Assembly: GCA_963823665.1 (NCBI GenBank)
Contig: CAWGMQ010000005.1
Location: forward strand, 672,001-736,000
DNA from: an uncultured Planctomycetota bacterium
GTDB taxonomy: Bacteria; Planctomycetota; Planctomycetia; Isosphaerales; Isosphaeraceae
DNA length: 64,000 nucleotides
Direction: 5' to 3'
The position numbers and the translations under genes were made by a program. Shown one piece after another: positions 1 through 64,000 of this stretch; the first letter of the stretch is position 1, and every line of letters begins with the position of its first letter. Under the pieces are notes generated by a model. It worked only from the letters and a program-made list of their open reading frames with translations. It did no database searches and was not told where the DNA came from.

Positions 1-828
1 TCCAGCCCACTCGGCTCTGGGACGTCACCTCGGGGCGCGAGCTTCGCCAATTTCAAATGCCCGGCAAGCCTGACGATCAGTTTGTCTCATGCGCGGACCT
101 GTCGCCGACGGCAGAACCCTCGCCACGTCGGCGAACGACGGCGTCATCTTCTGGGACACGGACGACGGGCGTGCAGAGGGCCGGCGTGGCCAGGTCCGCG
201 CTCGCTCCGACTCGCGTCACCACGCTCGTCAAAGCGCTGCGGTTCGCTCCGGACGGTGGGTCCGTGGCCACGATCGGCGGCCACTGGATCCGGATCTGGG
301 ACGTGGCGACGGCCAGGGAAACGCGCCGAATCGTGATGCCGAACTGCGCCACCTTGGCGGCCAGGGGCTCCCCCCAGACCGCCGATCGAGGTCGTCGGTC
401 GTGGTGCCTATCTCGCGTTTTCGCCCGACGGCAAAGTCCTCGCGGCGTCGAGCCAGCAAGACGGCCAGATCTGCCTGCTCGACATGGCGTCGGGCAAGGA
501 GCTCGCCCGTCTCGAAGGACCTGGTGGCCTCGACAAGGCCATGGCCTTCTCGCCCGACGGCAAGATCCTGGCGACGGGAATCGCGACGGGCAAAAAACTC
601 GGACCCGAAGTCTCCATCCGGTTGTGGGAAGTACCCGCGCGGCGGGACATTTGCCGCGTGCCAGCGCATCGTCGCGGGATCAGCGCGCTGGCCTTTTCCC
701 CCGACGGCCGCCGCCTGCTCTCGGCGAGCGCAGACGCCACGGCCCTGGTCTGGGAGGTGGCCAACCTGATCGGACAGAAAACAACGCCGGCCGCCAATCG
801 ACTGGGTGAAGGAGTCAGGAGGGAGTGA
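1..828 (+). CDS. WD40-repeat protein, 3' part (5' end outside window; several frameshifts)
   Basis: WD40 motifs across frames: LWDVTSGRELRQF, ALRFAPDGGSVATIGGHWIRIWDVAT, AFSPDGKILAT..IRLWEV, ALAFSPDGRRLLSASADATALVWEV; stop at 828. Confidence 0.8.
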
Positions 829-968
829 GGCGCAACCGCCTCCGCGGACGGCCGAATTGGCCCCCAGCCGTCTGAATCTCGAGGAAAACGGGGCATGGAT
901 ACGACGGACTGAACATCCCACCGGGCTTGTGACCCGGTTATTGCAAGGAAGATTGGAGCGAAGTCGCA

Positions 969-1676
969 ATGACACGTCGGAAAGCGTTTCGTCCTGCTCT
1001 CGGTGAGGCTCTGGAAGACCGAATCGCCTTGAGTGCCACGGCCGCAGCCGTCGGCCACCATGTCCGCCCAGGCCGCGGCAGTCTCGTCCGCGACGACCAC
1101 CACGCCAACCTCACCATCTTACGACGAGTTGACGACGACGTATGCCAACGGCGATGCCGGCACGATAGTCGGATGTCGGCGAAATCACCGGCACGACAGA
1201 GACCGAGTATCGACTGATCGTGCCGACCGGCAACAACACGAGCACGACCACGGAGTCGATCACTCTCCCCGGCACAGCCGGCGACGAAAAGGTCGTCGAC
1301 GTCTCGACCACGCAGGGGAACACCACAACCCAGAATATCACGACGACCCTGCCCGACGGCACGGTCACCACCAAGACCCAGACCCAGGTTAAACAGGGCA
1401 AGAAGTCCCTCTTCGAGCGCATCCCTCGATACGCCCGGAGTGGGTATTCAGACCACAAAGGGCACGATTATCCACAGCGGTCAGAAGACGATCACGAACG
1501 AGAAGATCACCACCGCCGGCGGCAAGGTCTATCACCTTCACCGGATCGTGACCCGGACCAGTCCGCTCGAATCGAGCGCGACCAGCACGACCACGGGACC
1601 CAATGGGGCCGTCACGAACCAGGTGAAGTCGACCACGACCATCACACCGCTGCCATTGCCTGCGAACGACACTTGA
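969..1676 (+). CDS. Thr-rich extracellular protein with planctomycete LEDR/LEPR-XLL-type N-terminus (at least 3 frameshifts)
   Basis: MTRRKAFRPALGEALEDRIALS start; Thr-rich segments in ORFs 1033, 1220 and 1440 align collinearly with the downstream paralog. Confidence 0.6.
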
Positions 1677-1850
1677 CCAACGTCAGCCGGGGGCGCTCCG
1701 CCACTGGGATTCCGTGATCGGGATTCTTGCGGAGGGAGCGCCCGCCCGGCCGTTTGATCGCACGAAATCGACTCGACCGATCACTCGCTGACGCACTTTG
1801 CGGCCGGCGAAGCGGTTGGTCCGAACTCTCCGTCATTTTCGAGGAAGGGA

Positions 1851-3075
1851 ATGAAGATGATGACCCATATCATGGATCGGACGCAGGGACGCCGGAACAT
1901 CACACTATCCGCGATTTTCGGCCTGATTCTGATGGCGCCGGCCGCGAGCGAGGCCGGAAAGATAGCGAGCTTCGACACCGCGGACGCCCTGCGCGAGGTC
2001 GCGACCGCCAGCTCGTCACCCCTCTCGAACAGTGCCATCGTCGAGATCCTCAATGCCGGCACACCGGTCTCTGAAACCACGACAACGACTTACAGCGACG
2101 GCACCACCCAAACCGCCCTCCTGCTGATCGTTCCCAATACGACCGCCGGCACTGTCACGACCACCAAGGACATCAATCTGGCTGATGGTGAAACGGAGAC
2201 GGTCGTCGACGTGGCGACCGTGTCCGGGAACACGACCAAGAACGTCATCACGACGACCTTGCCCGACGGCTCGGTCCAGACCAAGCACGAGAACCGACGT
2301 CACCAAGGGGGAGACGACGGCAATCAAGGGGACGGTCTCCCTGCCCGGAGGCGGCACACAAACCATCACCGGCGGAACAGTCCAGCGCAGTTCGCAGTCC
2401 GTCACCGCCGAGACGATCACCAATCCCGCCGGCCAGGTTTATCACGATCGTATTGTCATCACGCACACTGGCGCGCTCAGCCAAAGCGAGACGAATATGA
2501 CCATTGGCCCCGACGGCTCGGTCTCGTCCGTGAAGTCCGTCATGACTACGGTGCTGAATCCGAGCGCGGTGGGGCAGAGTGCCGCTCCAACGTACCTCGG
2601 AATCCCCACTCCCGCGGTGCAGGCTCTCAATCTCGAGGCGCAGATGCTGGCGCCGCCGAGCGCGACCACTGATGAGCCAACGGTGCAGCCGGTCGCACTC
2701 CCGGAGCCGAGTACGCTGACTTTCCTGGGTATGGTTCTCCTGGCCGCGGGACTGCGTCGCGGATGGCAGAGGATAGCCTTCATCAACGCCGCCCGCGCTG
2801 AGATTATCAATTATCTGGCGGTGCGTAACGGACAGCATGCCGCCGAACAAACCAGACCGGTAAGCAGCTTGCACCCCGAACAACTCGCCCAGGCGAGAAG
2901 GGAACAGGCTGCCCCCGGTGCGGCCAGTAGGCCGATCCTTCCCACGTCGCCGTGCCCAGCGTCGGAAAGGAGACTAGTATTCCGTCAATCTTCGATTGAC
3001 ACGTTTGGTGGGATGACCGACGAGTGCCGCGCTGGCGCAATCAATCAAGGCGCCCGCCTCCGCCAGGGAGTATGA
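1851..3075 (+). CDS. Thr-rich PEP-CTERM surface protein (frameshift ~2290; true stop may be the off-frame TAG at 2774-2776)
   Basis: Signal peptide-like N-terminus; LPEPSTLTFLGMVLLAAGLRR sorting signal at ~2698-2760. Confidence 0.7.
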
Positions 3076-3096
3076 TAGACGACCGGAGGTGCACCT

Positions 3097-3669
3097 ATGC
3101 GACGCTTCACCATCCTCGAACTTATGGGGCTGGTCCTCGGCTTGGCGGTCGCCATCGCGGCACTGAGAAACGCGGACGACCACTGGGCTGGTGGCCTGCT
3201 GCTGGCCACGGCCCTACTCATCGGCGTGGCTGCGCTCGGCGCCGTCTATCATGCCGGCCGACGGAGTGCCGGACGGCTGGGCTTCGCGGTCTTCGGCGGG
3301 GGATACTTCGCCCTGGCGTTCTTGGGGCTGTCCGAGCCAAACGTGACCAAGCTGCCGACGACACGGTTGCTGCGCTACGTCCATGAGAAGGTCGCGCCCA
3401 CGCCGTTCGTTTACACCGCGATTCTTCACTCCACCGTGCCGACGAGTGGGGCCACGTCAACCGTGAGCAATCCCGTTCACCACCAGGTAGCCTGGGAGTA
3501 CACCACCGTCTCGCCGAACCGTTGGGACTCGATGCTTCCTGGCGCGGCGAACTACGACGCCTTCAGCGTCGTTGGGCACTGCCTGTTCGCCCTGCTGGCC
3601 GGGCTGCTGGGAATCGTCATCGCAACGAGGTACCTGGCAAGGCAAGATTCAGTCCGGTTCGACCAGTAA
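3097..3669 (+). CDS. Planctomycete-type multi-TM hypothetical membrane protein
   Basis: GGAGG RBS; MRRFTILELMGLV start; about 4 hydrophobic segments. Confidence 0.75.
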   Translation: MRRFTILELMGLVLGLAVAIAALRNADDHWAGGLLLATALLIGVAALGAVYHAGRRSAGRLGFAVFGGGYFALAFLGLSEPNVTKLPTTRLLRYVHEKVAPTPFVYTAILHSTVPTSGATSTVSNPVHHQVAWEYTTVSPNRWDSMLPGAANYDAFSVVGHCLFALLAGLLGIVIATRYLARQDSVRFDQ

Positions 3670-3733
3670 CCGAAACAGTATACGTAGTGTTCGCTTCCAT
3701 TCGCGCCGGTACGCCAGGCACCAAAGCGCGTCG

Positions 3734-3843
3734 CGGGAACCCAGACATCCAGTCTCTGGAGTGGGTTCCGGAGGGTTCCGAAGGCAGCCAGGCACACCTG
3801 ACCTGCACCGGTTCGCATCGCACGATTGCTGGGTGTCTTGCGG
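3734..3843. repeat. ~110-bp repeated element, copy 1 (GGGAACCCAGACA...GCTGGGTGTCT)
   Basis: Aligns by eye with 4473-4578; ends partly inverted (ACCCAG/CTGGGT). Confidence 0.65.
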
Positions 3844-3869
3844 CCCTGGAAGGCGTCGGGCTAACGCGC

Positions 3870-3974
3870 GATGGCATGCGGAGGGATAACGCGGATCAGG
3901 GGGCGACTTCTCCACGGCCGTACGAGCACCCGTATTACTGGGCGGCTTACGTGCTGGCTGGTGATCCGGATTGA
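3870..3974 (+). pseudogene. Orphan C-terminal fragment of a CHAT (caspase-like) domain protein
   Basis: PYEHPYYWAAYVLAGDPD* is the typical CHAT C-terminal motif; no upstream CHAT body. Confidence 0.65.
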
Positions 3975-4225
3975 TATGCGACCATCGCTTCAACGTCGAT
4001 GATCGCTTCCGTGAGTCAACTCGCCGATAAACAGTTATGTGGAAGGGTGACCTGCCGGCGTTCAAGTCCTCACGAGGAATCGCGCGATTGGCGACAATTT
4101 GGCAACAATACTGGCCGTGTCATCCCAACGCCACTACAATGCACCAGTGCTATGTTCGTGACGTTTACTCTCTCAAAAACTAGGTCTTCAAACGTCACTC
4201 CAACATGTTCCCAATGCCACGCTCA

Positions 4226-4292
4226 TGGCAGACGCGCCGGACTCAAAATCCGGTCCATGCTAGGGGTGTGGGCTCAAGTCCCACCCTCGGTA
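4226..4292 (+). pseudogene. 5'-truncated tRNA-Leu(CAA) remnant, possible att site
   Basis: TGGCAGACGCG-CCGGA-CTCAAAA-TCCGG, long variable arm, T-arm GTGGG-CTCAAGT-CCCAC, 3' acceptor strand CCTCGGT-A; matching 5' acceptor strand absent; T-loop TTC changed to CTC. Confidence 0.8.
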
Positions 4293-4472
4293 CTTGGTGC
4301 AAAATGCTGAGTGATCGGCTTCGAGTACGCGGCTTGTCCCACTTCGACTGACGCAGGACACTTTTTTCTCGAACGCGACGCGCGATAAAAATCGATGAGT
4401 CCGCATCAGTGACTCGCGACTGGACGAGGTTTCCCATGATCGCCCATGGTCGAGTGCAAAACGGCGTCATTG

Positions 4473-4578
4473 GGGAACCCAGACACCCACGCTCTGCAGT
4501 CGACAGTCGGTCCTCGGGAAAGCCAAACGCATTTGGCTCGCACCGGTTTGCGTCCCGCGATCGCTGGGTGCCTCGCGG
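4473..4578. repeat. ~110-bp repeated element, copy 2
   Basis: GGGAACCCAGACACCCAC...GCACCGGTTTGCGTCCCGCGATCGCTGGGTGCCTCGCGG, homologous to 3734-3843. Confidence 0.65.
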
Positions 4579-4803
4579 ACGACGACGCGCAGCGCACGCG
4601 TTTTGCCACGCACGGTCAGCAACCGGGTGGGCTCGGCTACTTCGCCGGCGTTTTGCACGCGTCGGTTGCTGCGAACCGCTCCATATCGACGACCGTGCTT
4701 CGTCACTTGCCGCGCCGGCGAACGAAACGACGCAGCTTGGCCTCCATTCCAATCGAATTCGGCCTACGCCGCTGCGACCAGCGCTAGCGAGCGAGCCGCT
4801 TAC

Positions 4804-5245
4804 CTACAGAAACGCGGCTTGCGCGGCCGCCTTGCCCAGAAACCAACGCCGTGAGCAACGCGGTGCAGCGCTCACAAGCGAACTCGCTCGACTCCGCTTG
4901 CTTGAACATGCGACCGAAGTCGCGCACCGTGTGCACCCAATTCGATCGATCCACACCAAGCCGGTCCAGGATGGGAGCCAGGTCTTGAGGGATTGCCCTA
5001 CGCATGTCCCGCCTCCCCGGCCCGTCCAATCGAACCGTCACGTTGCAGAGAGAGCTTGCGCCGCGCAGTGCGACTTCAGCGTCGGACCATTGCTCGACTC
5101 TGTCGGGTCGGTTGCGGAGCACGAGATGCAGGTGGTTGCTCATAATGGCATAACCGCACACCTCAATTCCGAAGAGTCCGGCGAGGGCGCGTAGGCGATC
5201 GAGAATCCAGGCCTTACGGTGAGAGTAATCACGACCCGCCGCTGG
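4804..5245 (-). mobile_element. Decayed HUH Y1 (RAYT/IS200-like, long type) transposase with internal deletion
   Basis: GRDYSHRKAWILDRLRALAGLFGIEVCGYAIMSNHLHLVL (HUH) joined to C-terminal LAPILDRLG...FGRMFKQA and frameshifted ...RRWFLGKAAAQAAFL*; N-terminus and middle missing. Confidence 0.8.
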
Positions 5246-5352
5246 GCACGACGCCCACTGTCGCCGCGCTTGCGAAAGCGTGGAGGGGTCGGTAGCATCT
5301 CGGTGGTTTCGTTGATGCTTGAACCGATGGCCGAAGCGACAAGGAGGTTTGC

Positions 5353-7992
5353 ATGCGGGGACTCGAGGTCGTCCCGGTGCTGGCAACGCTGGTGTTTCAA
5401 CAGCCCGCATCAAAATCCGAGGCGCTCAAACCCGTCAAGTTCACGGTTGTCGACCGGGTGACGAAGAAGCCGCTGAACGAATTCTCCTACTCGTTGTCAA
5501 TCACCGTTCCCGGTGAGGTCCATGAGCGGCACGAAGCGAAGGAGCCTGCTCGCGTCGATGTGAAGTCGGCGACAGGAACGTTCGTGGTGCCGGCGCCGGC
5601 TTCGTGCAGACTGGAACTGGATATTGATTCGCGGGACACGGTCGCCGGATATCAACACAACCTTATCAACTCGTTCGCCTTGCAGTCGTCCGATCCGAAG
5701 CGCGAGTTCGTGATCCAGGTTGAGGTGGGGATCACCGTGCGCGGCATCGTTCGCGACTCAGCCGAAAAGAAACCACTTGCCGGCGCGACCGTTGCGCCGA
5801 TCATCGATATGCACCAGGCCCGCGGGCCGAACCTCGAGCGCGCGGTGAAAACGGATGCTGACGGACGCTTTGAAGTGCACGGAGTCAACCCGCAGTGGGG
5901 TGCCGTGGTCAAGCATCCTTCGCATAAGTCGCATTTCATCGCTTGCGGAGGGCCGGAGGTGCTACGCGGCGACCCCCTGCTCATCGATCTCAAGGTGGGG
6001 GAAGCCCAGACAATTCGCGGTATCATCCGGGACGACGATTCCCGTGGAGTTCAGGGTGCCGAGATCTCAGGATGGGGCGTCACGACAACCTCCGGGCCGG
6101 ACGGCCGATTCACGCTGGTTATTCCACCGCCGGATTACACGCACGGAGAGGTTCACTTCAAGAAGGCGGGTTACGCCAGAAAGGGATTCGAAAGCGTTCA
6201 GTTGCCGATGACCGAAGAGCTGGCCGTCCAGATGGTGCCGCTCTTTGACGTCAATGGCACGGTGCTCTCGAGCACGGGCGAGCCGGTGTCGTCGTTCACG
6301 ATGGCCGTTGGGCCCAAGCTGGACTCCGAATACGGCGAGTGCATTGCGCAGCAGGTGCAGGACCCGGCGGGGCAGTTCTCCGTCCTGGCCAAGGAGGCGG
6401 GCTTGAACCGCGTGCTCGTGAAGGCGGACCGGCACGCCGTCTGGAAAGGGACGATCTCGGTTGCGCGGAAGGGCGTGCTCCAGAAGATCAAGCTTCAACC
6501 TGGAGTGACGGTCTCCGGGCGCGTGGCGAGGCCAGCCGGCTCGCGCGCGCCGCTGGCCGCAAGGCTCATTCCAAACCCCGTTCGGGGCATGGAAAACATC
6601 TACGACGAAACCGGGCGCGGGCTCGCGACCTTGAAGTCTCACATCGCCGACGACGGAACGTACGTCTTCGAGCACGTTCGACCCGATGGCTACCAGCTCT
6701 GCGTTGAAGGCGAAGACATCACACCGGTGTACCGGCTGGTCGAGGTTGAACACCGCAGCCTGGATATCGGCGAGCTGCAACCGGCCGGCACCGGGCGCAT
6801 CGTCGGGACGATTCATCTTGCGGGCGGCCTGAATGAGACGGCATGGCCGTTCGCTGCGGTCTTCCTGGAGTCGGCCGGGCGGCGCGTGACCCGGGAGAGC
6901 GTGACGGGTGAGGAGCGTGCGGCGACGGCGGACGAAAACGGCCAGTTCACGCTTGAGCACGTTCCTGAAGGAGTCCACGGCATTCTGGCTCGTGGGGTCA
7001 ACTTAGACAGTTATGCCGCGCCTTTCATGTGGGGGGCGCGGGTGGTTGCAGGAAAGACGACCGAGGTTCACACGTTCGACCGCGGAAAAGACAGGCGGTT
7101 GGAGTTATCGATCGTCGTGGGCAACGGTTCGCGGCGAGACTTTGAGAACGGCAGTGCGGAGCGCAAGCAGGAGCACACGCTGCTTTCGTTCTTGAATCCA
7201 GAGCCGAGCTTCACGCTGGCGCTCATGCCGCGGGTGAACGAGGCCTGCGCATTCTCGATGGAGACCAATCCTGGCAACCGAAGCGATCGAGCAAGGATTC
7301 GCCTGAACGACGTTAGCCCGGGCGCGTACCATCTCAGCCTGACCGATGCGCCGGAATACGTCGGTGCGATCGGGAGCGTTCTCTACGAGCACGAAGTACT
7401 GTTCCGCCCGGGCGCACCACCGGTGGAGATCTCGCTGGGCGCGGCATCGATTGAATGCACGGTCGAGCGCGGATGGCACGGCTCCGTGCTGGCGATCGAG
7501 CAAGGGTCGGAGCTTCCGGCGAGGCTGGTGCATTACTCCGAGGATCGACCTTTTGCGATCCGGTTCGTCCGCCCGGGGACTTATACGCTGATTGCGCACG
7601 ACGAGAAGAACGGCTGGGGCAAGGCCCCGCGATTCCAGGTGGGAAATGGAATTGCCAAGGCCGCTCCGATCAAGCTGGTGGCTGGCGGGTCGGTGCAAGG
7701 GCGGGTCATCGCGCGAGTTGCGTGCCTTGTGCCGGACGCCGTTGTCGCAGTCGATTCCACAGGCATTGAGATAGCGGACAGCAAATTTGGTCAGTCCGAA
7801 CTCATGGAATACCGAATTCCCCACCTATGGCCGGGCGAGTGGACGATCAAGCTGCTGGCGGAAGAGAACGAAGTGGCCAGCACTCGCGTGAAGATCTCCG
7901 GCATCGAGGCTGTCACGTCGGACCTGGTCGTGAGCGAGCCTTCCCCGCATCACCACGATGGTGATCGGCCGGCAATCGGGGGTCGACGGTAA
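5353..7992 (+). CDS. Secreted protein with multiple carboxypeptidase-regulatory-like (beta-sandwich) domains
   Basis: 879 aa; GGAGG RBS; repeated motifs VRGIVRD..PLAGATV, TDADGRF, SGPDGRF, ADENGQF. Confidence 0.8.
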   Translation: MRGLEVVPVLATLVFQQPASKSEALKPVKFTVVDRVTKKPLNEFSYSLSITVPGEVHERHEAKEPARVDVKSATGTFVVPAPASCRLELDIDSRDTVAGYQHNLINSFALQSSDPKREFVIQVEVGITVRGIVRDSAEKKPLAGATVAPIIDMHQARGPNLERAVKTDADGRFEVHGVNPQWGAVVKHPSHKSHFIACGGPEVLRGDPLLIDLKVGEAQTIRGIIRDDDSRGVQGAEISGWGVTTTSGPDGRFTLVIPPPDYTHGEVHFKKAGYARKGFESVQLPMTEELAVQMVPLFDVNGTVLSSTGEPVSSFTMAVGPKLDSEYGECIAQQVQDPAGQFSVLAKEAGLNRVLVKADRHAVWKGTISVARKGVLQKIKLQPGVTVSGRVARPAGSRAPLAARLIPNPVRGMENIYDETGRGLATLKSHIADDGTYVFEHVRPDGYQLCVEGEDITPVYRLVEVEHRSLDIGELQPAGTGRIVGTIHLAGGLNETAWPFAAVFLESAGRRVTRESVTGEERAATADENGQFTLEHVPEGVHGILARGVNLDSYAAPFMWGARVVAGKTTEVHTFDRGKDRRLELSIVVGNGSRRDFENGSAERKQEHTLLSFLNPEPSFTLALMPRVNEACAFSMETNPGNRSDRARIRLNDVSPGAYHLSLTDAPEYVGAIGSVLYEHEVLFRPGAPPVEISLGAASIECTVERGWHGSVLAIEQGSELPARLVHYSEDRPFAIRFVRPGTYTLIAHDEKNGWGKAPRFQVGNGIAKAAPIKLVAGGSVQGRVIARVACLVPDAVVAVDSTGIEIADSKFGQSELMEYRIPHLWPGEWTIKLLAEENEVASTRVKISGIEAVTSDLVVSEPSPHHHDGDRPAIGGRR

Positions 7993-8027
7993 GAAGTCGG
8001 TGGTGGGTGATGCGTGGCGGATGATCC

Positions 8028-8069
8028 TCCTCGGGGTCAGACCTTTCCTCGGGGTCAGACCCTTCCTCG
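8028..8069. repeat. 18-bp tandem repeat containing the REP-like palindrome GGGGTCAGACCC
   Basis: TCCTCGGGGTCAGACCTT x2 plus a partial third unit, between convergent genes. Confidence 0.7.
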
Positions 8070-8205
8070 TCCTCACCGTGGGGTTCTTGATCGACGTTCG
8101 CGAGTTCGCGACAACCCTGGCGAGCCACCTGGGATTGGACGCGCCGCGTGCCACGGTCGAACGAAGGCGACCCCCTGGCCAGTGCGGTCGTCACGACCCA
8201 CGCGC

Positions 8206-9966
8206 TCACTTCGACTTCAACTCAAGCACCGGATCAAAGCTCGCCGGAGCCGTCTTCAGGCACTCGACCGTCCGCCCCAGCAGAGTCAGCCCCGGCAAGT
8301 CATAGCTCCCGCCGGCACCCGTCAGAATCGGAAAAACAGCCTGGGCGGCCTCGCTCCACTCGCCGGCTTCGTAGAGCGCGAGCGCTCGCTCATATGACTC
8401 GCGCCGATCCTGCCATTCGGGAGTTGCCGTCTCGGCGTGAAGCTCGTGCAGCTCGACGTCGCCGTCAATCCCCACAACTCGGGCGCGGCAGAGCCGGCGG
8501 GTGGCGAAGCTGGTTCCCAGCAGCTTGCGCGTCGAGCCGGTCACGAGCAAGCTCACGCCCAGGTGCTTGGTCGCCCCCTCGACACGGCTCGCCAGGTTGA
8601 CGGTATGCCCGAGCGGGCCGTACTTGAACTTCTGGTGGCTGCCCGTGTTTCCCACCAGTGCCGCCCCCGAGTTGATCCCCACGCCCAGGCCGATTGCTCG
8701 GCCGACCCGCCCTTCCCAGCGGCGATTGAGCTCCGGCAAACCGTCTCGCATCTGAAGCGCCGCCCGGCAGGCTCGCACGGCATGGTCCGGTTGCTCGAGC
8801 GGCGCGTTCCACATCGCCAGCAGCCCGTCGCCGATGTAGTCCACGACGACGCCCGATGTCTCCATGATCCGGGCTGTGAGGTGCTGCATCACGTCCCGGA
8901 TCAGCTCGCACGCCAGCCGCGGTGCGATTTTCTCTGAAATCGCCGAAAAACCGCGGATGTCGGCGAACAGAACGGTCACCTCGCGGTCGCGGCCGTCAAG
9001 AAGCGCCGGGTCGTGGTCAAGCGCGGCGGCCAGGTCGGGCGTGAAGAACTGCTCGAACTGAACGCGCCGGCGTGCCGCCTGCGCTTCGCCCTCCTGGCGG
9101 GCGAGCCCGGCCGCCACGGCCGCGGCCATCACCTGGGTCAACTGGGCCTCGATCGGGCGGATTTCCAGCGACCGCCCGGAGCCCCGGCGTGCCCCGTAAA
9201 CGGCGCCGATCACTTCCTGTGAATCGTCGAGAATCGGCGAGGCGACCACGGCCGTCACGCCTAGCAGGCTCATCGCGCTCGCCTGGAACTGGTCGCCTTG
9301 GTAAAACGTGCGGCGCTGGCTGACGACCGTCTTCAAGATCGACCGGCTGAACTGGCTCTTCGCGTCGTCGTGCGGGGGATAGCAGGCCACCGGGTCCCAG
9401 TCATCGTCACGCCGCAAGAGCACCAACCCGCAGTCGAGTCCGATCAGCTCCACAACGGCGCGTGCCGTCTCGGTGAAGTAGTTCGGTGACGACGCCGCGG
9501 CGCGTTGCACGCCGATCAGCGCCTCGAACCAACGCGCCATCTCGTCCGATTCGGGGGCCGGGCTCAACTGCGGCGCCATCGTCCGTTCGACGAGGCCGGG
9601 CCCAAGCGGTGCGCGGATCGTCTTGAGGGCCGCACCATCGACGGACGATTCAGTGGAGTCTTTCGATTCGATCTCGACAAGCGTGTCGCCCATCTGGAGC
9701 CGGGCGGGCAAAGACGCCAGCAACTCGCGCCCGGGGTCGATCAACGTTCCATCCGCCAGCCGAATGGTGACTTTTCCGCTCAAGTTGCGCAAGAGGACCG
9801 TGTCGTCCGCCTGCGGTTCGAGATAAAGCTGATTGGTGGATACGGTCGGGTCTTGAAGCACTCGCCGCGGAACGTCGCGCGTCGGCCCCCGCCCGAGCTC
9901 GAGCGGCCCCCCGCGATGGACGAACCGATCGCGCTCTGTCCGACTACTGAGCAAGATCCAGAGCAT
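8206..9966 (-). CDS. Class III nucleotidyl cyclase with N-terminal FHA-like and GAF domains and C-terminal TPR-like helices
   Basis: FADIRGFS, DYIGDG, GHTVNLASRVE; N-terminal LELGR...DPTVS; GAF-like FSRSILKTV...VASPI. Confidence 0.9.
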   Translation of the reverse strand: MLWILLSSRTERDRFVHRGGPLELGRGPTRDVPRRVLQDPTVSTNQLYLEPQADDTVLLRNLSGKVTIRLADGTLIDPGRELLASLPARLQMGDTLVEIESKDSTESSVDGAALKTIRAPLGPGLVERTMAPQLSPAPESDEMARWFEALIGVQRAAASSPNYFTETARAVVELIGLDCGLVLLRRDDDWDPVACYPPHDDAKSQFSRSILKTVVSQRRTFYQGDQFQASAMSLLGVTAVVASPILDDSQEVIGAVYGARRGSGRSLEIRPIEAQLTQVMAAAVAAGLARQEGEAQAARRRVQFEQFFTPDLAAALDHDPALLDGRDREVTVLFADIRGFSAISEKIAPRLACELIRDVMQHLTARIMETSGVVVDYIGDGLLAMWNAPLEQPDHAVRACRAALQMRDGLPELNRRWEGRVGRAIGLGVGINSGAALVGNTGSHQKFKYGPLGHTVNLASRVEGATKHLGVSLLVTGSTRKLLGTSFATRRLCRARVVGIDGDVELHELHAETATPEWQDRRESYERALALYEAGEWSEAAQAVFPILTGAGGSYDLPGLTLLGRTVECLKTAPASFDPVLELKSK

Positions 9967-10061
9967 CAAAACCCAACCTGCTGGGCCATGCCGCGCCACT
10001 TTCCATTTGCACAATCGTCACCCGGCCCGAATTCCCTTTCACCGCGCCGGACCGTCTACAA

Positions 10062-10070
10062 ATTGTACCA
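10062..10070 (-). promoter_or_regulatory. Putative extended -10 promoter (TGgTACAAT) for the cyclase gene
   Basis: AT-rich intergenic spacer about 100 nt upstream of the cyclase start. Confidence 0.35.
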
Positions 10071-10080
10071 CAAACACGGA

Positions 10081-12771
10081 TTATCCATGCTCCCGCCACT
10101 CATCGATCAGTGAGGCAACGAGCGCCGTCCAGCCGGTCTGGTGCGAGGCGCCTAACCCGGCCCCCGAGTCACCGTGGAAGTACTCGTAGAACAGAATCAG
10201 GTCGCGCCAGTGTGGATCCTCTTGCAGCTTCCGTTGCCGGCCGTAAACGGGGCGCCATCCGCTTGAAGGATCGCGCGCGAAAATGCTAATCAACTTTTCA
10301 GCGATCGATCGGGCCATCTCGCCGTAGGTGACAGGCTGCCCGAGAGAGCCCGCGGCGCTCACAGCACGCTCCGGCCCGTACGCCTTGGCCAGCTTGCGCA
10401 GCGACTCGATCAGCAGGAAGCAGGTTGGAAACCAGATCGGACCACGCCAGTTCGAGTTGCCTCCCTTGATCTTGCTGATCGCCTCAGCCGGCTCGTAGCC
10501 AACCGATTGCCCTTCGAAGACAAACGGCGACGCCTGGTGCGCTTTGGACAGGCTGCGGATGCCGTGGTCGGATAGGAACTCCGCCCTATCCCACACCCGC
10601 TCGAGCATCTTCCCGAGCTGGGCGTCGTTCACGATCGTCAGCACGTGCGTGACCGCACCCTCTCTTTTCACCGTATGCACCACACCCTCGATCAGGTCGC
10701 CACGGTTCGAAAGGAACCAATCAAGGTTGCGCCGGAAGCTTGCGAACGGCTCGATCCAAGCCTGCTCGAGCCGCTCGACGGCAAAGAGTGGAATCAGGCC
10801 GACCAGCGACCTCACCCGCAGCTCCCCGAACGATTGGTCGGGCCGCCGCAACACGTCGTAGAAGAATCCGTCGCGGTCGTCCCAGAGCGCATACGGGCGA
10901 TTCCCCATATGCTTCATCGCGGCCGCGACGTAAACGTAGTGCTGGAAGAATTTGGTCGCCAGCCCCTCGTACACCGGGTTTTCACGCGCCAGCTCGAGCG
11001 CGATCCGCATCATGTTCAGACAGAACATGCCCATCCAGCCGCTGCCGTCGGACTGCTCGAGCACCGTGCCGTCCTTGAAGTGAGTCGAACGGTCCAGCAC
11101 GGTGATGTTGTCCAGACCGAGAAACCCCCCCTCGAAGATGTTGTTGCCCGACTGGTCGACCTTGTTAACCCACCAGGCGAAATTGATCAGCAGCTTGTGG
11201 AAGCAGCGCTCGAGAAAAAGGCGATCAGCAACTCCGGTGCGCAGCCGCGCCATGTTGTAAACTCGCCACACGGCCCAGGCGTGCACCGGCGGGTTTGTGT
11301 CGGAAAACTCCCACTCGTATGCCGGGATCTGCCCGTTCGGATGCTGGAACTGCTCGAACAGGAGCAGCCAGAGCTGATCCATGGCGTAGCCCGGGTCGAC
11401 GAGCGCATAGCCGACGCAGTGAAACGCCAGGTCCCAGGCTGCAAACCACGGATACTCCCACTTGTCCGGAACCGACATCACCCGCAGCGAATTCAAATGC
11501 CGCCAGTGCTCGTTCCTCACCGACCGGCGCGACTCCGGCGGCGGGAAAGCCGGGTCATCGCCTTCGAGCCATCGGTTCACATCGAAGAGATAACTTTGTT
11601 TGCTCCAGAGCAGGCCGGCCAGCGCCTGCCGCTGGATGCGCCGCTCGTCTTCGCTCGCCGTGCCCGGATGAATCTCTCGGTAGAATTCGTCGGCCTCCGC
11701 CTTTCGCGCGGCAATGATCTCATCGACTTTGCGCAGAGCCGGCCGTTCTCCAGCCGCCTCTCTGAGCCGGAGCCGGATCACCGCCGAGCTCCCCGGCGAT
11801 ACGGCGTCGAATCGGTAGTGGAGCGCGGCCTTGGTCCCGATTTCGAGGGGGTTGATGCACGGCTCGCCCTGAATGATGAAGCGGTGGAATGCATCCTTGA
11901 CGTAGGCGTGTGCATGCAGGCGACCGGCACCCTCGACCCTCGCACCGTTGGTCTCGTTGTCGGTGAAAAGAAGCCGCCCGCCAGGGGGTGCATCCAGGGT
12001 GCGCCGCCCAAGGTGATATTCAACCGGAACGGTCGCCAGCGATTGAACTCCGGTGTCATCGATCGCCAGGCTAAAGCCGTCCGGACCCTCGGAGCCGCGC
12101 CGGATCGTGGGCCGGGTGGCTGAGACGGGGCCAAACGCCCAGGTATTCCGGAACCACAACTGGGGCAGGATAACGAGCGGCGCAGGCTCGGGACCGCGAT
12201 TGAAAGCCTCGATGCGGATCACGATGTCTTCGGGTGTGGCCTTGGCGTATTCGATCACGATATCGAAGTAGCGGTCCTGGTCGAAGATTCCGGTGTCGAT
12301 CAGCTCGAATTCGGGCCCCTGCCCGTTCCTGGCCCTGTTCTCCTCGATGAGACGGCAATAGGGATACTCGTCCTGGGGATACTTGTAGAGGTACTTCATG
12401 TATGCATGTGATGGCAAATTGTCGAGGTAGTAGTAACACTCCTTGACGTCCTCGCCGTGGTTTCCTTCATGCGGAGTCAGCCCGAAAAGGCGCTCCTTGA
12501 GGATCGGGTCGCGGACGTTCCAGAATGCGGGGGCGAAGCAAAAGAGCTGAAAGCGGTCGCAGATGCCGGCAATGCCGTCCTCTCCCCAGCGGTAGGCCTT
12601 GCTCCGCGCCTGGTCGTGAGAGAGAAATCCCCACGCTTTGCCGTCGGCGCTGTAGTCTTCGCGCACGGTTGCCCATGCGCGCTCGGAGACATACGGGCCC
12701 CACCGACGCCACGATCCGATGTCGTCGCGGATCTCGGCCAGTCGTCTGTGCTCGGCCGTATCTGGAAGCAC
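10081..12771 (-). CDS. GH63/MGH1-like glucosidase
   Basis: [62 protein letters not shown]; likely GTG start at 12771. Confidence 0.9.
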
Positions 12772-12775
12772 GCGC

Positions 12776-14270
12776 TCACCGCCCTCGAGACGGGAACCGG
12801 CCCGGTTCAAATCCGCGCGGGCTGTCGAAGCCTTTGGGAAACTCCAGCCGCTCGAGCAGCTCGCAAAGTTGCTTGTGCAGCGCGTCTTGGTCTGGTGTGT
12901 GCACCGGGGCCGAAGCCAGCGACGATTGATACAAAGGCACCAGTGAAAGGTACGCGCTGCGCGGCCTCGTCCCAGCTTGCAACCTGCTCCCACGCCTTCG
13001 GATCGTCGATCCGCTCGATCAAGCCCTCGATCGTCTTGACGTCGAACTTGTGCTTTCCGACATCGTCGAGGCACTTGTCGATCGACTTTGATGCATACTG
13101 CACAGCCGACTTGATCTCCGGAATCGCTGCTTGCTTCTCCATCAGGAGCGCGAGCCGGCCGAGTGCCTCCGCTGTTGCCGCTCGATTCCCTGGGCCAACG
13201 GCAGGCGAGGCGAAGAGCGCCTCCGTGCCGGGCAAGATCCAGGTTCCCCAGCGCAGTGAACCGACGGCCACGCCGTTGGCTCGAAGCGTGCGACGCCAGG
13301 TCTGGTCGCGCAGGTCGTGATGGCACGAGAAGCAGCCAAATTCGGCGAATTCCGGCCAGGGTGCCGTCGGCTTGTTGTTCGCAGGATTGATCCCGGGCAG
13401 GGGCTCGGGAGGAGCCTCGGACGCGGCGGCGCGTTTCTCTGGCTCGGGCAATCGTCGCTCCAGTAGCGCGAGCGCTGCCTTGATGGTGGTCAATCGGCCG
13501 ACGGCCCACGCCCGTGCAGCGAAGTTCTCCGCCGAAGCACCCGATCCGTCTTCACCGGGTTTCTTGTACTTTTCATCCCAGTGCGGCGGCATGTTTTCCA
13601 GATACGCGGAAAACTCGAAGCTCAACCGGGGATGACCGGCGGCGATCAGGTCGTGATTGACGTCGCGCACGGTTAAACCGTCAGAACGCTCGCCCACGTG
13701 GCAGCCTGCACAGATCTCCGCGCGGACTTTCAGGTCCTTGGTGTTCAGCAGGCCCTTGGCAAACTTGGCGGCGGCATCAAGCGTCGTCCACTCCGCGGTG
13801 GTGTGCGGCCCGATGTAGTTCGCCGCGGCCCCGTGGCACGCCTCGCAGCCAACTCCGTCGGAGTTCAGCCAGGTGGTCCGTTCGAGCTCGGCGGCCGGCC
13901 GCGTCGTCGTGTGGCACGCCAGGCACCGCTCGTCTTCGAAAGCCTTCAGGTGCTTGCCCTCTGATCCCGCAAGCTTGCTCTCGATACCCTCGGAGCGCCG
14001 GTCGAACAGGACCGCGTACGCCCGGGAGTGCTTGCCGGACGACATCCACGTCGTGTGCTCGTTCCGCCTCACGCTCGTGAGCGGCGACTTCACTTCCTTG
14101 ATGCTACCGTGACACGCCACCGCCGAGCACGATCCCGCGCCTCGGAATTCGGATGCCGCGACGGGTGTCGTCGCGCGGCCGGTTCCTTGCCGGGTCGGCT
14201 CATTTCCCCGGCAGAGCGCGGCAATCACGCAGCCGGCTAGAAGCAATAGACCATAGCGTGCCCCTCGCAT
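12776..14270 (-). CDS. Secreted multiheme cytochrome c (c554/c552-like, 5 heme motifs); frameshift ~12955
   Basis: Signal peptide; [39 protein letters not shown]-terminus continues in ORF 12776..12982. Confidence 0.85.
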
Positions 14271-14494
14271 GCCGGCTCCCGCAAAATCGGTGCGACACAA
14301 AAGTTCTGCCCGGCCGGACCTGTGCCAGGATACGGCAGGAACGGACGAAAGCCCAGGAATTAGTGGGCTCAAGACTTTTTTTGTAATATAACATGTCAGC
14401 GCGATCGTGGGCGGAGCCTCCTCGGGATCGCGCATGCTCGACTGGCCGAACGAGCCCGGCGCTCGAATCGAATCTCCCGAGGCGGAGTGATTGA

Positions 14495-15487
14495 ATGCTG
14501 GTCTTCGGTCGTGAGAACTGGCGAGCTCACCTTCCCTGGTGTGTGGCAATTCTCGCGGCAACGGCGGCGGCGGCGGTTGGTTACATCGCTTACGGGTTCA
14601 GCGCGGGCTCCTGGAGCCCGCCGGGAGGCGCAAGCCCGCCAGGGTTCGTCTACGGGCTCGCGGGCGGCGCCATCATCTTGTTCGAAATGTTGCTCTGGCC
14701 GCGAAAATCGCTCTGGCGCGGCTGGCGCCTCGGCAGGACCAAGCTCTGGATGACGGCCCACATCTGGCTCGGGCTCTTGACCATTCCCTTGCTGCTTTTG
14801 CACGGCGGCTTTCATTTCAGCCTCGGCAGAGCCACCCTCGCCGCGGTTCTGATGTGGCTCCTGGTCCTCGTGGTCGGCAGCGGCATCTTCGGTCTCGTGC
14901 TTCAGAACATTTTGCCGAAGCTCATCCTCGAACAGGTTCCGGCGGAGACGATCCACGCACAGATCGGGCACATCCTCGAACAGTATCGCGACGAGGCCCA
15001 GCGGCTGGTGGACGTGACCTGCGGCGATACCGAGTCCTCTGAAAGTGGACGCACGATTGCCGCTGTCCCTGATCGGGCTTTCGAGTCGCGTGTCGCTTCG
15101 GGATTGGTTCGTCAGGTCGGCCGCGTTCAGGGCAAGGTGGTGCAGTCGAGCATTGAGGCCAGTTGGGTACCCGGCTCGGAAGACTTGAGAAGCTTCCACC
15201 GCGACCAGGTCGACCCTTACCTTCGCGCCCGTTCCGGAACCCGGATGCGGCTGGGATCGCAGACTCAAGCGAGAGCCATGTTCCAGGCGGTCGAGGCTCG
15301 GCTCCCTCCGGCGGCGCACGACGCGGCGAAGCGCCTGGCGGATTTTTGCGAACAGCGCCGGCAATTCGATCTCCAGACGCGGATCCACTTCTGGCTGCAC
15401 GCGTGGCTGGGCGTTCATGTCGCCCTCTCCGTCGCCTTGACACTGCTGATGATCATTCACGCCGTTCTCGCGCTCGAGTATCTCTAG
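14495..15487 (+). CDS. Integral membrane protein, probable di-heme b (ferric-reductase-like) subunit
   Basis: About 5 TM helices; two His pairs 14 residues apart (HIWLGLLTIPLLLLH, HVALSVALTLLMIIH). Confidence 0.75.
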   Translation: MLVFGRENWRAHLPWCVAILAATAAAAVGYIAYGFSAGSWSPPGGASPPGFVYGLAGGAIILFEMLLWPRKSLWRGWRLGRTKLWMTAHIWLGLLTIPLLLLHGGFHFSLGRATLAAVLMWLLVLVVGSGIFGLVLQNILPKLILEQVPAETIHAQIGHILEQYRDEAQRLVDVTCGDTESSESGRTIAAVPDRAFESRVASGLVRQVGRVQGKVVQSSIEASWVPGSEDLRSFHRDQVDPYLRARSGTRMRLGSQTQARAMFQAVEARLPPAAHDAAKRLADFCEQRRQFDLQTRIHFWLHAWLGVHVALSVALTLLMIIHAVLALEYL

Positions 15488-15500
15488 CCTCAGGTAGGTC

Positions 15501-17117
15501 ATGAACGGAGAAACCGGCAAACGGCGCCAGTCGCGAATCGAGCTCACGTACTACCAGACCGCCGACTGGTATGTGTGGTGGCGGCGCGGTCTCTGTCTAT
15601 TCGCAGTCCTCGCCGTGGCGATCTGGATCGTGAAATCGGCCATCGCCAGCCGCGGCGCCACGTCTCACCCATGGTTGCCCGTCCCCACCACGATTGCCTC
15701 CAAGGGCCCCCTTTCCCAGCCGCACGCGATCTGGGACTCGACATGCGATGCATGCCACGTTTCGTTCGCCCCGATCAACGGTTCGCGCTGGTCGCCCGCA
15801 CTCTGGGCAAGTAAAGACGGGGGAAGCAAGAAGTGCACCGCCTGCCATGCCGGGCCGGCTCATCATCAGAGTCAGCTAAAGGAATCCGTCCCCGATTGTG
15901 CCGAGTGTCATCGCGACCATCGCGGGCACGATTCGTCTCTCCTCTCCATGGACGACTCGGTATGCACAACCTGTCACCAGAAACTCGCCGATCATCGCGA
16001 TGGGCCTGGCGTGGTTGTGAACATCCCCGACAGCGTGACCCGATTTGACGAAAAAAACCACCCTGGCCTTTCCGCATCCTGGACCGCGCGTGCGAAAGAC
16101 ACGAAGCGAATCAAGTTCAACCACGCAAGACATCGGGCCCTTGGGATCGCGCTCGAAAAGGGCGGAAAACCGTGGACTTTCGCCGACCTCGCGGAACCTG
16201 ACCGAGCTCGGTACGGCTGGAAGGCCGGCGTGTCGCCCGATACTCCGATCAAGCTCGAGTGCGCAGCGTGCCATGAAACTGATGCGAGCGCGGTCGCCAC
16301 ATCAGTCAATCGTGGCTCGCTGAATGCCGGCGAGCCGCGCAGCCCGGGCGCCTACATGCGGCCGATTGTCTTCGACTACCACTGCGCAGCCTGCCATCGT
16401 CTCGAGTTTGACGCCAAGCTGCCGAACGCGACGATGCGCCATGGAATCTCTGCGCAAGAAGTCTTCGCCGATCTGAACCAGCGTTACACCGCGGAGGCCG
16501 TGAGAGCCGATCCAGAACTGCTCAGGCAGTTCGTCCCGCCGCGGCCGATGCCAGGGCAACCTGCTGTGCCCGCGAAAGAGCGGATCAAGCAGGCAGCAGT
16601 TGAGAGTTATTTCACTGCGGCGAGGTTTCTCTTCGCTGCCGCGATCGATGAAAACGTCCGCCGGGCAGCAAAGTTACCCGCAAGCCGGCGAGGATGCGTG
16701 GAGTGCCATGTCCTGAAACCCGGTGCGGGGCCGATCGTGAATCTGGATTCACTCGCATCGATCGAGATTGCACCGCCGCTCATGACGCCCGTCTGGCAAG
16801 AGCACGCGTTTTTCAATCACACGACTCATCGTGCGCTCAATTGTGCCGCGTGCCACGCGGACGTCGATCTGTCCAGGGAAAACGGCGACGTGCCTCTCCT
16901 GCCGGACATCACGAAATGCGTCACATGCCACTCTCCGGCCGGCACGCTGCGCGCGGGTCAGCCCGGAGGCGCAAGCACCTCGTGTACCGAGTGCCACCGC
17001 TATCACAACGGCGACAACCCCGACCAAGGGCTGGGCGCCAGGGCGCGGCGAGGTGCACTCGAGCAGACGCTCGAGAGATTCTTGGGGGGGATGCCAGAGG
17101 CCGGTTCCGCGAAATGA
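15501..17117 (+). CDS. Membrane-anchored decaheme cytochrome c (cytochrome c3-like)
   Basis: One N-terminal TM helix; 10 CxxCH motifs counted. Confidence 0.9.
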   Translation: MNGETGKRRQSRIELTYYQTADWYVWWRRGLCLFAVLAVAIWIVKSAIASRGATSHPWLPVPTTIASKGPLSQPHAIWDSTCDACHVSFAPINGSRWSPALWASKDGGSKKCTACHAGPAHHQSQLKESVPDCAECHRDHRGHDSSLLSMDDSVCTTCHQKLADHRDGPGVVVNIPDSVTRFDEKNHPGLSASWTARAKDTKRIKFNHARHRALGIALEKGGKPWTFADLAEPDRARYGWKAGVSPDTPIKLECAACHETDASAVATSVNRGSLNAGEPRSPGAYMRPIVFDYHCAACHRLEFDAKLPNATMRHGISAQEVFADLNQRYTAEAVRADPELLRQFVPPRPMPGQPAVPAKERIKQAAVESYFTAARFLFAAAIDENVRRAAKLPASRRGCVECHVLKPGAGPIVNLDSLASIEIAPPLMTPVWQEHAFFNHTTHRALNCAACHADVDLSRENGDVPLLPDITKCVTCHSPAGTLRAGQPGGASTSCTECHRYHNGDNPDQGLGARARRGALEQTLERFLGGMPEAGSAK

Positions 17118-17131
17118 GCTGATAAGCGCCC

Positions 17132-17230
17132 ATGGGCGAGCCCATCAACGTTGATGAATCGCTGGTGGAGCGCCTGCCCTTGCCAATAGCCAAACCCGTC
17201 CGCCGGGCCCAGAACGCCGAGACATCGGTT
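17132..17230 (+). pseudogene. Truncated gene start, resembling the N-terminus of planctomycete Ser/Thr kinase-TPR proteins
   Basis: MGEPINVDESLVERLPLPIAKPVRRAQNA, then runs into the antisense toxin gene; family match is from memory only. Confidence 0.4.
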
Positions 17231-17599
17231 TCACGGGATGAACGTCACCTGGTCTCGCCATTGGTCATCGTCTGCGGCATGTGCGGCTGCCGCGAGGAAT
17301 GCCAGTAAGTCCGCGAGTTTTGAGCGCGCACGAACGATGAACAGGCCCGGCGAGTTGCGGCCGGCTCTTTGGTGGGCCGCGAACTCGGAGATCATCGTCC
17401 GCCTGTCACGGGAGATCAGTACGCGTCCAGCGGCCTCAGCCCACTGCAGAATCTCTGCGTCAGGGGTTGAGAGCGGCAGGTCTGGAGGATCACCGACGCG
17501 GGTCGCATCGATGGGATCCGCGGAGACGGCATTGTGAGAACGAATCGCCCGCCAAAGGTCGCCACGGAAATGCTCGTCGAGAAGATAGCGGAGAGCCAT
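17231..17599 (-). CDS. DUF5615 PIN-like toxin (VapC45-type)
   Basis: RYLLDEH...PDAEILQWAEAAGRVLISRD. Confidence 0.85.
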   Translation of the reverse strand: MALRYLLDEHFRGDLWRAIRSHNAVSADPIDATRVGDPPDLPLSTPDAEILQWAEAAGRVLISRDRRTMISEFAAHQRAGRNSPGLFIVRARSKLADLLAFLAAAAHAADDDQWRDQVTFIP

Positions 17600-17602
17600 A
17601 CG

Positions 17603-17935
17603 TCACGAGTCAGCCGACGACTGGCCGCTGGCGGCCCGCTCGGCGATCAGGCGGCGGATCCGGAGCAGGGCAGGACTGGGATTTGACGCCGACTCCTGGC
17701 GTTCGAGATCGGCGCGGTACTCGGCGACGTAGGTATCCACTTCCGGCCGATGAGCTTCGCGAAAGGCGATAACTCGCCGGATCAATTCGAGGTCAAGCGA
17801 TGGGAGCTCATCGCGAATTTCATCGGGGCTGCGCCCGCTCTCGACCAAATCGATCAGCGAATAGAGACCGATACGGTGGCCTGTAATGACGATTTCGCCG
17901 TTGGGCCATTGGGTCAGAAAGTTCGGAAGATTCAT
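17603..17935 (-). CDS. DUF433 antitoxin
   Basis: ITGHRIGLYSLIDLVESGRSPDEIRDELPSL; AGGGGG RBS; 3 nt from the toxin gene. Confidence 0.85.
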   Translation of the reverse strand: MNLPNFLTQWPNGEIVITGHRIGLYSLIDLVESGRSPDEIRDELPSLDLELIRRVIAFREAHRPEVDTYVAEYRADLERQESASNPSPALLRIRRLIAERAASGQSSADS

Positions 17936-17990
17936 GAGGCCCCCTTTCGCGCTGCCGTTCACCGAACGACATCTATGATACCGCTCGCCT

Positions 17991-18164
17991 TCAGCGACCG
18001 CCAGGAATGGCGGAGCGTACGACGCCGTGTTTCTCGGCGAAGTACTGCCTGCGTCCACCAAAGAGGTCCGGTTGATCTAGGAGCGTGAAAAGGCGCTGTC
18101 GGGAATAATCAGGCAAAAAGCTCACCAATTTGGGGAACGGGTTTTGATCGAACAGCAGCTTCAC
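17991..18164 (-). pseudogene. Degenerate second DUF5615 toxin
   Basis: GTG start overlaps the upstream TGA; (M)KLLFDQNPFPKLV then similarity is lost. Confidence 0.6.
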
Positions 18165-18319
18165 GCCAAAGAAACCAACATGCTCCGTTCTCGTTCCGCC
18201 GCGAAAGGTAAGGCCGCCTGAATGTCCTCGGGCTCAAGGTGGGGAAAGTCATCCCGAAGTCCAGCAGCCGACACGCCGGCCGCCAAGTAGGAAAGCACGT
18301 CGTAAACTGTGATGGGCAT
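18161..18319 (-). pseudogene. 5'-truncated second DUF433 antitoxin (absent from the ORF track)
   Basis: Manual translation: (VRG)MPITVYDVLSYLAAGVSAAGLRDDFPHLEPEDIQAALPFAAERERSMLVSLA*. Confidence 0.75.
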
Positions 18320-18361
18320 GCCGCGGACCCGACCGAGGCGATCGACGGGGCACCGCTGCCA

Positions 18362-18885
18362 TTATTCGTTTTTCACTCGCTCGAGCACGTAGATGTACTT
18401 TCGGACGCCTACCGTTGTATTGAATTCGGTGGGTCTAGGCAGCTCAGGATCGTAGGCGGAGCAGATCGTCAGCTTATCGCCCTCCAACAGGTAAATTCCC
18501 TTCAAAGTCTGCTCTCCTAGACGCACCGTCGAAAGGTCAACGCACTTTGGATCTTTGCTTTCGTCGAATTTGAGTCCGTATTCGGCGGTCCGCCGGTTGG
18601 GTCGAATCCATTTGGTGCCGTTGATCGTGTGTTCTGCGCCAGGATTTTCGCGTCGTCTTTACCGGAAAACTCGCAACGAACAACCTACCATTTCCCTTGC
18701 AGTTTCTCCTGATCAGACTCGGCTTCAACGACGGCAGTCAATGAAGAGTGGCCGGCACCGGCCTCGGCCCGTGAACCGGTTTGGAGCGCCAAGCGCATTG
18801 CGGGAAGGAGCGAGGCCACGCCCGCTGCAAAGACGAGTCGAGAAATTCGAGCACTCCGCCAGCGATCTGTCTCAACGTCGCTCAT
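18362..18885 (-). pseudogene. TIGR03067 domain protein pseudogene
   Basis: DQEKLQGKW*VV (in-frame TAG), frameshift ~18640, then KFDESKDPKCVDL...KGIYLLEGDKLTIC...RPTEF...VLERVK. Confidence 0.8.
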
Positions 18886-19107
18886 GGTAGACTCCAAACG
18901 TGGTGAAGCCTCTTCCAGCACCCGAATGACCGGGAGCGCGATGGACGACCGCAACCGTCTCGCTACCACGCTCAAGCCATCGAGGCGATGCTAGCCTTAT
19001 TCGACTGACGAGCCTACACTCGATGTTGGTTCTCGATTCGTAGTGCGACCGTGGAATTGCCGCAGACTCCGCTTCCGCTTTAGATATTGCCGGGGATTTG
19101 TTTTTTC

Positions 19108-20472
19108 GTGAGCCGACAACTTGCCATCTATGGGGGCAGCTTCAACCCGCCGGGGCTTCATCATCGCGCGACGGTCGAAATGCTGTGCAGGCACTTTGAT
19201 GAAGTCGTGATCGTGCCCTGCGGACCGCGACCGGATAAGCCGGTCACGAACGACGTCGAGCCGATCCACCGGGCGGCCATGGTCGACCTGACCTTTCGTG
19301 CCATTCCCAAGGCCCGCGTCGAGCTCTTCGACCTGGAGTCCAGCACGTTCACCCGGACTTACGACCTCGATCGAAGATTCAGAGCGGAGGGAACGCTCTG
19401 GCATGTCGTCGCCGACGAGTTCGTTCGCCGCGAGCAGAACAACGAATCAAACATTCAACGTGAATGGACGCGAGGACGTGAACTGTGGCAGGAGGCCAAT
19501 TTCGCGATCTTGAACCGTTCTGGAGCTCCACTCGAAGAGGCGGAGCTGCCGCCCCACCGTCGCGTCTTTGAAATTGACCGCGACGGGTCGAGCCTGGTCA
19601 TCCGCAATCGAGTCTTCCATCGCCAGTCGATCGCCGAGCTCGTGGTCAAGGAGGTTGACGCCTACATCCGCCGGCACAGGCTCTACCAGGGCGTCGCCTC
19701 ACCCCGGCAAACGAGACTCCGGCCGGAGAGGCAGAGCTATCTCGTCGTTGCCGATGAGCGCAACGCGGCGTCACGCGCCGTGGCCGATCGACTCGCGGCC
19801 CACAGCGGCAACGATCCCGAGCTGATCGTGGTCGTGGGCGGCGACGGCACCATGCTGCACGCCATTCGTCAACACTGGCGGCTGCGCCTGCCGTTCTTCG
19901 GGATCAACACCGGCCACCTCGGTTTCTTGCTCAACGACTCGCCCGAGGCCGAACCGGACGAGCAAGACCTCGTGCTCTACCATCTGCCCCTGCTGCGGGT
20001 CGAGCTCGAGCCGCTCGAAGGCGGCCAAATCGTCGCGCTGGCGTTCAACGACGCCTGGGTCGAGCGAGCGACCGGCCAGACTGCGTGGCTCAGGCTGCTG
20101 GTCAACGACCAGGAGCGAATCGAGAAACTCGTCGCCGATGGCGTGCTCATCGCCACCGCGGCCGGCTCAACTTCGTATGCCCGCGCGATGGGCGCGACGC
20201 CATTGCCACTCTATACAGCGGCCCTGCTCCTGGTCGGCTCGAATGTGCTGAACCCGCCGCAGTGGCGGCCTGTGATCCTGCCGGCTGATTCCCGGATCGA
20301 GGTCAGGACACACGACCCGGTCAAGCGACCGCTGAACGCGTTCATCGACGGGATTCCCCAGGGCGTCGTGCAAGCGCTTCACGCCCGAGTGAGCAACACG
20401 GCCGCCGTCGAACTGGCGTTTCTGCCCAACAATGACCCGTCGCTCAAATTGGCGAAGCTGCAATTTCCATGA
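19108..20472 (+). CDS. Bifunctional NadD-like adenylyltransferase / NAD kinase fusion
   Basis: N-terminal AIYGGSFNPPGLHH, SSLVIR, VDAYIRRHRLY; C-terminal VVGGDGTML, GINTGHLGFL, FND, ADGVLIATAAGSTSY. Confidence 0.9.
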   Translation: MSRQLAIYGGSFNPPGLHHRATVEMLCRHFDEVVIVPCGPRPDKPVTNDVEPIHRAAMVDLTFRAIPKARVELFDLESSTFTRTYDLDRRFRAEGTLWHVVADEFVRREQNNESNIQREWTRGRELWQEANFAILNRSGAPLEEAELPPHRRVFEIDRDGSSLVIRNRVFHRQSIAELVVKEVDAYIRRHRLYQGVASPRQTRLRPERQSYLVVADERNAASRAVADRLAAHSGNDPELIVVVGGDGTMLHAIRQHWRLRLPFFGINTGHLGFLLNDSPEAEPDEQDLVLYHLPLLRVELEPLEGGQIVALAFNDAWVERATGQTAWLRLLVNDQERIEKLVADGVLIATAAGSTSYARAMGATPLPLYTAALLLVGSNVLNPPQWRPVILPADSRIEVRTHDPVKRPLNAFIDGIPQGVVQALHARVSNTAAVELAFLPNNDPSLKLAKLQFP

Positions 20473-20583
20473 CCCGCTCGAGAGCCGTCGTTTGAGCAAG
20501 AATGCATTCGATCTGGTTGCGCACGCATTCCTCGGCTAGAATTCAGTTGTTCCGCGAAACTTGACGAGAGTGGAGACGGTTCG

Positions 20584-20844
20584 ATGTCCACCGATTCTTG
20601 CCGCGAGATCGAGACGTTTTACCATTTCCTGGGCGAGCGGCTTCAAGAAGGCTCGGTCAACCTTTCGCCCGAGGAGAGCGTCGAAGCATTTCGTGCTTAT
20701 CAACGCGACCTCGAGCGCCTCAGGACGGAGCTGGAGCCGGCGCTCGATCGTTTCGACCGAGGCGACTCGGCAAAGCCATTCGATGCCGAGGACGTGAAGC
20801 GCCGAGGTCGGGAGCGGCTCGCCCGCGAAGGAATCACCGACTGA
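20584..20844 (+). CDS. ParD-like antitoxin
   Basis: 86 aa ending FDAEDVKRRGRERL, directly upstream of a ParE-like toxin. Confidence 0.65.
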   Translation: MSTDSCREIETFYHFLGERLQEGSVNLSPEESVEAFRAYQRDLERLRTELEPALDRFDRGDSAKPFDAEDVKRRGRERLAREGITD

Positions 20845-20858
20845 GACTGCGCAGGCCC

Positions 20859-21167
20859 ATGGCAACTGTCGAATTTGACGACGACGCAGTCGCTGACATG
20901 GACGGGATCTACGATCACATCGGTCGATCGCTTAAGAGTCCTCAGGCTGCGGACCGCATGATTGACCGCATTCATGCCGCTTGCGAGTTGCATGCAAGTC
21001 AACCTGGGATGGGGGAGCTCAGGCCCGATCTGGCACCGGGCGTTCGAGTCTTTGCCGTCGGATCGTACGTTGTAGTCTACCGGCCTTGCGATGACGGAAT
21101 TCGTGTGCTTCGAGTGTTCCTTGGACGCCGCAACTTTCCGGCATACTTTCATGACAAGCCGGTTTGA
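20859..21167 (+). CDS. ParE/RelE-family toxin
   Basis: AVADMDGIYDHI...PGMGELRPDLAPGVRVF..SYVVVYR..IRVLRV. Confidence 0.85.
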   Translation: MATVEFDDDAVADMDGIYDHIGRSLKSPQAADRMIDRIHAACELHASQPGMGELRPDLAPGVRVFAVGSYVVVYRPCDDGIRVLRVFLGRRNFPAYFHDKPV

Positions 21168-21191
21168 ATCGATGGGCCGGCTGATCTTCGA

Positions 21192-23681
21192 TCAAACGAT
21201 CACGTCTCTAGCGTCGGCCATGCTGCCCCGCACCAAGTCCAGTAACTCGCTCCCCTTCATGCGGTGCGCCGCGTCGTGCGGGCAGGCGTAGACGCAGCTT
21301 GGCTCGTGGCCGGGGCCCAGGCTTGTGCAGACGTCGCAGGTGGTCGCCTTGCGCACTTCGGCCTGGGCTTTCTTGTCGAATTGCTCGACCATGTTGATAT
21401 TGCCATACGGGCAATTCTCAGCGCAGAGGCCGCAGCCGATGCACCAGTTCTCGATGATGATCTCGGCTGACTGGTGGCGGCGGATCGAGCCCACGGGGCA
21501 GCCGACCATGCAGTACGGGTCGAGGCACGATCGGCACGAGCTCGCAACCAGGAACTTGTCGAACCGCAGGCCCTCGCGGATGAGCCGGGTCACTCCTTGA
21601 TGCGTATCGGCGCACGCCTTTGTGCACTCGTCGCAGCGGGTGCATTTCACCAGGTCGAGGACGAGCAGGTTCTGGGCATTCATCAGCCCTTGATCGAGGA
21701 AGGCCTCGAGCGGCTTCGCGTGGGCTTCCCAGACGTGGCGCTGGTTGTCTTCCAGTCGCTTGCGCGCCTCGGCGATCACCGCCGTTCGGAGCGTGGGCGC
21801 TTCGTCCAGGATCGCGCGGAAGTCTTCGGGCGTGATTCGCACGAGGTCGACGTGATCCAGCGCCGCGCAGGTGGCGGTTCGAACGCCGGCCGGGGCCAGG
21901 TCGCGCAGCTCGGGGAGGTCGGAAAGCAGCCCGATCTCACCGATGTACCCGCCGGGGCCAACGTAGTTCAACACCCGGTCTCCTCCGGCGCGAGACTCGG
22001 AGACTTTCACGAAGCCCGTCCTGACCAGATACAGGCCGTCGGTCGCCCGGTCGCCCTGCCGAAAAATCACCTGGCCGGGCTCGAACCGCAAGAGCGAAAC
22101 CCGCGGGCGGAGATTATCCACGACGCGCTGGAATCGCTCCTCGTCGGCCCGCAGGGGCGCGAAAAGGGGAACGCTGCGCAGGTGGCCGTCGATCGTGCGC
22201 GCGCGATACTTCGCCTCGAGCACGCGGCGGAACGACGGACTGCGCTGCATGATGTAAAGGACATTCCGCAGCATCTCCAGGACCGTGCAATCCTCGCCCG
22301 CGGTGACCGTTGCCGAGCGCGGGTAATGGCTCATGCAGGTCATCTCGCCGAAGATGTCGCCGGCCTTCATCGTGGCCTGCGGCCGGCCATAGGGCAAAGC
22401 GACCGGCGCGTCGACGGAGATAAAGTCACGCACGTGGTCGCCTGGGCGCGTCGTCAGCTTGCTGGTGAACCAGCCGATCGCTCCCCAGAACCCCGCGCGC
22501 GGCTGGTTCTCGACATGCTCGACCGGCGTCCGGAGGAAAATGTCGACCGAGCCCTTCTCGATGAAGAAGGCCGTGGCGCCGTTGTCGCCCTCGCGGCAGA
22601 TCACCTCTCCCTTGCGATACACACGGCGTTTGACCGCGTGAATGTTCGATCGCAAGAACGCGTGCGAGATTCCCTGGAACGCCTCGCGAATCTCGGAGAT
22701 CTCGTGCCCGAGCAGATCGCTCACCGAAACATCGGTTCCCTCGGAGAACCTGGTCTCGATCACGCGCTTGTGCGTGAGCGCCCCGGTCGGGCAGTCGTCG
22801 GCGCACTCGCCGCAGGCAACGCAGCTCGATTCGCCCATGGGCGAGTCGAGGTCGAAGGCGATCCGCGCTTTAAAGCCCTTGCCCATCCGGCCGATCACGT
22901 GGTTTTCCTTGATGACGTCGCAACCCCGGACGCAGCGGTCGCAGAGGATGCAGGCGTTGTGATCGACGGCGATGACAAGCGACGAGTTGTCACGCGGAAG
23001 CTCGATCTCGCGGCGCTCGAGCCGCGACTCGGTTGCTCCGAATCGCTTGGCAAGCGCCTCGAGCTCGCACTCGCCGGGAGCCTCCCGTTCCTTGACGCAT
23101 GGTGTGGGATGGTCGGTCATCAACAGCTCGGTCAGCACCTTGACCGCCGCGTGCAGCCGCGCTTTCGCCTTGGCGTCGGGCGATGCGACCGTGTCGACGA
23201 TCATCGTCGGCTCGACGCGATGCTGGCAGGCCGGAATCAGCTTGCGGCCCGGCTCGACGCGATTCGTCCGCTTCGAGTACTTTGAGACCTGCACGACGCA
23301 CACGCGGCAGACCCCCACCGGATCCATGTATTCGCGATGGCAGAGGGTCGGGATTGGATTGGCCGCGTGCAGCAGCTTGTCACGATAAAGTTCGCTGACG
23401 GCGTCATAGATGGTCGTCGACCGCGGGATCACGCGGCCGTGCGCGTCGCGGCGGAAGTTACCCTGCGCGTCGGTCGAGGGCACGGCCTTCTTGACCTCGA
23501 TCTCATGGCCGTCGACGGTGATCTTGATCGTTTCCTCGAGGTCGGCCGCCGTGGCCTTGTCGATGCGGATCAACCGGCCCTCGAAGTCGCGGGCGAAGAG
23601 ATCCTCTTCCTCCCAGACCGGGAAGGTCGCGCGGTCGTCTCGCTCGCGGCCAGGGATGTGGTCTACCGATCCGGCGCTCAT
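21192..23681 (-). CDS. Fe-S protein: NuoG/HydA-like N-terminal Fe-S region, two cNMP-binding domains, DmsB/NrfC-like C-terminal polyferredoxin
   Basis: LCH..VCRVC..AC (2Fe-2S); CILCDRCVRGC, CVACGECADDCP; FGEM..PRSATV, IGEIGLL..RTAT; CTRCDECTKAC, CRSCLDPYCMVGCP, CIGCGLCAENCP, CDVC..CVYACP. Confidence 0.9.
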   Translation of the reverse strand: MSAGSVDHIPGRERDDRATFPVWEEEDLFARDFEGRLIRIDKATAADLEETIKITVDGHEIEVKKAVPSTDAQGNFRRDAHGRVIPRSTTIYDAVSELYRDKLLHAANPIPTLCHREYMDPVGVCRVCVVQVSKYSKRTNRVEPGRKLIPACQHRVEPTMIVDTVASPDAKAKARLHAAVKVLTELLMTDHPTPCVKEREAPGECELEALAKRFGATESRLERREIELPRDNSSLVIAVDHNACILCDRCVRGCDVIKENHVIGRMGKGFKARIAFDLDSPMGESSCVACGECADDCPTGALTHKRVIETRFSEGTDVSVSDLLGHEISEIREAFQGISHAFLRSNIHAVKRRVYRKGEVICREGDNGATAFFIEKGSVDIFLRTPVEHVENQPRAGFWGAIGWFTSKLTTRPGDHVRDFISVDAPVALPYGRPQATMKAGDIFGEMTCMSHYPRSATVTAGEDCTVLEMLRNVLYIMQRSPSFRRVLEAKYRARTIDGHLRSVPLFAPLRADEERFQRVVDNLRPRVSLLRFEPGQVIFRQGDRATDGLYLVRTGFVKVSESRAGGDRVLNYVGPGGYIGEIGLLSDLPELRDLAPAGVRTATCAALDHVDLVRITPEDFRAILDEAPTLRTAVIAEARKRLEDNQRHVWEAHAKPLEAFLDQGLMNAQNLLVLDLVKCTRCDECTKACADTHQGVTRLIREGLRFDKFLVASSCRSCLDPYCMVGCPVGSIRRHQSAEIIIENWCIGCGLCAENCPYGNINMVEQFDKKAQAEVRKATTCDVCTSLGPGHEPSCVYACPHDAAHRMKGSELLDLVRGSMADARDVIV

Positions 23682-25528
23682 GACGATCGCTCCGCAGGGC
23701 CGAGCACCCCGATGTCACTCGAGAACGACTGGAGCACCGTGGAAAGGGGCTTTGCCGCGGACATGCCCAGTCCGCAGATCGAGGTCAGCTCGAGGATCTC
23801 CAGTAGCTCGTTCACCAGCGCTTTGTCACGAGCGAGGTCCTCGGCTGTTGCCTGTCCCCGTGCGATGCGCTCGCCGACGGAGACAAGCTTTTGCGAGCCG
23901 ATCCGGCAAGGCACGCATTTGCCGCATGACTCGTTGCGAAAGAACCGCGAAGCGTTCAGCGCGTGGTCGAACATGTTCACGCCTCGGTCTTCTGCATACA
24001 CGGTGAGTCCGGCGCCGAGCATGAGGTTCAGGGTGCGGAACTCGTCGATGTCGAGCGGCAGCTCGCGGATGTCGAGTGTGTCGCGGCCGGCCGGGAAGTT
24101 CCGCTCGGACCTTGGCCCGACGTCGGCCTTCGAGAGAACGGCGGGGATGAAACCGCCGGAAGGCCCTGACGGCGCAACGGCCTTGAGAGGCAGGCCGTCG
24201 CGCACGCCTCCTGCCAGATCGATCAGCTCGCCCAGGGTCGAGCCGATCTCGACTTCAAAGACGCCGGGCTGGCGCACATCGCCGCAGATCGAGAAAAACC
24301 GCAGCCCCGGCGCGCCGGCTTTTCCTTTGGCGGTGTACCACGGACTTCCTTTGCTACCCGAATCGGCATACCACTTGCCGCCGTTGAGCACGATCGCGGG
24401 AACCCAGGCGAACGTTTCGACGTTCGAGAGCAGTGTGGGTTTGTCGAAGAGGCCGTTGGTCTCGAGCTGGGGCGGCCGGTTGCGCGGCTCGGCCCTGTGC
24501 TCCTCGATGGCCTCGATCAAGGCCCCCTGCTCTCCGCAGACGTAACCGCCGGGGCTGATGAATACCTCCATGTCAAACGGCATTCCGGTGCCGAGCATGT
24601 TCGATCCCAGCACACCGTCATGCCGCGCCGCCGCGAGGGCCTGGTTCACAGCGTGGATCTGGTCGTGATATTCGTGGCGAATGTAGATATATCCATATTT
24701 CGCTCGAACGAGGAGGGCCGCCAGCACCATCCCCTCGATGATCAGGTCGGGCGTGCGCAGGAGGAGCTCGCGATCCTTGAATGTCGCCGGCTCGCTTTCG
24801 TCGGCGTTGCAGACGATAAATTTTTCGTCGCCCCGGGCCTCGAGCACGTCTCGCCATTTCTGTGCCGCGGGAGTGCCCGCGCCCCCCATGCCGCGCAGGT
24901 TGGCGGTTTCGAGCTCGGCGATGAAGCTCGTGCGAACGGCCTGGCGATCCTGTTCACCGGCGGCAGCCTTGAGCTTGCCGGCAAAGTCGCGAGCGGCCTG
25001 GTAGAACCGCGAGTTTGCGGTGGGATCCGTGGCTCGCCCGTAGGGGTCGATCCGCCAGGGTCGCGGCGAGCGATCGACGGCATCGGGCGGCACGTCCTGG
25101 CTCTCCAGGTGCGCCGCGACGATCGTGCGTAACCGCGCGGCAAAGTCGGCAACAACCGGGCGCTCCAGGACGCGCGTCTCTTCCGGCTTTCCCGGACGGT
25201 GCAGCTCGATCAAAACGGCCGGTGCGCCGTCGCAGCGGCCCAGGCACGACACACTCTCGACCTTGACGCGGTTCTCGCCGCCGAACTCGGCCGCGACGGC
25301 CTCGAGCGCCGCGAGGCAGCCAGGTGCGCCGCGCAGGTGGCAGGCGATATCGCGGCAGACGTGCACCTCGACCGGCGGTGGTGGATGCAGCCGGAAGTGG
25401 GGAAAGAAGCTGACCACCTCGTGAATCCGGTGCAGCGGGACATCGAGCCGGGCCGAGAGGCTCTCGAGATCCTCCCGTTTCAGATAGCCGTTACGTTCCT
25501 GGATTGCACGAAGCTGGTGGACGAGCAT
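23678..25528 (-). CDS. NuoE-NuoF fusion (FMN/Fe-S NAD(P)H diaphorase module)
   Basis: CRDIAC...CLGRC; LRGMGGAG, CNADESEP, YVCGEQGAL, GPSGG, ESCGKCVPC, SICGLG; 4-nt overlap with the next gene. Confidence 0.92.
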   Translation of the reverse strand: MLVHQLRAIQERNGYLKREDLESLSARLDVPLHRIHEVVSFFPHFRLHPPPPVEVHVCRDIACHLRGAPGCLAALEAVAAEFGGENRVKVESVSCLGRCDGAPAVLIELHRPGKPEETRVLERPVVADFAARLRTIVAAHLESQDVPPDAVDRSPRPWRIDPYGRATDPTANSRFYQAARDFAGKLKAAAGEQDRQAVRTSFIAELETANLRGMGGAGTPAAQKWRDVLEARGDEKFIVCNADESEPATFKDRELLLRTPDLIIEGMVLAALLVRAKYGYIYIRHEYHDQIHAVNQALAAARHDGVLGSNMLGTGMPFDMEVFISPGGYVCGEQGALIEAIEEHRAEPRNRPPQLETNGLFDKPTLLSNVETFAWVPAIVLNGGKWYADSGSKGSPWYTAKGKAGAPGLRFFSICGDVRQPGVFEVEIGSTLGELIDLAGGVRDGLPLKAVAPSGPSGGFIPAVLSKADVGPRSERNFPAGRDTLDIRELPLDIDEFRTLNLMLGAGLTVYAEDRGVNMFDHALNASRFFRNESCGKCVPCRIGSQKLVSVGERIARGQATAEDLARDKALVNELLEILELTSICGLGMSAAKPLSTVLQSFSSDIGVLGPAERSS

Positions 25529-25743
25529 GGAGTTTCCCGGCGTTCACATGGAAACGGGCGGCTCGGGCCTGCATCGGATCGCCGCCCGCGGACTTCCTAG
25601 TATTGCAAGCGATCGAGCGGACGGGAAGCGTTCAGCGTAATCAGGTTTTCAAATCACCGGTCTATCCCCTTGGCCCGATTGCTCCGGTATGATCGGAACT
25701 CGAACCCAGCCGCTCCAGTTCCTCTCCGATTCGAGGTTCCAAG

Positions 25744-26904
25744 ATGAGCACGACCGATAAGCCCGACCCGAATTCGCGGGCATCACATGGTCTCTTCAGC
25801 CGCATCATAAGGCGCTGGCGTTTGCTCCTGTTCCTTTGGTTGCTCGCCTTGGTGCCGATCGTCTATGCGATTTATGCGATCGAGCAACCACGTTATGAGG
25901 CATTGAGCTTGTTGAGAGTCGCCGCAGCTTCTCCCAATCTCTTTGAGCCATCCAGGCCGGAACAGATCGATCCCAAGAACGTTCTGCCGTACATGCAGAC
26001 CCAGGTTGGCTTGATCAGCAGCGACCGCGTCCTCGGTCCGGCCGTCGCAAGCCGGGAAGTCGCCAATCTGAGCGCCATCACGGGCTCGAGTGAGCCGATC
26101 GTCGATCTCAGGAAGAGAATGACGGTGGCCATTGTGCCGGACAGCTATTTGATTCGCGTCGCCCTGGAACTTCCGGACGGAAAGGAGGCGGCGACGATTC
26201 TGAATGCTGTCGTCAACTCTTATTTGCTCTATCACGGCGAGCATACTCGGAGCGGCAACTCGACCCTTCGAAAGAGCCTTGCCGAACATCTCGAGGAATA
26301 CAAGAAACAGATCGGCGAGAAGCGAGACGAGCTCAGAACGCTCGTGCAGCCTAAAGTTATTAGCCCGCATCCTGGATACCGCACGGCCGGCACGGTGACT
26401 GAGGAGCAATCCGACCGGATCGCGGCGGAAATGGTCAATGCTCAAGTGGAGCTTGTGAAGGCACAGTCGACGCTCGAAGCGACGGAAGCCGCCGCCGAAG
26501 CAGAAAAGGATCCCCGTCTACGGCAAACACTGAGCGACCTTCGGATCAACGTGGCAGCGCTCGTGAAACAGAAAGAGTACCTGGCCAAATACCTCGACGG
26601 GCTCAAAATTGAAAAGAAAGGGACAACCGACGTCTCGTTCGAAGCAGCATTCGTGAACCGCCAGCTCGAAATCTTGCTGAAGGATGAGGCACAGATCAGC
26701 GCGCACCTCAAACAACTGGAATTTGATTCGCAACGCGGGGAGGGTCGCGTGACGTTGGTCGACAACGCCTTGCCCCCAAGAACGCCAGTGAACGACAGGC
26801 GGTTCGCGTACATGGCGGCTGCGCCGGTCGTGATGTTGCTGGCCCTCATGAGCGTCGCTTTGTGCTTGCCTCTCAGAGGCTCGCGCGCCTGGGCTGGGGA
26901 ATGA
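25744..26904 (+). CDS. Wzz/GumC-like polysaccharide co-polymerase domain protein, paralog 1 (no tyrosine-kinase domain)
   Basis: TM helices at both ends, YMQTQVGLISSDRVL, coiled coil, Pro-rich motif before the last TM. Confidence 0.75.
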   Translation: MSTTDKPDPNSRASHGLFSRIIRRWRLLLFLWLLALVPIVYAIYAIEQPRYEALSLLRVAAASPNLFEPSRPEQIDPKNVLPYMQTQVGLISSDRVLGPAVASREVANLSAITGSSEPIVDLRKRMTVAIVPDSYLIRVALELPDGKEAATILNAVVNSYLLYHGEHTRSGNSTLRKSLAEHLEEYKKQIGEKRDELRTLVQPKVISPHPGYRTAGTVTEEQSDRIAAEMVNAQVELVKAQSTLEATEAAAEAEKDPRLRQTLSDLRINVAALVKQKEYLAKYLDGLKIEKKGTTDVSFEAAFVNRQLEILLKDEAQISAHLKQLEFDSQRGEGRVTLVDNALPPRTPVNDRRFAYMAAAPVVMLLALMSVALCLPLRGSRAWAGE

Positions 26905-27025
26905 CCTTGAACAGAAGCGCGCGCGCCGCGACCGGATGATCGATTTTTCCCTTCACCCCACCGAGCATGTATCGTGAGTGATGGACGTTGATCGTCTCGC
27001 TTCCGCAGTTATTCGAGCATCCGCC

Positions 27026-28225
27026 ATGAGCACATCTGCCAAGCCCGACCCGAACTCGCCTCAGCGCCTCGGTGTCCTGAGTCGAATCACTGATCAACTG
27101 TGGCAGATCATTTTGCTCTGGCTGGTCATCTCGATGCCGATCATCTACCTGATCCATCAGTTCGTCGAGCCGCGCTTTGAAGCATTCAGCATCTTGCGCG
27201 TCACACCGACTTCCTGGCAGCTCTACGAACCGTCCGGTTCGCAGCATGTCGATTTCAGGGGCGGTCTACCTTACCTGCAGACTCAAATCGGCTTGATCAC
27301 TTCTGATCGTGTGCTCGGCCCGGCCATCGCGGAGCGTGAGGTCGTCAATCTGAGCACGATCAAGAATGCCGATGATCCGAGAGAATACCTGCGCGAGCAC
27401 CTGAAGGTCGAGATGGTGAAAGATGCCTATCTGATCCGCGTCGCGTTGGAGTTGCCGGATCGCAACGAGGCGACCGCAATCGTCAATACCGTAGTCCAGT
27501 GTTACTTGCTCTATAATAGCGAACATCAGCGGAGTGGGAATTCGACTCTCCGGAAAAGCCTCTCCGACCATCTTGAGGAATACAAGAAACAGATCGGCGA
27601 GAAGCGAGACGAGCTGAAAGGTCTCTACCAGAAGGGCACCATCGTTGCCGTTCCGGGAATCAGCCTGAACGCGTCCGGCAAAGTCAGCGACCCCACGCAA
27701 CCGCGGCTTTCGACTGTGACGGAATCGCAAGCACGACGGGTCGCGGACGAGATCATCAATTCCGACCTGGATTTGATCAAGGCGCAATCAATCCTCGAGG
27801 TAACAGAAGCTGCGAGTAATGCAGGAAACGACCCGCACGCGCGACAAATGCTGAGCGAGCTTCGGCTCAACGTGGCCTCGCTCGTGAAGCAAAGAGAATC
27901 TCAGGCGAAGTACTTCGAAGGCCTTAAGGTGGAGAAGAACGCGGGAAAACCCGACGCGTTCGACGTTGATTTGGTGCGACGTCAACTTGACATCCTGCTC
28001 CGGCGGGAAGACCAGGTCAACCAACAGCTCAAGCAACTGGAGTTCGAGTCATCTCAAGAGAACGTTCGAGTGACGCTCCTCGACGCCGCCGTGGCTCCGA
28101 ACGCTCCCACCAACAACGACCGGACCAGATACATGGCCCTCGCGCCCATCGCCGTCTTGCTCGCTCTGATCGGATTCGCCTTGCTTTTGCCTGTAAAGGG
28201 CTCGCGCGCCTGGACTGGAGAATGA
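27026..28225 (+). CDS. Wzz/GumC-like protein, paralog 2
   Basis: Collinear with paralog 1 (KPDPNS, YLQTQIGLITSDRVL, HLEEYKKQIGEKRDEL, GSRAWxGE). Confidence 0.75.
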   Translation: MSTSAKPDPNSPQRLGVLSRITDQLWQIILLWLVISMPIIYLIHQFVEPRFEAFSILRVTPTSWQLYEPSGSQHVDFRGGLPYLQTQIGLITSDRVLGPAIAEREVVNLSTIKNADDPREYLREHLKVEMVKDAYLIRVALELPDRNEATAIVNTVVQCYLLYNSEHQRSGNSTLRKSLSDHLEEYKKQIGEKRDELKGLYQKGTIVAVPGISLNASGKVSDPTQPRLSTVTESQARRVADEIINSDLDLIKAQSILEVTEAASNAGNDPHARQMLSELRLNVASLVKQRESQAKYFEGLKVEKNAGKPDAFDVDLVRRQLDILLRREDQVNQQLKQLEFESSQENVRVTLLDAAVAPNAPTNNDRTRYMALAPIAVLLALIGFALLLPVKGSRAWTGE

Positions 28226-28228
28226 GCA

Positions 28229-30088
28229 GTGCTAGCATCAAGACTGCCTCGGATTGCTCGCGTCTTGTTGCTCGCCTGGCTCTCCGTGTTACTTGCGCCG
28301 GCCGAGGCCGCACGCGCTGAGCAGGGAACCAAGCCGAATATCATCGTGATCCTCGCCGATGATCTCGGCTATGGAGAACTCGGCTGTTATGGGAGTCCGA
28401 GATTCAAGACGCCCAATATCGATCGCTTGGCCGCTGAGGGCGTGTGGCTGACGCAATTCAACACGCCCATGGCGTACTGCGCCCCGACCCGAGCTGCCCT
28501 CTTGACCGGTCGATACCCACTGCGCTGCGGTCTCTCCACCAACCCGGCGCCCGACGAAGGGCCCAAGGCCGACGCGGTGGCGCTTCCGAAAAGTGAGATC
28601 ACGCTGGCCGAGATCTTCAAAAGGGCCGGCTATGCGACCGCCATGGTTGGCAAGTGGCATCTCGGCCACCAGGCGCCCGAGCACCTTCCCACCCACCGTG
28701 GCTTCGATGAATACGTCGGCATCCTTTGCAGCAACGACATGCGGCCGGTGCGCTTGATCGAAGGCGACAAACCAGTTGAATACCCGCTCGTTCAGGCGAC
28801 GCTCACCAAGCGTTACACCGAGCGGGCGCTGCGATTCATCGAGGGCCACCAGAACGCGCCGTTCTTCCTTTACTTCGCGCACGCGATGCCCCACAAGCCA
28901 CTTGCTTGCTCGGAAGAATTCTACAAGAAGAGCGGCGCGGGGCTTTACGGCGACGTGCTGGCCGAGCTGGACTGGAGCGTCGGGCAGGTGCTCACCAAGC
29001 TGAAGAAGCTTGGCCTGGACCGCCGCACGCTCGTGCTCTTCACCAGCGATAACGGCCCGTGGTTCGGTGGGAGCACCGCGGGCCTGCGCGGGATGAAAAG
29101 CACCACGTGGGAAGGCGGCTACCGCGTGCCATGCATCGCGCGATGGCCGGGCCGGATTCCTGGGGGCCCTGTTTGCGGCGCGCCTGCGGTCACAGTGGAT
29201 CTCTTCGCCACGGCTCTGGCCGCTGCGGAAATCCAGCCGCCACAGGATCGGGTGATCGACGGCAAGGACTTGCTTCCGCTGCTAACGGGAAAGGTCCGCG
29301 AAGTCCACGACGTCGTCTTCGGTCAGCAAGGCCCGCGGCTGGCCACGGTCCGCGATCGAAGATGGAAGCTCCACTTGCTCGCGCCGGCGGATACTCGTGC
29401 GTCAGAAACAACCAGCCGCTGGGTCGACCCCCGCGGCCCAGACGGAACGACAATTCTAGCGCCTTCCGAACAGTACCAGCCGAGCGACTATCCCGGCATT
29501 CGCACGGGGGATTTGCCGCGCGCGATGAGCTTGTTTGACCTCCAGAAGGACCCGGCAGAACAGCACGACGTCGCCGCCGAGCATGCGGACGTCGTGGCCC
29601 GACTCAAGGCGCGAGCCGACGAGTTCGTCAGTTCGCTCGCAACGAACGGGAAACAGAGCGCCGTGGCAGACCCGTCGCCGGCCGAGCCGGTCACGGCGTT
29701 ACTAACCGTCTCGCCGGAACGTGCCTCGGCCGGCGAGACCGTCGAGGCGCTCGTCCACATCCGCATTGCCGGCGCGCACTTCATTCACGCCCGAGACGAA
29801 GCCCGCTCGCCGTTTATCCCGCTCACAATGAGCACGACTCTACCCGACGGTGTCGAGCCCATCGGCGACTGGCAATTTCCTGCGCCTGAAAAAGGGCGCG
29901 GACAATCGCTCGTTTATCGTGATTCGGTTTTGTTGCGACGTTCGCTCCGAGTCGTCTCGAGCTTGGCGCCGAAAACGCTTACAGTGGCGGGTGAGCTCCA
30001 GTACCAAGTCTGCACGGAGGAGATCTGCTGGCCCAAAGGAAAGTTGAAGCTATCCGCGTCTCTCATGATCCAATCCCCACGGAGATAA
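28229..30088 (+). CDS. Secreted arylsulfatase fused to a C-terminal DsbD-N-like domain
   Basis: PNIIVILADDLG, CAPTRAALLTGRY, GKWHLG, SDNG; C-terminal YQVCTEEICWP. Confidence 0.88.
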   Translation: MLASRLPRIARVLLLAWLSVLLAPAEAARAEQGTKPNIIVILADDLGYGELGCYGSPRFKTPNIDRLAAEGVWLTQFNTPMAYCAPTRAALLTGRYPLRCGLSTNPAPDEGPKADAVALPKSEITLAEIFKRAGYATAMVGKWHLGHQAPEHLPTHRGFDEYVGILCSNDMRPVRLIEGDKPVEYPLVQATLTKRYTERALRFIEGHQNAPFFLYFAHAMPHKPLACSEEFYKKSGAGLYGDVLAELDWSVGQVLTKLKKLGLDRRTLVLFTSDNGPWFGGSTAGLRGMKSTTWEGGYRVPCIARWPGRIPGGPVCGAPAVTVDLFATALAAAEIQPPQDRVIDGKDLLPLLTGKVREVHDVVFGQQGPRLATVRDRRWKLHLLAPADTRASETTSRWVDPRGPDGTTILAPSEQYQPSDYPGIRTGDLPRAMSLFDLQKDPAEQHDVAAEHADVVARLKARADEFVSSLATNGKQSAVADPSPAEPVTALLTVSPERASAGETVEALVHIRIAGAHFIHARDEARSPFIPLTMSTTLPDGVEPIGDWQFPAPEKGRGQSLVYRDSVLLRRSLRVVSSLAPKTLTVAGELQYQVCTEEICWPKGKLKLSASLMIQSPRR

Positions 30089-30094
30089 ATTGAG

Positions 30095-31405
30095 ATGTTC
30101 AAATTCCAATTGCTATCCGCCAGCCTGTTGCTGGGATTGACCGCGGCCGTACCGGCATCAGTTCGCGCGGAGGAGCTGCGCGACCTCAAGGTGCTGTATG
30201 TCGGCTCGGAACGTGCATCGGCCTATGTTGGATTTCTGAGCGGGAAGGTCGCCCGGATCGAGGCCAGGAGCCGGCAGGATTTCCAGCCCCGTGATGCGGC
30301 GCCTTTTGACGTTGTCTTGCTCGACTGGCCGCAGGGGGAAGAAACCCGCGAAATGCGGAAGCTCAATTCGCCGCTGGGCCGGCGCGAAGAATGGGAGAAG
30401 CCGACCGTGCTGCTGGGAAGCGCGGGGCTTAACCTGGCCGTCGCATGGAAAATGAAGGGAGGCTCGGGGTGTACCTGCATGGATCCCATGGCGTTTGACC
30501 TGCGCGAGCACCGCATCTTCGAAATGCCGTTCAAGATCGATCGCGCCAAGATGATTTCGATCCCGACGCCCGACGCCTTCAAGGATGAGATCAAAGAGCC
30601 CGAGATCAAGGTGCTGCCGCTGGTCTCCGATCTCAAGACTCACTGGAACGCAGGCTGGTGCACTCACGCCAGGGATTTCGATGTTTATCCGGATGTCGAA
30701 TTCCTTTCGGGTGGAGTGAACCACCAGACTCCGACGTCGGCGGGCCTCTGGCGACAGGGGAACTTGCTGCACTTCGGATTCGAGCAATCGCCGGACGAGA
30801 TGAATGAGGTTGGCAAGCAACTGTTGCTCAATTCCATCGCGTATATCAGTCACTTCACGGAAGACCGCCCGATCGCGATCAATCCGTCGGTCTTTGCGGG
30901 TCCTGTCGCGCGGAATCGCTGGACTCTTGCGCGCTGGCTTCGCAATCCTGGATATCGCATGGATCTTTGCAAGAGTCTGCTCGCACCGGAAACCTGGGGA
31001 ATTCTATCCAAAAGACCGGACCGGGAGGCGATGGCGCAATGGGCGGACGAGAACGCCCGGTTCTTGCACCCCAATCGCGACGCGGTCCTGGAAATCGACG
31101 AGGACCTCGCAGGGGCCCGCGTGAGGTTTGACCGGCCGGAGTTCTTCACGAAGGTAATCGCCGACTTGCGGTCTGAAGACCGTGCAGTCGTGGCTCGCGC
31201 ACAGCGATTGCTCGAGCGGTATGTTCCGATTGGTCCTGGTGGCGGCGACGCCAATGCTTGGGCTTCCTGGTGGGAGGAGAATCAGCGATTCGCATTCGCC
31301 TCTGACGACGCGGATTACCGGTGGTATATCGATCCGCTTGCGAAGAAACGAGGCGTGGCCACGGGTGAGATGCGCGGGCCCAAACGCGCCAGTGTGCCCT
31401 TTTAG
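30095..31405 (+). CDS. Secreted hypothetical protein with CxC motif
   Basis: 436 aa, signal peptide, GSGCTCMD; 6 nt after the sulfatase gene. Confidence 0.75.
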   Translation: MFKFQLLSASLLLGLTAAVPASVRAEELRDLKVLYVGSERASAYVGFLSGKVARIEARSRQDFQPRDAAPFDVVLLDWPQGEETREMRKLNSPLGRREEWEKPTVLLGSAGLNLAVAWKMKGGSGCTCMDPMAFDLREHRIFEMPFKIDRAKMISIPTPDAFKDEIKEPEIKVLPLVSDLKTHWNAGWCTHARDFDVYPDVEFLSGGVNHQTPTSAGLWRQGNLLHFGFEQSPDEMNEVGKQLLLNSIAYISHFTEDRPIAINPSVFAGPVARNRWTLARWLRNPGYRMDLCKSLLAPETWGILSKRPDREAMAQWADENARFLHPNRDAVLEIDEDLAGARVRFDRPEFFTKVIADLRSEDRAVVARAQRLLERYVPIGPGGGDANAWASWWEENQRFAFASDDADYRWYIDPLAKKRGVATGEMRGPKRASVPF

Positions 31406-31517
31406 CTTCGTCCAGCGTACGAAGGCTACGCTGTGCGCACATGCGGGATCGCCGGGCGGAGCCGGCTCCTACACAATCGGGCTTCGGTCCTACCCGTAGA
31501 AGGGGGCTCCGTCTGGT

Positions 31518-31851
31518 CTGATGAAAAGCGGGCCGTATTGGCGAATTTCGAGGCGGACGATTCGGCGTTTTCTGTTGCGCGACGGTTTTGTGATGGCGGC
31601 CGCCGGCACGCACCCCCCCTGGCCCTGGGCTGATGAAAAGTGGGGCTTATTGGCGAATTACGCGGTGAACGAATCGGCGTTTTCTGTTGCGCGACGGTTG
31701 GGTGATGGCGGCCGCCGGGACGGACCCCCCCTGGCCCCCCCTTCTTAAGGGGGGGAAGCTTGGCGCAACATTCGCGGCGGGAAATCTCCGCTCCGTCTAC
31801 CGCAAGTTTTCAACAGGCCACCCCTGGCCCCCCCTTCTGAAGGGGGGGAAA
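31518..31851. repeat. Two 112-bp tandem repeats plus REP-like CCCCCTGGCCCCCCTT..AAGGGGGG hairpins
   Basis: Units start CTGATGAAAAG at 31518 and 31630; hairpins at ~31724-31757 and ~31821-31851. Confidence 0.8.
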
Positions 31852-31891
31852 AGTTAGCGGGCTTTCGCTTGCTTGTGGCGTGTCGAGCGGA

Positions 31892-34408
31892 TCACTGGCG
31901 GGTGCGGCGGTCATCCGCAGCCTCGGCGGCGATCTGGCGATATCGCTCGAGGGCGCGGTCGAACGCCTTGCGCGCTTCGTCGCGCTCGGCGGGCCGTATC
32001 GCGCGCTCGCGAGTGGTCCAGAGCTGCTCGACGACCTCCTGGCACCAGAGTGCGCTGCGCCTCGAGGCACGGATCGGCCGGCCGCCCACCCGCACCTCGA
32101 CGGGGTTCGTGTGCAGCTCGGGAAAATGCCGCAGGGCCACCCAGCTACTGTGGTCGATCGCCGCGGTAAAATGCAGCTCGTGAATCTGGCCGTCTGCAAG
32201 CACTGCACTCGCGGCTGCGATCTGGCCGTTGATCACCAATTCAACGGACCGGGGCTCGCCTTCCCGGGTGAACTGGCCGTCGCGCCGGGGCTCATGGAGG
32301 TCGACCGTGTCGCCGGTGAGCTTGCGACCGCCCGCGGGGATGACGTTGCCATACGCCACAGCCAGCGGCGTCTCGGGTGCGAAAGCCACCCGGGCGCGCA
32401 CTTCGACCGTAGCTGGTTTCTCGAGCTCGAGGCGGTCGCCCGGAAGCTTGCCGCCCACGGTGAACTCGAGAGCGTGGGCAAAGCCGTCTGAAACATAAGA
32501 CCGGCCGGCCGCCAGGCCTGCACACCAGGTGTCAAACTCGACGGCATTGATTTTTCCCAGGCGGACGTAGACCCGCCCCTGGCCAACCCGCAGGCCGCTC
32601 ATGCACGGGAAGTCGGTTTCGCCGCTCACCTTGAGCGGGAATCCGCAATTCAGCAGGTGGTACCACATGTTCCATTCGGCGATGCGGGGCGTATCCATGG
32701 CACTGATGAAGTCGCACACGCCCTCCGGTACCGAGACGACGATTTCCATCGCGCCGACACCGTTCATCTCCGGGATTGCGAGATTCGGCAGCGTTCCCGC
32801 TGCGCGTTCGTGGGCTGATTCGAGCTCGGCGCGCGTGAGAGCGCCGTCGTGATCCGCGTCGGCCAGGGTGAAATCGGTGGGAAGAAGCGCGCTTGCAGCC
32901 TCGGACGCGACAAGGAATCCGTCCGAATTGCGATCGAGTGTTTTGAGCAGACGCTTGGTGGCGTTTTCCGGATTGATCTCGAGGCCCGAGCCGGAGTGTG
33001 CGTACCCCGTGACGGCGCCCTGGCTTTTCGCCCAGCGCAGCACCGGAGTGGTCCAGCTTGGCCAGCCTTTGGTCGCGGTTCCCTCGGAACCGGGGTAGGT
33101 CTGGTCGCGGAGATTGAGCAGGCAGACATGGCCGAGTGCTTGGGAACCGAATCCGCTCACCTCGACGTCGTACTTGATCAACGTTAAAGGCTCACTCACG
33201 CCGTCGGGACGCGGCTCGAAAAAGCGGCGCTGAAAGTCGTAGCACGGGCCCCAGGTCAAGACGCAGCCGACGTTCAATCCTTCACCCTTCACCTGAAGGA
33301 ACATGTCCCTGGGCAGAACGCCCTGCGTTGGATCGGTGTAATGCGCACAACCGGCGGCGTGGATGTGATGATCGCCGGAGTAGAAACCGTGGCGCGCTGG
33401 ATTGACCCATCTCTCCAGTTGCAGCTCCACGGTCAGCTCGCCGCGGTCGGGGACGGCGAGCTCTTGGGTCTTCTGGCGGTATTCCGGACCTCGGCCAAAG
33501 GTCAGGTTCACGCGGCCCGGAGGCAGGAGCACGGTTCCACCGTCGGCGCGGTAGATCTGGCGCTGGAAGAACAGGTCGGGGGCGGTGCGCTTGGGCTGAG
33601 GCGGATGGATACGCCCCGATCGATCGACGAACGTGAGGTGCGCCACCGTGGGCGTGCGGTCGTGGTCGCGAATTCGGAGACGGACCGGAATCGCCGGGCG
33701 CACGTCGAAAAGGACCGGCAGCTCGCCACGAAAGCCGAGGTCCTGGGTGCCCTGGCCGACATCGAAGCCGATCGTCGCTTCTCGTTTGCCCGACTCGCTG
33801 CTATAGAGCAACGCCAGGGCATATTCGACCCGGAGCCCGCTCAGGCTGCTCGTCATCGGCTCGGCCGTCATCATCTCGACCTGGAGAAACCGCCCGGGCG
33901 CTCCGCCCTTCACCTCGCCGTCCGTGAGCTTCTTCTGATCCTGCCGCGCCATGCTCAGATCGGTTGCACCTGCGGTGATCGGGCCGGATTGCGGGCTGGT
34001 GATTCGAACCGGTTTGGTGGTCGCGGCCTCGTTGATGATCTTGACGACCACCGGCGTGTAACCGGACTGCTGCAATACCGGCGCCGCCGGGCCGCGCCCC
34101 GCTTTGACTCGTTCTTCAGGATTGATCGTGACGACGAAGAGCACGTGGTGATCAAGAAGGTCCTGCAGTGATTTTGAGTCGCGCGCGGTGCCGGCGCGAG
34201 CGAGCGCGGCGGCTGCATCTGCGGGCAGCGGTGAACCGATCGAATCGAGTGCGCGCACCAGGCGCTCGACATTGGATGCCAGCGGCTGGGCTTCGACCAC
34301 GACTGGCTCCGGCCTTTGCGCATGGACCATGCCCGAGCACGTGCACAAGAGGATGGCCAGCGCGAATGAAGTGTAGAGCATGTGCGATCCAGGGCGAACG
34401 CGGTGCAT
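31892..34408 (-). CDS. CehA/McbA-like PHP-fold metallohydrolase with EF-hand pair insertion
   Basis: YSGDHHIHAAGC, GYAHSG, SGETDFPC, GRVYV; DRNSDGFLVASE and DADHDGALTRAE. Confidence 0.8.
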   Translation of the reverse strand: MHRVRPGSHMLYTSFALAILLCTCSGMVHAQRPEPVVVEAQPLASNVERLVRALDSIGSPLPADAAAALARAGTARDSKSLQDLLDHHVLFVVTINPEERVKAGRGPAAPVLQQSGYTPVVVKIINEAATTKPVRITSPQSGPITAGATDLSMARQDQKKLTDGEVKGGAPGRFLQVEMMTAEPMTSSLSGLRVEYALALLYSSESGKREATIGFDVGQGTQDLGFRGELPVLFDVRPAIPVRLRIRDHDRTPTVAHLTFVDRSGRIHPPQPKRTAPDLFFQRQIYRADGGTVLLPPGRVNLTFGRGPEYRQKTQELAVPDRGELTVELQLERWVNPARHGFYSGDHHIHAAGCAHYTDPTQGVLPRDMFLQVKGEGLNVGCVLTWGPCYDFQRRFFEPRPDGVSEPLTLIKYDVEVSGFGSQALGHVCLLNLRDQTYPGSEGTATKGWPSWTTPVLRWAKSQGAVTGYAHSGSGLEINPENATKRLLKTLDRNSDGFLVASEAASALLPTDFTLADADHDGALTRAELESAHERAAGTLPNLAIPEMNGVGAMEIVVSVPEGVCDFISAMDTPRIAEWNMWYHLLNCGFPLKVSGETDFPCMSGLRVGQGRVYVRLGKINAVEFDTWCAGLAAGRSYVSDGFAHALEFTVGGKLPGDRLELEKPATVEVRARVAFAPETPLAVAYGNVIPAGGRKLTGDTVDLHEPRRDGQFTREGEPRSVELVINGQIAAASAVLADGQIHELHFTAAIDHSSWVALRHFPELHTNPVEVRVGGRPIRASRRSALWCQEVVEQLWTTRERAIRPAERDEARKAFDRALERYRQIAAEAADDRRTRQ

Positions 34409-34514
34409 GGTTGCCTCTTAATGAATAATGCCAATCGCACTTTCCGCGACAGCATACCTCTTTCAGAATTGTTTTACATTCTTTCAACACCGGGTTCCGC
34501 GCCGATGCCGACCG

Positions 34515-34523
34515 TGGTATGAT
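34515..34523 (+). promoter_or_regulatory. Putative extended -10 promoter (TGgTATGAT)
   Basis: Divergent intergenic region, about 77 nt before the DUF1553 gene start. Confidence 0.4.
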
Positions 34524-34599
34524 TAACATCGGTTAAGCAATCGTCACACCCGCCTTCGGCTTGCCTTCGACGTCCTGGCCTCCACCGGATCGATGGCCC

Positions 34600-36876
34600 A
34601 TGAGACTGATCAACCACCGTGCCGCTGGCCCGATCGCTATCGGTCTCGCCGTATTTGTGGGGCTTGCGCACTCCAGCCGTGCCGCTGACAAGGACGAAAA
34701 GGCGAAACACTGGGCGTTTCAGCCGATCAAGCGTCCGGCGGTGCCGAGCGTACCGGACGCGAAGTGGTCGCGCAATCCGATTGACCGGTTCGTGTTAGCT
34801 CGGATGCAGGCCGAGGGCATCAGCCCCGGGCCCGCCGCTGATCGCAGAACGCTCATTCGCCGGCTCTACCTCGACCTGATCGGTCTGCCGCCGGATCCGC
34901 TCGAGGTTCAGGAGTTCCTCGACGACCGATCGCCGGATGCTGTTGCCAGAGTGGTCGATCGCCTTCTGGCCAGCCCGCATTACGGCGAGCGCTTCGGCAG
35001 GCACTGGCTCGACGTCGCGCGGTATGCCGAGACCAACGGCTACGAGCGCGATGGCGCCAAGCCGAGTGCGTGGCGATACCGTGACTATGTCATCGATGCC
35101 TTCAACGGCGACAAACCGTATAGTCGATTCGTGACCGAGCAGCTTGCTGGTGACGAAATCGAAGGGTCAGACGCGACTGCTCAGATCGCCACGACGTTTC
35201 TGCGTCTGGGCACGTGGGACGACGAGCCGGCCGAGCCGGCCGTTGACCGCTACGATCAGCTCGACGACGTGCTCGGCACGGCGGCGACGGCGTTTCTGGG
35301 AATCACACTCCGCTGCGCCCGCTGCCATGACCACAAGTTCGAGCCGTTCTCGCAGGTCGACTACTACCGCATGCTCGCCGTCTTCGAGCCGCTCAAGCGC
35401 CCGCAGAACGACCGAGCTGACCTCGACCGACCGGTCGGCTCGGAAGCCGAGCTGGCCGCGTATCAAGCGAGCCTCGCCAGGACCGATGCCGAATTCACCG
35501 CGACCTGGGCACGCGTCGAAGCGCTCGTCAAGCCAGAGATCGACCGGGTGCTCGCCGGCGGCCAGAACGCGGCGAACGGCAAGGGCGCAGGCAAGCGGAC
35601 GTCGCTTCCGCCGATTGCCATCGCGACGTTCCGTCTCGCGGCCGCCGAGCGAAAGCCCGCTCATCGCGAGGTGGTGAGGCACTTCGCAGCAACGCTGGCG
35701 GCCGAGGCACGCGAGATCGCTCCTCCCGAAGTGGCGGCGGCGCTTCGACCGCTGGAGGAACGGCTCGCCGCCATCAAAGCTGCTCACAAGGAGCTGCCGC
35801 ACGCTTATATCTGGTATGAGGACGGCCCGAAGGCGCCTGTGACCCACGTCCTCAAGCGAGGCAATCCGGACGGGCCGGGACCAGCCGCCGAGCCTGGGTT
35901 TCCGGCTGTCCTGTCGTCGAAGCGCGGCGATCAGCCCAGGCCGACCGCGCGGTCGACCGGGCGCAGGCTTTGGCTTGCTCGCTGGCTGAGCAGCCCGGAA
36001 AACCCGCTCGTGGCACGCGTGATCGCCAACCGGGTCTGGCAGTTCCACTTCGGCCGGGGGATCGTGGGCTCTGCCAACGATCTGGGGGTCATGGGCGACG
36101 AACCTACTCATCCCGAGCTGCTCGACTGGCTGGCCTCGGAGCTCATCTCCGGCGGCTGGCGGCTCAAGCCGCTGCACCGGCAGATCGTGCTTTCCGAAAC
36201 GTATCAGCGATCGGCCCGGTTCCAGGCCCAGGCCGCCAAGGTCGATTCGGACGACACGCTGCTCTGGCGGCACCGACAGCGACGTCTCGAAGCGGAAGTC
36301 GTGCGAGACTCGATCCTCGCTGTGAGCGGACGACTGAATACGAAGCTGAACGGCCCTGGGTTCTATCCCACGCTGCCCGCCGCAGTGCTCGCCGGCCAGT
36401 CCGTGCCGGGCCAGGGCTGGGGCAAGTCCGACGAGCAAGAACAGCGCCGGCGCAGCATCTATATCTTCGCCAAGCGCAGCCTGGGAGTGCCGGAAATCGA
36501 GCTGCTCGACGCGCCCGACTCCACCAGCAGTTGCGAGCAGCGAATCGTCTCGACAACCGGACCGCAGGCGCTGGCGTTCTTGAACGGGGCATTCATCCAC
36601 GAACAGGCGCGGCACTTCGCGTCGCGGCTGGTCACGGAAGCCGGCGGCCGGCGTGAAGACCAGATTGAACGCGCGTTCTCGCTCGCCTTGTCACGGCCGC
36701 CGCGATCCGATGAGGTCCGCGCCTCCCTTCTGTTCCTCGAGACACAAGAGCGGTTGATCAAAAGCGAGACGGCTGATGCGAAATCCGCGCGCGGGCATCG
36801 CGACGCCGGGCGCGCGGCCCTCGAAGCTTTCTGCCTGGTCGTCTTGAATATGAACGAGTTCGTCTACAGCAACTGA
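34600..36876 (+). CDS. DUF1549/DUF1553 (PSCyt2/PSD1) planctomycete protein
   Basis: HWAFQP, RRLYLDLIGLPP, HWLDVARY, CARCHDHK, PTHPELLDWLA, NEFVY. Confidence 0.92.
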   Translation: MRLINHRAAGPIAIGLAVFVGLAHSSRAADKDEKAKHWAFQPIKRPAVPSVPDAKWSRNPIDRFVLARMQAEGISPGPAADRRTLIRRLYLDLIGLPPDPLEVQEFLDDRSPDAVARVVDRLLASPHYGERFGRHWLDVARYAETNGYERDGAKPSAWRYRDYVIDAFNGDKPYSRFVTEQLAGDEIEGSDATAQIATTFLRLGTWDDEPAEPAVDRYDQLDDVLGTAATAFLGITLRCARCHDHKFEPFSQVDYYRMLAVFEPLKRPQNDRADLDRPVGSEAELAAYQASLARTDAEFTATWARVEALVKPEIDRVLAGGQNAANGKGAGKRTSLPPIAIATFRLAAAERKPAHREVVRHFAATLAAEAREIAPPEVAAALRPLEERLAAIKAAHKELPHAYIWYEDGPKAPVTHVLKRGNPDGPGPAAEPGFPAVLSSKRGDQPRPTARSTGRRLWLARWLSSPENPLVARVIANRVWQFHFGRGIVGSANDLGVMGDEPTHPELLDWLASELISGGWRLKPLHRQIVLSETYQRSARFQAQAAKVDSDDTLLWRHRQRRLEAEVVRDSILAVSGRLNTKLNGPGFYPTLPAAVLAGQSVPGQGWGKSDEQEQRRRSIYIFAKRSLGVPEIELLDAPDSTSSCEQRIVSTTGPQALAFLNGAFIHEQARHFASRLVTEAGGRREDQIERAFSLALSRPPRSDEVRASLLFLETQERLIKSETADAKSARGHRDAGRAALEAFCLVVLNMNEFVYSN

Positions 36877-36916
36877 CAGGCGATCGCCGACCGCTTCGCC
36901 TGAGGGGGATTGACCC

Positions 36917-38403
36917 ATGAACGGAAACACCGACAGCGAGCGAGACAGGCCCAGGCGGCTCACACCTTGCGGGCAGTCGCGCCGCGAGTTCCTCTGGGAA
37001 TCGGCGGGGGGATTCGTGGGAACGGCGCTGGCCACGCTGCTGGCGGAAGACGGCTTCTTCGCGCGGCGGGCGGCCGCTTCCGAGGCTGAAGACGCATCCG
37101 CGGCAGGCGCCATGGCACCCAAGAAACCGCATTTTCCCGCCAAGGCGAAGGCTTGCATCGTGCTCTTCATGTACGGCGGGGTCAGCCAGGTTGATACGTT
37201 CGATCCCAAGACGGATCTCACCAAGCATCACGGTAAGCCGATTCCAATCCTCGATAGCGACCCGCTGCTCAAGGTGCGCAACCCGGGGAAGCTGCTGGCC
37301 TCGTCGCGCAAGTTTCCGCCGGTACGGAGAGGCGGGGACGACCGTTTCCGACCTGTTCCCTCAGCTCGCTGGGCGGCTGGACGATATCGCCGTGATCCGG
37401 AGCATGTATACAGATAGTTTTGCGCATGGGTCGGGCCTGCTCCAGATGAACACGGGGTTTCTGCGGCAGGGCTTGCCCAGCCTCGGGTCGTGGGTCACCT
37501 ACGGGCTAGGAACAACCAACCGCAACCTGCCGGGCTACGTCGTGCTGCTCGACCATCGCGGCGGGCCGATTTCCGGGCCGCCCAACTGGGGTTCCGGCTT
37601 CATGCCGGCCACGTATCAGGGAACTTTGTTCCGAACGAGCGGCGACCCGATCCTCAACTTGCTGCCGCCAGACGGCACTTCTGCGGCGCAGCAGCGCAAC
37701 CAGCTCGACTTGCTGGGCAAGCTGGGACAACCGCAATTCGGCGGCGACAATGCTGAGCTGGCGGCCCGGATTGCCAGCTACGAGCTGGCGTTTCGCATGC
37801 AGTCGAGTGCGCCGGAGGCGGTTGATCTTTCGAGCGAAACGGTTGAAACGAAGAAGCTGTACGGACTGGACGATCCACGCACCGAGCGATTCGGGCGTCG
37901 CTGCCTCATGGCGCGGCGGCTCGTCGAGCGCGGCGTCCGCTTTGTGCAGGTTTACTCCGGCGGCGGCCACAACGACGAGAACTGGGACGCACATGGCGAC
38001 GTGAACAAGAACCACGAGCTCCACTGCGGTGAGACCGACCGGCCGATGGCGGCCCTGCTTCGGGACCTCAAGAGCCGCGGTTTGCTCGACGAAACCCTGG
38101 TGGTCTGGACCAGCGAGTTCGGGCGGCACGCCCACCGGCCAGAACAACAAGGGGCGCGACCACAGCCCGCGCGGGTTCACGGCCTGGATGGCAGGCGGAG
38201 GCGTCAAGGGGGGCCAGACCTACGGCGCGACCGACGATTTCGGTTACGCGGCAGTCGAGAACAAGGTGCACGTTCACGATTTGCACGCCACCATCTTGCA
38301 CCTCCTGGGCTTCGACCATAGGCTCTTGACATATTTCCACGGCGGCCGCGACATGCGGCTGACGGATGTTTCCGGGCGGGTCGTCCACGAATTGCTCGCA
38401 TGA
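36917..38403 (+). CDS. DUF1501 protein with Tat signal (frameshifts ~37318 and ~38125)
   Basis: [53 protein letters not shown]. Confidence 0.9.
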
Positions 38404-39462
38404 CAAAGGGCCTGGTGATCGTATCCCACGACCGGCTCGAACAAATCGTCCAGGCGATCTTCGCCGCCGGCGGTTCTGAACCCGCCGAACGCGAACGGAT
38501 CGCGCATTACCTGGTCGGCGCCAACCTGGTCGGGCACGACTCGCACGGAGTCATTCGCGTGCCGGCCTACATCGACTGGCTGCGCGCGGGCAAGGTGGTC
38601 GCGAATCAAACGCTGAAAACCGTCTTCGAGAACGACGTGATCGCGGTGGTCGACGGCGGGTTCGGCTTCGGCCAGGTGATGGGCGAAGCCGCGATGAAGC
38701 TCGGAATCGGCAAGACGCGCCGGCAGGGCGTGGCCGTTGTGGCCCTTCGGAACTCGGGCCACCTGGGCCGCATCGGCGACTGGGCCGAGATGGCCGCCGC
38801 GGCGGGCCTGGTCTCGCTGCATTTCGTGAACACGAGCGGAGGCGGCATTCTCGTCGCGCCTTTCGGAGGCACCCAGCGCAGGCTTTCGGCCAACCCGATC
38901 GCGGCGGGAGTTCCGGTCGCAGAACGGGACGCCGATCATCGTCGACATCTCGACCTGCACGATCGCCGAGGGCAAGATCAAGGTGGCGCTTAACAAAGGA
39001 GCGAAGGTTCCCGAAGGCTGCATCCTTGACTCGGAAGGCCGGCCCACCGACGACCCGAAGGCGTTCTACGCCTCACCGCCGGGAGCCATCCTTCCACTTG
39101 GCGGACACAAGGGATACAGCCTGAGCGTCCTGGCCGAGGTGCTCGCAGGCGCACTCACGGGCGGATCGTGCAGCCACTTCGGTGTCGATCGAGTGGCCAA
39201 CAACATGCTGAGTGTCATCCTCGACCCCGCCGTTTTCGTGTCCGGCGACGCGTTTTCCGCCGAGATCGGAGCCTTCGTCGATCACGTCAAGAGCTCGAGG
39301 ACCGTGACCGCGGACGGCGAGATTCTCATGCCGGGCGAGCCCGAAGCACGGTCTCGTGGCCGCAAGCTGCGCGACGGGATCGAGATCGACGAGACGACCT
39401 GGAGCCAGATCGTCGCCACAGGCGCATCACTCGGCGTGACCATCGATGCGAGCGGGCGATGA
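38400..39462 (+). CDS. Ldh_2 (malate/L-lactate/hydroxycarboxylate) dehydrogenase (frameshift ~38925)
   Basis: GHDSHG, SGHLGR, NPIAAG, GGHKGY, MPGEPE. Confidence 0.88.
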
Positions 39463-41194
39463 CATCGCTCCTCGGACTGAAGCTGATCGATCTCGTCATG
39501 ATTGCCGGCTACTTCGCCGCGGTCATGGCAATCGGTTTCTGGGCGTCGCGGAAGGTCAAGACGGAAGACGATTTCTTCCTGGGCGGGCGTAAATTCAGCG
39601 CACCTCTTCTGATCATGCACTGGCTGTGCACCGGCACGCACAGTGAGATGGCGGTCCAGGTTGCCGGTGCAACGGCCCGCGTCGGTCTGGGCGGCATCTG
39701 GTATCAATGGATGTGGCTCTTTTCGACACCATTTTACTGGTTGATCGCTCCGATCACCCGCCGGCTCAGGGTGACCACGACCGGCGACTTCTTCCGCATT
39801 CGCTACGGCAAGAGCCTGGAGATGCTCTACGCGCTGGTGGGGCTCTTCTACTTCGCACTGTCGATCGCGCTGCTCTGCGCGGCGCGGGCGCGGCGATCTC
39901 CGGGGCGACCGGAGGCGCGATTCCGACTCATGCTTCCGTCATCGTGCTTTCCATCTTGTTCTCGACGTACGTGATGGCGGGCGGCCTGGTGGCGGCGGCG
40001 TATACCGACTTCCTGCAAGGTTTGCTGATTATTGCGCTCTCGCTTCTGTTGGTGCCGGCGGGGCTTTCTTTCGTCGGGGGCATTTCGGGTCTGCGCGAGA
40101 AGCTTGCGCCATCATTCTTCGCGATCACAGCACCTCGCGGAGCGCCGGAAGGCGACCCGTGGTTTGTGGTGACGATGTCGATCCTGGGTTTGGTCGGCGT
40201 GGTCGTTCAGCCGCATGTGATGACCGCAACCGGCTCGGGCAAGACCGAGACCGAGGCTCGGGTGGGTATGGTCTATGGCAATTTCATCAAGCGGCTGCTG
40301 ACAATCGCATGGGCCTTCACGGGCTTGATCGCGCTGGCTGCATTCCCCGCGACCCTCGCGGGAATTGATTCGACGAGCCAGCAAGCTCACGAGGCGAGCG
40401 AGACTTTGTTTGGCCAGGCGATTCAACACTTCCTGGGCGACGGCTGGCGCGGCTTGATGGTGGCCTGTTTGATTGCTGGTGTGACGAGTGCCGAGACGTT
40501 CATGGTGGGAGGCTCTGCCCTTTTTACGCGGAATTTCTACGCGCATGCACTACCGAACCGCTCGCACACCCATTACCTGTGGGTTGGCCGGGTCGCGGCG
40601 GGAGGTCTGCTGGCGGTGGGCATCCTGCTGGCATTAACCGCTGCCAGCGTCACGCAGCTCGTGCTCGGCTCGGTGAAGGTGATCGGGCTGCTCGGGGCGG
40701 CGTTCTGGCTGGGTGTGGTCTGGAGGCGCGCGAATCGGGCGGGTGTCTGGGCGAGCTTCGTCGGAAGCCTCTTCGTCTGGGCGCTCATGAGTACTCAGTC
40801 TACTCTCGTACGGCTGGACGACTCATATCAGATCATCATCATGCTCTACACACAGTTCGGACTGTTGATCGTCGTCAGCTTGCTCACTCGCCCTGGCGAC
40901 CCGCGAGAGATCGGCGCTTTCTACGCGCGGATCCACACGCCGGTGGGCAAGGAAGATGAAGTGAGCTGGGATGATCCTCCCCATGACCTGCCCGAGGCGG
41001 CTACAATCGGGCTTGGGGGAGTGGCATTCGACTACCGCAAGTCTTCGCGATTTGCCTATGGCCGATTGCAGGAGCTCGGTCTGGAAATCCCACGTCTTTC
41101 GTGGTTCGATTGGGGAGGATTCCTCGCCGCCTGGGTCATGGTGGGCGGCTTGATCGGGCTGCTCATCTGGCTGGCGGGTCTGGGCGCGAGATAA
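39459..41194 (+). CDS. Sodium:solute symporter (frameshift ~39875)
   Basis: DFFLGGRKF, GGLVAAAYTDFLQG, many TM helices. Confidence 0.88.
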
Positions 41195-41249
41195 GTTGTT
41201 GCGATTGTTTCACAGCCATCGAGCTGATTTCTAATCGAGGCATTGTACG

Positions 41250-42005
41250 ATGTCGCAAGCGTTCGAGAACCGCGTGGCTCTGGTAACCGGCGGATCGCGC
41301 GGAATCGGCCGGGCAACCGCGCTGCGACTGGCAAGCGAGGGTGCTGACGTGGCGATCAGCTTCGCCTCGCGCACGCGTGACGCGGATGCGGTGGTTGGTG
41401 AGATCAAGGCTCTCGGGCGCAGGGCGATCAGCGTGGCTTGTAACGTCGCCAAGCCCGACGAGGTTGCCCGTCTGGTCGCCGAGACCAGAACGCAACTGGG
41501 GCCGATTGACCTTCTCGCCCACTGTGGTGCGATCAGCAACATTTGCGACCATTCCGAGCTGTCGTACGAATGCTGGCTCGAGACCATCGACGTCAACCTG
41601 AATGGTGCGTTCCTGGTCGTGTTCGCCGTCAAGGACGCCATGATCGCGCGGAAATTCGGGCGCATTGTGTTGATCTCGTCGGTGGCGGCGCTCCGGCCCC
41701 GGAAGATGCAGATTCACTACGCCTCGTCGAAGGCGGGCGTGATCGCACTCACACGCTGCTGCGCTGAGGCGTTTGCGCCCCACAACGTTCGTGTGAACTG
41801 TGTGGCCCCGGGATTGATCGAGACGGAGATGGCCCACGTTCTCTCGGAAGAGGCGATGAAGCGGATCGTGGCCGACACGCCGGTTGGGCGCATCGGCCAG
41901 CCGCCCGAGATCGCCTCGGTTGTCCGCTTTCTGTTGAGCGAGGAATCCAGCTTCATGACCGGCGAGACGCTCAGCGTCAGCGGGGGGCGAGTGACGTTGC
42001 CTTGA
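41250..42005 (+). CDS. Short-chain dehydrogenase/reductase
   Basis: TGGSRGIG, YASSK, VNCVAPG. Confidence 0.92.
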   Translation: MSQAFENRVALVTGGSRGIGRATALRLASEGADVAISFASRTRDADAVVGEIKALGRRAISVACNVAKPDEVARLVAETRTQLGPIDLLAHCGAISNICDHSELSYECWLETIDVNLNGAFLVVFAVKDAMIARKFGRIVLISSVAALRPRKMQIHYASSKAGVIALTRCCAEAFAPHNVRVNCVAPGLIETEMAHVLSEEAMKRIVADTPVGRIGQPPEIASVVRFLLSEESSFMTGETLSVSGGRVTLP

Positions 42006-42087
42006 GTTTGAAATGGAGCGCGGTAGAACTGGATTGTTCCCCTTCGGATCGGTGATTCCTTTTCTTTCCAGAGTCGAGGGCACACCC

Positions 42088-43209
42088 ATGAAACGACGGG
42101 ACTTCTTGAGCAATGCCGTGATCGCTGGTGCGACGCTCGGGCTTGGAGGCAGTCAATTGAAGGCCTCGCCGGGCGAGACCGCCAAGGCCGCGACCAAGTG
42201 GCGCGGCGTGAACCTGGGCGGCTGGCTGGTACTCGAGAAATGGATCACGCCCAGCCTGTACGCCGGCGTGCAGGCCGAGGATGAATACACTCTGTGCCAG
42301 ACACTCGGCAAAGCGAAGGCGACCGAGCGTCTTAAACGGCACCGCGAGACATGGGTCACCGCGAATGATTTCGAATGGCTGAAGGCCCGCGGCATCAACG
42401 CGGTGCGCATTCCTGTCACTTATGGAGTGACCGAGGAGAACCCGCCGTTCATCACGGGAATGGACACGCTCGACTGGGCGTTCCGGACGGCCAAGAAGTG
42501 TGGGATCAGCGTACTGCTGGACCTGCACGGAGTGCCCGGCAGCCAGAACGCGTGGGACCATAGCGGCCGCCAGGGAACGCTTGGCTGGCACACGAGCAAG
42601 GAGAACATCGACCACTCGCTGCGGATCGTCGGCGACCTCGCCTCGCGCTGCAAGGGCTATGAGAACCTGATTGGATTCGAGCTCTTGAACGAGCCGCGCT
42701 ATGACGTACCGCTTGATATCATCAAGCGCTTTTATCAGGATGGCTATCAGCGGGTGCGTGAGCATCTTCCGCCGGAGAAGTGCGCGGTCGTGATGCACGA
42801 CGCATTTCGACCGCGCGATTGGGCCCATTTCATGCCGGAGCCCGAGTACCAGAACGTGATCCTGGACACGCATCCTTACCAGTGTTTCACCGACGACGAT
42901 CGCAAGCGCGACCTGCACGGCCAGGTGCAGCACGCGCTCGTCGAGCGGAAGAAGCTGCTGGAAGACATCGAGCGGCAACTGCCGTGCCTGGTCGGCGAGT
43001 GGTCGTGCGCACTGCCGCCGCAGTCGTTGGGCGATCGCAAGGGCCTGGCGCTCGACTTGGCGATGCGGGCCTATGGCGGTGCTCAGTTGATCAACTATGA
43101 CACGACCAGGGGCTGGTTTTTCTGGACGCTCAAGACGGAGGAAGGGGGCGCCTGGAGCTTTCGGGACTGCGTGCTGCGCGGGTGGTTGCCGGAGGAATAT
43201 GGCGGGTGA
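42088..43209 (+). CDS. GH5 glycoside hydrolase (exo-beta-1,3-glucanase-like), Tat-exported
   Basis: MKRRDFL; RGVNLGGWLVLEKWI; LLNEP; VGEWS. Confidence 0.9.
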   Translation: MKRRDFLSNAVIAGATLGLGGSQLKASPGETAKAATKWRGVNLGGWLVLEKWITPSLYAGVQAEDEYTLCQTLGKAKATERLKRHRETWVTANDFEWLKARGINAVRIPVTYGVTEENPPFITGMDTLDWAFRTAKKCGISVLLDLHGVPGSQNAWDHSGRQGTLGWHTSKENIDHSLRIVGDLASRCKGYENLIGFELLNEPRYDVPLDIIKRFYQDGYQRVREHLPPEKCAVVMHDAFRPRDWAHFMPEPEYQNVILDTHPYQCFTDDDRKRDLHGQVQHALVERKKLLEDIERQLPCLVGEWSCALPPQSLGDRKGLALDLAMRAYGGAQLINYDTTRGWFFWTLKTEEGGAWSFRDCVLRGWLPEEYGG

Positions 43210-43261
43210 CGGGAGCATCGGCGATTCTGGATGAGCCCGGGGCTCGCTTCCGAAGAGGTCA

Positions 43262-43750
43262 TCAGGTCGCGAGCCCTGCCCATTGAAGGAGCCGGTAGCC
43301 AGACCAGAGCGCCGCGGGCACGGTGACCAGGAACAGGCTCAGAGCAAGCCCAACCTTGAAGAGCCTTGGGCCGAAGCGAGGAGACACGCCCTGCTCGATG
43401 CTCCGATAGGTTAGCTCCACAATCCATCCGAGAGTGTAGAGCGCGTTGGCAACAAACGGAGCCGCGATCAAGGCGAGCGGTTCGATCGCATCTTCCCACG
43501 GCTGGAGATGACCGCTGGTTGTGATCGCGGCGAAGAAGATGACCAGACAAACGGCGCCGTACGCCCCGATGATGAGATTGAACGGCAGGCGGCGGATCTC
43601 CCACCAGACGATGACTTCGTGGGGAGAGTCCGGATTCTTTGGACTTGAGAACAGCCAGGACGCGAAGCGCTTCGCCTCGGACTTGGCACCGAGCTCGACG
43701 TCCCGAACCGATGCGTGTGGGGCGGTCCAAGGACTACTGGAATCGGGCAT
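43262..43750 (-). CDS. Hypothetical membrane protein
   Basis: WWEIRRLPFN; 3 TM segments. Confidence 0.7.
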   Translation of the reverse strand: MPDSSSPWTAPHASVRDVELGAKSEAKRFASWLFSSPKNPDSPHEVIVWWEIRRLPFNLIIGAYGAVCLVIFFAAITTSGHLQPWEDAIEPLALIAAPFVANALYTLGWIVELTYRSIEQGVSPRFGPRLFKVGLALSLFLVTVPAALWSGYRLLQWAGLAT

Positions 43751-43859
43751 TGGAAACTCCGCGAACGCGTCTCGATCGCTCTTTCGCTTACCGAATCTAT
43801 CACACCGCGGCGTTTCAGGAACATCTGTCAGTGTATGGTTGTCGTTCGTTCGCCGATAT

Positions 43860-44603
43860 TCACGACCCCATTGCGTCGTAGTAGTGTTGGGGAACCGACT
43901 TGCCGCTCTGCTCGAGCCAGGCGGAGAACAGCATGTCTCGTGGGGTGCTCTTGAAGATCAGACAGTCTTCGAGGAATTCGAGATAGGACGCGAAGCTCTT
44001 GAAGACCTGGCGATCAACGATCTCCTGTCCGGGCGCATGATCGCTCTCCACTGCATGGGAGTCCTTGACGAAGATGATCGGGTAATCTCCGTGCTCATCG
44101 GGCCGTCGCGTGTCGAAGCAAAGCATGCCGCAAATCGCCGGTCCCTCGGTGAAGGGAATCAGCCAAGGGGCGGATTTGAATGGCGGTTGCTTCCGCCGGA
44201 CGGCACACCACTCAAGCCAGCCGAGCGGGTGACGGGGATCGATGTCGGGAAGCGTCCCTTCGTACAGATCCATGTAGAGCAAGCATTTGTAAGTCAGATA
44301 CGCTTTGAAGAGCGGAGGGAGCTTGGCTCCGAGGAAACGTTCGAAGCCATCGACCATCGCCTCGTCGATCGGGCTGTCGATTGGTTGCCAGGACGCGTCG
44401 CCCTCGGCGGCCGGGCGGCCGCAGAGCATTTCACCCGGCGCGACCCAGAAACGCAGGGCCTGGCCGGGCACTCTCTGCGCGAAAAAACACTCCGATTCGG
44501 ACAACACCGCCTGGACGGGGCGAAAGAAGACCGACTCCTGGAACAGCGAGATGAACTGTTCGATCCTCCGCCGGTGATCCGCGGAAATTGGCGTGCCTTG
44601 CAC
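43860..44603 (-). CDS. SMI1/KNR4 (SUKH) family protein
   Basis: FERFLGAKLPPLFKAYL, LCFDTRR..GDYPII. Confidence 0.7.
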   Translation of the reverse strand: MQGTPISADHRRRIEQFISLFQESVFFRPVQAVLSESECFFAQRVPGQALRFWVAPGEMLCGRPAAEGDASWQPIDSPIDEAMVDGFERFLGAKLPPLFKAYLTYKCLLYMDLYEGTLPDIDPRHPLGWLEWCAVRRKQPPFKSAPWLIPFTEGPAICGMLCFDTRRPDEHGDYPIIFVKDSHAVESDHAPGQEIVDRQVFKSFASYLEFLEDCLIFKSTPRDMLFSAWLEQSGKSVPQHYYDAMGS

Positions 44604-44606
44604 GTG

Positions 44607-45116
44607 TTAGTTGACCCTCGCACTTTCCGCGGCATTCTTTAGACTCGCTAGCGTATCGGCCAGCTCGGAGGTGATTTCAGCGTTACCTGGCCATCGTGCC
44701 CGAAGCTTCTCGTAGTTCTCCTTCGCCCGCTCTAGCCAACCAACCGCACGACCGTAATCGCGGCGTTTGAACAGCACATCTCCGAGCAGCTTCACGTTCC
44801 TGGTGAGCTGCCAGTCGACCTTCGCGTCGGCAGGTCGACCGATCGCGTCATAGTGGCGCTGGGTCTCCTTGATCGAATCTTCCAGGACTTGAACAGCTCG
44901 ATCATACTCGCCGTTGTTAATGCACGTCACCGAAGCCACGTAATCGTGGTACGAGTCGTCATCATAACCAGGGTCGGTGTGATACACGAACAATGCGTAA
45001 TACAATAAGAATAGCAATAGAATAATTACAACGCCGGCGGCGCCCCACATCATCTCGGTCCGCACAACCGCCTTGCGCCGGCCTGCGTGTTCGGTCGAAG
45101 GCTGCCCGGGATTCAT
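44607..45116 (-). CDS. Membrane-anchored TPR-like protein
   Basis: One TM helix; GEYDRAVQVLE, DYGRAVGWLERA. Confidence 0.65.
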   Translation of the reverse strand: MNPGQPSTEHAGRRKAVVRTEMMWGAAGVVIILLLFLLYYALFVYHTDPGYDDDSYHDYVASVTCINNGEYDRAVQVLEDSIKETQRHYDAIGRPADAKVDWQLTRNVKLLGDVLFKRRDYGRAVGWLERAKENYEKLRARWPGNAEITSELADTLASLKNAAESARVN

Positions 45117-45170
45117 GACGCTGATCCTGGAGGGCTGGTCCGGTCATTGAAGCAACCGAGCACAGAGCTT

Positions 45171-46219
45171 TTAGGCCTCGATACCGGGCAGCCAGCGGAG
45201 TGCGTTGTCGCGGAACAGTTTTCGAAGGACCCCTTCCGGCAAATCCAATCCCCGTGTCGGCTTGGCGTCGTATTCCATCGCGTCTGCACCGGAGAAAAAG
45301 GCCCAGTCGCGGTCGTGCACGCTCTTCAGAGACCGGGCAGCGGCCGCGGGTTCGGCCTCGCGAAGGGAGAAATCGGTGGCGTAGAGGATGCGGTCTTGAT
45401 AGCGAATGAGGAACTGCCGCACTTGCTCGCGATCGCCGCGCGCGAAGTAGCGAATGCGGGCCGCGGTGTCCACGGCGAAGTTCGGGTAAGTGTCGAGTCG
45501 CCTGGCTAACTCTTTCAGATCGTCTTCGTCGCTGCCGAGGTGACACCCGACCACGCGGAGCTTGGGCATGCTGGCAAGAACCCGGTCGCGGGCTTTCAAA
45601 ATGTCTTCCTTCACCGCTGCCCCGGTCTTGCCATACAGATGCCACTGCGGGTTAGCCGAATAGTAGCGGATCTCGGGATTCTTGGCGTCGAGCGGCAGCC
45701 ACGCGCCGTCCGGCTCGGCGAGGTGTGCCACCAGCGTTTTCCCTTCTTTCAGAATTGCCTCGTAGACGGGCCGAAGCGCGCGATCGTCGGGAAGAAGGTA
45801 TGCGCCCGATTTACCTTTGATCGACATTCCGATGTTCTTCCAGATCTTCACGGCGATCGCGCCATCCGCGAACGACTGCCGCAGGCTGGCGATCGTCTGC
45901 TCCGGGAATTCTGGTTTCTCAAAGCCGCGGGCGTCGAAGGTGGATGCCCAGGCCAATGTTCCATTGCTGTCCCGGGAAACCTTGGCCGTGGCGCGAGGCG
46001 CTCGGCGAGGTCAAACGTCTCATCACCGCTCGCGGGGCAAACGACGATGTCCAGACCGCGCCAGTTTGCCGCTTTAATTGCAGACAGAAGTGCGGGTGCA
46101 TCGCGGTGGATGTGGACGTGGGTGTCGATCCGCGTGAAGTCCGCAGTCGCGCTGGCGTTGGCTGCGCCCGCGAGCATTACTGGTGGTATCAATCGCAGGA
46201 CTTCTCTTCGCGTCCTCAT
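45171..46219 (-). CDS. Amidohydrolase-2 family protein with Tat-like signal (frameshifted ~45960-46005)
   Basis: IDTHVH, AVKIWK, CHLGS, RILYATD. Confidence 0.82.
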
Positions 46220-47190
46220 TGCGCCGCCTTTCGAGAGAGGATTTGCTGCCGGCATACCTTTATCCACTTCAAGCCAAGGACGACCAGTAAGCCGATCCCG
46301 GCCCCGAGTACAACCGCCATCACAGGGCCAAGGCTACCACCTCCGCTGATCACGAGCCACGGTCCCAGCGGCTGAGAGAGCGGCTCCAGCACTTTGGGGA
46401 TCCTTGCGAGGACCCATTGATCCGCGCCGGTAAAGACCGGAAATCTCCGGAACCAAGAGATCACCCAAGGATACAGGACACCACCGCCTGGACCGGCTGA
46501 CGTGAAGGTCCATGATGCATATCCGCTGTAATACGGCAACATCAGCAGCAGGGGCAGCAACCCGAGGTGAAGGCTCCATAGCCAGGCGCGCCTCTCGCCG
46601 CGCATCCACGGCCATAGAACAAATAAAATCAATCCAGCGAAGTAGGCGCTTTCACACACAATATTCAACCAGAACCGTCCCGCGCGGGCCCATCGTTCGT
46701 CGAATGCTTGATCTTCTGAAAGAGCGTACCGATACGCGGCTTCGCTCTTGGTGCGATTGGCTTTCAGCCGTTCCCCGTGGAGAAGCACGAGAAACTCCTC
46801 GGGGCTCAGCCTGGAAGGAGCTTGATCCTGCTCGAGAACCGCGACTGCCCATTTCACCCTGTTCGGTGGATCAGCATTGTCTCTTGCCGCCACCTTGATT
46901 TTGCGCAAAACTTCAGGGAAGTCGGCAACGGCTTGGCGGCGTGGCACACGAAAAAGAAATTGGGTGTGATAGCCCTGAATGTAGTAGATGTACCACCCGT
47001 CACGAGGTTGGTAGAATCCGCCCATGGGGCCCTCACTCTGGCCTCCCAAGTCAACGCCGCACGCTCGCATCCAAAAGGCGGACGAGCTTCCCTCTTTTAC
47101 CGGCGATGTGGATCGAGCGAAGTAAAGGACTGCGCCAACTGATGCCAGCATCGCCAGGCAGGCGACCAGTTGCTTGATGCCGACGGGCAT
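46216..47190 (-). CDS. Hypothetical membrane protein
   Basis: N-terminal TM plus several C-terminal TM segments; stop overlaps the next start. Confidence 0.65.
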   Translation of the reverse strand: MPVGIKQLVACLAMLASVGAVLYFARSTSPVKEGSSSAFWMRACGVDLGGQSEGPMGGFYQPRDGWYIYYIQGYHTQFLFRVPRRQAVADFPEVLRKIKVAARDNADPPNRVKWAVAVLEQDQAPSRLSPEEFLVLLHGERLKANRTKSEAAYRYALSEDQAFDERWARAGRFWLNIVCESAYFAGLILFVLWPWMRGERRAWLWSLHLGLLPLLLMLPYYSGYASWTFTSAGPGGGVLYPWVISWFRRFPVFTGADQWVLARIPKVLEPLSQPLGPWLVISGGGSLGPVMAVVLGAGIGLLVVLGLKWIKVCRQQILSRKAAQ

Positions 47191-47347
47191 GACTTTGGCT
47201 CTGCACGTGCGGATTGAACTTGCCGCGGGAATGGCGCGGATCAATGCGGTGGAGCGACTTTCATGCAAACCGCGCGCATATCGGGGATAATGCACACTGT
47301 TGAGTGTAGCGTGACGATCAATAGTCAGACACCGGGATTCCGACCCA

Positions 47348-47944
47348 ATGCCGGCTGAGCCGCACACGATCCGCCAGGAAATCCATGGCGTGGCAATTTT
47401 CATTGGCGCCATCTGGGCTGTTTTCCTCGCGAGCTGGGTCTTCCCCGGCATCGACAACTACGGCGTTCTTCCGCGGAGGATGATCGGCCTCGTGGGCATC
47501 CCGGCCATGCCGTTTCTGCACGCCAATCTTGCGCACATTCTCAGCAACACCGTGCCGTTGTTCGTCTTGCTCATCCTCCTGGCCGGGTCGCGGGCCGAGT
47601 CGTGGGAGGTGGTCGTTCTCATCACGCTGCTCGGCGGCCTGCTGCTCTGGATCTTCGGCCGCGAGGCGATTCACATCGGGGCGAGCGGACTGATTTCCGG
47701 GCTCGGCGCGTTTCTCATGCTTTCGGGATTTCTGGAGCGCCGGATCATCCCGCTCTTGATCGCACTGCTGGTCGGTTTCTTCTACGGCGGTGCGCTTGTA
47801 GCCGGGATGATCCCCCGGATCGGCTCGCAAGTCTCATGGGACGGCCACCTCTGCGGCGCGATCGCGGGCGGGCTTGTCGCCATCGCGCTGGCGCGCGCGT
47901 CGAAGCCGCCTTCAGAAGCAGCCCGCCTCAATTCGTCCGTCTGA
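47348..47944 (+). CDS. Rhomboid intramembrane serine protease
   Basis: HANLAHILSN, HIGASG, SWDGHLCG. Confidence 0.9.
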   Translation: MPAEPHTIRQEIHGVAIFIGAIWAVFLASWVFPGIDNYGVLPRRMIGLVGIPAMPFLHANLAHILSNTVPLFVLLILLAGSRAESWEVVVLITLLGGLLLWIFGREAIHIGASGLISGLGAFLMLSGFLERRIIPLLIALLVGFFYGGALVAGMIPRIGSQVSWDGHLCGAIAGGLVAIALARASKPPSEAARLNSSV

Positions 47945-49340
47945 CGACGCCGGTCTCGATCAGTCTGGGGGCTCGCGGGGTTTCTTCGGATTGGGTCTCG
48001 CCCAGGATCTCGTCGATCGCACGGCCGGACGCGTGTTCCAGCGAGATGCCGAGCATACGCGCGATCGTCGGCGCCACGTCGATGTTGGCGATCGTGGAGA
48101 GTTTCGTGCCGCGCTTGATGCCTGCACCCGCGGCCACGAAGATCGCGTTCATCTTGGGCTCGGTCGAGAGAAACCCATGAGCTCCAGCCGTCGGGATCTC
48201 ATTCGGTACGACCAGATCATCACCTCTGGAATCCAGGCTGAACGCAAAGCCTTCTTTTGCAGCCAGAACGAGGTCGCCCATCGCGGGGTTCTCGCTCGGC
48301 TGGGGAAGGTGATAACGGGGGTAGTCCTTCGGCTCGATCACGGCGGAGATTCCCTCTGCGCCGCGAAACAAGCGGATCACCGTTTCTCGGTCAGCCTGGG
48401 CCCTCGAGGGATCGGTGAGGTAGACCATGGCGATGCCCCCTTCGGCGACCGCAAGCGCGTATGCCTGATTTGACCCGGCCGCCCTCCGACGTTCAACAGC
48501 CCGTGACGGCGCAAGATCGCGTTGGGCCTGAGGGACTTGGGCGCGGCGACGAACCCGTGATCGGCGACGATGAACACGGCGGTCTGGCCGCGAACGCCGG
48601 CATCGTCGAGAGCATCGAGAACGCGGCCGACGTTGGCATCATTGGCCGCGGCCGCGGCGTAGCCCGGAGGCGACTTCGGGCCATAACGATGGTGGACGGT
48701 GTCGACGTTATTCAGGTGCAGGGCCAGGAATCGCGGCATCCGGTCGCTTGATCACGTGACACGCGGCTTCGGTCCAGATTTCGTCCTGGACCATGTCGTT
48801 GCCCCACTTGAAGCGCTCGATCAACCCCATGCGCGCCAGCTCGTCTTTGAGCCTGGGAGTGGTATGCGCGAGAGGCCCCGGGACATCGGGGAAATTGTCG
48901 TCGATCGATTTCGACCCGCGGGTGCATGGCCAGTTGATCGCCGCGGATCGATGGCCGGCCTGCTTGAGGACGTCAAACAAAAGCGGCACGCGCACCAGCT
49001 CGTACTGGCTCTTCGAGGTAAAGTACTCGACAAGCTGGCCGGGCCCGCGCCGCTGCAATAGCCCGTTGAACAGCACGCCGTGGCGATCGGCGTGGCATCC
49101 CGTGACGAGGCTCGTCTGGTTGGGCCACGTGATCGAAGGGTCGGAGACAGTCATGCCTGCTTCGGCCGCGACTCCTTCCCTGGCGAGGCCGCGAATCACG
49201 GGGAGTGAAGCCTGCGGGTCGTCGAGAAGATAGGCAGGCAAGCCGTCGATCAGGATCATCACGACATGCCGGTCGTCGGAGCGGGCGGGATCAGGAAGTG
49301 CGGTGAGCAAGAGAGCCGCAAGTGCCAGGACATTGAACAT
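47928..49340 (-). CDS. Alkaline-phosphatase-superfamily nucleotide pyrophosphatase/phosphodiesterase (frameshifts ~48740 and ~48460)
   Basis: IDGL, PSITWPN, DTVHH, ADHG, GAHG, NIDVAPT. Confidence 0.85.
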
Positions 49341-49666
49341 CGGGGGCACCCTCCTTCGTGCGATTCGAGCCGTTCGCCCTTCCGATCGACCTCGCGCATG
49401 GGCCAATTCACGTCGAACGTCAGGCTCGTGGGCCTATTCCTTGAAGACACCCGGAATTGGGCGACACTATAACAACTGGATGTAGAGCGGGAATGAAGTC
49501 GCGTTGAAGGTTTGCCGAAGATTTGGAGTTTGAGCTTGCCCTCCGGAGGCGGAAATCTTAGAAGAATTCACGAGCGGGATGGCTGGCCGCACCGAAACAC
49601 GCTTTGGTGGATGTGCCGCCCCACGAGTGACTGCCATCCAGCCTGTCGAGGAAGTCGGGGGTAACG

Positions 49667-50438
49667 ATGGCCGTGGCGTTGGAACCGATTTGTGCCAGGG
49701 AAGCGCAGTGCAAGTGCTGCGGGGCTCCGGCTTCGCTGTACGGGCTTCTCGATTTCAACAAGAACTGCGAGATCTACCGGAAGAATGCGCTCGGTATCTC
49801 CGGCGTGCCGATCTACTACCACCGCTGCCCGGAGTGCTGGTTCATTTTCACAACCGCGTTTGATCAGTTCTCGAAGGACGATTTTGAGCGCCATGTCTAT
49901 AACGATCAGTATCTGCTCATTGATCCTGACTTCCAGGAGGCGCGTCCGAGACACAACGCGACGATCGTGGGTCAATTGCTGGCCCAGGCCAAGCCCGCGC
50001 GTATTCTCGATTACGGCGGGGGCAACGGCAAACTGGCCGAGCTATTGCGCGACAATGGGTTTTCCGACGTGACGACCTTCGACCCCTTTGTGCCGCGATT
50101 CGAACAAAAACCCGATGGCCGTTTCGACTGCGTGATCTGCTTCGAGGTACTCGAGCATTCCACGGAGCCGGCCCAAACGCTGAGTGACATCACCGCGCAT
50201 GCTGACGGATACGGGAATCATCCTCCTCTCCACCCTGCTGCAGCCCGATGATATCGACAGCCAGGGGCTGGCCTGGTGGTACGCTGCCCCGAGGAATGCC
50301 CACGTTTCTCTTTATTCAGCGGCGAGCCTGGAACGGCTCGCCCGGCGAGCGGGATTTCAAGTCCATTCCCTCGATCAGAGCTACCACGTGTTTTATCGGC
50401 ACAACGCGGCGCTGGTGAGCCCGTCGGCGCCATCGTGA
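49667..50438 (+). CDS. Class I SAM-dependent methyltransferase with Cys-rich N-terminus (frameshift ~50205)
   Basis: CKCC..CPEC; ILDYGGGNG; FEVLEH; PRNAHVS. Confidence 0.85.
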
Positions 50439-50494
50439 GCAAGATGGGCAACTCGATATTCTCGCGCCGCAATTGATCTCGTACGATGGCGATC

Positions 50495-51425
50495 ATGTCG
50501 AAGCACCTTGATCATGATCCACTCACGTTCCGCTTGCTCTACAAGAGCCCGCTTGTCAGCGTGCGCGATTACCGCTGCCGCGCCTGCCGCGGCGGGCCGG
50601 GAGCCGAGGAGTATAGCGACAGCAACGACATCGTCCTGTTGCGTCACGGCGCTTTCTGCAAACACTTCGGGAGCCGCCGCATCACCGCCGACGTGAACCA
50701 AGCCATCTACTTCTCGCAGGGCTCGGCGTATCGCGTGAGCCATCCGGCCAAGTGCGGCGACCGCGGGACGACCTTTGCCATCGCGCCGCGAGTGCTCTCC
50801 GACATCATCCGTGAGCTTGATCCGTCGATCGACGATCACGCCGAGAGGCCCTTTCCATTCGTGAACGGCCCGTGCGAGCCCGCCAACTTCTGGCAGCACC
50901 GGGAGCTGGTGCTCCGGCTTGAAGCCGCGGGCAATCATCCGCTTGAACACCTGTGGGCGGACGTCACGGCGCTTCAGCTCATCGCAAACGTCCTCGAGGC
51001 CGCGTTCGAGCGACACAGCGGGCCGCGAAAGCAGTGCCGACGGCGCACGGGAACCGATGCCGATCACATCGAGCGGGTCGAGGCGGCCAAGACTTACCTC
51101 GCAGCGCGGCTGTCAGAGCGGATCACGCTGGACGAAGTGGCGCAGGCGGTGCACGCCTCACCGTTTCATCTGGCTCGCGTTTTTCAGCAGCGAACGGGAG
51201 TTCCGGTTCATCGCTACTTGACCCGACTGCGGCTGCGCGCGTCGCTCGAGCGGCTATCGGGGGGTGCGAACGATTTGACCGCGCTGGCGCTCGAATCAGG
51301 GTTTCTCGAGCCACAGTCATTTCGCCGATGCGTTCCGCCGTGAGTTCGGGCGCACGCCCCGCGATGTGCGCCGGGAAGCGGGCAGCCGGTGGTATCGCGA
51401 AGTGAGCAAGAATCTGGAAGTCTAG
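50495..51425 (+). CDS. AraC-family transcriptional regulator (frameshift ~51300)
   Basis: SPFHLARVF, then FSSHSHFADAFRREFGRTP in the shifted frame. Confidence 0.88.
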
Positions 51426-51515
51426 AATCTCGCGCGGGCCTAGGATGTCTTCACGAGCAACAGCCGCGGGCGCCGCGGCGGCTCGAACATTCGACTCGTC
51501 TTACGGGGTTCTCTG

Positions 51516-51650
51516 ATGAAGACGAAGAAGTGCCCGGTGTGCGACTGGGAGATCACGGACGGCGGGATCAAGGTCAAGGTCGGTGAGAAGGAGATCACGG
51601 TCTGTTGCGACGACTGTGCCAAGAAGGCAATGGAGAGCACGAGTAAGTAG
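51516..51650 (+). CDS. 44-aa Cys-rich TRASH/YHS-like metal-binding microprotein (absent from the ORF track)
   Basis: Manual translation: MKTKKCPVCDWEITDGGIKVKVGEKEITVCCDDCAKKAMESTSK*. Confidence 0.75.
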   Translation: MKTKKCPVCDWEITDGGIKVKVGEKEITVCCDDCAKKAMESTSK

Positions 51651-51870
51651 TGTGCCGCGATGGGGCCCCGGCCGTCTCGAGCGAATTCGAGTAGCGGTGG
51701 GGCCCGACACTCGCGGCGAGCCTCAAGAAAATGGCCGGAAAGGAATTCTCGCGCGAAGCGATGGTCACGAGGAAATTCCGATCTCCCGTGGCCGATTTCA
51801 TGGTCATCGCACGGGGACCAGCAGCCTGGGAATGACGATCGCGTCGATCGCCGGCTTGGGAGGGGTCTTG

Positions 51871-54406
51871 TCAGCGTTCTTTCGAATGACCGTCGGCGAT
51901 CGCAGCGGCAACCACCTTTGCATCGCGCTGCAGTTCATGCTCGGCGGTCTTTTCGATTTTCTCGTCGCGCTTTTCGGTGCGGTGAGGGTCGCGCGAAAGC
52001 ATCTTGATCAGCAGGTGATTCGAAACGCCGCTTGGCGTGGCGACGTTGATGTCCAGGAGTGCGGTACCGTTTGCACTCGGCGTGGGGCAAGCGTCCTTTG
52101 GAATGGTCACCTCGAGTAATTGCCGGCTGACGAGCACGGCGGTGGCGACTTTACCGCCGGCGATCACGTGGGTGTCGTGAATGCTGAAGTTCTTACCCTC
52201 GAGAAAGAGCGTCGTTTCCTCGCCTTCTTCCGGGGGCCTGCCGTGCCAGCCCAGTATGGTCGGCCGGAGCTGTGAGCCGTGCGAACAGAAAATCCGCGCG
52301 TCATTCTGACTATCGGCGAACGGAACTCGGACCACCATTCGCTGGGTGGGCATCAGGCTTCTGAGCTGGTTCGAGCCGCTCGGTGGCGATCTGAAGCTCT
52401 TCGGGGCGATAGTGGCCCTCGACCTTGGCACGGTTCAAGGCTTCCACGGCGAGCTCGAGCTTTCGGCCCTGCACGGCGGCTTTTTCCAGGTCGGACTTCT
52501 GGCCGTCGCCGACCTCGCTGGTGCGGAACCAGTTGGCCACGGTGATGAATTCGATCTTGGGCACGAAGTTGGGCATCTCGACGAGCGCGGTGCATTCTCG
52601 CTGGCCGGGCTCGATGCTCTGGTCGCTGCCGGTGGGGTCGGGGACGCGCCCGCTGGCCAGGAGCGCAATGTCGGTGAAGATCCGGCCGCGCCGGCCGCCG
52701 CTGGTCTGTAGCCTGGGGTAAAAGACCCAGCCGAAGGTACTCTGGCCGGCGCCGAAGCCGACCATCGTCGGATTCAAACGAATGGCCGTTTCGTCATCGG
52801 CCGCCTGGCGCTGTGCTTCGACGCCGGTGAGTGCCCGGAGTGGTCCGCCCGTGGCAGATCCGACCAGGTCGATCGCGGAGAACTTGCGGCGGCCGAAGGC
52901 ATCGGCCACATTCTGCTGGGCGATGACCGGCTCGATCGCGTAGACGCGCAGCGGCCATTTCATGTCGACATATTTCTGAAAGGCGTGCAGTGCATCGTCT
53001 GACGGCTCGGACTCGAAGAAACTCATTCGCTTGAGCACGTCGAATACTGAGCTCGGGATACTGATCGGCCATGTCCTGCTTCAAGCGGTGATTGAGACCG
53101 GCCGCCTGGATGCGCAGGGCGAAGGAGAGGACGCTCACGACTCGTTGGCGCTGCTCGATCGACTCGTCGCCGTGCGCCGCTGTTTCCGCCTGCGGTCTGG
53201 AGGACGAGCGTGTCGCGGGCCCGGCCCGGCTGCACCTGGGCAATTCGCGGGAAAATCTCGCTTCAGAATCAAGTCACCCAGTTCTTCGAGCGGATCGATC
53301 GCGTCGGCGAGCTGGGCTGTCCTCACGGGAGTCGCCGCCTCTTCGAGGAGATGATAGCTCGACTGGAGCTCGCCTCTTAGCCACTCCGCGATGCGGGCGC
53401 TCTTGTGGTGGGGCTCATCAAGGAGCTCTCCGGCGAGCTGGCGCTCGGCATCGTGCTTGAGCAAGGCGATGTTTTCCGCTCCATGGTAAAGCTCGGTGTC
53501 CGCAAAGGAGAGCAGCGAGAATGTTCCGGCACCTCGGCCGGGGTCCTGGTCGGCGCTCGAGCCCGAGCCATTGACGATCGCCTGGGTCAGGCTGGTCACG
53601 GTCTCGTTGATCACGGCGTTTCGAAGAGCGTCGCGCAGCGTGTGCTTGGTCATGATCGACTTGGCCGAAACGGTGATGATTGCTCCCTTGCCGCGGCGAC
53701 TTCTGGGGCCGGGGGAGAGTGTCACCGGGATGCGAATGAGGTAGAGTCCATAGCCGGGGCGGTCGGTCAGGTCGTCGCCCGCATTGATGCGGCGCAACTG
53801 ATTCAAGTGGTTCAGATAATTGGAGTGCTCGTCGAGTACGACCGTGGGCTCGAGGGCGACCGGGGTCTTGTCAGGCGGGCCAGGTGCAGCGGTCAGGCCG
53901 GGATTGAGCGCGGCTGTAGAGTTGAGCAGCGATTGCAGGCTGACTGACGAAGGCGGCGTGGGCGCGGGCGCGGGCGGAGTCGAGGTTGAAGTGGAATTTG
54001 AAGTCGGGGTGGGCGGTGGGGGCGCGATCGCATTTGCCCCGAGCATCAACCGCGTGGCTTCGGACTCGGTGTGCCGCACAGAGCCATTGATTTCGCTCTT
54101 GTAGCCTTGCTTTAGCCAACCGGACATCTGTGATTCGTATTCGGAGCGGAACTTGGCCAGGCGATCCTGGCCCCAGACATCGGGTGACTTCACGCTGATC
54201 GTTCCGTAAGCCGTCATGGCGCGATCGAGCTCGTCGATCATCTGTTCGGCGTCGGGAAGGCGAATCGGCTCGTCAGGCTTCTTATCCAGGACAGTGAGCG
54301 CGGTTCGGTCGTCGGTGGTCACGCACGCCACGCCTGTCACCAGCAGCGAGGCGAGCGTCATACCGCGAAGGATCGAACCGAGTCGGATTTGTGGGCGCAG
54401 GACCAT
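51871..54406 (-). CDS. Large hypothetical lipoprotein with C-terminal IPT/TIG-like segment (several frameshifts)
   Basis: Lipobox-like GVAC; coding pieces in ORFs 53135..54406, 52794..53243, 52310..53038 and 51871..52431. Confidence 0.6.
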
Positions 54407-54646
54407 GAGATCCTTTTGAGACTTCCGTCTCCGAGAAAGGGACGGCCATTATCGCTCTTTGCCGATTGCTGTCAACGCCGCCTGGCGAGTCGTTTCCTGG
54501 GGTCGACGCAACTGGACGCTGGATCATGTATAAAGGAAATGAGAAGGTAGACCGCCAGCCGTGCGAACCCGCCCGCGCGTCGGTGTGTCCGCCCTGGGGA
54601 TGTTGTCGGGCAGGGATTGGCCGGCCGCCGGCAGAATGGTGACGAG

Positions 54647-56107
54647 ATGACTCAAAGCGCGATCGCCGAGGATGCACGCGGGGAGACCGGCACCCGGGTC
54701 GATCCGGGCGAGGTCACGAGCGGCGCTTTGCCCCTGCGGGACGGCGGGAGCCGGGAGCTGCTGGCGCTCGCTCTGCCGCTGGTCGTCAGCCAGAGCTTCA
54801 TGACGGTGCAAGTGTTCCTGGACACGATCCTGCTTTCCTGGCACGACCAGAGGGAGATGGCCGCGTCGTTCCCGGCCATCATGTGGTACTGGCTGCCGTT
54901 CGGGCTCCTGCAAGTCACTGCCGGCTATGTCTCGACTTTCGTTGCACAGTACACCGGCGCCGGACGTCCGGAACGGGTTGGCCCGGCGGTCTGGCAAGGG
55001 ATTCACTTCGCCGTCATGGCCGGGCTGCTCTTTCTGCTGATGGTTCCCGCGGCGCCGTACTTGATTGCGCTTGCCGGGCATTCCGCGGCCTTGCAAGTCC
55101 TGGAAGTCACCTATCTGCGATGCCTTTGTTTCGCGGCGCTGCCGATGATGGTGATGGCCGCGGTGAACGGGTTTTTCTCCGGCCGCGGGCAAACGTGGAC
55201 GGTGCTGGGGATCGAAGCCGCCGGGACCGGCGTTAACGTGGCGCTGGCGCTGGTGCTGGTCTTTGGCCGAGCAGGCTTCCCGGAGCTGGGTATTGCGGGG
55301 GCGGGATGGGCCACGGTCGTCGGGTCATGGACTTCGGCTCTGGTCGCGCTCGCACTTTTGCTGAAGCGCAGGTACCGCAAGGAATTCAACACACTCAAGG
55401 GCTGGCGTCTCGAAAGAGCACTGTTTGGCCGATTGCTCAAATACGGCGGCCCGGCCGGTGCGCAGGTTTTCCTCGAGGTGCTGGTGTTCCACGTGTTCTT
55501 TCAGCTCGTGGGCAGGCTCGGAGAAGCTCAAACGGCGGCCACCACGCTTACGGTACGTCTGAACATGGTGGCGTTTCTGCCCATGATGGGATTGGGGCAG
55601 GCGGTGTCGATCCTTGTCGGTCAACGGCTCGGCGGCGACCGGCCGGACCTGGCCGAACGGTCAGCATACACGGGCCTCAAGTGGGTTTTTGGTTATATGT
55701 GCACCGTCGCGGCGATCTACATTCTGTTTCCGCAAGCGCTGGTTTCGACGTTTCGCGGGAGCAATGACCTCGAGCGGTTCGCCGAGATGGCGGCGATCGT
55801 GCCCAGATTGTTGTTGTGCGTGGCCGTATACTCGGTGGTGGATTCGATCAACGTCACGTTTTCCTTTGCTTTGCGGGGCGCGGGCGACACGCGGTTCGTG
55901 TCGATGCTCACGTTCGTGCTGGCGTGGCCGATCATGGTGGTGCCGACGTATGTCCTCGTCCAGCGCGGCGGCAGCATCTACTGGGCGTGGGGGTTTGTGA
56001 CTGCTTATATCTTCGCGATGTCCGTCTGTTTCTATTTACGGTTCCGGTCAGGACGGTGGAAGACGATGCGCGTCATCGAGACGGCGCCGGCATTGCTCGC
56101 CGGCTAG
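54647..56107 (+). CDS. MATE-family efflux transporter
   Basis: LALALPLVVSQ, LGIAGAGWAT, LRGAGDT; about 12 TM helices. Confidence 0.92.
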   Translation: MTQSAIAEDARGETGTRVDPGEVTSGALPLRDGGSRELLALALPLVVSQSFMTVQVFLDTILLSWHDQREMAASFPAIMWYWLPFGLLQVTAGYVSTFVAQYTGAGRPERVGPAVWQGIHFAVMAGLLFLLMVPAAPYLIALAGHSAALQVLEVTYLRCLCFAALPMMVMAAVNGFFSGRGQTWTVLGIEAAGTGVNVALALVLVFGRAGFPELGIAGAGWATVVGSWTSALVALALLLKRRYRKEFNTLKGWRLERALFGRLLKYGGPAGAQVFLEVLVFHVFFQLVGRLGEAQTAATTLTVRLNMVAFLPMMGLGQAVSILVGQRLGGDRPDLAERSAYTGLKWVFGYMCTVAAIYILFPQALVSTFRGSNDLERFAEMAAIVPRLLLCVAVYSVVDSINVTFSFALRGAGDTRFVSMLTFVLAWPIMVVPTYVLVQRGGSIYWAWGFVTAYIFAMSVCFYLRFRSGRWKTMRVIETAPALLAG

Positions 56108-56229
56108 TCGGCTTATGTCAAGCGGGCCGGACGGTTCTGGATAAGAACGTGCCGGTCGCCGACAATGGTCATCGCGGCAGAGGCTGCTCGTGTTGCGCAG
56201 GTATGCCTCGCGCGGGGAGACTTGGTGAG

Positions 56230-57042
<813 letters not shown>

Positions 57043-57090
57043 CGAGAGAGACGCCCGCCCTCAATCACACCCTAGCAAACGGATCGCCAG

Positions 57091-58581
57091 ATGAAGCTCA
57101 TTCGCACCGTGCTTACCTGCTTCGGCCTGATCTTGATCGGCGTTACCGGTGCGCTTTCGCAGGATGCGGCGAACAAGCCGGCCAAAGTCGAAGCGGGGGT
57201 CGCGACTGGTCCATTCCTCGTCAAGCCTTACCTGCAGATTGGCCACGCACCGGCGGCGCGGCAGGTCGTGCTCGTCTGGCAGACAAACGACACAAACAAC
57301 GCCTGGACTGTCGAATATCGGCCCGGGGCCGGTAGCCGATGGCGGCCAGCACCCACACCGTCGTCCACCCGTGTGGCGGTTCCGGGCATTGAGCCGCACC
57401 GGATTTATCAGGCGGCTCTGTCCGGTTTGGAGCCGGGCCAGGTCTTCGCCTACCGCGTGAGCGATGGTGGAAAAGCCGTCTTCGAGTCCGAGGCCCGCGC
57501 GCCGAAATCGGCCGATCAGTCGTACCGGTTTGTGGTCTTCGGCGATTGCGGCGCCGATACGCCCGAAGAGCGGGCGATCGCGTTTCGCACCTTCCGCGCC
57601 AAGCCTGATTTCGTGATGATCACCGGCGACATCGTCTATGGACGTGGGCTGGTTTCCGAGTACCGCACCAAGTACTGGCCGATCTACAACGCGGAGGAAG
57701 CCACGCCTGAAAAGGGCGCGCCCTTGCTGCGTTCGACGCTGTTTCTGGCTGCGCCCGGCAACCACGACATTGCTTCCCGCGACCTGGGCAGAAACCCGGA
57801 CGGCCTCGCGTACTTTTACTACTGGCTCCAGCCGCTCAATGGCCCGATTGGCAAGGTGGGAGGCCCGATCACCGCGGCATTGCGCGGAAGCGAGACCCAC
57901 ATCAAAGCGTTCACTGACGCCGCCGGGAAGGCGTTCCCGCGAATGGCCAATTTCTCATTCGAGTACGGTAACGGTCACTGGACGGTTCTGGACGCGAATG
58001 CCACGGTTGACTGGACGAATCACGAGTTACAGGATTGGGTCACCGCCGATCTGGCAGCGGCCAAAGGCGCGACCTGGCGCTTCGTCAGCTTCCACCAGCC
58101 CGGCTTCAATTCATCGAAATCTCACTTCGACGAACAGTACATGCGAGTTCTCGCTCCTGTTTTCGAGGCAGGTCATGTCGACATCGTGTTCAACGGACAC
58201 GTCCACAACTACCAGCGATCGTACCCGCTCCGATTCGTGCCGGACTCAATGAATCAAGCCGCTCCGCCCATGCCGACGGCAAAGGCCGATGGCAGATCGA
58301 CGAAACGGCACGTCGACGGGAAGTTCACGCTCGACAAGAAATTCGACGGAAACATCGACACCACTCCGGACGGAGTGATCTACCTGGTCACCGGCGCAGG
58401 GGGCCAGCGCCTTTACAACCCCGAGCAACAGGACGACCCCGCATCGTGGCAAGCCTTCACGTACAAGCACATCTCCAAGGTACACTCACTCACCGTCGTC
58501 GACGTGGAAGGCCGGACGCTCACCGTGCGCCAGGTCACGGCCGAGGGTGATGAGGTTGACCGCTTCATGATCAAGAAATGA
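57091..58581 (+). CDS. Purple-acid-phosphatase-like metallophosphoesterase
   Basis: FGD, TGDIVY, PGNHD, GHVHNY; FN3-like N-terminal domain. Confidence 0.9.
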   Translation: MKLIRTVLTCFGLILIGVTGALSQDAANKPAKVEAGVATGPFLVKPYLQIGHAPAARQVVLVWQTNDTNNAWTVEYRPGAGSRWRPAPTPSSTRVAVPGIEPHRIYQAALSGLEPGQVFAYRVSDGGKAVFESEARAPKSADQSYRFVVFGDCGADTPEERAIAFRTFRAKPDFVMITGDIVYGRGLVSEYRTKYWPIYNAEEATPEKGAPLLRSTLFLAAPGNHDIASRDLGRNPDGLAYFYYWLQPLNGPIGKVGGPITAALRGSETHIKAFTDAAGKAFPRMANFSFEYGNGHWTVLDANATVDWTNHELQDWVTADLAAAKGATWRFVSFHQPGFNSSKSHFDEQYMRVLAPVFEAGHVDIVFNGHVHNYQRSYPLRFVPDSMNQAAPPMPTAKADGRSTKRHVDGKFTLDKKFDGNIDTTPDGVIYLVTGAGGQRLYNPEQQDDPASWQAFTYKHISKVHSLTVVDVEGRTLTVRQVTAEGDEVDRFMIKK

Positions 58582-58582
58582 A

Positions 58583-59326
58583 TCATTTCGGCTCGGCGAA
58601 CGTGTCGGGCTCGACTTTTTCCAGGGCCTTGAACTCGGTGATTTCCATTTCCGTGGTCAACTCGCCGTCGCGTTTGACGTCGTTCCTGGTCGCCTTCTTG
58701 ATTCCCCCCATGTCTTTATAGTCGAGGAAGGTCGATTCCACGGTGAATTCCTGTCCGCTGGGGCTGGTCATCCTTGCGACCTCCTTGACGGGGAGGCCGC
58801 TTTCCTTGTCGAACGAGAGCGTGAAGTCCTTGCCGTCGGGCGCAGTGACCTTGAGGATAACGGCCGGTTTATCGCCGATCTTCTCCTCGCCGGCTGCCTC
58901 GACCTTGAAGCCTTTTTCCTTGAGAGGCACAAGTGTGATCGGAATGATTTGCAAGTAGGCACTGCGTTTTTCGTTGGCGAGAGCATCGGCTTCGAGCTTG
59001 GCGATGCCGTTCCTGCCCTTCCGCCAGCCGTTGTCACCGTCAATGACGACGAGGCCGGTGAACTGAGGCAAGGAGAATTCGCGCCGAAAGTGGTCGAGAC
59101 CGCTCGCCGTCACCTGGCCCTCGATGTCGCGCTCCTCGGCACCAAAGTGCAGTTTGCCCTTGGTTTTCCAGGAGTGCATGCTGGCTTTCTTCAGCTTCTC
59201 TTCGCCGCCCAAAGCCTTGATGGCTTTGTCGAGGATGGTTTTCGCATCCTGGTCGTCGGCGCGGGCTGGGGTGACTGCTAGGACCATCAGGGCCGTCACG
59301 AGAACAATTGCTGAATAGCGATTCAT
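58583..59326 (-). CDS. Secreted planctomycete protein (LolA/DUF620-like beta-rich), paralog B
   Basis: Signal peptide ARA-DD; ILDKAIKALGG; FDKESGLPVK; ends FAEPK. Confidence 0.75.
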   Translation of the reverse strand: MNRYSAIVLVTALMVLAVTPARADDQDAKTILDKAIKALGGEEKLKKASMHSWKTKGKLHFGAEERDIEGQVTASGLDHFRREFSLPQFTGLVVIDGDNGWRKGRNGIAKLEADALANEKRSAYLQIIPITLVPLKEKGFKVEAAGEEKIGDKPAVILKVTAPDGKDFTLSFDKESGLPVKEVARMTSPSGQEFTVESTFLDYKDMGGIKKATRNDVKRDGELTTEMEITEFKALEKVEPDTFAEPK

Positions 59327-59495
59327 AGGATCACCTCTGTTTATACACAAACGATGAAACACCTGGCACGAAAAGCAAGGGCGTGCCGACGATCGGCTGG
59401 CCCGACGAACGGTTCCCGATGGCGAGCCCGACATGCATTGAATCGTTCCGCACGAAAGAATAGCGCTTTGGCTCGACCACCCGATTCAAGGGAAT

Positions 59496-60272
59496 TCATT
59501 TCGGCTCGGCGAAGGTCTCGGGGTCCACCTTATCCAGGACCTTGAACTCGGTGATCTCCATAACCAAAGACGGCTCGCCGTTGGTTTTCACCTCGATCCT
59601 GGTCGCCTTCCTGATCCCGCCCATGTCCTTGTAGTCGAGGAAGGTCGATTCAACGGAGTTTTCCCGTCCGGCGGGGCTGGTCATCGTGGCGACCTCCTTG
59701 ACGGGGAGGCCGCTTTCCTTGTCGAAAAAGAGTGTTGTGAAATCCTTGCCGTCGGGCGCCGTAACTTTGAGAATCACGGCCGGTTTATCGCCCACCTTTT
59801 CCTCGCCGGCGGCTTCCAGCTTGAAGCCCTTTTCCTTCAGTGGCATCAGGGTGATCGGGATGACTTGCCGGTAGAATGCTTGCTTCTCGCGGGCCAGCGC
59901 GGCCGCGTCGAGCTCGGTCAATCCGTAACTGCCCGTTCGCTTCGTGCCCGTTCGCCAGCCTTTGTCGCCGGCGATGACCAAGATGAGGCTGAGCTGGGGC
60001 AAATTGGACTCGCGGCGATTGAACTCGCGGCGAAAGTGATCGAGGCCGTTTGCCGTCACCTGGCACTCCTGTTCGGGCTGCTCGGCGCCGGCGTGCCGTT
60101 TAGCTTTGTATTTCCACGAATGCACGCCGGCTTTCGTGAGCTTCTCCTCGCCGCCCATGGCCTTGATGGCCTTGTCGAGGATGGCCTTCGCGTCCTGGTC
60201 GTCGGCTCTGGCTGGATTGGTTGCTGCGAAGAGAACGGCCGTCGCGAGCAGGGTACCCAGGTATCGGTTCAT
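59496..60272 (-). CDS. Secreted planctomycete protein, paralog A
   Basis: Collinear and highly similar to 58583..59326. Confidence 0.75.
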   Translation of the reverse strand: MNRYLGTLLATAVLFAATNPARADDQDAKAILDKAIKAMGGEEKLTKAGVHSWKYKAKRHAGAEQPEQECQVTANGLDHFRREFNRRESNLPQLSLILVIAGDKGWRTGTKRTGSYGLTELDAAALAREKQAFYRQVIPITLMPLKEKGFKLEAAGEEKVGDKPAVILKVTAPDGKDFTTLFFDKESGLPVKEVATMTSPAGRENSVESTFLDYKDMGGIRKATRIEVKTNGEPSLVMEITEFKVLDKVDPETFAEPK

Positions 60273-60404
60273 GAAATCACCTCAAGATCGTGGCACGGTT
60301 TGTAATGGCGAACCTTACGTGTGGCCCGGCTCTGCTTGCGGATGATCTACCGAGCACCATGATGTCGGGTTCCGGGCGCGAATGCCAGGGGGGCTTCGAT
60401 CCGC

Positions 60405-62255
60405 TCACGCCGCCTTGGCCGTCACGGTCTCCAGGATTTTCGTTTCGCGCGATTGGAGCAAGTTTCCGAGCCCATCGGAGCCGAAGTAGTAAATGACGAC
60501 CACGAGCGCGCATTCGAGCAAGGTGAGCAACAGGCAAATCGGCAGGCCTGAACCGATACCGGCGAAGCGCATGACCATCTCGGTGCCCAGCGGAATGAGC
60601 AAGAACCCTTGCGTGAGCGGAAAGACAATCATGAACGTGACCAGATGCAAGAGAACCGTGGTGAACTTCGGGTTCGACGGTTTGAGCGAGCCCGCGGCGA
60701 CGTACACCGGCGCGTAAATCGACAGCAAGTTCATCAGCAAGCAAAAGACAAGGAACATTGAAATCGATTGTGGGATCATTGCCAGGACGTGATCCCAGCT
60801 CATGGGAGAAAGCGATTGAAGGGCGATCAGGATGATCAGGGCCATTCCGAGGATCAGGGGGGCGAATGACAGGTTCTTGCCGATCAAGATGTCGCGTCGG
60901 CGCGCTGAAGACAGCACGAAGACGCGAAAGCCGTCGCGGTCGAAACCGAATTGATTGGACATCAACTGCACGACGCCCAAGAGCACGAAGCCCATGCCGC
61001 CGATGGCCACGAGCGGTCGAAACGGCTCGGCGATCCCGTTGCGTGTGCGCCAGAGCATACTGCCGAAGATGACGCACATGATGATGGGGGAAAGCAGCAT
61101 CATCTTGGCTTCGGGTGCGCGCAAGAGCGAGCGGAAACCCGCGAGTGCGACGGCCGCGACGGGCTCTGACAATCCGGGAAGACGCGCTTCGAGCAGGCCC
61201 GTCCGTGGCTTACTCCCTGGAGTCACTGCTGCTGCTTTTTTGGCCGGCGCCGGGCGGCCTTTGCGGCTCGTGGCGATGCCCTGGTACATTCCAATCGTCG
61301 TGCGATAAGCCCGGAACAAGCTGACTGATCCGATCACGGTCATGCCCAGGAGCCCGAGGAGCGACGGCAGGGCGCTGCCTTCGGCCGCGGTCATGACACC
61401 CAGCGGCAGCCAGCCAGGGGGCAGTACCATATTCACGAACCGTGCGGTGCGCTCGATCTGTTCGAGGCTTTCGCGGTTTGCCTGCTGGCCGACGCGTCGT
61501 TGGCGGTCGAAGATTTCCTGCTGGCGGCGCGCGAGCTCGTTTGCGTCGATTCGCCCTGCCTGCGCGTCGAGATTCAACTGTTGCATTTCCTGGGCGATGT
61601 CCGGGCCCTGGTGGCCGCGCCGCTGCATCCCCCAGGGCGCCAGAAAGTTCAGGAAGTTGGGCACCTGCACGATCAAGACGAAGGTCAGCGTCGCGATCAT
61701 GATCACCGTTCGCCGGCGGCGGGGGTTGCTCATGAGCGAGGCCAGCCAGCCCTGAAACTGATAGGTCAGGGCCGTCACCATCAGCAGGAAAGCGGCCAGC
61801 ATCGGGAGGACGAGCAACATCGAGAAGCCCTTCACGATGAGGAGGGCCAGCGCATAGGCGAGCATCACGGGCACGAACATGATCAAGCTGAGGCGCAACA
61901 GCGAGCTCACGTAGTTGATCAAGAACGCGCCGTTGGGTGATACCGGTAGATGCATGAACTTGGAGAGTGAGAGCGGGTCTGTCCGCTGCAGCTCGGTGAT
62001 GAGGCCGATCATCCAGAAGAACAGGAAGGCAACCACGATTGCATCCCAGGCATACATCAGGTGCGCGGGCTGCGCCTTGGGGATCGCATAGAGGCCCAGC
62101 GCGAAGGAGCCGATGAAAACGGGGATCGTCGCGAGCAGCGCTCCGACGAACACGATCGTCGTGAGCACGGCATTCAAGGCGCCGGCCTTGCGGTTCTGGT
62201 TGTAGAGCAGGCGCCACCGCAGCCAGATGAATGCCTTCAAGTGTTCCCAGTTCAC
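60405..62255 (-). CDS. ABC exporter permease
   Basis: About 12 TM helices; NQFGFDRDG..RRDILIGKN; GTGA overlap with the ATPase gene. Confidence 0.8.
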   Translation of the reverse strand: MNWEHLKAFIWLRWRLLYNQNRKAGALNAVLTTIVFVGALLATIPVFIGSFALGLYAIPKAQPAHLMYAWDAIVVAFLFFWMIGLITELQRTDPLSLSKFMHLPVSPNGAFLINYVSSLLRLSLIMFVPVMLAYALALLIVKGFSMLLVLPMLAAFLLMVTALTYQFQGWLASLMSNPRRRRTVIMIATLTFVLIVQVPNFLNFLAPWGMQRRGHQGPDIAQEMQQLNLDAQAGRIDANELARRQQEIFDRQRRVGQQANRESLEQIERTARFVNMVLPPGWLPLGVMTAAEGSALPSLLGLLGMTVIGSVSLFRAYRTTIGMYQGIATSRKGRPAPAKKAAAVTPGSKPRTGLLEARLPGLSEPVAAVALAGFRSLLRAPEAKMMLLSPIIMCVIFGSMLWRTRNGIAEPFRPLVAIGGMGFVLLGVVQLMSNQFGFDRDGFRVFVLSSARRRDILIGKNLSFAPLILGMALIILIALQSLSPMSWDHVLAMIPQSISMFLVFCLLMNLLSIYAPVYVAAGSLKPSNPKFTTVLLHLVTFMIVFPLTQGFLLIPLGTEMVMRFAGIGSGLPICLLLTLLECALVVVIYYFGSDGLGNLLQSRETKILETVTAKAA

Positions 62256-63022
62256 GACGCGGCCTCCTCGAGCCAGTTGAGCTTGCGGGCCGCGTCGGGG
62301 TCGGCACCCGCTTTCTCGAAGAACGAATCTTCGAGTGAGCCACCGCCGCGGATGGTTTCCAGCGAGGCCTGTTCGACCAACTGCCCCTTGACGATGATCC
62401 CGACGTGCGTGCACAACCGCTCGACGATTTCGAGGACGTGCGACGTGAGAAAGACGGTCGACCCGCGGTGGACAAACCCTGCGAGCAGGTCGCGAATCAC
62501 CCGCGAGGTGACGGCGTCGACTCCCTCGAACGGTTCGTCGAGGAAGAGTAGGTCGGGGTTGGGCAAGAGCGCAGCGGCCAGGGCCAGCTTCTTTTTCATG
62601 CCGTGTGAAAATTCGAGCGTGAGCTTCTTCTCGTCATCTTCAAGGTCGAGGAGCGAGAGCAGCTCATCGATACGGGTGCGGATTGTTTCGCGAGGCATCA
62701 GATGGATGCGGCCGACGAACGTGAGGTACTCGCGCGCGGTCAGGTTGTCGAAGAGGGCGAGGTCTTCGGGAATCACGCCCATCTTGCGCTTGGCCTCGAG
62801 CGACTCGCGGGGATCGAGCATGTTGCGGCCCAGGACGCGCATCTCCCCGCCGGAAGGCGCCAGGAGGCCGGTGAGCATCTTCATCGTCGTCGACTTACCT
62901 GCGCCGTTGGGCCCAAGGAACCCGTAGAACGTTCCGCGCTCGACGGCGAGCGCGACATCCTTCACGGCGCAGAAGTTGTCGAAGAACCGCGTCAAGTGGT
63001 GGGTTTCGATTGCCAGGGTCAT
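62252..63022 (-). CDS. ABC transporter ATP-binding protein
   Basis: GPNGAGKST, FSHGMKKK, LFLDEP, TSH. Confidence 0.95.
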   Translation of the reverse strand: MTLAIETHHLTRFFDNFCAVKDVALAVERGTFYGFLGPNGAGKSTTMKMLTGLLAPSGGEMRVLGRNMLDPRESLEAKRKMGVIPEDLALFDNLTAREYLTFVGRIHLMPRETIRTRIDELLSLLDLEDDEKKLTLEFSHGMKKKLALAAALLPNPDLLFLDEPFEGVDAVTSRVIRDLLAGFVHRGSTVFLTSHVLEIVERLCTHVGIIVKGQLVEQASLETIRGGGSLEDSFFEKAGADPDAARKLNWLEEAAS

Positions 63023-63458
63023 GAGAATCATCTCGGAAGTAGGAGCACACGGCACACGGAGTGTGCCTGCTACAGAAGAGTGCCATCGGGAATGATGGCC
63101 CGTGCGATCAAGATAAAGAGATCATGGGCCGTCCTTCTTCGCCGCGGCTTCGCGCTTCAACTGAAACGAGTTCAGGAACGCCCGTTGGCTGCCACCCGAG
63201 AAGGGCTCGCTCGTCGGCCTGCTGGAGGAACGACAACAAGATACCAGCGAGAATATGTCGCATCGAGTTGATGGCCTGTGAGTCGCACGGCGGCGCTCGG
63301 GACTGATGTTCGAGAAATACGCCCGTATACAATAGAGTTTCTCTGTCCGCACTCGCGAGCACCAGGGATTCTATCATGAGCGGCCAAGGCAACGAAAGCA
63401 GCGCGAGTCGAAGCCGTTGTGACCGAGAACGCTGCACACTCACCAGGGAAAGGATGTC

Positions 63459-64000
63459 ATGGCTGCCTTCACGCCGACTCAGGGACGTTACCTGGCGTTC
63501 ATTCACGCGTACACGAATCTCCGGGGCTGCCCACCCGCTGAAGCCGAGATTGCCGCGGCGATGTGCGTCTCGCCGCCGTCGGTAAATCAGATGGTGAAGA
63601 TGCTGGAGAGGAAAGGGCTGATCCTGCGCCGGCCGGGAGAGGCACGATCACTCCAGGTGCTGATTCCGGAGGACGAGATTCCGGCGTGGAACAATCGCAA
63701 GGCGGCGGGAAGTCTGGCGCGGCCGCGCAACACACCTAGCCGACCGGCAGTACAACCGGCGGCGGCTCCGGCGAACTTGTACGTACTCTCCGTCTATTTG
63801 AAGGGTGGACCCATAAGCGAGAAGTTTGCCAGCAAAGTCATCAGCCGCGTGATCGAAATCCGCGGGGACCAGACGCTCGAACAACTTCATCAAGCCATCT
63901 TCAACGCGTATGACCGCTGGGACGAGCATCTGTACGAATTTCAGCTCGGCAAACGGCCGTTCGATCCGAAAGGGCCCAATTACGGAGTTGCCGGTGCAGA
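63459..64000 (+). CDS. LexA/MarR-like winged HTH fused to a pRiA4b ORF-3-like domain (3' end outside window)
   Basis: Manual translation: MAAFTPTQGRYLAFIHAY...SPPSVNQMVKMLERKGLI..RSL; IEIRGDQTLEQLHQAIF..DEHLYEF. Confidence 0.8.
   Translation, partial: MAAFTPTQGRYLAFIHAYTNLRGCPPAEAEIAAAMCVSPPSVNQMVKMLERKGLILRRPGEARSLQVLIPEDEIPAWNNRKAAGSLARPRNTPSRPAVQPAAAPANLYVLSVYLKGGPISEKFASKVISRVIEIRGDQTLEQLHQAIFNAYDRWDEHLYEFQLGKRPFDPKGPNYGVAGA

Follow-up and report, generated by a model that had tools for sequence, protein, structure and literature searches.

A gene set at positions 8,206 to 25,528 of the analyzed window, a stretch of 64,000 nucleotides from an uncultured Planctomycetota bacterium, most likely encodes an NAD(P)H wire across the inner membrane into multi-heme cytochromes, under cyclic-nucleotide control. 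We lean, with modest assurance, toward a regulated conduit that exports cytoplasmic reducing power outward, where the position of the cNMP domains and their gene neighbours suggest that they gate electron flow. The core genes are homologues of PtdD, PtdE, PtdF and PtdG, named earlier in a preprint that describes the ptdABCDEFG penta/tetra/deca-heme cluster from genes only and proposes no cyclic-nucleotide control (bioRxiv 10.1101/2023.11.21.568154). Relative to ptd, the complex-I-like electron input and the probable cGMP signal are new. The first-pass annotation knew of no characterised system with this layout. None is characterised, but because the core had already been named ptdD/E/F/G, the layout is less new than that annotation assumed.

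The genes listed in the first-pass annotation were all recovered by Pfam and motif checks where it had placed them. A single operon is ruled out here, since the genes lie on both strands and are interrupted by a GH63/MGH1-like glycoside hydrolase (10081..12780, minus strand) and toxin-antitoxin genes. The hydrolase, assigned from Pfam and neighbourhood counts, is a recurrent but inconstant neighbour and probably a passenger. A DUF433/DUF5615 toxin-antitoxin-like pair (17231..18061, minus strand; Pfam) is a passenger separating the system's two halves, which lie on opposite strands, 4 kb apart; a small antitoxin-like ORF with ParE (20584..21167, plus strand; Pfam) is another passenger. The NadD-NAD kinase fusion (19087..20472, plus strand; Pfam), first taken as part of the system, was found in 0 of 39 membrane-anchored loci and 1 of 80 in the ferredoxin-anchored survey. 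Its membership was rejected; it is a local neighbour, present also in the same-genus genome G301. Genome-wide Pfam searches found no Mo-bisPGD, NiFe/FeFe hydrogenase large or proton-pumping antiporter subunits inside the window, and the earlier statement that it contains no complex I membrane arm, hydrogenase or molybdo-enzyme catalytic subunit held.

Co-occurrence of the remaining genes was far above chance in both membrane-protein- and ferredoxin-anchored loci; these counts include kin, hence the entries are not independent. Within 10 kb of the membrane protein gene, 37 of 39 loci have the decaheme, 30 the cNMP/polyferredoxin gene and 15 the NuoEF plus NuoG-N input; the pentaheme is found in 32 of the 39. 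Among 56 loci anchored on the ferredoxin domain, each at least 15 kb long, 49 contain NuoEF, 47 the membrane protein and 40 all four core genes. The Acidobacteriota mostly (20 of 26 loci) keep one strand and the order NuoEF, cNMP/Fe-S, membrane protein, decaheme, which is the order of electron flow. The membrane protein has matches in 65 of the 301 Planctomycetota genomes searched, and the ferredoxin domain has at least 580 relatives in the species collection. A tblastn search of the plasmid collection with the membrane protein gave no match; the Sphingobium homologue is nonetheless clear by profile. Genes for signalling proteins (cyclase, kinases, FHA, TIR) often lie nearby.

NuoE/NuoF-type proteins oxidize NAD(P)H at FMN. 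The 616-aa NuoE-NuoF fusion (23678..25528, minus strand; PF01257, PF01512, PF10531, PF10589) has the sites for 2Fe-2S N1a, FMN and 4Fe-4S N3 according to Pfam and PDB alignments, and from family knowledge it would act as an NAD(P)H dehydrogenase input of the non-bifurcating type. Bifurcating enzymes carry A/E..M close to the NADH site, a Phe close to FMN, a GGPSG motif within SLBB and extra ferredoxin clusters on the beta subunit (PMC7311640). The window NuoF has T..K, Tyr, SGPSG and no C-terminal ferredoxin; each of these Losey criteria indicates a non-bifurcating flavoprotein, and HydABC-type electron bifurcation was rejected on these motifs. Gln replaces Glu in its CGEE motif (CGEQ). At this position, 44 matched NuoF sequences have Gln in 23 cases and Glu in 21, three of the latter being the window genome's own paralogues, and the Gln-type Planctomycetota copies may prefer NADPH. 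As for complex I membership, the TIGR01959 score is 335.6, under the cut-off of 558.65; the complex I antiporter subunits lie on other contigs beside a separate NuoF. In different bacteria, the same core is supplied by at least four NAD(P)H modules that are unrelated to one another. Variants include a TrxR-like flavin domain fused to the cNMP/Fe-S protein in Sphingobium, the FNR-like PtdC and a NirB-like flavin domain in locus L081, where the membrane protein is also fused to five hemes. In 6 of 20 distant loci a ferredoxin/TrxR-like domain is fused directly to the membrane protein and a cNMP domain is absent. Many relatives, e.g., L018, L023, L027 and L153, have the cNMP/Fe-S gene without an NAD(P)H module in the locus.

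The 829-aa relay protein (21192..23681, minus strand; Pfam, Cys motifs) is a PtdE homologue over its C-terminal two thirds. One 2Fe-2S site and a 2[4Fe-4S] pair are followed by two cNMP domains and a DmsB-like domain with four Cys groups (16 Cys, C680-C800) for 4x[4Fe-4S], the scores of which fall short of the DmsB/NrfC equivalog cut-offs. The 2Fe-2S/2[4Fe-4S] N-terminus, initially labelled NuoG-N, is closer to the N-terminus of FeFe-hydrogenase HydA/HoxU than to NuoG, and the Mo-less C-terminal domain of NuoG was not found in the protein. Of 75 homologues examined, 73 could be parsed, and in all 73 the His-ligated cluster site is non-canonical; in the relay this site is vestigial. Electrons would pass from N3 over the 2Fe-2S and 2[4Fe-4S] clusters of the relay N-terminus, and then to the four-cluster DmsB-like domain, located where a hydrogenase would carry its H-cluster.

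The two cNMP domains lie between the two Fe-S halves, with pocket motifs G445-E446..R455 and G581-E582..R601. G445 and E446 are conserved in all 101 homologues, R455 in 100 and R601 in 95. The linked FHA-like/GAF/class III nucleotide cyclase (8206..10014, minus strand, probable start near 9966; Pfam, catalytic residues) keeps the metal-binding D352 and D396 and the transition-state residues N473 and R477. Its base-specificity positions are Asp392/Gly466, as in the guanylate cyclase Cya2 rather than Lys/Thr: Asp392 is acidic but not Glu (Cya2 has E488; Lys gives adenylate cyclase), the Gly is as in Cya2, and the best PDB match is Cya2 (2W01). These residues point to cGMP as the probable signal in the window version of the ptd-type core. 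The cyclases at Planctomycetota loci have guanylate-cyclase-like residues; across the family, the nucleotide appears to be of the cGMP type in Planctomycetota and of the cAMP type in Acidobacteriota. Class III cyclases occur within 10 kb in 8 of 39 loci against 0.39 expected, an approximately 20-fold enrichment, and a phosphodiesterase-like gene lies inside the cluster in several genomes, including the window genome. Together with the intact pockets, this argues for the cyclic-nucleotide involvement proposed in the first-pass annotation. The cNMP domains would bind nucleotide made by the cyclase and removed by the phosphodiesterase-like enzyme, and may open or close the gap between the Fe-S halves.

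The alternative that survives best, which we consider improbable but worth serious attention, retains the outward wire and makes the cNMP domains a scaffold or elements for dimerisation, localisation or binding of another ligand, with no gating; control would come from nearby kinases or FHA domains, or from transcription. In line with this, a cyclase is missing from the surrounding 10 kb in 31 of 39 loci (class III cyclases are present somewhere in 38 of the 39 genomes), the pockets are degenerate in some relatives (the second one in the ptd-type locus L085), and the subfamily with a flavin domain fused to the membrane protein lacks the cNMP domain. In L020, L022 and L083 either the relay or the decaheme carries a fused FHA domain, and Ser/Thr kinases are found in 11 of 40 locus rows. 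The near-invariance of both pocket arginines, the enrichment of cyclases and the phosphodiesterase-like gene within the cluster argue against a non-gating role.

The PtdF homologue is a five-helix membrane protein of 330 aa (14495..15487, plus strand; His conservation, model, co-fold). It has two H-x13-H pairs, H89/H103 and H308/H322, which are invariant in 30 of 30 members and lie on helices 3 and 5 of the predicted model, which also has a cytoplasmic helical insert. The protein is predicted to hold two hemes b. Ferric-reductase domains carry His in two pairs, spaced by 12-13 residues, on two membrane helices, and the window protein shows this pattern. Of 30 members, 7 match PF01794 with E values of 1 or below (best 2.5e-5), and 6 score weakly to prokaryotic cytochrome b561 (best E 4e-4). 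With the model, Foldseek returned nothing at E<=0.001 and VIA gave generic helical bundles with no clear lead (best Z 9.2), and a profile search of PDB sequences found nothing significant. An Atlas cluster auto-named 'putative ferric reductase like' scores 0.94 against the protein.

Co-folding indicated that the polyferredoxin docks on the membrane protein, with a score of 0.71 against 0.00 for the best of three controls. Of solved pairs, 116 of 157 reach the co-fold mark, as do 2 of 215 mismatched ones; these figures are only roughly valid here given the use of own alignments and a ligand. At least 64% of contacts recur between runs, partner pLDDT is at least 67, and 9 of the 25 membrane-protein interface residues are among its 40 most conserved. 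The predicted docking end of the DmsB fold is opposite to that in Dms/Fdn/Nar, where this end faces the catalytic subunit and not the membrane; the discrepancy is genuine or else comes from the modelling. The polyferredoxin would dock on the cytoplasmic face of the membrane protein, whose two hemes b would pass electrons across the membrane to the anchored decaheme and the pentahemes.

Electrons from DmsB-type ferredoxins usually go to quinone-reacting anchors, either bis-heme or of the NrfD type. Accordingly, the membrane protein could be an FdnI/NarI-like quinone-reacting anchor with no direct cytoplasm-to-periplasm wire, in which case NAD(P)H would reduce quinone, giving a regulated alternative to complex I that does not pump, or quinol would reduce the decaheme. 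The weak b561 scores agree with this, yet we judge it unlikely. The membrane gene precedes the decaheme gene in 37 of 39 and 47 of 56 loci, fusions join the membrane domain to a multiheme (L081) and to a flavin domain (the six loci above), and helices 3 and 5 place their His as ferric-reductase/NOX-type trans-membrane carriers do, although fold searches were generic.

On the periplasmic side, the membrane-anchored decaheme c cytochrome (PtdG homologue; 15501..17117, plus strand) has 10 CxxCH motifs and ten distal His conserved at 98-100% in 87 decahemes, as expected of an all bis-His wire. The c554-like pentaheme cytochrome (PtdD homologue; 12776..14270, minus strand; heme motifs, distal His, profile) has four CxxCH and one Cx4CH motif and five distal His conserved at the same level in 88 pentahemes. 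The first-pass annotation had its presence right, but the start is near 14270 and not 14561. Genes for an HbpS-like protein, a putative beta-barrel, an LVIVD decaheme and the phosphodiesterase-like enzyme lie 15-25 kb before the window start (G000:C5:647407-656825). The candidate barrel has an aromatic C-terminal residue and no Pfam or NCBIfam match; by language-model features it falls with 'alginate export family' clusters (0.95-0.99). The LVIVD decaheme model is poor (pLDDT 43.5), and PDB sequence searches with this protein, the pentaheme and the decaheme gave weak matches only. From gene context, electrons would probably continue via the putative beta-barrel to the LVIVD-propeller decaheme at the cell surface. 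The terminal acceptor is most likely a metal, humic or heme-bound substrate, extracellular or periplasmic. Gene order, fusions, ligand conservation and the co-fold all support the first proposed path from NAD(P)H over FMN, Fe-S and heme b to periplasmic multihemes.

Electrons moving outward from NAD(P)H would run downhill, with the membrane potential adding to the pull. Left open, the wire should therefore deplete NAD(P)H and also depolarise the cell, a reason to have a gate. Porin-cytochrome conduits can run both ways, and the signalling neighbours could fit a sensing role. Inward flow from an outside donor over the cytochromes to NAD(P)+, or reporting of outside redox state to signalling proteins, is nevertheless very unlikely in our estimate. 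Transfer to NAD(P)+ would be uphill and opposed by the membrane potential, with a flavoprotein lacking the bifurcation signature; NADPH-making oxidative pentose-phosphate genes flank the cluster in 3 of 39 loci; and the chain carries no fused redox-sensing output domain. The reverse mode, which the first-pass annotation considered as a redox sensor, is the less likely one on thermodynamic grounds, and so is uptake. Least probable of all is that NuoEF and the relay are a stand-alone cytoplasmic diaphorase for a hydrogenase or molybdo-enzyme elsewhere, in a neighbourhood that is a decaying relic in the window genome: gene order is scrambled, with inserted toxin-antitoxin genes, the pentaheme (near 12950), LVIVD decaheme and phosphodiesterase-like genes have frameshifts, and the genome encodes NiFe hydrogenases and Mo enzymes, but its two Hox-type hydrogenases and complex I own separate NuoF copies, every cofactor ligand is intact, the frameshifts in a same-genus genome hit other cluster genes, as assembly indels would, and the co-fold made with the window genome's own proteins passes.

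Comparisons with ptd used surrogate Planctomycetota loci (L085, L087, L088, L090, L091) that match all seven published descriptions. Shared components are the cNMP/4Fe-4S protein PtdE, the ferric-reductase-like membrane protein PtdF, the periplasmic decaheme PtdG and the c554-like PtdD. The relay is 29% identical to L085:7960-9771 over 550 columns (E 9e-57), and the membrane protein aligns with PtdF by hhalign with all four His (probability 99.4, E 1e-21). With a profile of the window decaheme family, E values are 3e-44 to 1e-33 for the five ptd-type decahemes, 5 for an unrelated LVIVD decaheme, and 2e-31 and 1e-23 for 23-heme neighbours, whose best domains are weaker. The c554 profile matches the L085 tetrahemes (E 2.5e-24, 1.6e-16), whereas the window copy has a fifth heme. 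The input differs: in place of PtdC, the window has NuoE-NuoF and a HydA/NuoG-type Fe-S domain fused to PtdE, and only an 84-residue 2Fe-2S match to PtdC (FNR-like FAD/NAD(P) oxidoreductase) was found elsewhere in the 91.9%-complete genome. The outer module also differs: PtdA (pentaheme with beta-sandwich) and the PtdB porin were not found with L085 queries, and the window genome has a putative beta-barrel that does not match PtdB, the LVIVD decaheme and the HbpS-like protein. It further adds the linked cyclase and phosphodiesterase-like genes.

The diaphorase modules NuoEFG, HoxEFU, FdsGBA and HydABC share the NuoE/NuoF-type domains and the 2Fe-2S plus 2[4Fe-4S] N-terminal relay. Unlike these, the window system has no Mo, NiFe or H-cluster subunit and no membrane arm, its His site is vestigial, its flavoprotein lacks a C-terminal ferredoxin, and its relay runs on into cNMP and DmsB-like domains. 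DmsB/FdnH/NrfC with their FdnI/DmsC/NrfD anchors also have four DmsB-pattern Cys groups beside a membrane subunit, but the window lacks a Mo enzyme, its anchor is of another family, and docking is predicted by the opposite ferredoxin end. In NOX, yeast FRE and bacterial MsrQ with Fre, NAD(P)H electrons cross via two His-paired hemes b on two helices, as predicted for the window protein, and NOX activity is ligand-gated. In contrast to that family, the window membrane protein has a large cytoplasmic insert, its sequence and fold give no significant match to the solved members, and electrons would enter through at least seven Fe-S clusters and exit into multiheme cytochromes. MtrCAB, PioAB and UetA-J have in common a decaheme wire, a beta-barrel (putative in the window genome) and a second large multiheme in the wider cluster, but the window wire would be fed by cytoplasmic NAD(P)H and not by the quinol pool, and none of its components reached the curated Mtr family cut-offs. 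The Tenderiales uet cluster, considered because of the term LVIVD, was rejected: in the parts of the source consulted, its LVIVD protein does not belong to the cytochrome cluster, and a cNMP or membrane-heme gene is not mentioned (bioRxiv 10.1101/2022.05.06.490989).

A more specific form of the regulated conduit is tentative. Here, cGMP (Planctomycetota) or cAMP (Acidobacteriota) from a dedicated cyclase would directly switch the wire, movement of the two cNMP domains would bring the relay's two Fe-S halves within tunnelling distance, and NADPH would be discharged to the cell surface through a new bis-heme membrane family. Cyclic nucleotides gate channels, transcription factors and a few enzymes. 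We know of no description of a trans-membrane electron-transfer chain gated directly by a cyclic nucleotide, and literature searches for such gating found none. If true, bacteria would have in this switch their own equivalent of the regulated NADPH-oxidase burst, whose output would be multiheme cytochromes and a possibly catalytic LVIVD decaheme. It would also imply that soil aerobes which are abundant, and not known for extracellular electron transfer, have a quinone-independent form of it. The hosts are soil Planctomycetota, Acidobacteriota and Alphaproteobacteria with many multiheme cytochromes without an assigned role. Four unrelated NAD(P)H modules on one core point to the likely electron donor, and to the likely direction of flow, in the uncharacterised ptd family, and the ptd-type core becomes testable in cultured, harmless hosts.

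The membrane protein of the system (330 aa; 14495-15487, plus strand) is encoded by one copy in this genome, and the next gene, across a gap of 13 bases, encodes a decaheme cytochrome (15501-17117, plus strand); a c554-like pentaheme gene is divergent from both. On the minus strand, a NuoE-NuoF fusion (23678-25528) overlaps the start of an 829-aa relay protein (21192-23681) which carries a 2Fe-2S site (C114, C125, C128, C152), a 2[4Fe-4S] pair spanning C244-C297, two cNMP-binding domains and a DmsB-like domain with 16 Cys (C680-C800). ORF and Pfam scans recovered every gene named in the first-pass annotation, including the GAF/class III cyclase at 8206-10014 and, at 19087-20472, the NadD-NAD kinase fusion. 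The annotation's statement that the window lacks a complex I membrane arm, a hydrogenase and a molybdo-enzyme catalytic subunit also held: no FeFe hydrogenase was found in this genome, and its NiFe hydrogenases, Mo enzymes and antiporter subunits all mapped elsewhere in genome-wide searches. Two Hox-type hydrogenases and complex I each adjoin their own NuoF copies outside the window. The system's genes in the window are broken up by a GH63 hydrolase and by toxin-antitoxin genes; several of the latter, some fragmentary (DUF433/DUF5615, ParE with a small upstream ORF), lie between the two halves at 17231-18520 and 20584-21167. At 25744-28225 there are two tandem paralogous coiled-coil membrane proteins (386 and 415 aa) that gave no Pfam match and by eye resemble polysaccharide chain-length regulators.

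The gene neighbourhood is conserved. Of 301 genomes from the phylum, 65 have a match to the membrane protein, as do 22 of 61 close relatives; both figures count this genome. We examined 39 loci (20 kb around the best 20 of 64 phylum matches and around 19 of 21 relatives, some stopping at contig borders), in which the decaheme occurred 37 times, the c554-like pentaheme 32 times, the cNMP/Fe-S relay 30 times and NuoEF with a NuoG-N-type domain 15 times. An LVIVD decaheme was found in 16, a beta-barrel and an HbpS-like protein in 11 each, and the pair of glucose-6-phosphate and 6-phosphogluconate dehydrogenases, like a phosphodiesterase-like gene, in 3. The NadD-NAD kinase fusion, originally listed as part of the system, was present in none of the 39 and adjoins the relay only here and in a same-genus genome; it would make NADP from the mononucleotide within one polypeptide.

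With the ferredoxin domain as a second, independent anchor (the 80 best matches out of at least 580 in the species collection), the 56 loci of at least 15 kb contained NuoEF in 49 cases, the membrane protein in 47, the decaheme in 47 and all four core genes in 40. The co-occurrence was found in both Planctomycetota and Acidobacteriota, in locus sets that were picked by similarity to the window, have at least five genomes in common and include kin that are not independent. Gene order in 20 of 26 acidobacterial loci was NuoEF, relay, membrane protein, decaheme on a single strand, and in Planctomycetota mostly membrane protein, decaheme, NuoEF, relay. A GH63/MGH1-like hydrolase (10081-12780 in the window) recurs beside the cluster in both phyla (loci L032, L067, L145, L164, L169, L172), and glucose-6-phosphate dehydrogenase, 6-phosphogluconate dehydrogenase and transaldolase/PGI adjoin the cluster in L034, L036 and L037. 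These neighbours hint at a sugar-fed NADPH supply.

Known family functions are NAD(P)H oxidation for NuoEF modules and electron transport for Fe-S chains and bis-His hemes. The parts, their cofactor ligands and the gene linkage are observed; electrons would pass from FMN through N3, the 2Fe-2S, the 2[4Fe-4S] and the four-cluster domain to two hemes b, the decaheme, the pentahemes and a surface decaheme. The direction is probably outward, because electrons run downhill from NAD(P)H to cytochrome with the membrane potential aiding them, whereas inward flow would need a very low-potential donor or bifurcation. In the membrane protein, H89, H103, H308 and H322 were kept in 30 of 30 sequences and, in a confident model (pLDDT 88), map to helices three and five, which is the arrangement of the ferric-reductase/NOX/MsrQ bis-heme carriers. 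Profile support for membership of the ferric-reductase family was weak and fold searches yielded no clear lead. Across 87 decaheme sequences, exactly ten His outside the heme motifs are 98-100% conserved, and across 88 pentaheme sequences five are, so all hemes of both cytochromes can be six-coordinate carriers rather than catalytic sites. In the relay, the site of the His-ligated cluster departs from the canonical pattern in all 73 parsed homologues (2 of 75 were unparsed), with every Cys gone in 16, which places it off the electron path.

The identity of the electron donor may vary by lineage. The NuoF motif here is CGEQ, with Gln at the position of a complex I Glu that, as Morina et al. reportedly found in 2011, excludes NADPH. 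Gln occurs in 23 of 44 matched NuoF sequences, all from Planctomycetota loci, whereas acidobacterial NuoF retain Glu, suggesting NADPH or NADH as donor, respectively. Electron bifurcation was considered and rejected: in the available text of PMC7311640, three NuoF-type positions separate non-bifurcating from bifurcating enzymes, and NuoEF carries the non-bifurcating marks (Thr/Lys, Tyr, SGPSG).

The cluster extends past the window, at G000:C5:647407-656825 on the same contig (L055, L056), 15-25 kb before the window start. This segment encodes a heme-binding protein (HbpS-like), a probable beta-barrel and an LVIVD-repeat decaheme of 1350 aa. It also encodes a metallo-beta-lactamase akin to class II cyclic-nucleotide phosphodiesterases. 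The LVIVD decaheme, for which no solved relative was found, has 14 conserved non-motif His in 30 sequences, four more than its ten hemes, so an additional metal or active site could be accommodated; it may be the terminal enzyme. Its gene and the phosphodiesterase-like gene are frameshifted, as is the pentaheme gene near 12950, and the same-genus genome has frameshifts in other genes of the cluster, which looks like assembly noise.

The input side appears to be interchangeable. Core and outer module are both shared by a plasmid record of Sphingobium herbicidovorans (L075), where the cNMP/Fe-S protein begins with a TrxR-like flavin domain. The locus of Tautonia sociabilis (L111) is of the NuoEF type. 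Among 20 distant loci around weak membrane-protein matches, five combine PtdA- and PtdB-like genes with an FNR-like reductase. In six, the membrane protein is directly fused to a ferredoxin/TrxR-like domain and precedes a 23-heme cytochrome, and in one, L081, a NirB-like flavin/FHA/cNMP/ferredoxin protein neighbours a membrane protein with a five-heme fusion. Counting the NuoEF/NuoG-N input of the window, four unrelated NAD(P)H modules on one side and the multiheme fusion on the other provide the strongest argument for what would enter and leave the system. The subfamily in L076-L080 and L094 combines the ferredoxin/TrxR(YpdA-like)-membrane fusion with 23-heme, 7-heme and 11-heme cytochromes and lacks cNMP domains. 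In L081 (7745-15249), the NirB-like protein (1646 aa) has four FHA domains, and Ser/Thr kinases flank it and its membrane partner; L020, L022, L075 and L083 carry an FHA or FHA-like domain at the cytoplasmic N-terminal end of either the decaheme or the cNMP/Fe-S protein, again with Ser/Thr kinases nearby, making phosphorylation control possible. In one planctomycete (L045:12995-14773) and two acidobacteria (L135:2135, L139:2214), the cluster adjoins an NDH-2-like flavoprotein with a fused cNMP-binding domain, a second candidate for a nucleotide-controlled NADH dehydrogenase.

The co-folding proposed with the original annotation supported docking of the relay on the membrane protein. The model combined the membrane protein, two hemes and relay residues 640-822; its score was 0.71, whereas the best of three controls had 0.00. 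Among solved pairs 116 of 157 reach the mark, and among mismatched pairs 2 of 215 do, rates that are only rough with own alignments and ligand. Runs share at least 64% of contacts, with partner pLDDT of at least 67. The modelled interface lies on the cytoplasmic face of the membrane protein (residues 71-86, 137-154 and 298-302), where 9 of 25 interface residues are among its 40 most conserved, and on the ferredoxin side it involves the cluster of C680/C683/C686/C800, the predicted docking end comprising residues 677-693 and 792-803; in Dms/Fdn enzymes that end of the DmsB fold faces the Mo subunit. A search of PDB sequences with the membrane protein found no solved relative. Complexes of a ferredoxin on a cytochrome b are known, however, and likeness to these may add to the score. 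The model supports, but does not show, binding of the ferredoxin domain to the membrane protein.

Placed between the two Fe-S halves of the relay, the cNMP domains would gate electron flow, since a permanently open wire would drain reductant and dissipate potential. The first pocket has Gly-Glu in 101 of 101 homologues and Arg in 100; the second has Arg in 95. A class III cyclase occurs in 8 of the 39 membrane-protein-anchored loci, across four families, against a chance expectation of 0.39 (150 cyclase matches in 39 genomes), although the 31 loci without a nearby cyclase count against a strict link. This genome has four such cyclases in 16.5 Mb, one of them 4.5 kb from the membrane-protein gene. 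The top PDB match of the window cyclase is Cya2 (2W01), a guanylate cyclase that E488K turns into an adenylate cyclase according to the available text of PMC5995499. The window enzyme has Asp392 at the E488 position and Gly466 at the second base-specificity position. Of 20 cluster-linked Planctomycetota cyclases, 15 are Asp/Gly and three have Gly together with some other non-Lys residue; the last two are a fragment and an unrelated Arg/Thr enzyme. All seven acidobacterial ones have Lys/Thr, and the two checked are CHASE2 cyclases. This pattern points to cGMP in this planctomycete and cAMP in Acidobacteriota, with a base other than guanine still conceivable here given Asp392 instead of Glu.

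The single description in the literature search that matched the core is the ptdABCDEFG cluster (bioRxiv 10.1101/2023.11.21.568154), for which the available preprint text states the function as unknown and does not discuss nucleotide control. The paper's own Ptd sequences and hosts sit in its supplements, and the comparison was made through locus L085, which fits all seven published descriptions. By this route the relay, membrane protein, decaheme and pentaheme are homologues of PtdE, PtdF, PtdG and PtdD, while L085 queries for PtdA, PtdB and PtdC found nothing in this 91.9% complete genome. Acidobacterial decahemes are noted in the available part of PMC3669403 only as possible iron-reduction markers. 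Judged from its genes, the system is real, conserved and mechanistically coherent. It has the ptd core but differs from the operon as defined in its NuoEF/NuoG-N input, LVIVD/beta-barrel output and probable cGMP control, and it would be of much greater interest if the nucleotide indeed directly gates electron flow.

Follow-up and report, generated by a model that had tools for sequence, protein, structure and literature searches.

A planctomycete protein with tandem cyclic-nucleotide-binding domains between two iron-sulfur modules, a candidate connector between NADH oxidation and periplasmic cytochromes

We analysed a 64,000-nucleotide stretch of a planctomycete genome (the window) that encodes, at 21192..23681 on the reverse strand, an 829-amino-acid iron-sulfur protein with two consecutive cyclic-nucleotide-binding (CNB) domains. 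Its features suggest that it may be the cytoplasmic connector of an NADH-fed, cyclic-nucleotide-controlled electron route to periplasmic cytochromes, a proposal that we judge to be evenly poised between right and wrong. From its ATG start the protein runs, by profile searches and alignment, through a HoxU-like N-terminal module (N-module), CNB-A and CNB-B to a four-cluster ferredoxin (FCP), with seven clusters predicted in total. Pfam placed Fer4_9/Fer4_Nqo3 at residues 236–303 and Fer4_7/Fer4_11 at 710–804, and cNMP_binding (PF00027) matched over three stretches (E = 2.6e-33; 114.3 bits, cut-off 27.5). Profile matches and conserved cysteines thus bear out the domain architecture given in a preliminary description, two Fe-S chains flanking a tandem CNB pair. 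The arrangement is not a product of chance, because there are more than 100 full-length homologues among the matches listed (identity 54–89%) and 53 loci related to the Fe-S gene in genome contigs. These loci are carried by Planctomycetota, Acidobacteriota and one Rokubacteria MAG, with the gene cluster in three different orders; the family is widespread in soil members of the first two phyla, and cultured carriers exist (Tundrisphaera). The full-length structural model had a mean pLDDT of 70.3 and a pTM of 0.66. No RNA run was found to contain the stretch.

The N-module (residues 106–306; 22764..23366, reverse strand) was modelled with a pLDDT of 80–95. Residues 109–306 matched the NCBIfam models for HoxU (E = 2.8e-35), the N-terminus of group A6 [FeFe] hydrogenases (2.6e-41) and NuoG (3.2e-23), and PDB sequence matches over residues 105–313 were to 7t2r_A, 8a6t_A, 6tg9_A and NuoG chains. 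Since the scores lay far under the curated equivalog cut-offs (HoxU, 121.8 v 333; NuoG, 82.4 v 470), we regard it as a homologous module and not an orthologue. Cluster ligands were compared in an alignment of 26 rows, consisting of the window protein and 25 related-locus proteins, four of these broken by frameshifts. The [2Fe-2S] ligands C125, C128 and C152 were present in 26/26 rows and C114 in 25/26, with one gap; the Pfam match there was weak (Fer2_4, residues 106–165, 19.2 bits v cut-off 22.8). The eight cysteines of the two [4Fe-4S] clusters (C244–C254 and C287–C297) occurred in all 24 ungapped rows, two rows being gapped, and this ferredoxin domain scored 28 bits with Fer4_Nqo3 and 52.8 bits with Fer4_9. 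The preliminary description had recognised both this NuoG/HydA-type N-terminus and, exactly as we found it, a degenerate His-ligated site short of one cysteine. The canonical His-ligated [4Fe-4S] site is HxxxCxxCxxxxxC. In the window protein, residues 191–205 (23067..23111, reverse strand) read H191-x3-C195-xx-E198-x6-C205, and a cysteine at the canonical third ligand position was absent from every relative in the 26-row alignment. The site erodes further among these relatives, C195 being lost in 6/26 rows and C205 in 7/26 (L018, L022, L025 and L059 among the losers), and NADH-G_4Fe-4S_3 (PF10588) reached only 18.5 bits at residues 183–220, under its cut-off of 27.

Where the preliminary description went astray was in supposing that the CNB pair had replaced a catalytic domain. 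This wording is not supported, given that shorter CNB-FCP proteins with no N-module exist; they are approximately 500–615 amino acids long, have two CNB domains and occur in the same kind of cytochrome cluster. HoxU-size modules also stand alone, the NCBIfam HoxU model having 238 positions and PDB chains 5xf9_B and 9mqx_A having 242–247 amino acids. Because both kinds of protein exist, the long form more likely arose by fusion of a HoxU-type module onto a pre-existing CNB-FCP protein.

The presumed electron source is encoded next door. A NuoE-NuoF fusion flavoprotein of 616 amino acids (23678..25528, reverse strand), a predicted NADH/FMN input module, ends in an overlap of 4 nt, stop codon included, with the beginning of the Fe-S gene, which on this ground is read as translationally coupled to it. 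NuoEF immediately preceded the Fe-S gene in 48/53 related loci, and in the other five the match begins at a contig end. The flavoprotein matched the NCBIfam NuoF family with E = 2.9e-100 and contains the motifs CRDIAC, CLGRC, GMGGAG, NADESEP and CGKCVPC. The only Pfam domains found in it were 2Fe-2S_thioredx (2–109), Complex1_51K (208–377), SLBB and NADH_4Fe-4S (522–606), with no additional ferredoxin-type domain and 12 cysteines in total. Bifurcating HydB-type flavoprotein subunits carry extra ferredoxin-type cluster domains, and an electron-bifurcating system of the HydABC/Bfu type was rejected on this ground. The pair resembles HoxEFU, NuoEFG, FdsGBA and HydABC in having a NuoE-like [2Fe-2S] cluster, a NuoF-like FMN/NADH site with the N3 cluster, and a partner subunit with an N-terminal [2Fe-2S] cluster and a ferredoxin domain for two [4Fe-4S] clusters. 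Unlike those systems, however, it has NuoE and NuoF fused and a His site one ligand short, and its N-module is not followed by a hydrogenase, molybdopterin or H-cluster domain.

At the opposite end of the Fe-S protein, the FCP (residues 672–815; 21237..21668, reverse strand) contains sixteen cysteines in four motifs (680–690, 716–728, 747–757 and 782–800). Each was present in 20–22 of the 26 rows, the remainder being mostly gaps in frameshifted loci. The region matched PadI, HydN, HybA, NrfC and DmsB-type proteins in NCBIfam, its Fer4_11 match was just under cut-off (25.2 v 26.2 bits), and among its PDB sequence matches were 8c0z_C, HycB3 (7qv7_A), HycB (7z0s_B) and FdnH (1kqf_B). The four C-terminal cysteine clusters of the preliminary description are confirmed, and the sixteen cysteines in four motifs are those of the NarH-NarI, FdnH-FdnI, HybA, NrfC, DmsB and HycB type. 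In contrast to FdnH and NarH, this FCP forms the C-terminal part of a larger cytoplasmic protein and has no catalytic subunit. Its model within the full-length fold was poor (pLDDT 36–64).

The likely acceptor of the FCP is a five-helix membrane protein of 330 amino acids (14495..15487, forward strand) with two predicted b-type haems. Transmembrane windows and alignment gave the motifs W85x3H89x13H103, S129GxxG133 and W304x3H308x13H322, so that histidine pairs 14 residues apart lie on helix 3 (H89/H103) and helix 5 (H308/H322); of these four, H89 is conserved to at least 90% and the other three are invariant. The protein had no significant Pfam family (best DUF4405, E = 0.47). Beside it are genes for a membrane-anchored decahaem cytochrome c of 538 amino acids with 10 CxxCH motifs (15501..17117, forward strand) and for a c554-like pentahaem cytochrome with four CxxCH and one CxxxxCH (12807..14270, reverse strand), in which a lipoprotein-like signal follows an internal Met, the likely true start, at 14270. 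The membrane protein was encoded in 30/53 related loci, the decahaem cytochrome in 31/53 and the pentahaem cytochrome in 20/53; where the membrane gene was missing from the locus, it was found elsewhere in 5/5 such genomes. Among 200 genomes sampled evenly across the phylum, the membrane protein was present in 11/11 genomes with a strong CNB-FCP match and in 2/189 others, both of the latter matches being weak and one adjoining a distant CNB-FCP gene. In the window the membrane and decahaem genes lie 4 kb from the Fe-S gene and convergent with it, not in one operon, and the inserted spacer between the two halves comprises two toxin-antitoxin pairs and a NadK-like gene. Two Tundrisphaera genomes have the two halves of the system megabases apart.

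Co-folding of the membrane protein with residues 650–829 scored 0.67, against 0.00 for the best of three controls. The mark applied was reached by 116/157 solved complexes and 2/215 mismatched pairs, counts that are only rough, as our own alignments were used. Three runs shared at least 60% of contacts, with partner pLDDT of at least 73. On the membrane side, the contacts fell in loops 2–11, 71–86, 137–156 and 298–302, which are predicted to be cytoplasmic and lie next to H89 and H308; those of the FCP involved the first Cys motif (677–693) and C796–C800 (interface 792–803). As a prediction, the model lends support to docking of an FCP end cluster on the cytoplasmic face of the membrane protein, and such a placement against a protein with two bis-His haem sites would be a further likeness to the FdnH-FdnI type. 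For NarH-NarI and FdnH-FdnI, complexes between a four-cluster protein and a dihaem b subunit have been solved, so the co-fold pass may owe something to that likeness.

Electrons from NADH would thus pass through the FMN and clusters of NuoEF to the [2Fe-2S] and two [4Fe-4S] clusters of the N-module, and from there to the four [4Fe-4S] clusters of the FCP. The FCP would reduce the cytoplasmic-side and then the periplasmic-side b haem of the membrane protein, and the decahaem and pentahaem cytochromes would carry the electrons on to a periplasmic or external acceptor. Neither a porin nor a final electron acceptor was identified among the window ORFs or the conserved neighbours.

This gene set has a counterpart in print. 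In PCC4 subgroup II (He et al. 2017, PMC5566968), the Fe-S gene is the one for PtdE of the ptdABCDEFG cluster (bioRxiv 10.1101/2023.11.21.568154), and as far as the accessible portions of these papers go, the family appears in print only under these names and without an assigned function. Both count Planctomycetes among the carriers, and in those portions both leave the function unassigned and the regulation by CNB domains undiscussed. PtdE is described as a cyclic-nucleotide-binding protein with 4Fe-4S motifs, beside a five-helix, ferric-reductase-like PtdF ('IMP') and a decahaem PtdG, with a pentahaem cytochrome nearby. PMC5566968 gives the PCC3/PCC4 inner-membrane protein a signature of five helices, of which helix 4 bears SGxxG and helices 3 and 5 each bear Wx3Hx13H, and the window protein has all of it (W85/H89/H103, S129-G130-x-x-G133 and W304/H308/H322). 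The Fe-S, membrane, decahaem and pentahaem genes are all in the window, with the Fe-S gene 4 kb away here and adjacent in many relatives. The short forms in L060–L063 have the architecture described for PtdE, whereas the window protein, which we could compare with PtdE by its published description only, has an extra HoxU-type N-module. In place of the FAD/NAD(P)-binding PtdC of the ptd cluster, there is a NuoE-NuoF fusion together with the fused HoxU module. The scanned window ORFs and the families common to the 53 loci included neither a porin (PtdB) nor a tetrahaem (PtdD) gene, though a porin lacking a Pfam family would escape such a scan.

Between the two redox modules lie CNB-A (approximately residues 335–480; 22242..22679) and CNB-B (approximately 500–628; 21798..22184), both on the reverse strand. 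In CRP and PKA the phosphate-binding cassette is Gly-Glu-x8-Arg-Ser/Thr-Ala. CNB-A has this canonical form (G445-E446, eight residues, R455-S456-A457), and over the 57 sequences in which we scored CNB and junction conservation, G445, E446, A457 and T458 were invariant and R455 and S456 at least 90% conserved, as strict as for the cluster ligands. CNB-A also has an insertion of approximately 50 residues at 385–435 (pLDDT < 50) and invariant C362 and C449. CNB-B keeps Gly-Glu (G581-E582) and Arg-Thr-Ala (R601-T602-A603), with 18 residues between them owing to a 9–10-residue insertion; in acidobacterial proteins the spacing is canonical, but a Tyr takes the position of the Arg. Because CNB-B is atypical in these ways, 'two intact sensors' would be too strong a description: of the two CAP-like domains proposed at first, the tandem pair itself stands on its PF00027 score, but only CNB-A retains a canonical cassette. 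The best fold matches of the pair were 4z07, 6no7, 3shr and 3of1, of the PKG/PKA regulatory-subunit type. The likeness to PKA/PKG regulatory subunits lies in the two consecutive CNB domains and the Gly-Glu...Arg-Ser-Ala cassette of CNB-A. However, the CNB domains here sit between redox modules, control no kinase and carry the insertions in CNB-A and in the CNB-B cassette.

A candidate source of ligand lies nearby. A GAF/class III nucleotidyl cyclase of 602 amino acids (8206..10014, reverse strand; Guanylate_cyc E = 5.7e-20, GAF match weak) is encoded 11 kb from the Fe-S gene and 2.8 kb from the pentahaem gene. The 16.46-Mb genome has just three PF00211 matches, of which this is one, so the chance of such proximity within a 26-kb span is below 1% (approximately 3 × 26 kb / 16.46 Mb). 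A cyclase orthologue adjoins the cluster in 6/53 loci (L008, L009, L011, L015, L017 and L059); the cluster-linked cyclase of L059 has the window cyclase as its sole match in the window genome, and the match is reciprocal. Full-length orthologues occurred in 2/200 sampled genomes (G007 and G099), both with the long form, and in G007 the gene is 1.3 kb from the membrane gene. The link is not universal, as only these two of the five long-form genomes in the sample had a full-length orthologue. Given the tandem CNB pair, the strictly conserved CNB-A cassette and the linked cyclase, regulation of the 829-amino-acid protein by a cyclic nucleotide is a reasonable inference.

A cyclic nucleotide from the linked GAF-cyclase would bind at least CNB-A, and the ensuing movement of CNB helices could alter either how the two Fe-S chains contact each other or how the FCP docks on its membrane partner, a switch point no less plausible than the first. 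The outlet would use up NADH and carry negative charge outward, and for these reasons tight control of it would make sense. Somewhat short of an even chance, in our estimate, is a ligand-gated wire, in which the nucleotide made by a dedicated cyclase, itself with an unusual base-specifying Asp, would directly and post-translationally connect or disconnect the NADH module and the transmembrane haem conduit. The same chain may instead have a different switch, the nucleotide gating the docking of the soluble NuoEF/Fe-S module on the membrane cytochrome and not the distance between Fe-S chains. The last helices of CNB-B (629–665; 21687..21797, reverse strand), placed by predicted secondary structure, reach the interface residues 677–683 within approximately 12 residues. 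The CNB-B/FCP junction, where the conserved stretch continues to L677, is almost invariant (L658, Q664, G665, L666, A669, L672–V674, D676 and L677 in the 57 sequences). Moreover, the short forms retain both CNB domains and, having no N-module, cannot use them to act on an N-module/FCP contact. The interface was, however, predicted from the C-terminal fragment alone, and we consider a docking switch unlikely, if the strongest of the competing explanations.

A little less likely again is that the CNB domains recognise a different small molecule, as is known for some CRP/FNR-type and trypanosome PKA-R domains, or have a purely structural part as spacer or oligomerisation unit, with electron flow constitutive or otherwise controlled. 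The interrupted CNB-B cassette and its missing Arg in acidobacterial proteins would fit this, as would the CNB-A insertion with its two invariant cysteines. So would the fold matches of the pair, which also include nucleoside-binding, cAMP-independent PKA regulatory subunits, and the cyclase itself, whose base-specifying residue is Asp392 rather than Lys or Glu. Against it are the almost invariant CNB-A cassette and the linkage of the cyclase orthologue to the cluster in several lineages, from a genome with only three such genes.

Electrons might also run the other way, from periplasmic multihaem cytochromes (for example in Fe(II) or mineral oxidation) inward to NAD+ reduction at NuoEF. In principle, HoxEFU-type modules can work in either direction. 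PMC5566968 proposed that electrons flow inward through the PCC4 clusters of Fe(II) oxidisers. However, NAD+ reduction (approximately −320 mV) from c-type haems would be uphill, and the membrane potential would oppose inward movement of electrons; the conserved gene set of the 53 loci includes no coupling subunit, and the carriers are soil planctomycetes and acidobacteria. Reverse flow is improbable. Least probable is a redox-and-nucleotide sensor that signals to other partners beside coincidental cytochrome genes: the window cytochrome genes do lie outside the Fe-S operon, but the protein matched no output domain in Pfam or NCBIfam profiles, seven predicted clusters and a full NuoEF partner far exceed what a sensor needs, and the membrane protein follows the strong CNB-FCP matches too closely (11/11 v 2/189).

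Known cases of cAMP or cGMP control of respiratory and extracellular electron transfer act through CRP-type transcription factors, and we know of no characterised precedent for an electron outlet opened by a second messenger as a means of respiratory control. If the nucleotide-controlled connector is real, a cyclic-nucleotide receptor within the electron path would act on NADH oxidation as a valve that is direct, fast and post-translational; as a ligand-gated wire, it would let a second messenger open an electron outlet within milliseconds. The system is compact, with two soluble proteins, one membrane protein and two cytochromes, and could supply bioelectrochemistry with a ligand-switchable wire. 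Since carriers are widespread and include cultured Tundrisphaera, the idea is testable now. Part of the PCC4/ptd clusters, listed in both papers as completely uncharacterised, would then gain a function and an electron donor.

The Fe-S protein is encoded on the minus strand (21192–23681; ATG start, 829 residues) and comprises an N-terminal HoxU/NuoG-type module (N-module), two cyclic-nucleotide-binding (CNB) domains, CNB-A and CNB-B, and a C-terminal four-cluster ferredoxin module. The preliminary description had given this domain order, and Pfam, NCBIfam and PDB matches agreed on it. Pfam returned a weak Fer2_4 match at residues 106–165, a sub-threshold NADH-G_4Fe-4S_3 match at 183–220, a ferredoxin-like 2x[4Fe-4S] domain at 236–303, cNMP_binding in three stretches (E = 2.6e-33) and 4Fe-4S dicluster families at 710–804. 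With NCBIfam, residues 109–306 aligned to HoxU (E = 2.8e-35), NuoG and the N-terminal region of group A6 [FeFe] hydrogenases, and residues 672–815 aligned to PadI, HydN, HybA, NrfC and DmsB-type proteins; the equivalog cut-offs lay far above all of these scores. In a PDB sequence search, HydA, FdsA and NuoG chains matched the N-module, PKA regulatory subunits matched residues 440–606, and HycB, HycB3 and FdnH matched the C-terminus. A full-length AlphaFold2 model built from 57 sequences (mean pLDDT 70.3, pTM 0.66) reached good confidence in the N-module and the two CNB domains, but the C-terminal module was poorly modelled (pLDDT 36–64). In Foldseek, the model best matched PKG and PKA at their tandem CNB domains, and FdsA, HydA and NuoG over their N-terminal parts.

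We built a 26-row alignment from the window protein and 25 proteins encoded in related loci. The cluster ligands were conserved in every ungapped row: Cys 114, 125, 128 and 152 of the [2Fe-2S] site, all eight of the 2x[4Fe-4S] domain and all sixteen in the C-terminal module. Frameshifts interrupted the Fe-S gene in four loci from long-read MAGs (L019, L052, L057 and L058), and these are more likely to be assembly errors than pseudogenes; the four were kept in the 26-row counts, where they are mostly gaps, and omitted from the inspected blocks. At the His site, the equivalent of that of cluster N5 in complex I, the sequence H191-x3-C195-xx-E198-x6-C205 has no middle Cys, exactly as first worded in the preliminary description of a degenerate site. 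The canonical middle Cys occurred in no relative among the aligned rows, and C195 or C205 was lost in several, including L018, L022, L025 and L059. Thus, the N5-equivalent cluster is most likely absent from the Fe-S protein, judging by its ligands.

Two cNMP-binding domains had been proposed initially. Tandem CNB domains are present, and the phosphate-binding cassette of CNB-A is canonical (G445-E446, eight residues, R455-S456-A457) and as conserved as the cluster ligands, but the cassette of CNB-B is either interrupted or without its Arg. CNB-B keeps Gly-Glu and Arg-Thr-Ala with an insertion of 9–10 residues between them, and the acidobacterial CNB-B has canonical spacing, but Tyr replaces Arg. 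On sequence grounds, the textbook cyclic-nucleotide site is in the first CNB domain only. CNB-A also carries about 50 inserted residues, as well as two Cys that were invariant across 57 sequences, C362 (22596–22598) and C449 (22335–22337). One of these lies in the phosphate-binding cassette, and the two could conceivably have a redox or metal role in the sensor domain.

Upstream of the Fe-S gene, and overlapping its start by 4 nt, lies a NuoE-NuoF fusion gene (NuoEF; 23678–25528, minus strand), whose product carries the typical cluster and flavin/NADH motifs. NuoEF preceded the Fe-S gene in 48 of the 53 related loci, and in the other five the match started at the contig end. A bifurcating HydABC-type enzyme was ruled out because the flavoprotein has no extra cluster domains by Pfam.

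The N-terminus of the Fe-S protein could be that of a NuoG or HydA in which CNB domains replaced the catalytic domain, as originally suggested, or it could have been joined to a pre-existing protein. The C-terminal module would indeed occupy, topologically, the position of the catalytic domain in NuoG and HydA. However, short forms, CNB2-ferredoxin proteins of about 500–615 aa without the N-module, occurred among 200 genomes sampled evenly across the phylum, and modules of HoxU size also occur stand-alone. Because both parts exist separately, replacement was not borne out, and the long form is best explained by fusion of a HoxU-type module to a CNB-ferredoxin core. Four short-form loci encoded, in this order, a large multihaem protein, a c554-like cytochrome, the CNB2-ferredoxin protein, the membrane protein described below and a decahaem cytochrome, with NuoEF absent. 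One sampled genome, G071 (loci L064 and L065), carried the long form beside NuoEF and, separately, a short CNB2-ferredoxin gene, with only one membrane-protein copy among the hits found. The hit pattern in G071 (residues 224–814), shared with genome G159, could have indicated a form lacking the [2Fe-2S] site; for G071, a Fer2_4 match and the NuoEF neighbour ruled this out.

The closest named relative of the Fe-S protein is PtdE of the ptdABCDEFG cluster, which corresponds to the Fe-S gene of subgroup II of the cytochrome cluster PCC4 described in PMC5566968. Compared with the ptd cluster, the form in the window has the fused HoxU module and the NuoEF partner and is without a visible porin, tetrahaem or PtdC gene. 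No description of a HoxU/NuoG-CNB fusion, its function or its regulation was found in the literature searched. The terms 'PCC3', 'PCC4' and 'cyclic nucleotide' are absent from a review on iron oxidation proteins published in 2026 (PMC13741234).

We identified recurrent genes by tblastn of the window proteins against the 53 loci and by clustering all ORFs of those loci. A five-helix membrane protein (14495–15487) recurred in 30 of 53 loci, a membrane-anchored decahaem cytochrome (15501–17117) in 31 and a c554-like pentahaem cytochrome (12807–14270, minus strand) in 20. The gene order was pentahaem, membrane, decahaem, NuoEF, Fe-S in Gemmataceae and Pirellulales, and NuoEF, Fe-S, membrane, decahaem in Acidobacteria; the convergent order of the window was also present in closer Isosphaera-like relatives. 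Five genomes whose locus lacked a membrane gene were examined, and all five carried one at another site; in two Tundrisphaera genomes the distance was megabases. In the phylum sample, a strong hit covering the CNB domains and the C-terminal module was obtained in 11 of 200 genomes spanning seven families, and all 11 had the membrane protein, although related genomes are not independent. The other 189 genomes yielded two weak membrane-protein hits, one of them beside a distant CNB-ferredoxin gene.

The pentahaem gene was followed by a GH63-like gene in five loci including that of the window (L008 is another). In the window, the GH63/MGH1-like ORF (10081–13509, minus strand) overlaps the pentahaem ORF (12807–14561, minus strand) by about 700 nt; the GH63/MGH1-like protein probably begins well downstream of the GTG listed for it. 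Further along, PSCyt2/PSD1 (DUF1549/DUF1553) and DUF1501 genes (34561–38321, plus strand), typical planctomycete pairs, confirmed the phylum context. A search of sequencing runs for expression gave no RNA run containing the stretch, and the matching DNA runs shared at most 0.15 of the words.

The membrane protein has five hydrophobic segments, and by the positive-inside rule its large loop (residues ~150–290) is predicted to be cytoplasmic. It carries W85x3H89x13H103 in helix 3, S129-G-x-x-G133 in helix 4 and W304x3H308x13H322 in helix 5; H103, H308 and H322 were invariant, and H89 was conserved at at least 90%. He et al. 2017 (PMC5566968) gave the same signature for the inner-membrane proteins of PCC3 and PCC4 and took it to mark two sites for b haem, of the kind found in ferric reductases or cytochrome b. 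There was no significant Pfam family (best DUF4405, E = 0.47). In a protein atlas, the protein fell in unnamed clusters and one automatically named 'putative Ferric reductase like transmembrane component' (0.94), a lead rather than evidence.

For co-folding, we paired the membrane protein (27-row alignment) with residues 650–829 of the Fe-S protein. The pair scored 0.67, against 0.00 for the best of three controls. Of 157 solved complexes, 116 reach the mark used, as do 2 of 215 mismatched pairs; these counts apply only roughly here as we used our own alignments. Runs shared at least 60% of contacts, and partner pLDDT was at least 73. Contacts on the membrane protein lay on its predicted cytoplasmic face (residues 2–11, 71–86, 137–156 and 298–302), beside H89 and H308, and those on the Fe-S side involved the first Cys motif (677–693) and C796–C800. 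This modelled geometry is that expected of an electron-transfer complex, and remains a prediction. Four-cluster proteins sit on dihaem subunits in solved complexes, and these may help the model.

In the window, two toxin-antitoxin pairs and a NadK-like gene separate the two halves of the system. The toxin-antitoxin-like pairs (DUF433/DUF5615 and a ParE-domain ORF; 17231–18061, minus strand, and 20598–21167, plus strand), which set the cytochrome genes apart from the Fe-S operon, were missing from relatives at about 70% identity. The NadK-like gene (19087–20472, plus strand) encodes 461 aa, in which a cytidylyltransferase-like (NMNAT-type) domain is fused to an NAD kinase; it directly adjoins the Fe-S gene here and in L007 and L049, the closest relatives, and possibly links NAD(P) supply to the NADH module. 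The L049 contig is labelled Solirubrobacterales (Actinomycetota), and its Fe-S, NuoEF and NadK-like genes are 80–87% identical to those of the window; it looks mis-binned.

A GAF-class III cyclase (8206–10014, minus strand) is a candidate source of the messenger. It was the best of only three PF00211 hits in the 16.46-Mb genome, and on a rough estimate chance alone would place a cyclase this close to the operon (about 13 kb) with a probability below 1%. Orthologues with 39–47% identity over nearly full length lay beside the cluster in 6 of the 53 loci, which represent three or more lineages, and the sole hit of the L059 cluster-linked cyclase in the window's genome was the window cyclase. Full-length orthologues occurred in 2 of the 200 sampled genomes, both long-form carriers, and in one lay 1.3 kb from the membrane gene. 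The base-specifying pair is Glu and Gly in the guanylate cyclase Cya2, and in adenylate cyclases the first position is Lys; the window cyclase has Asp392, aligned with Cya2 Glu488, and Gly466, as in Cya2. According to PMC5995499, Glu488 sets base specificity and E488K produces an adenylate cyclase. Six of the seven cluster-linked cyclases, the window's included, have Asp/Gly, and L008 has Asn/Gly. Given this pair, the messenger is not obviously cAMP, and the cyclase may make a different product.

Taking the observed domain order, conserved ligands and gene linkage together with the predicted docking of the C-terminal module on the membrane protein, we propose that electrons would pass from NADH through the flavin of NuoEF to the N-module clusters, then to the four C-terminal clusters, and on through two b haems to the periplasmic multihaem cytochromes. 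A cyclic nucleotide would control one junction, either the contact between the Fe-S chains, as the preliminary description envisaged, or docking on the membrane protein. A point in support of docking is that the nearly invariant junction after the last helices of CNB-B (residues 677–683) lies inside the predicted membrane-protein interface.
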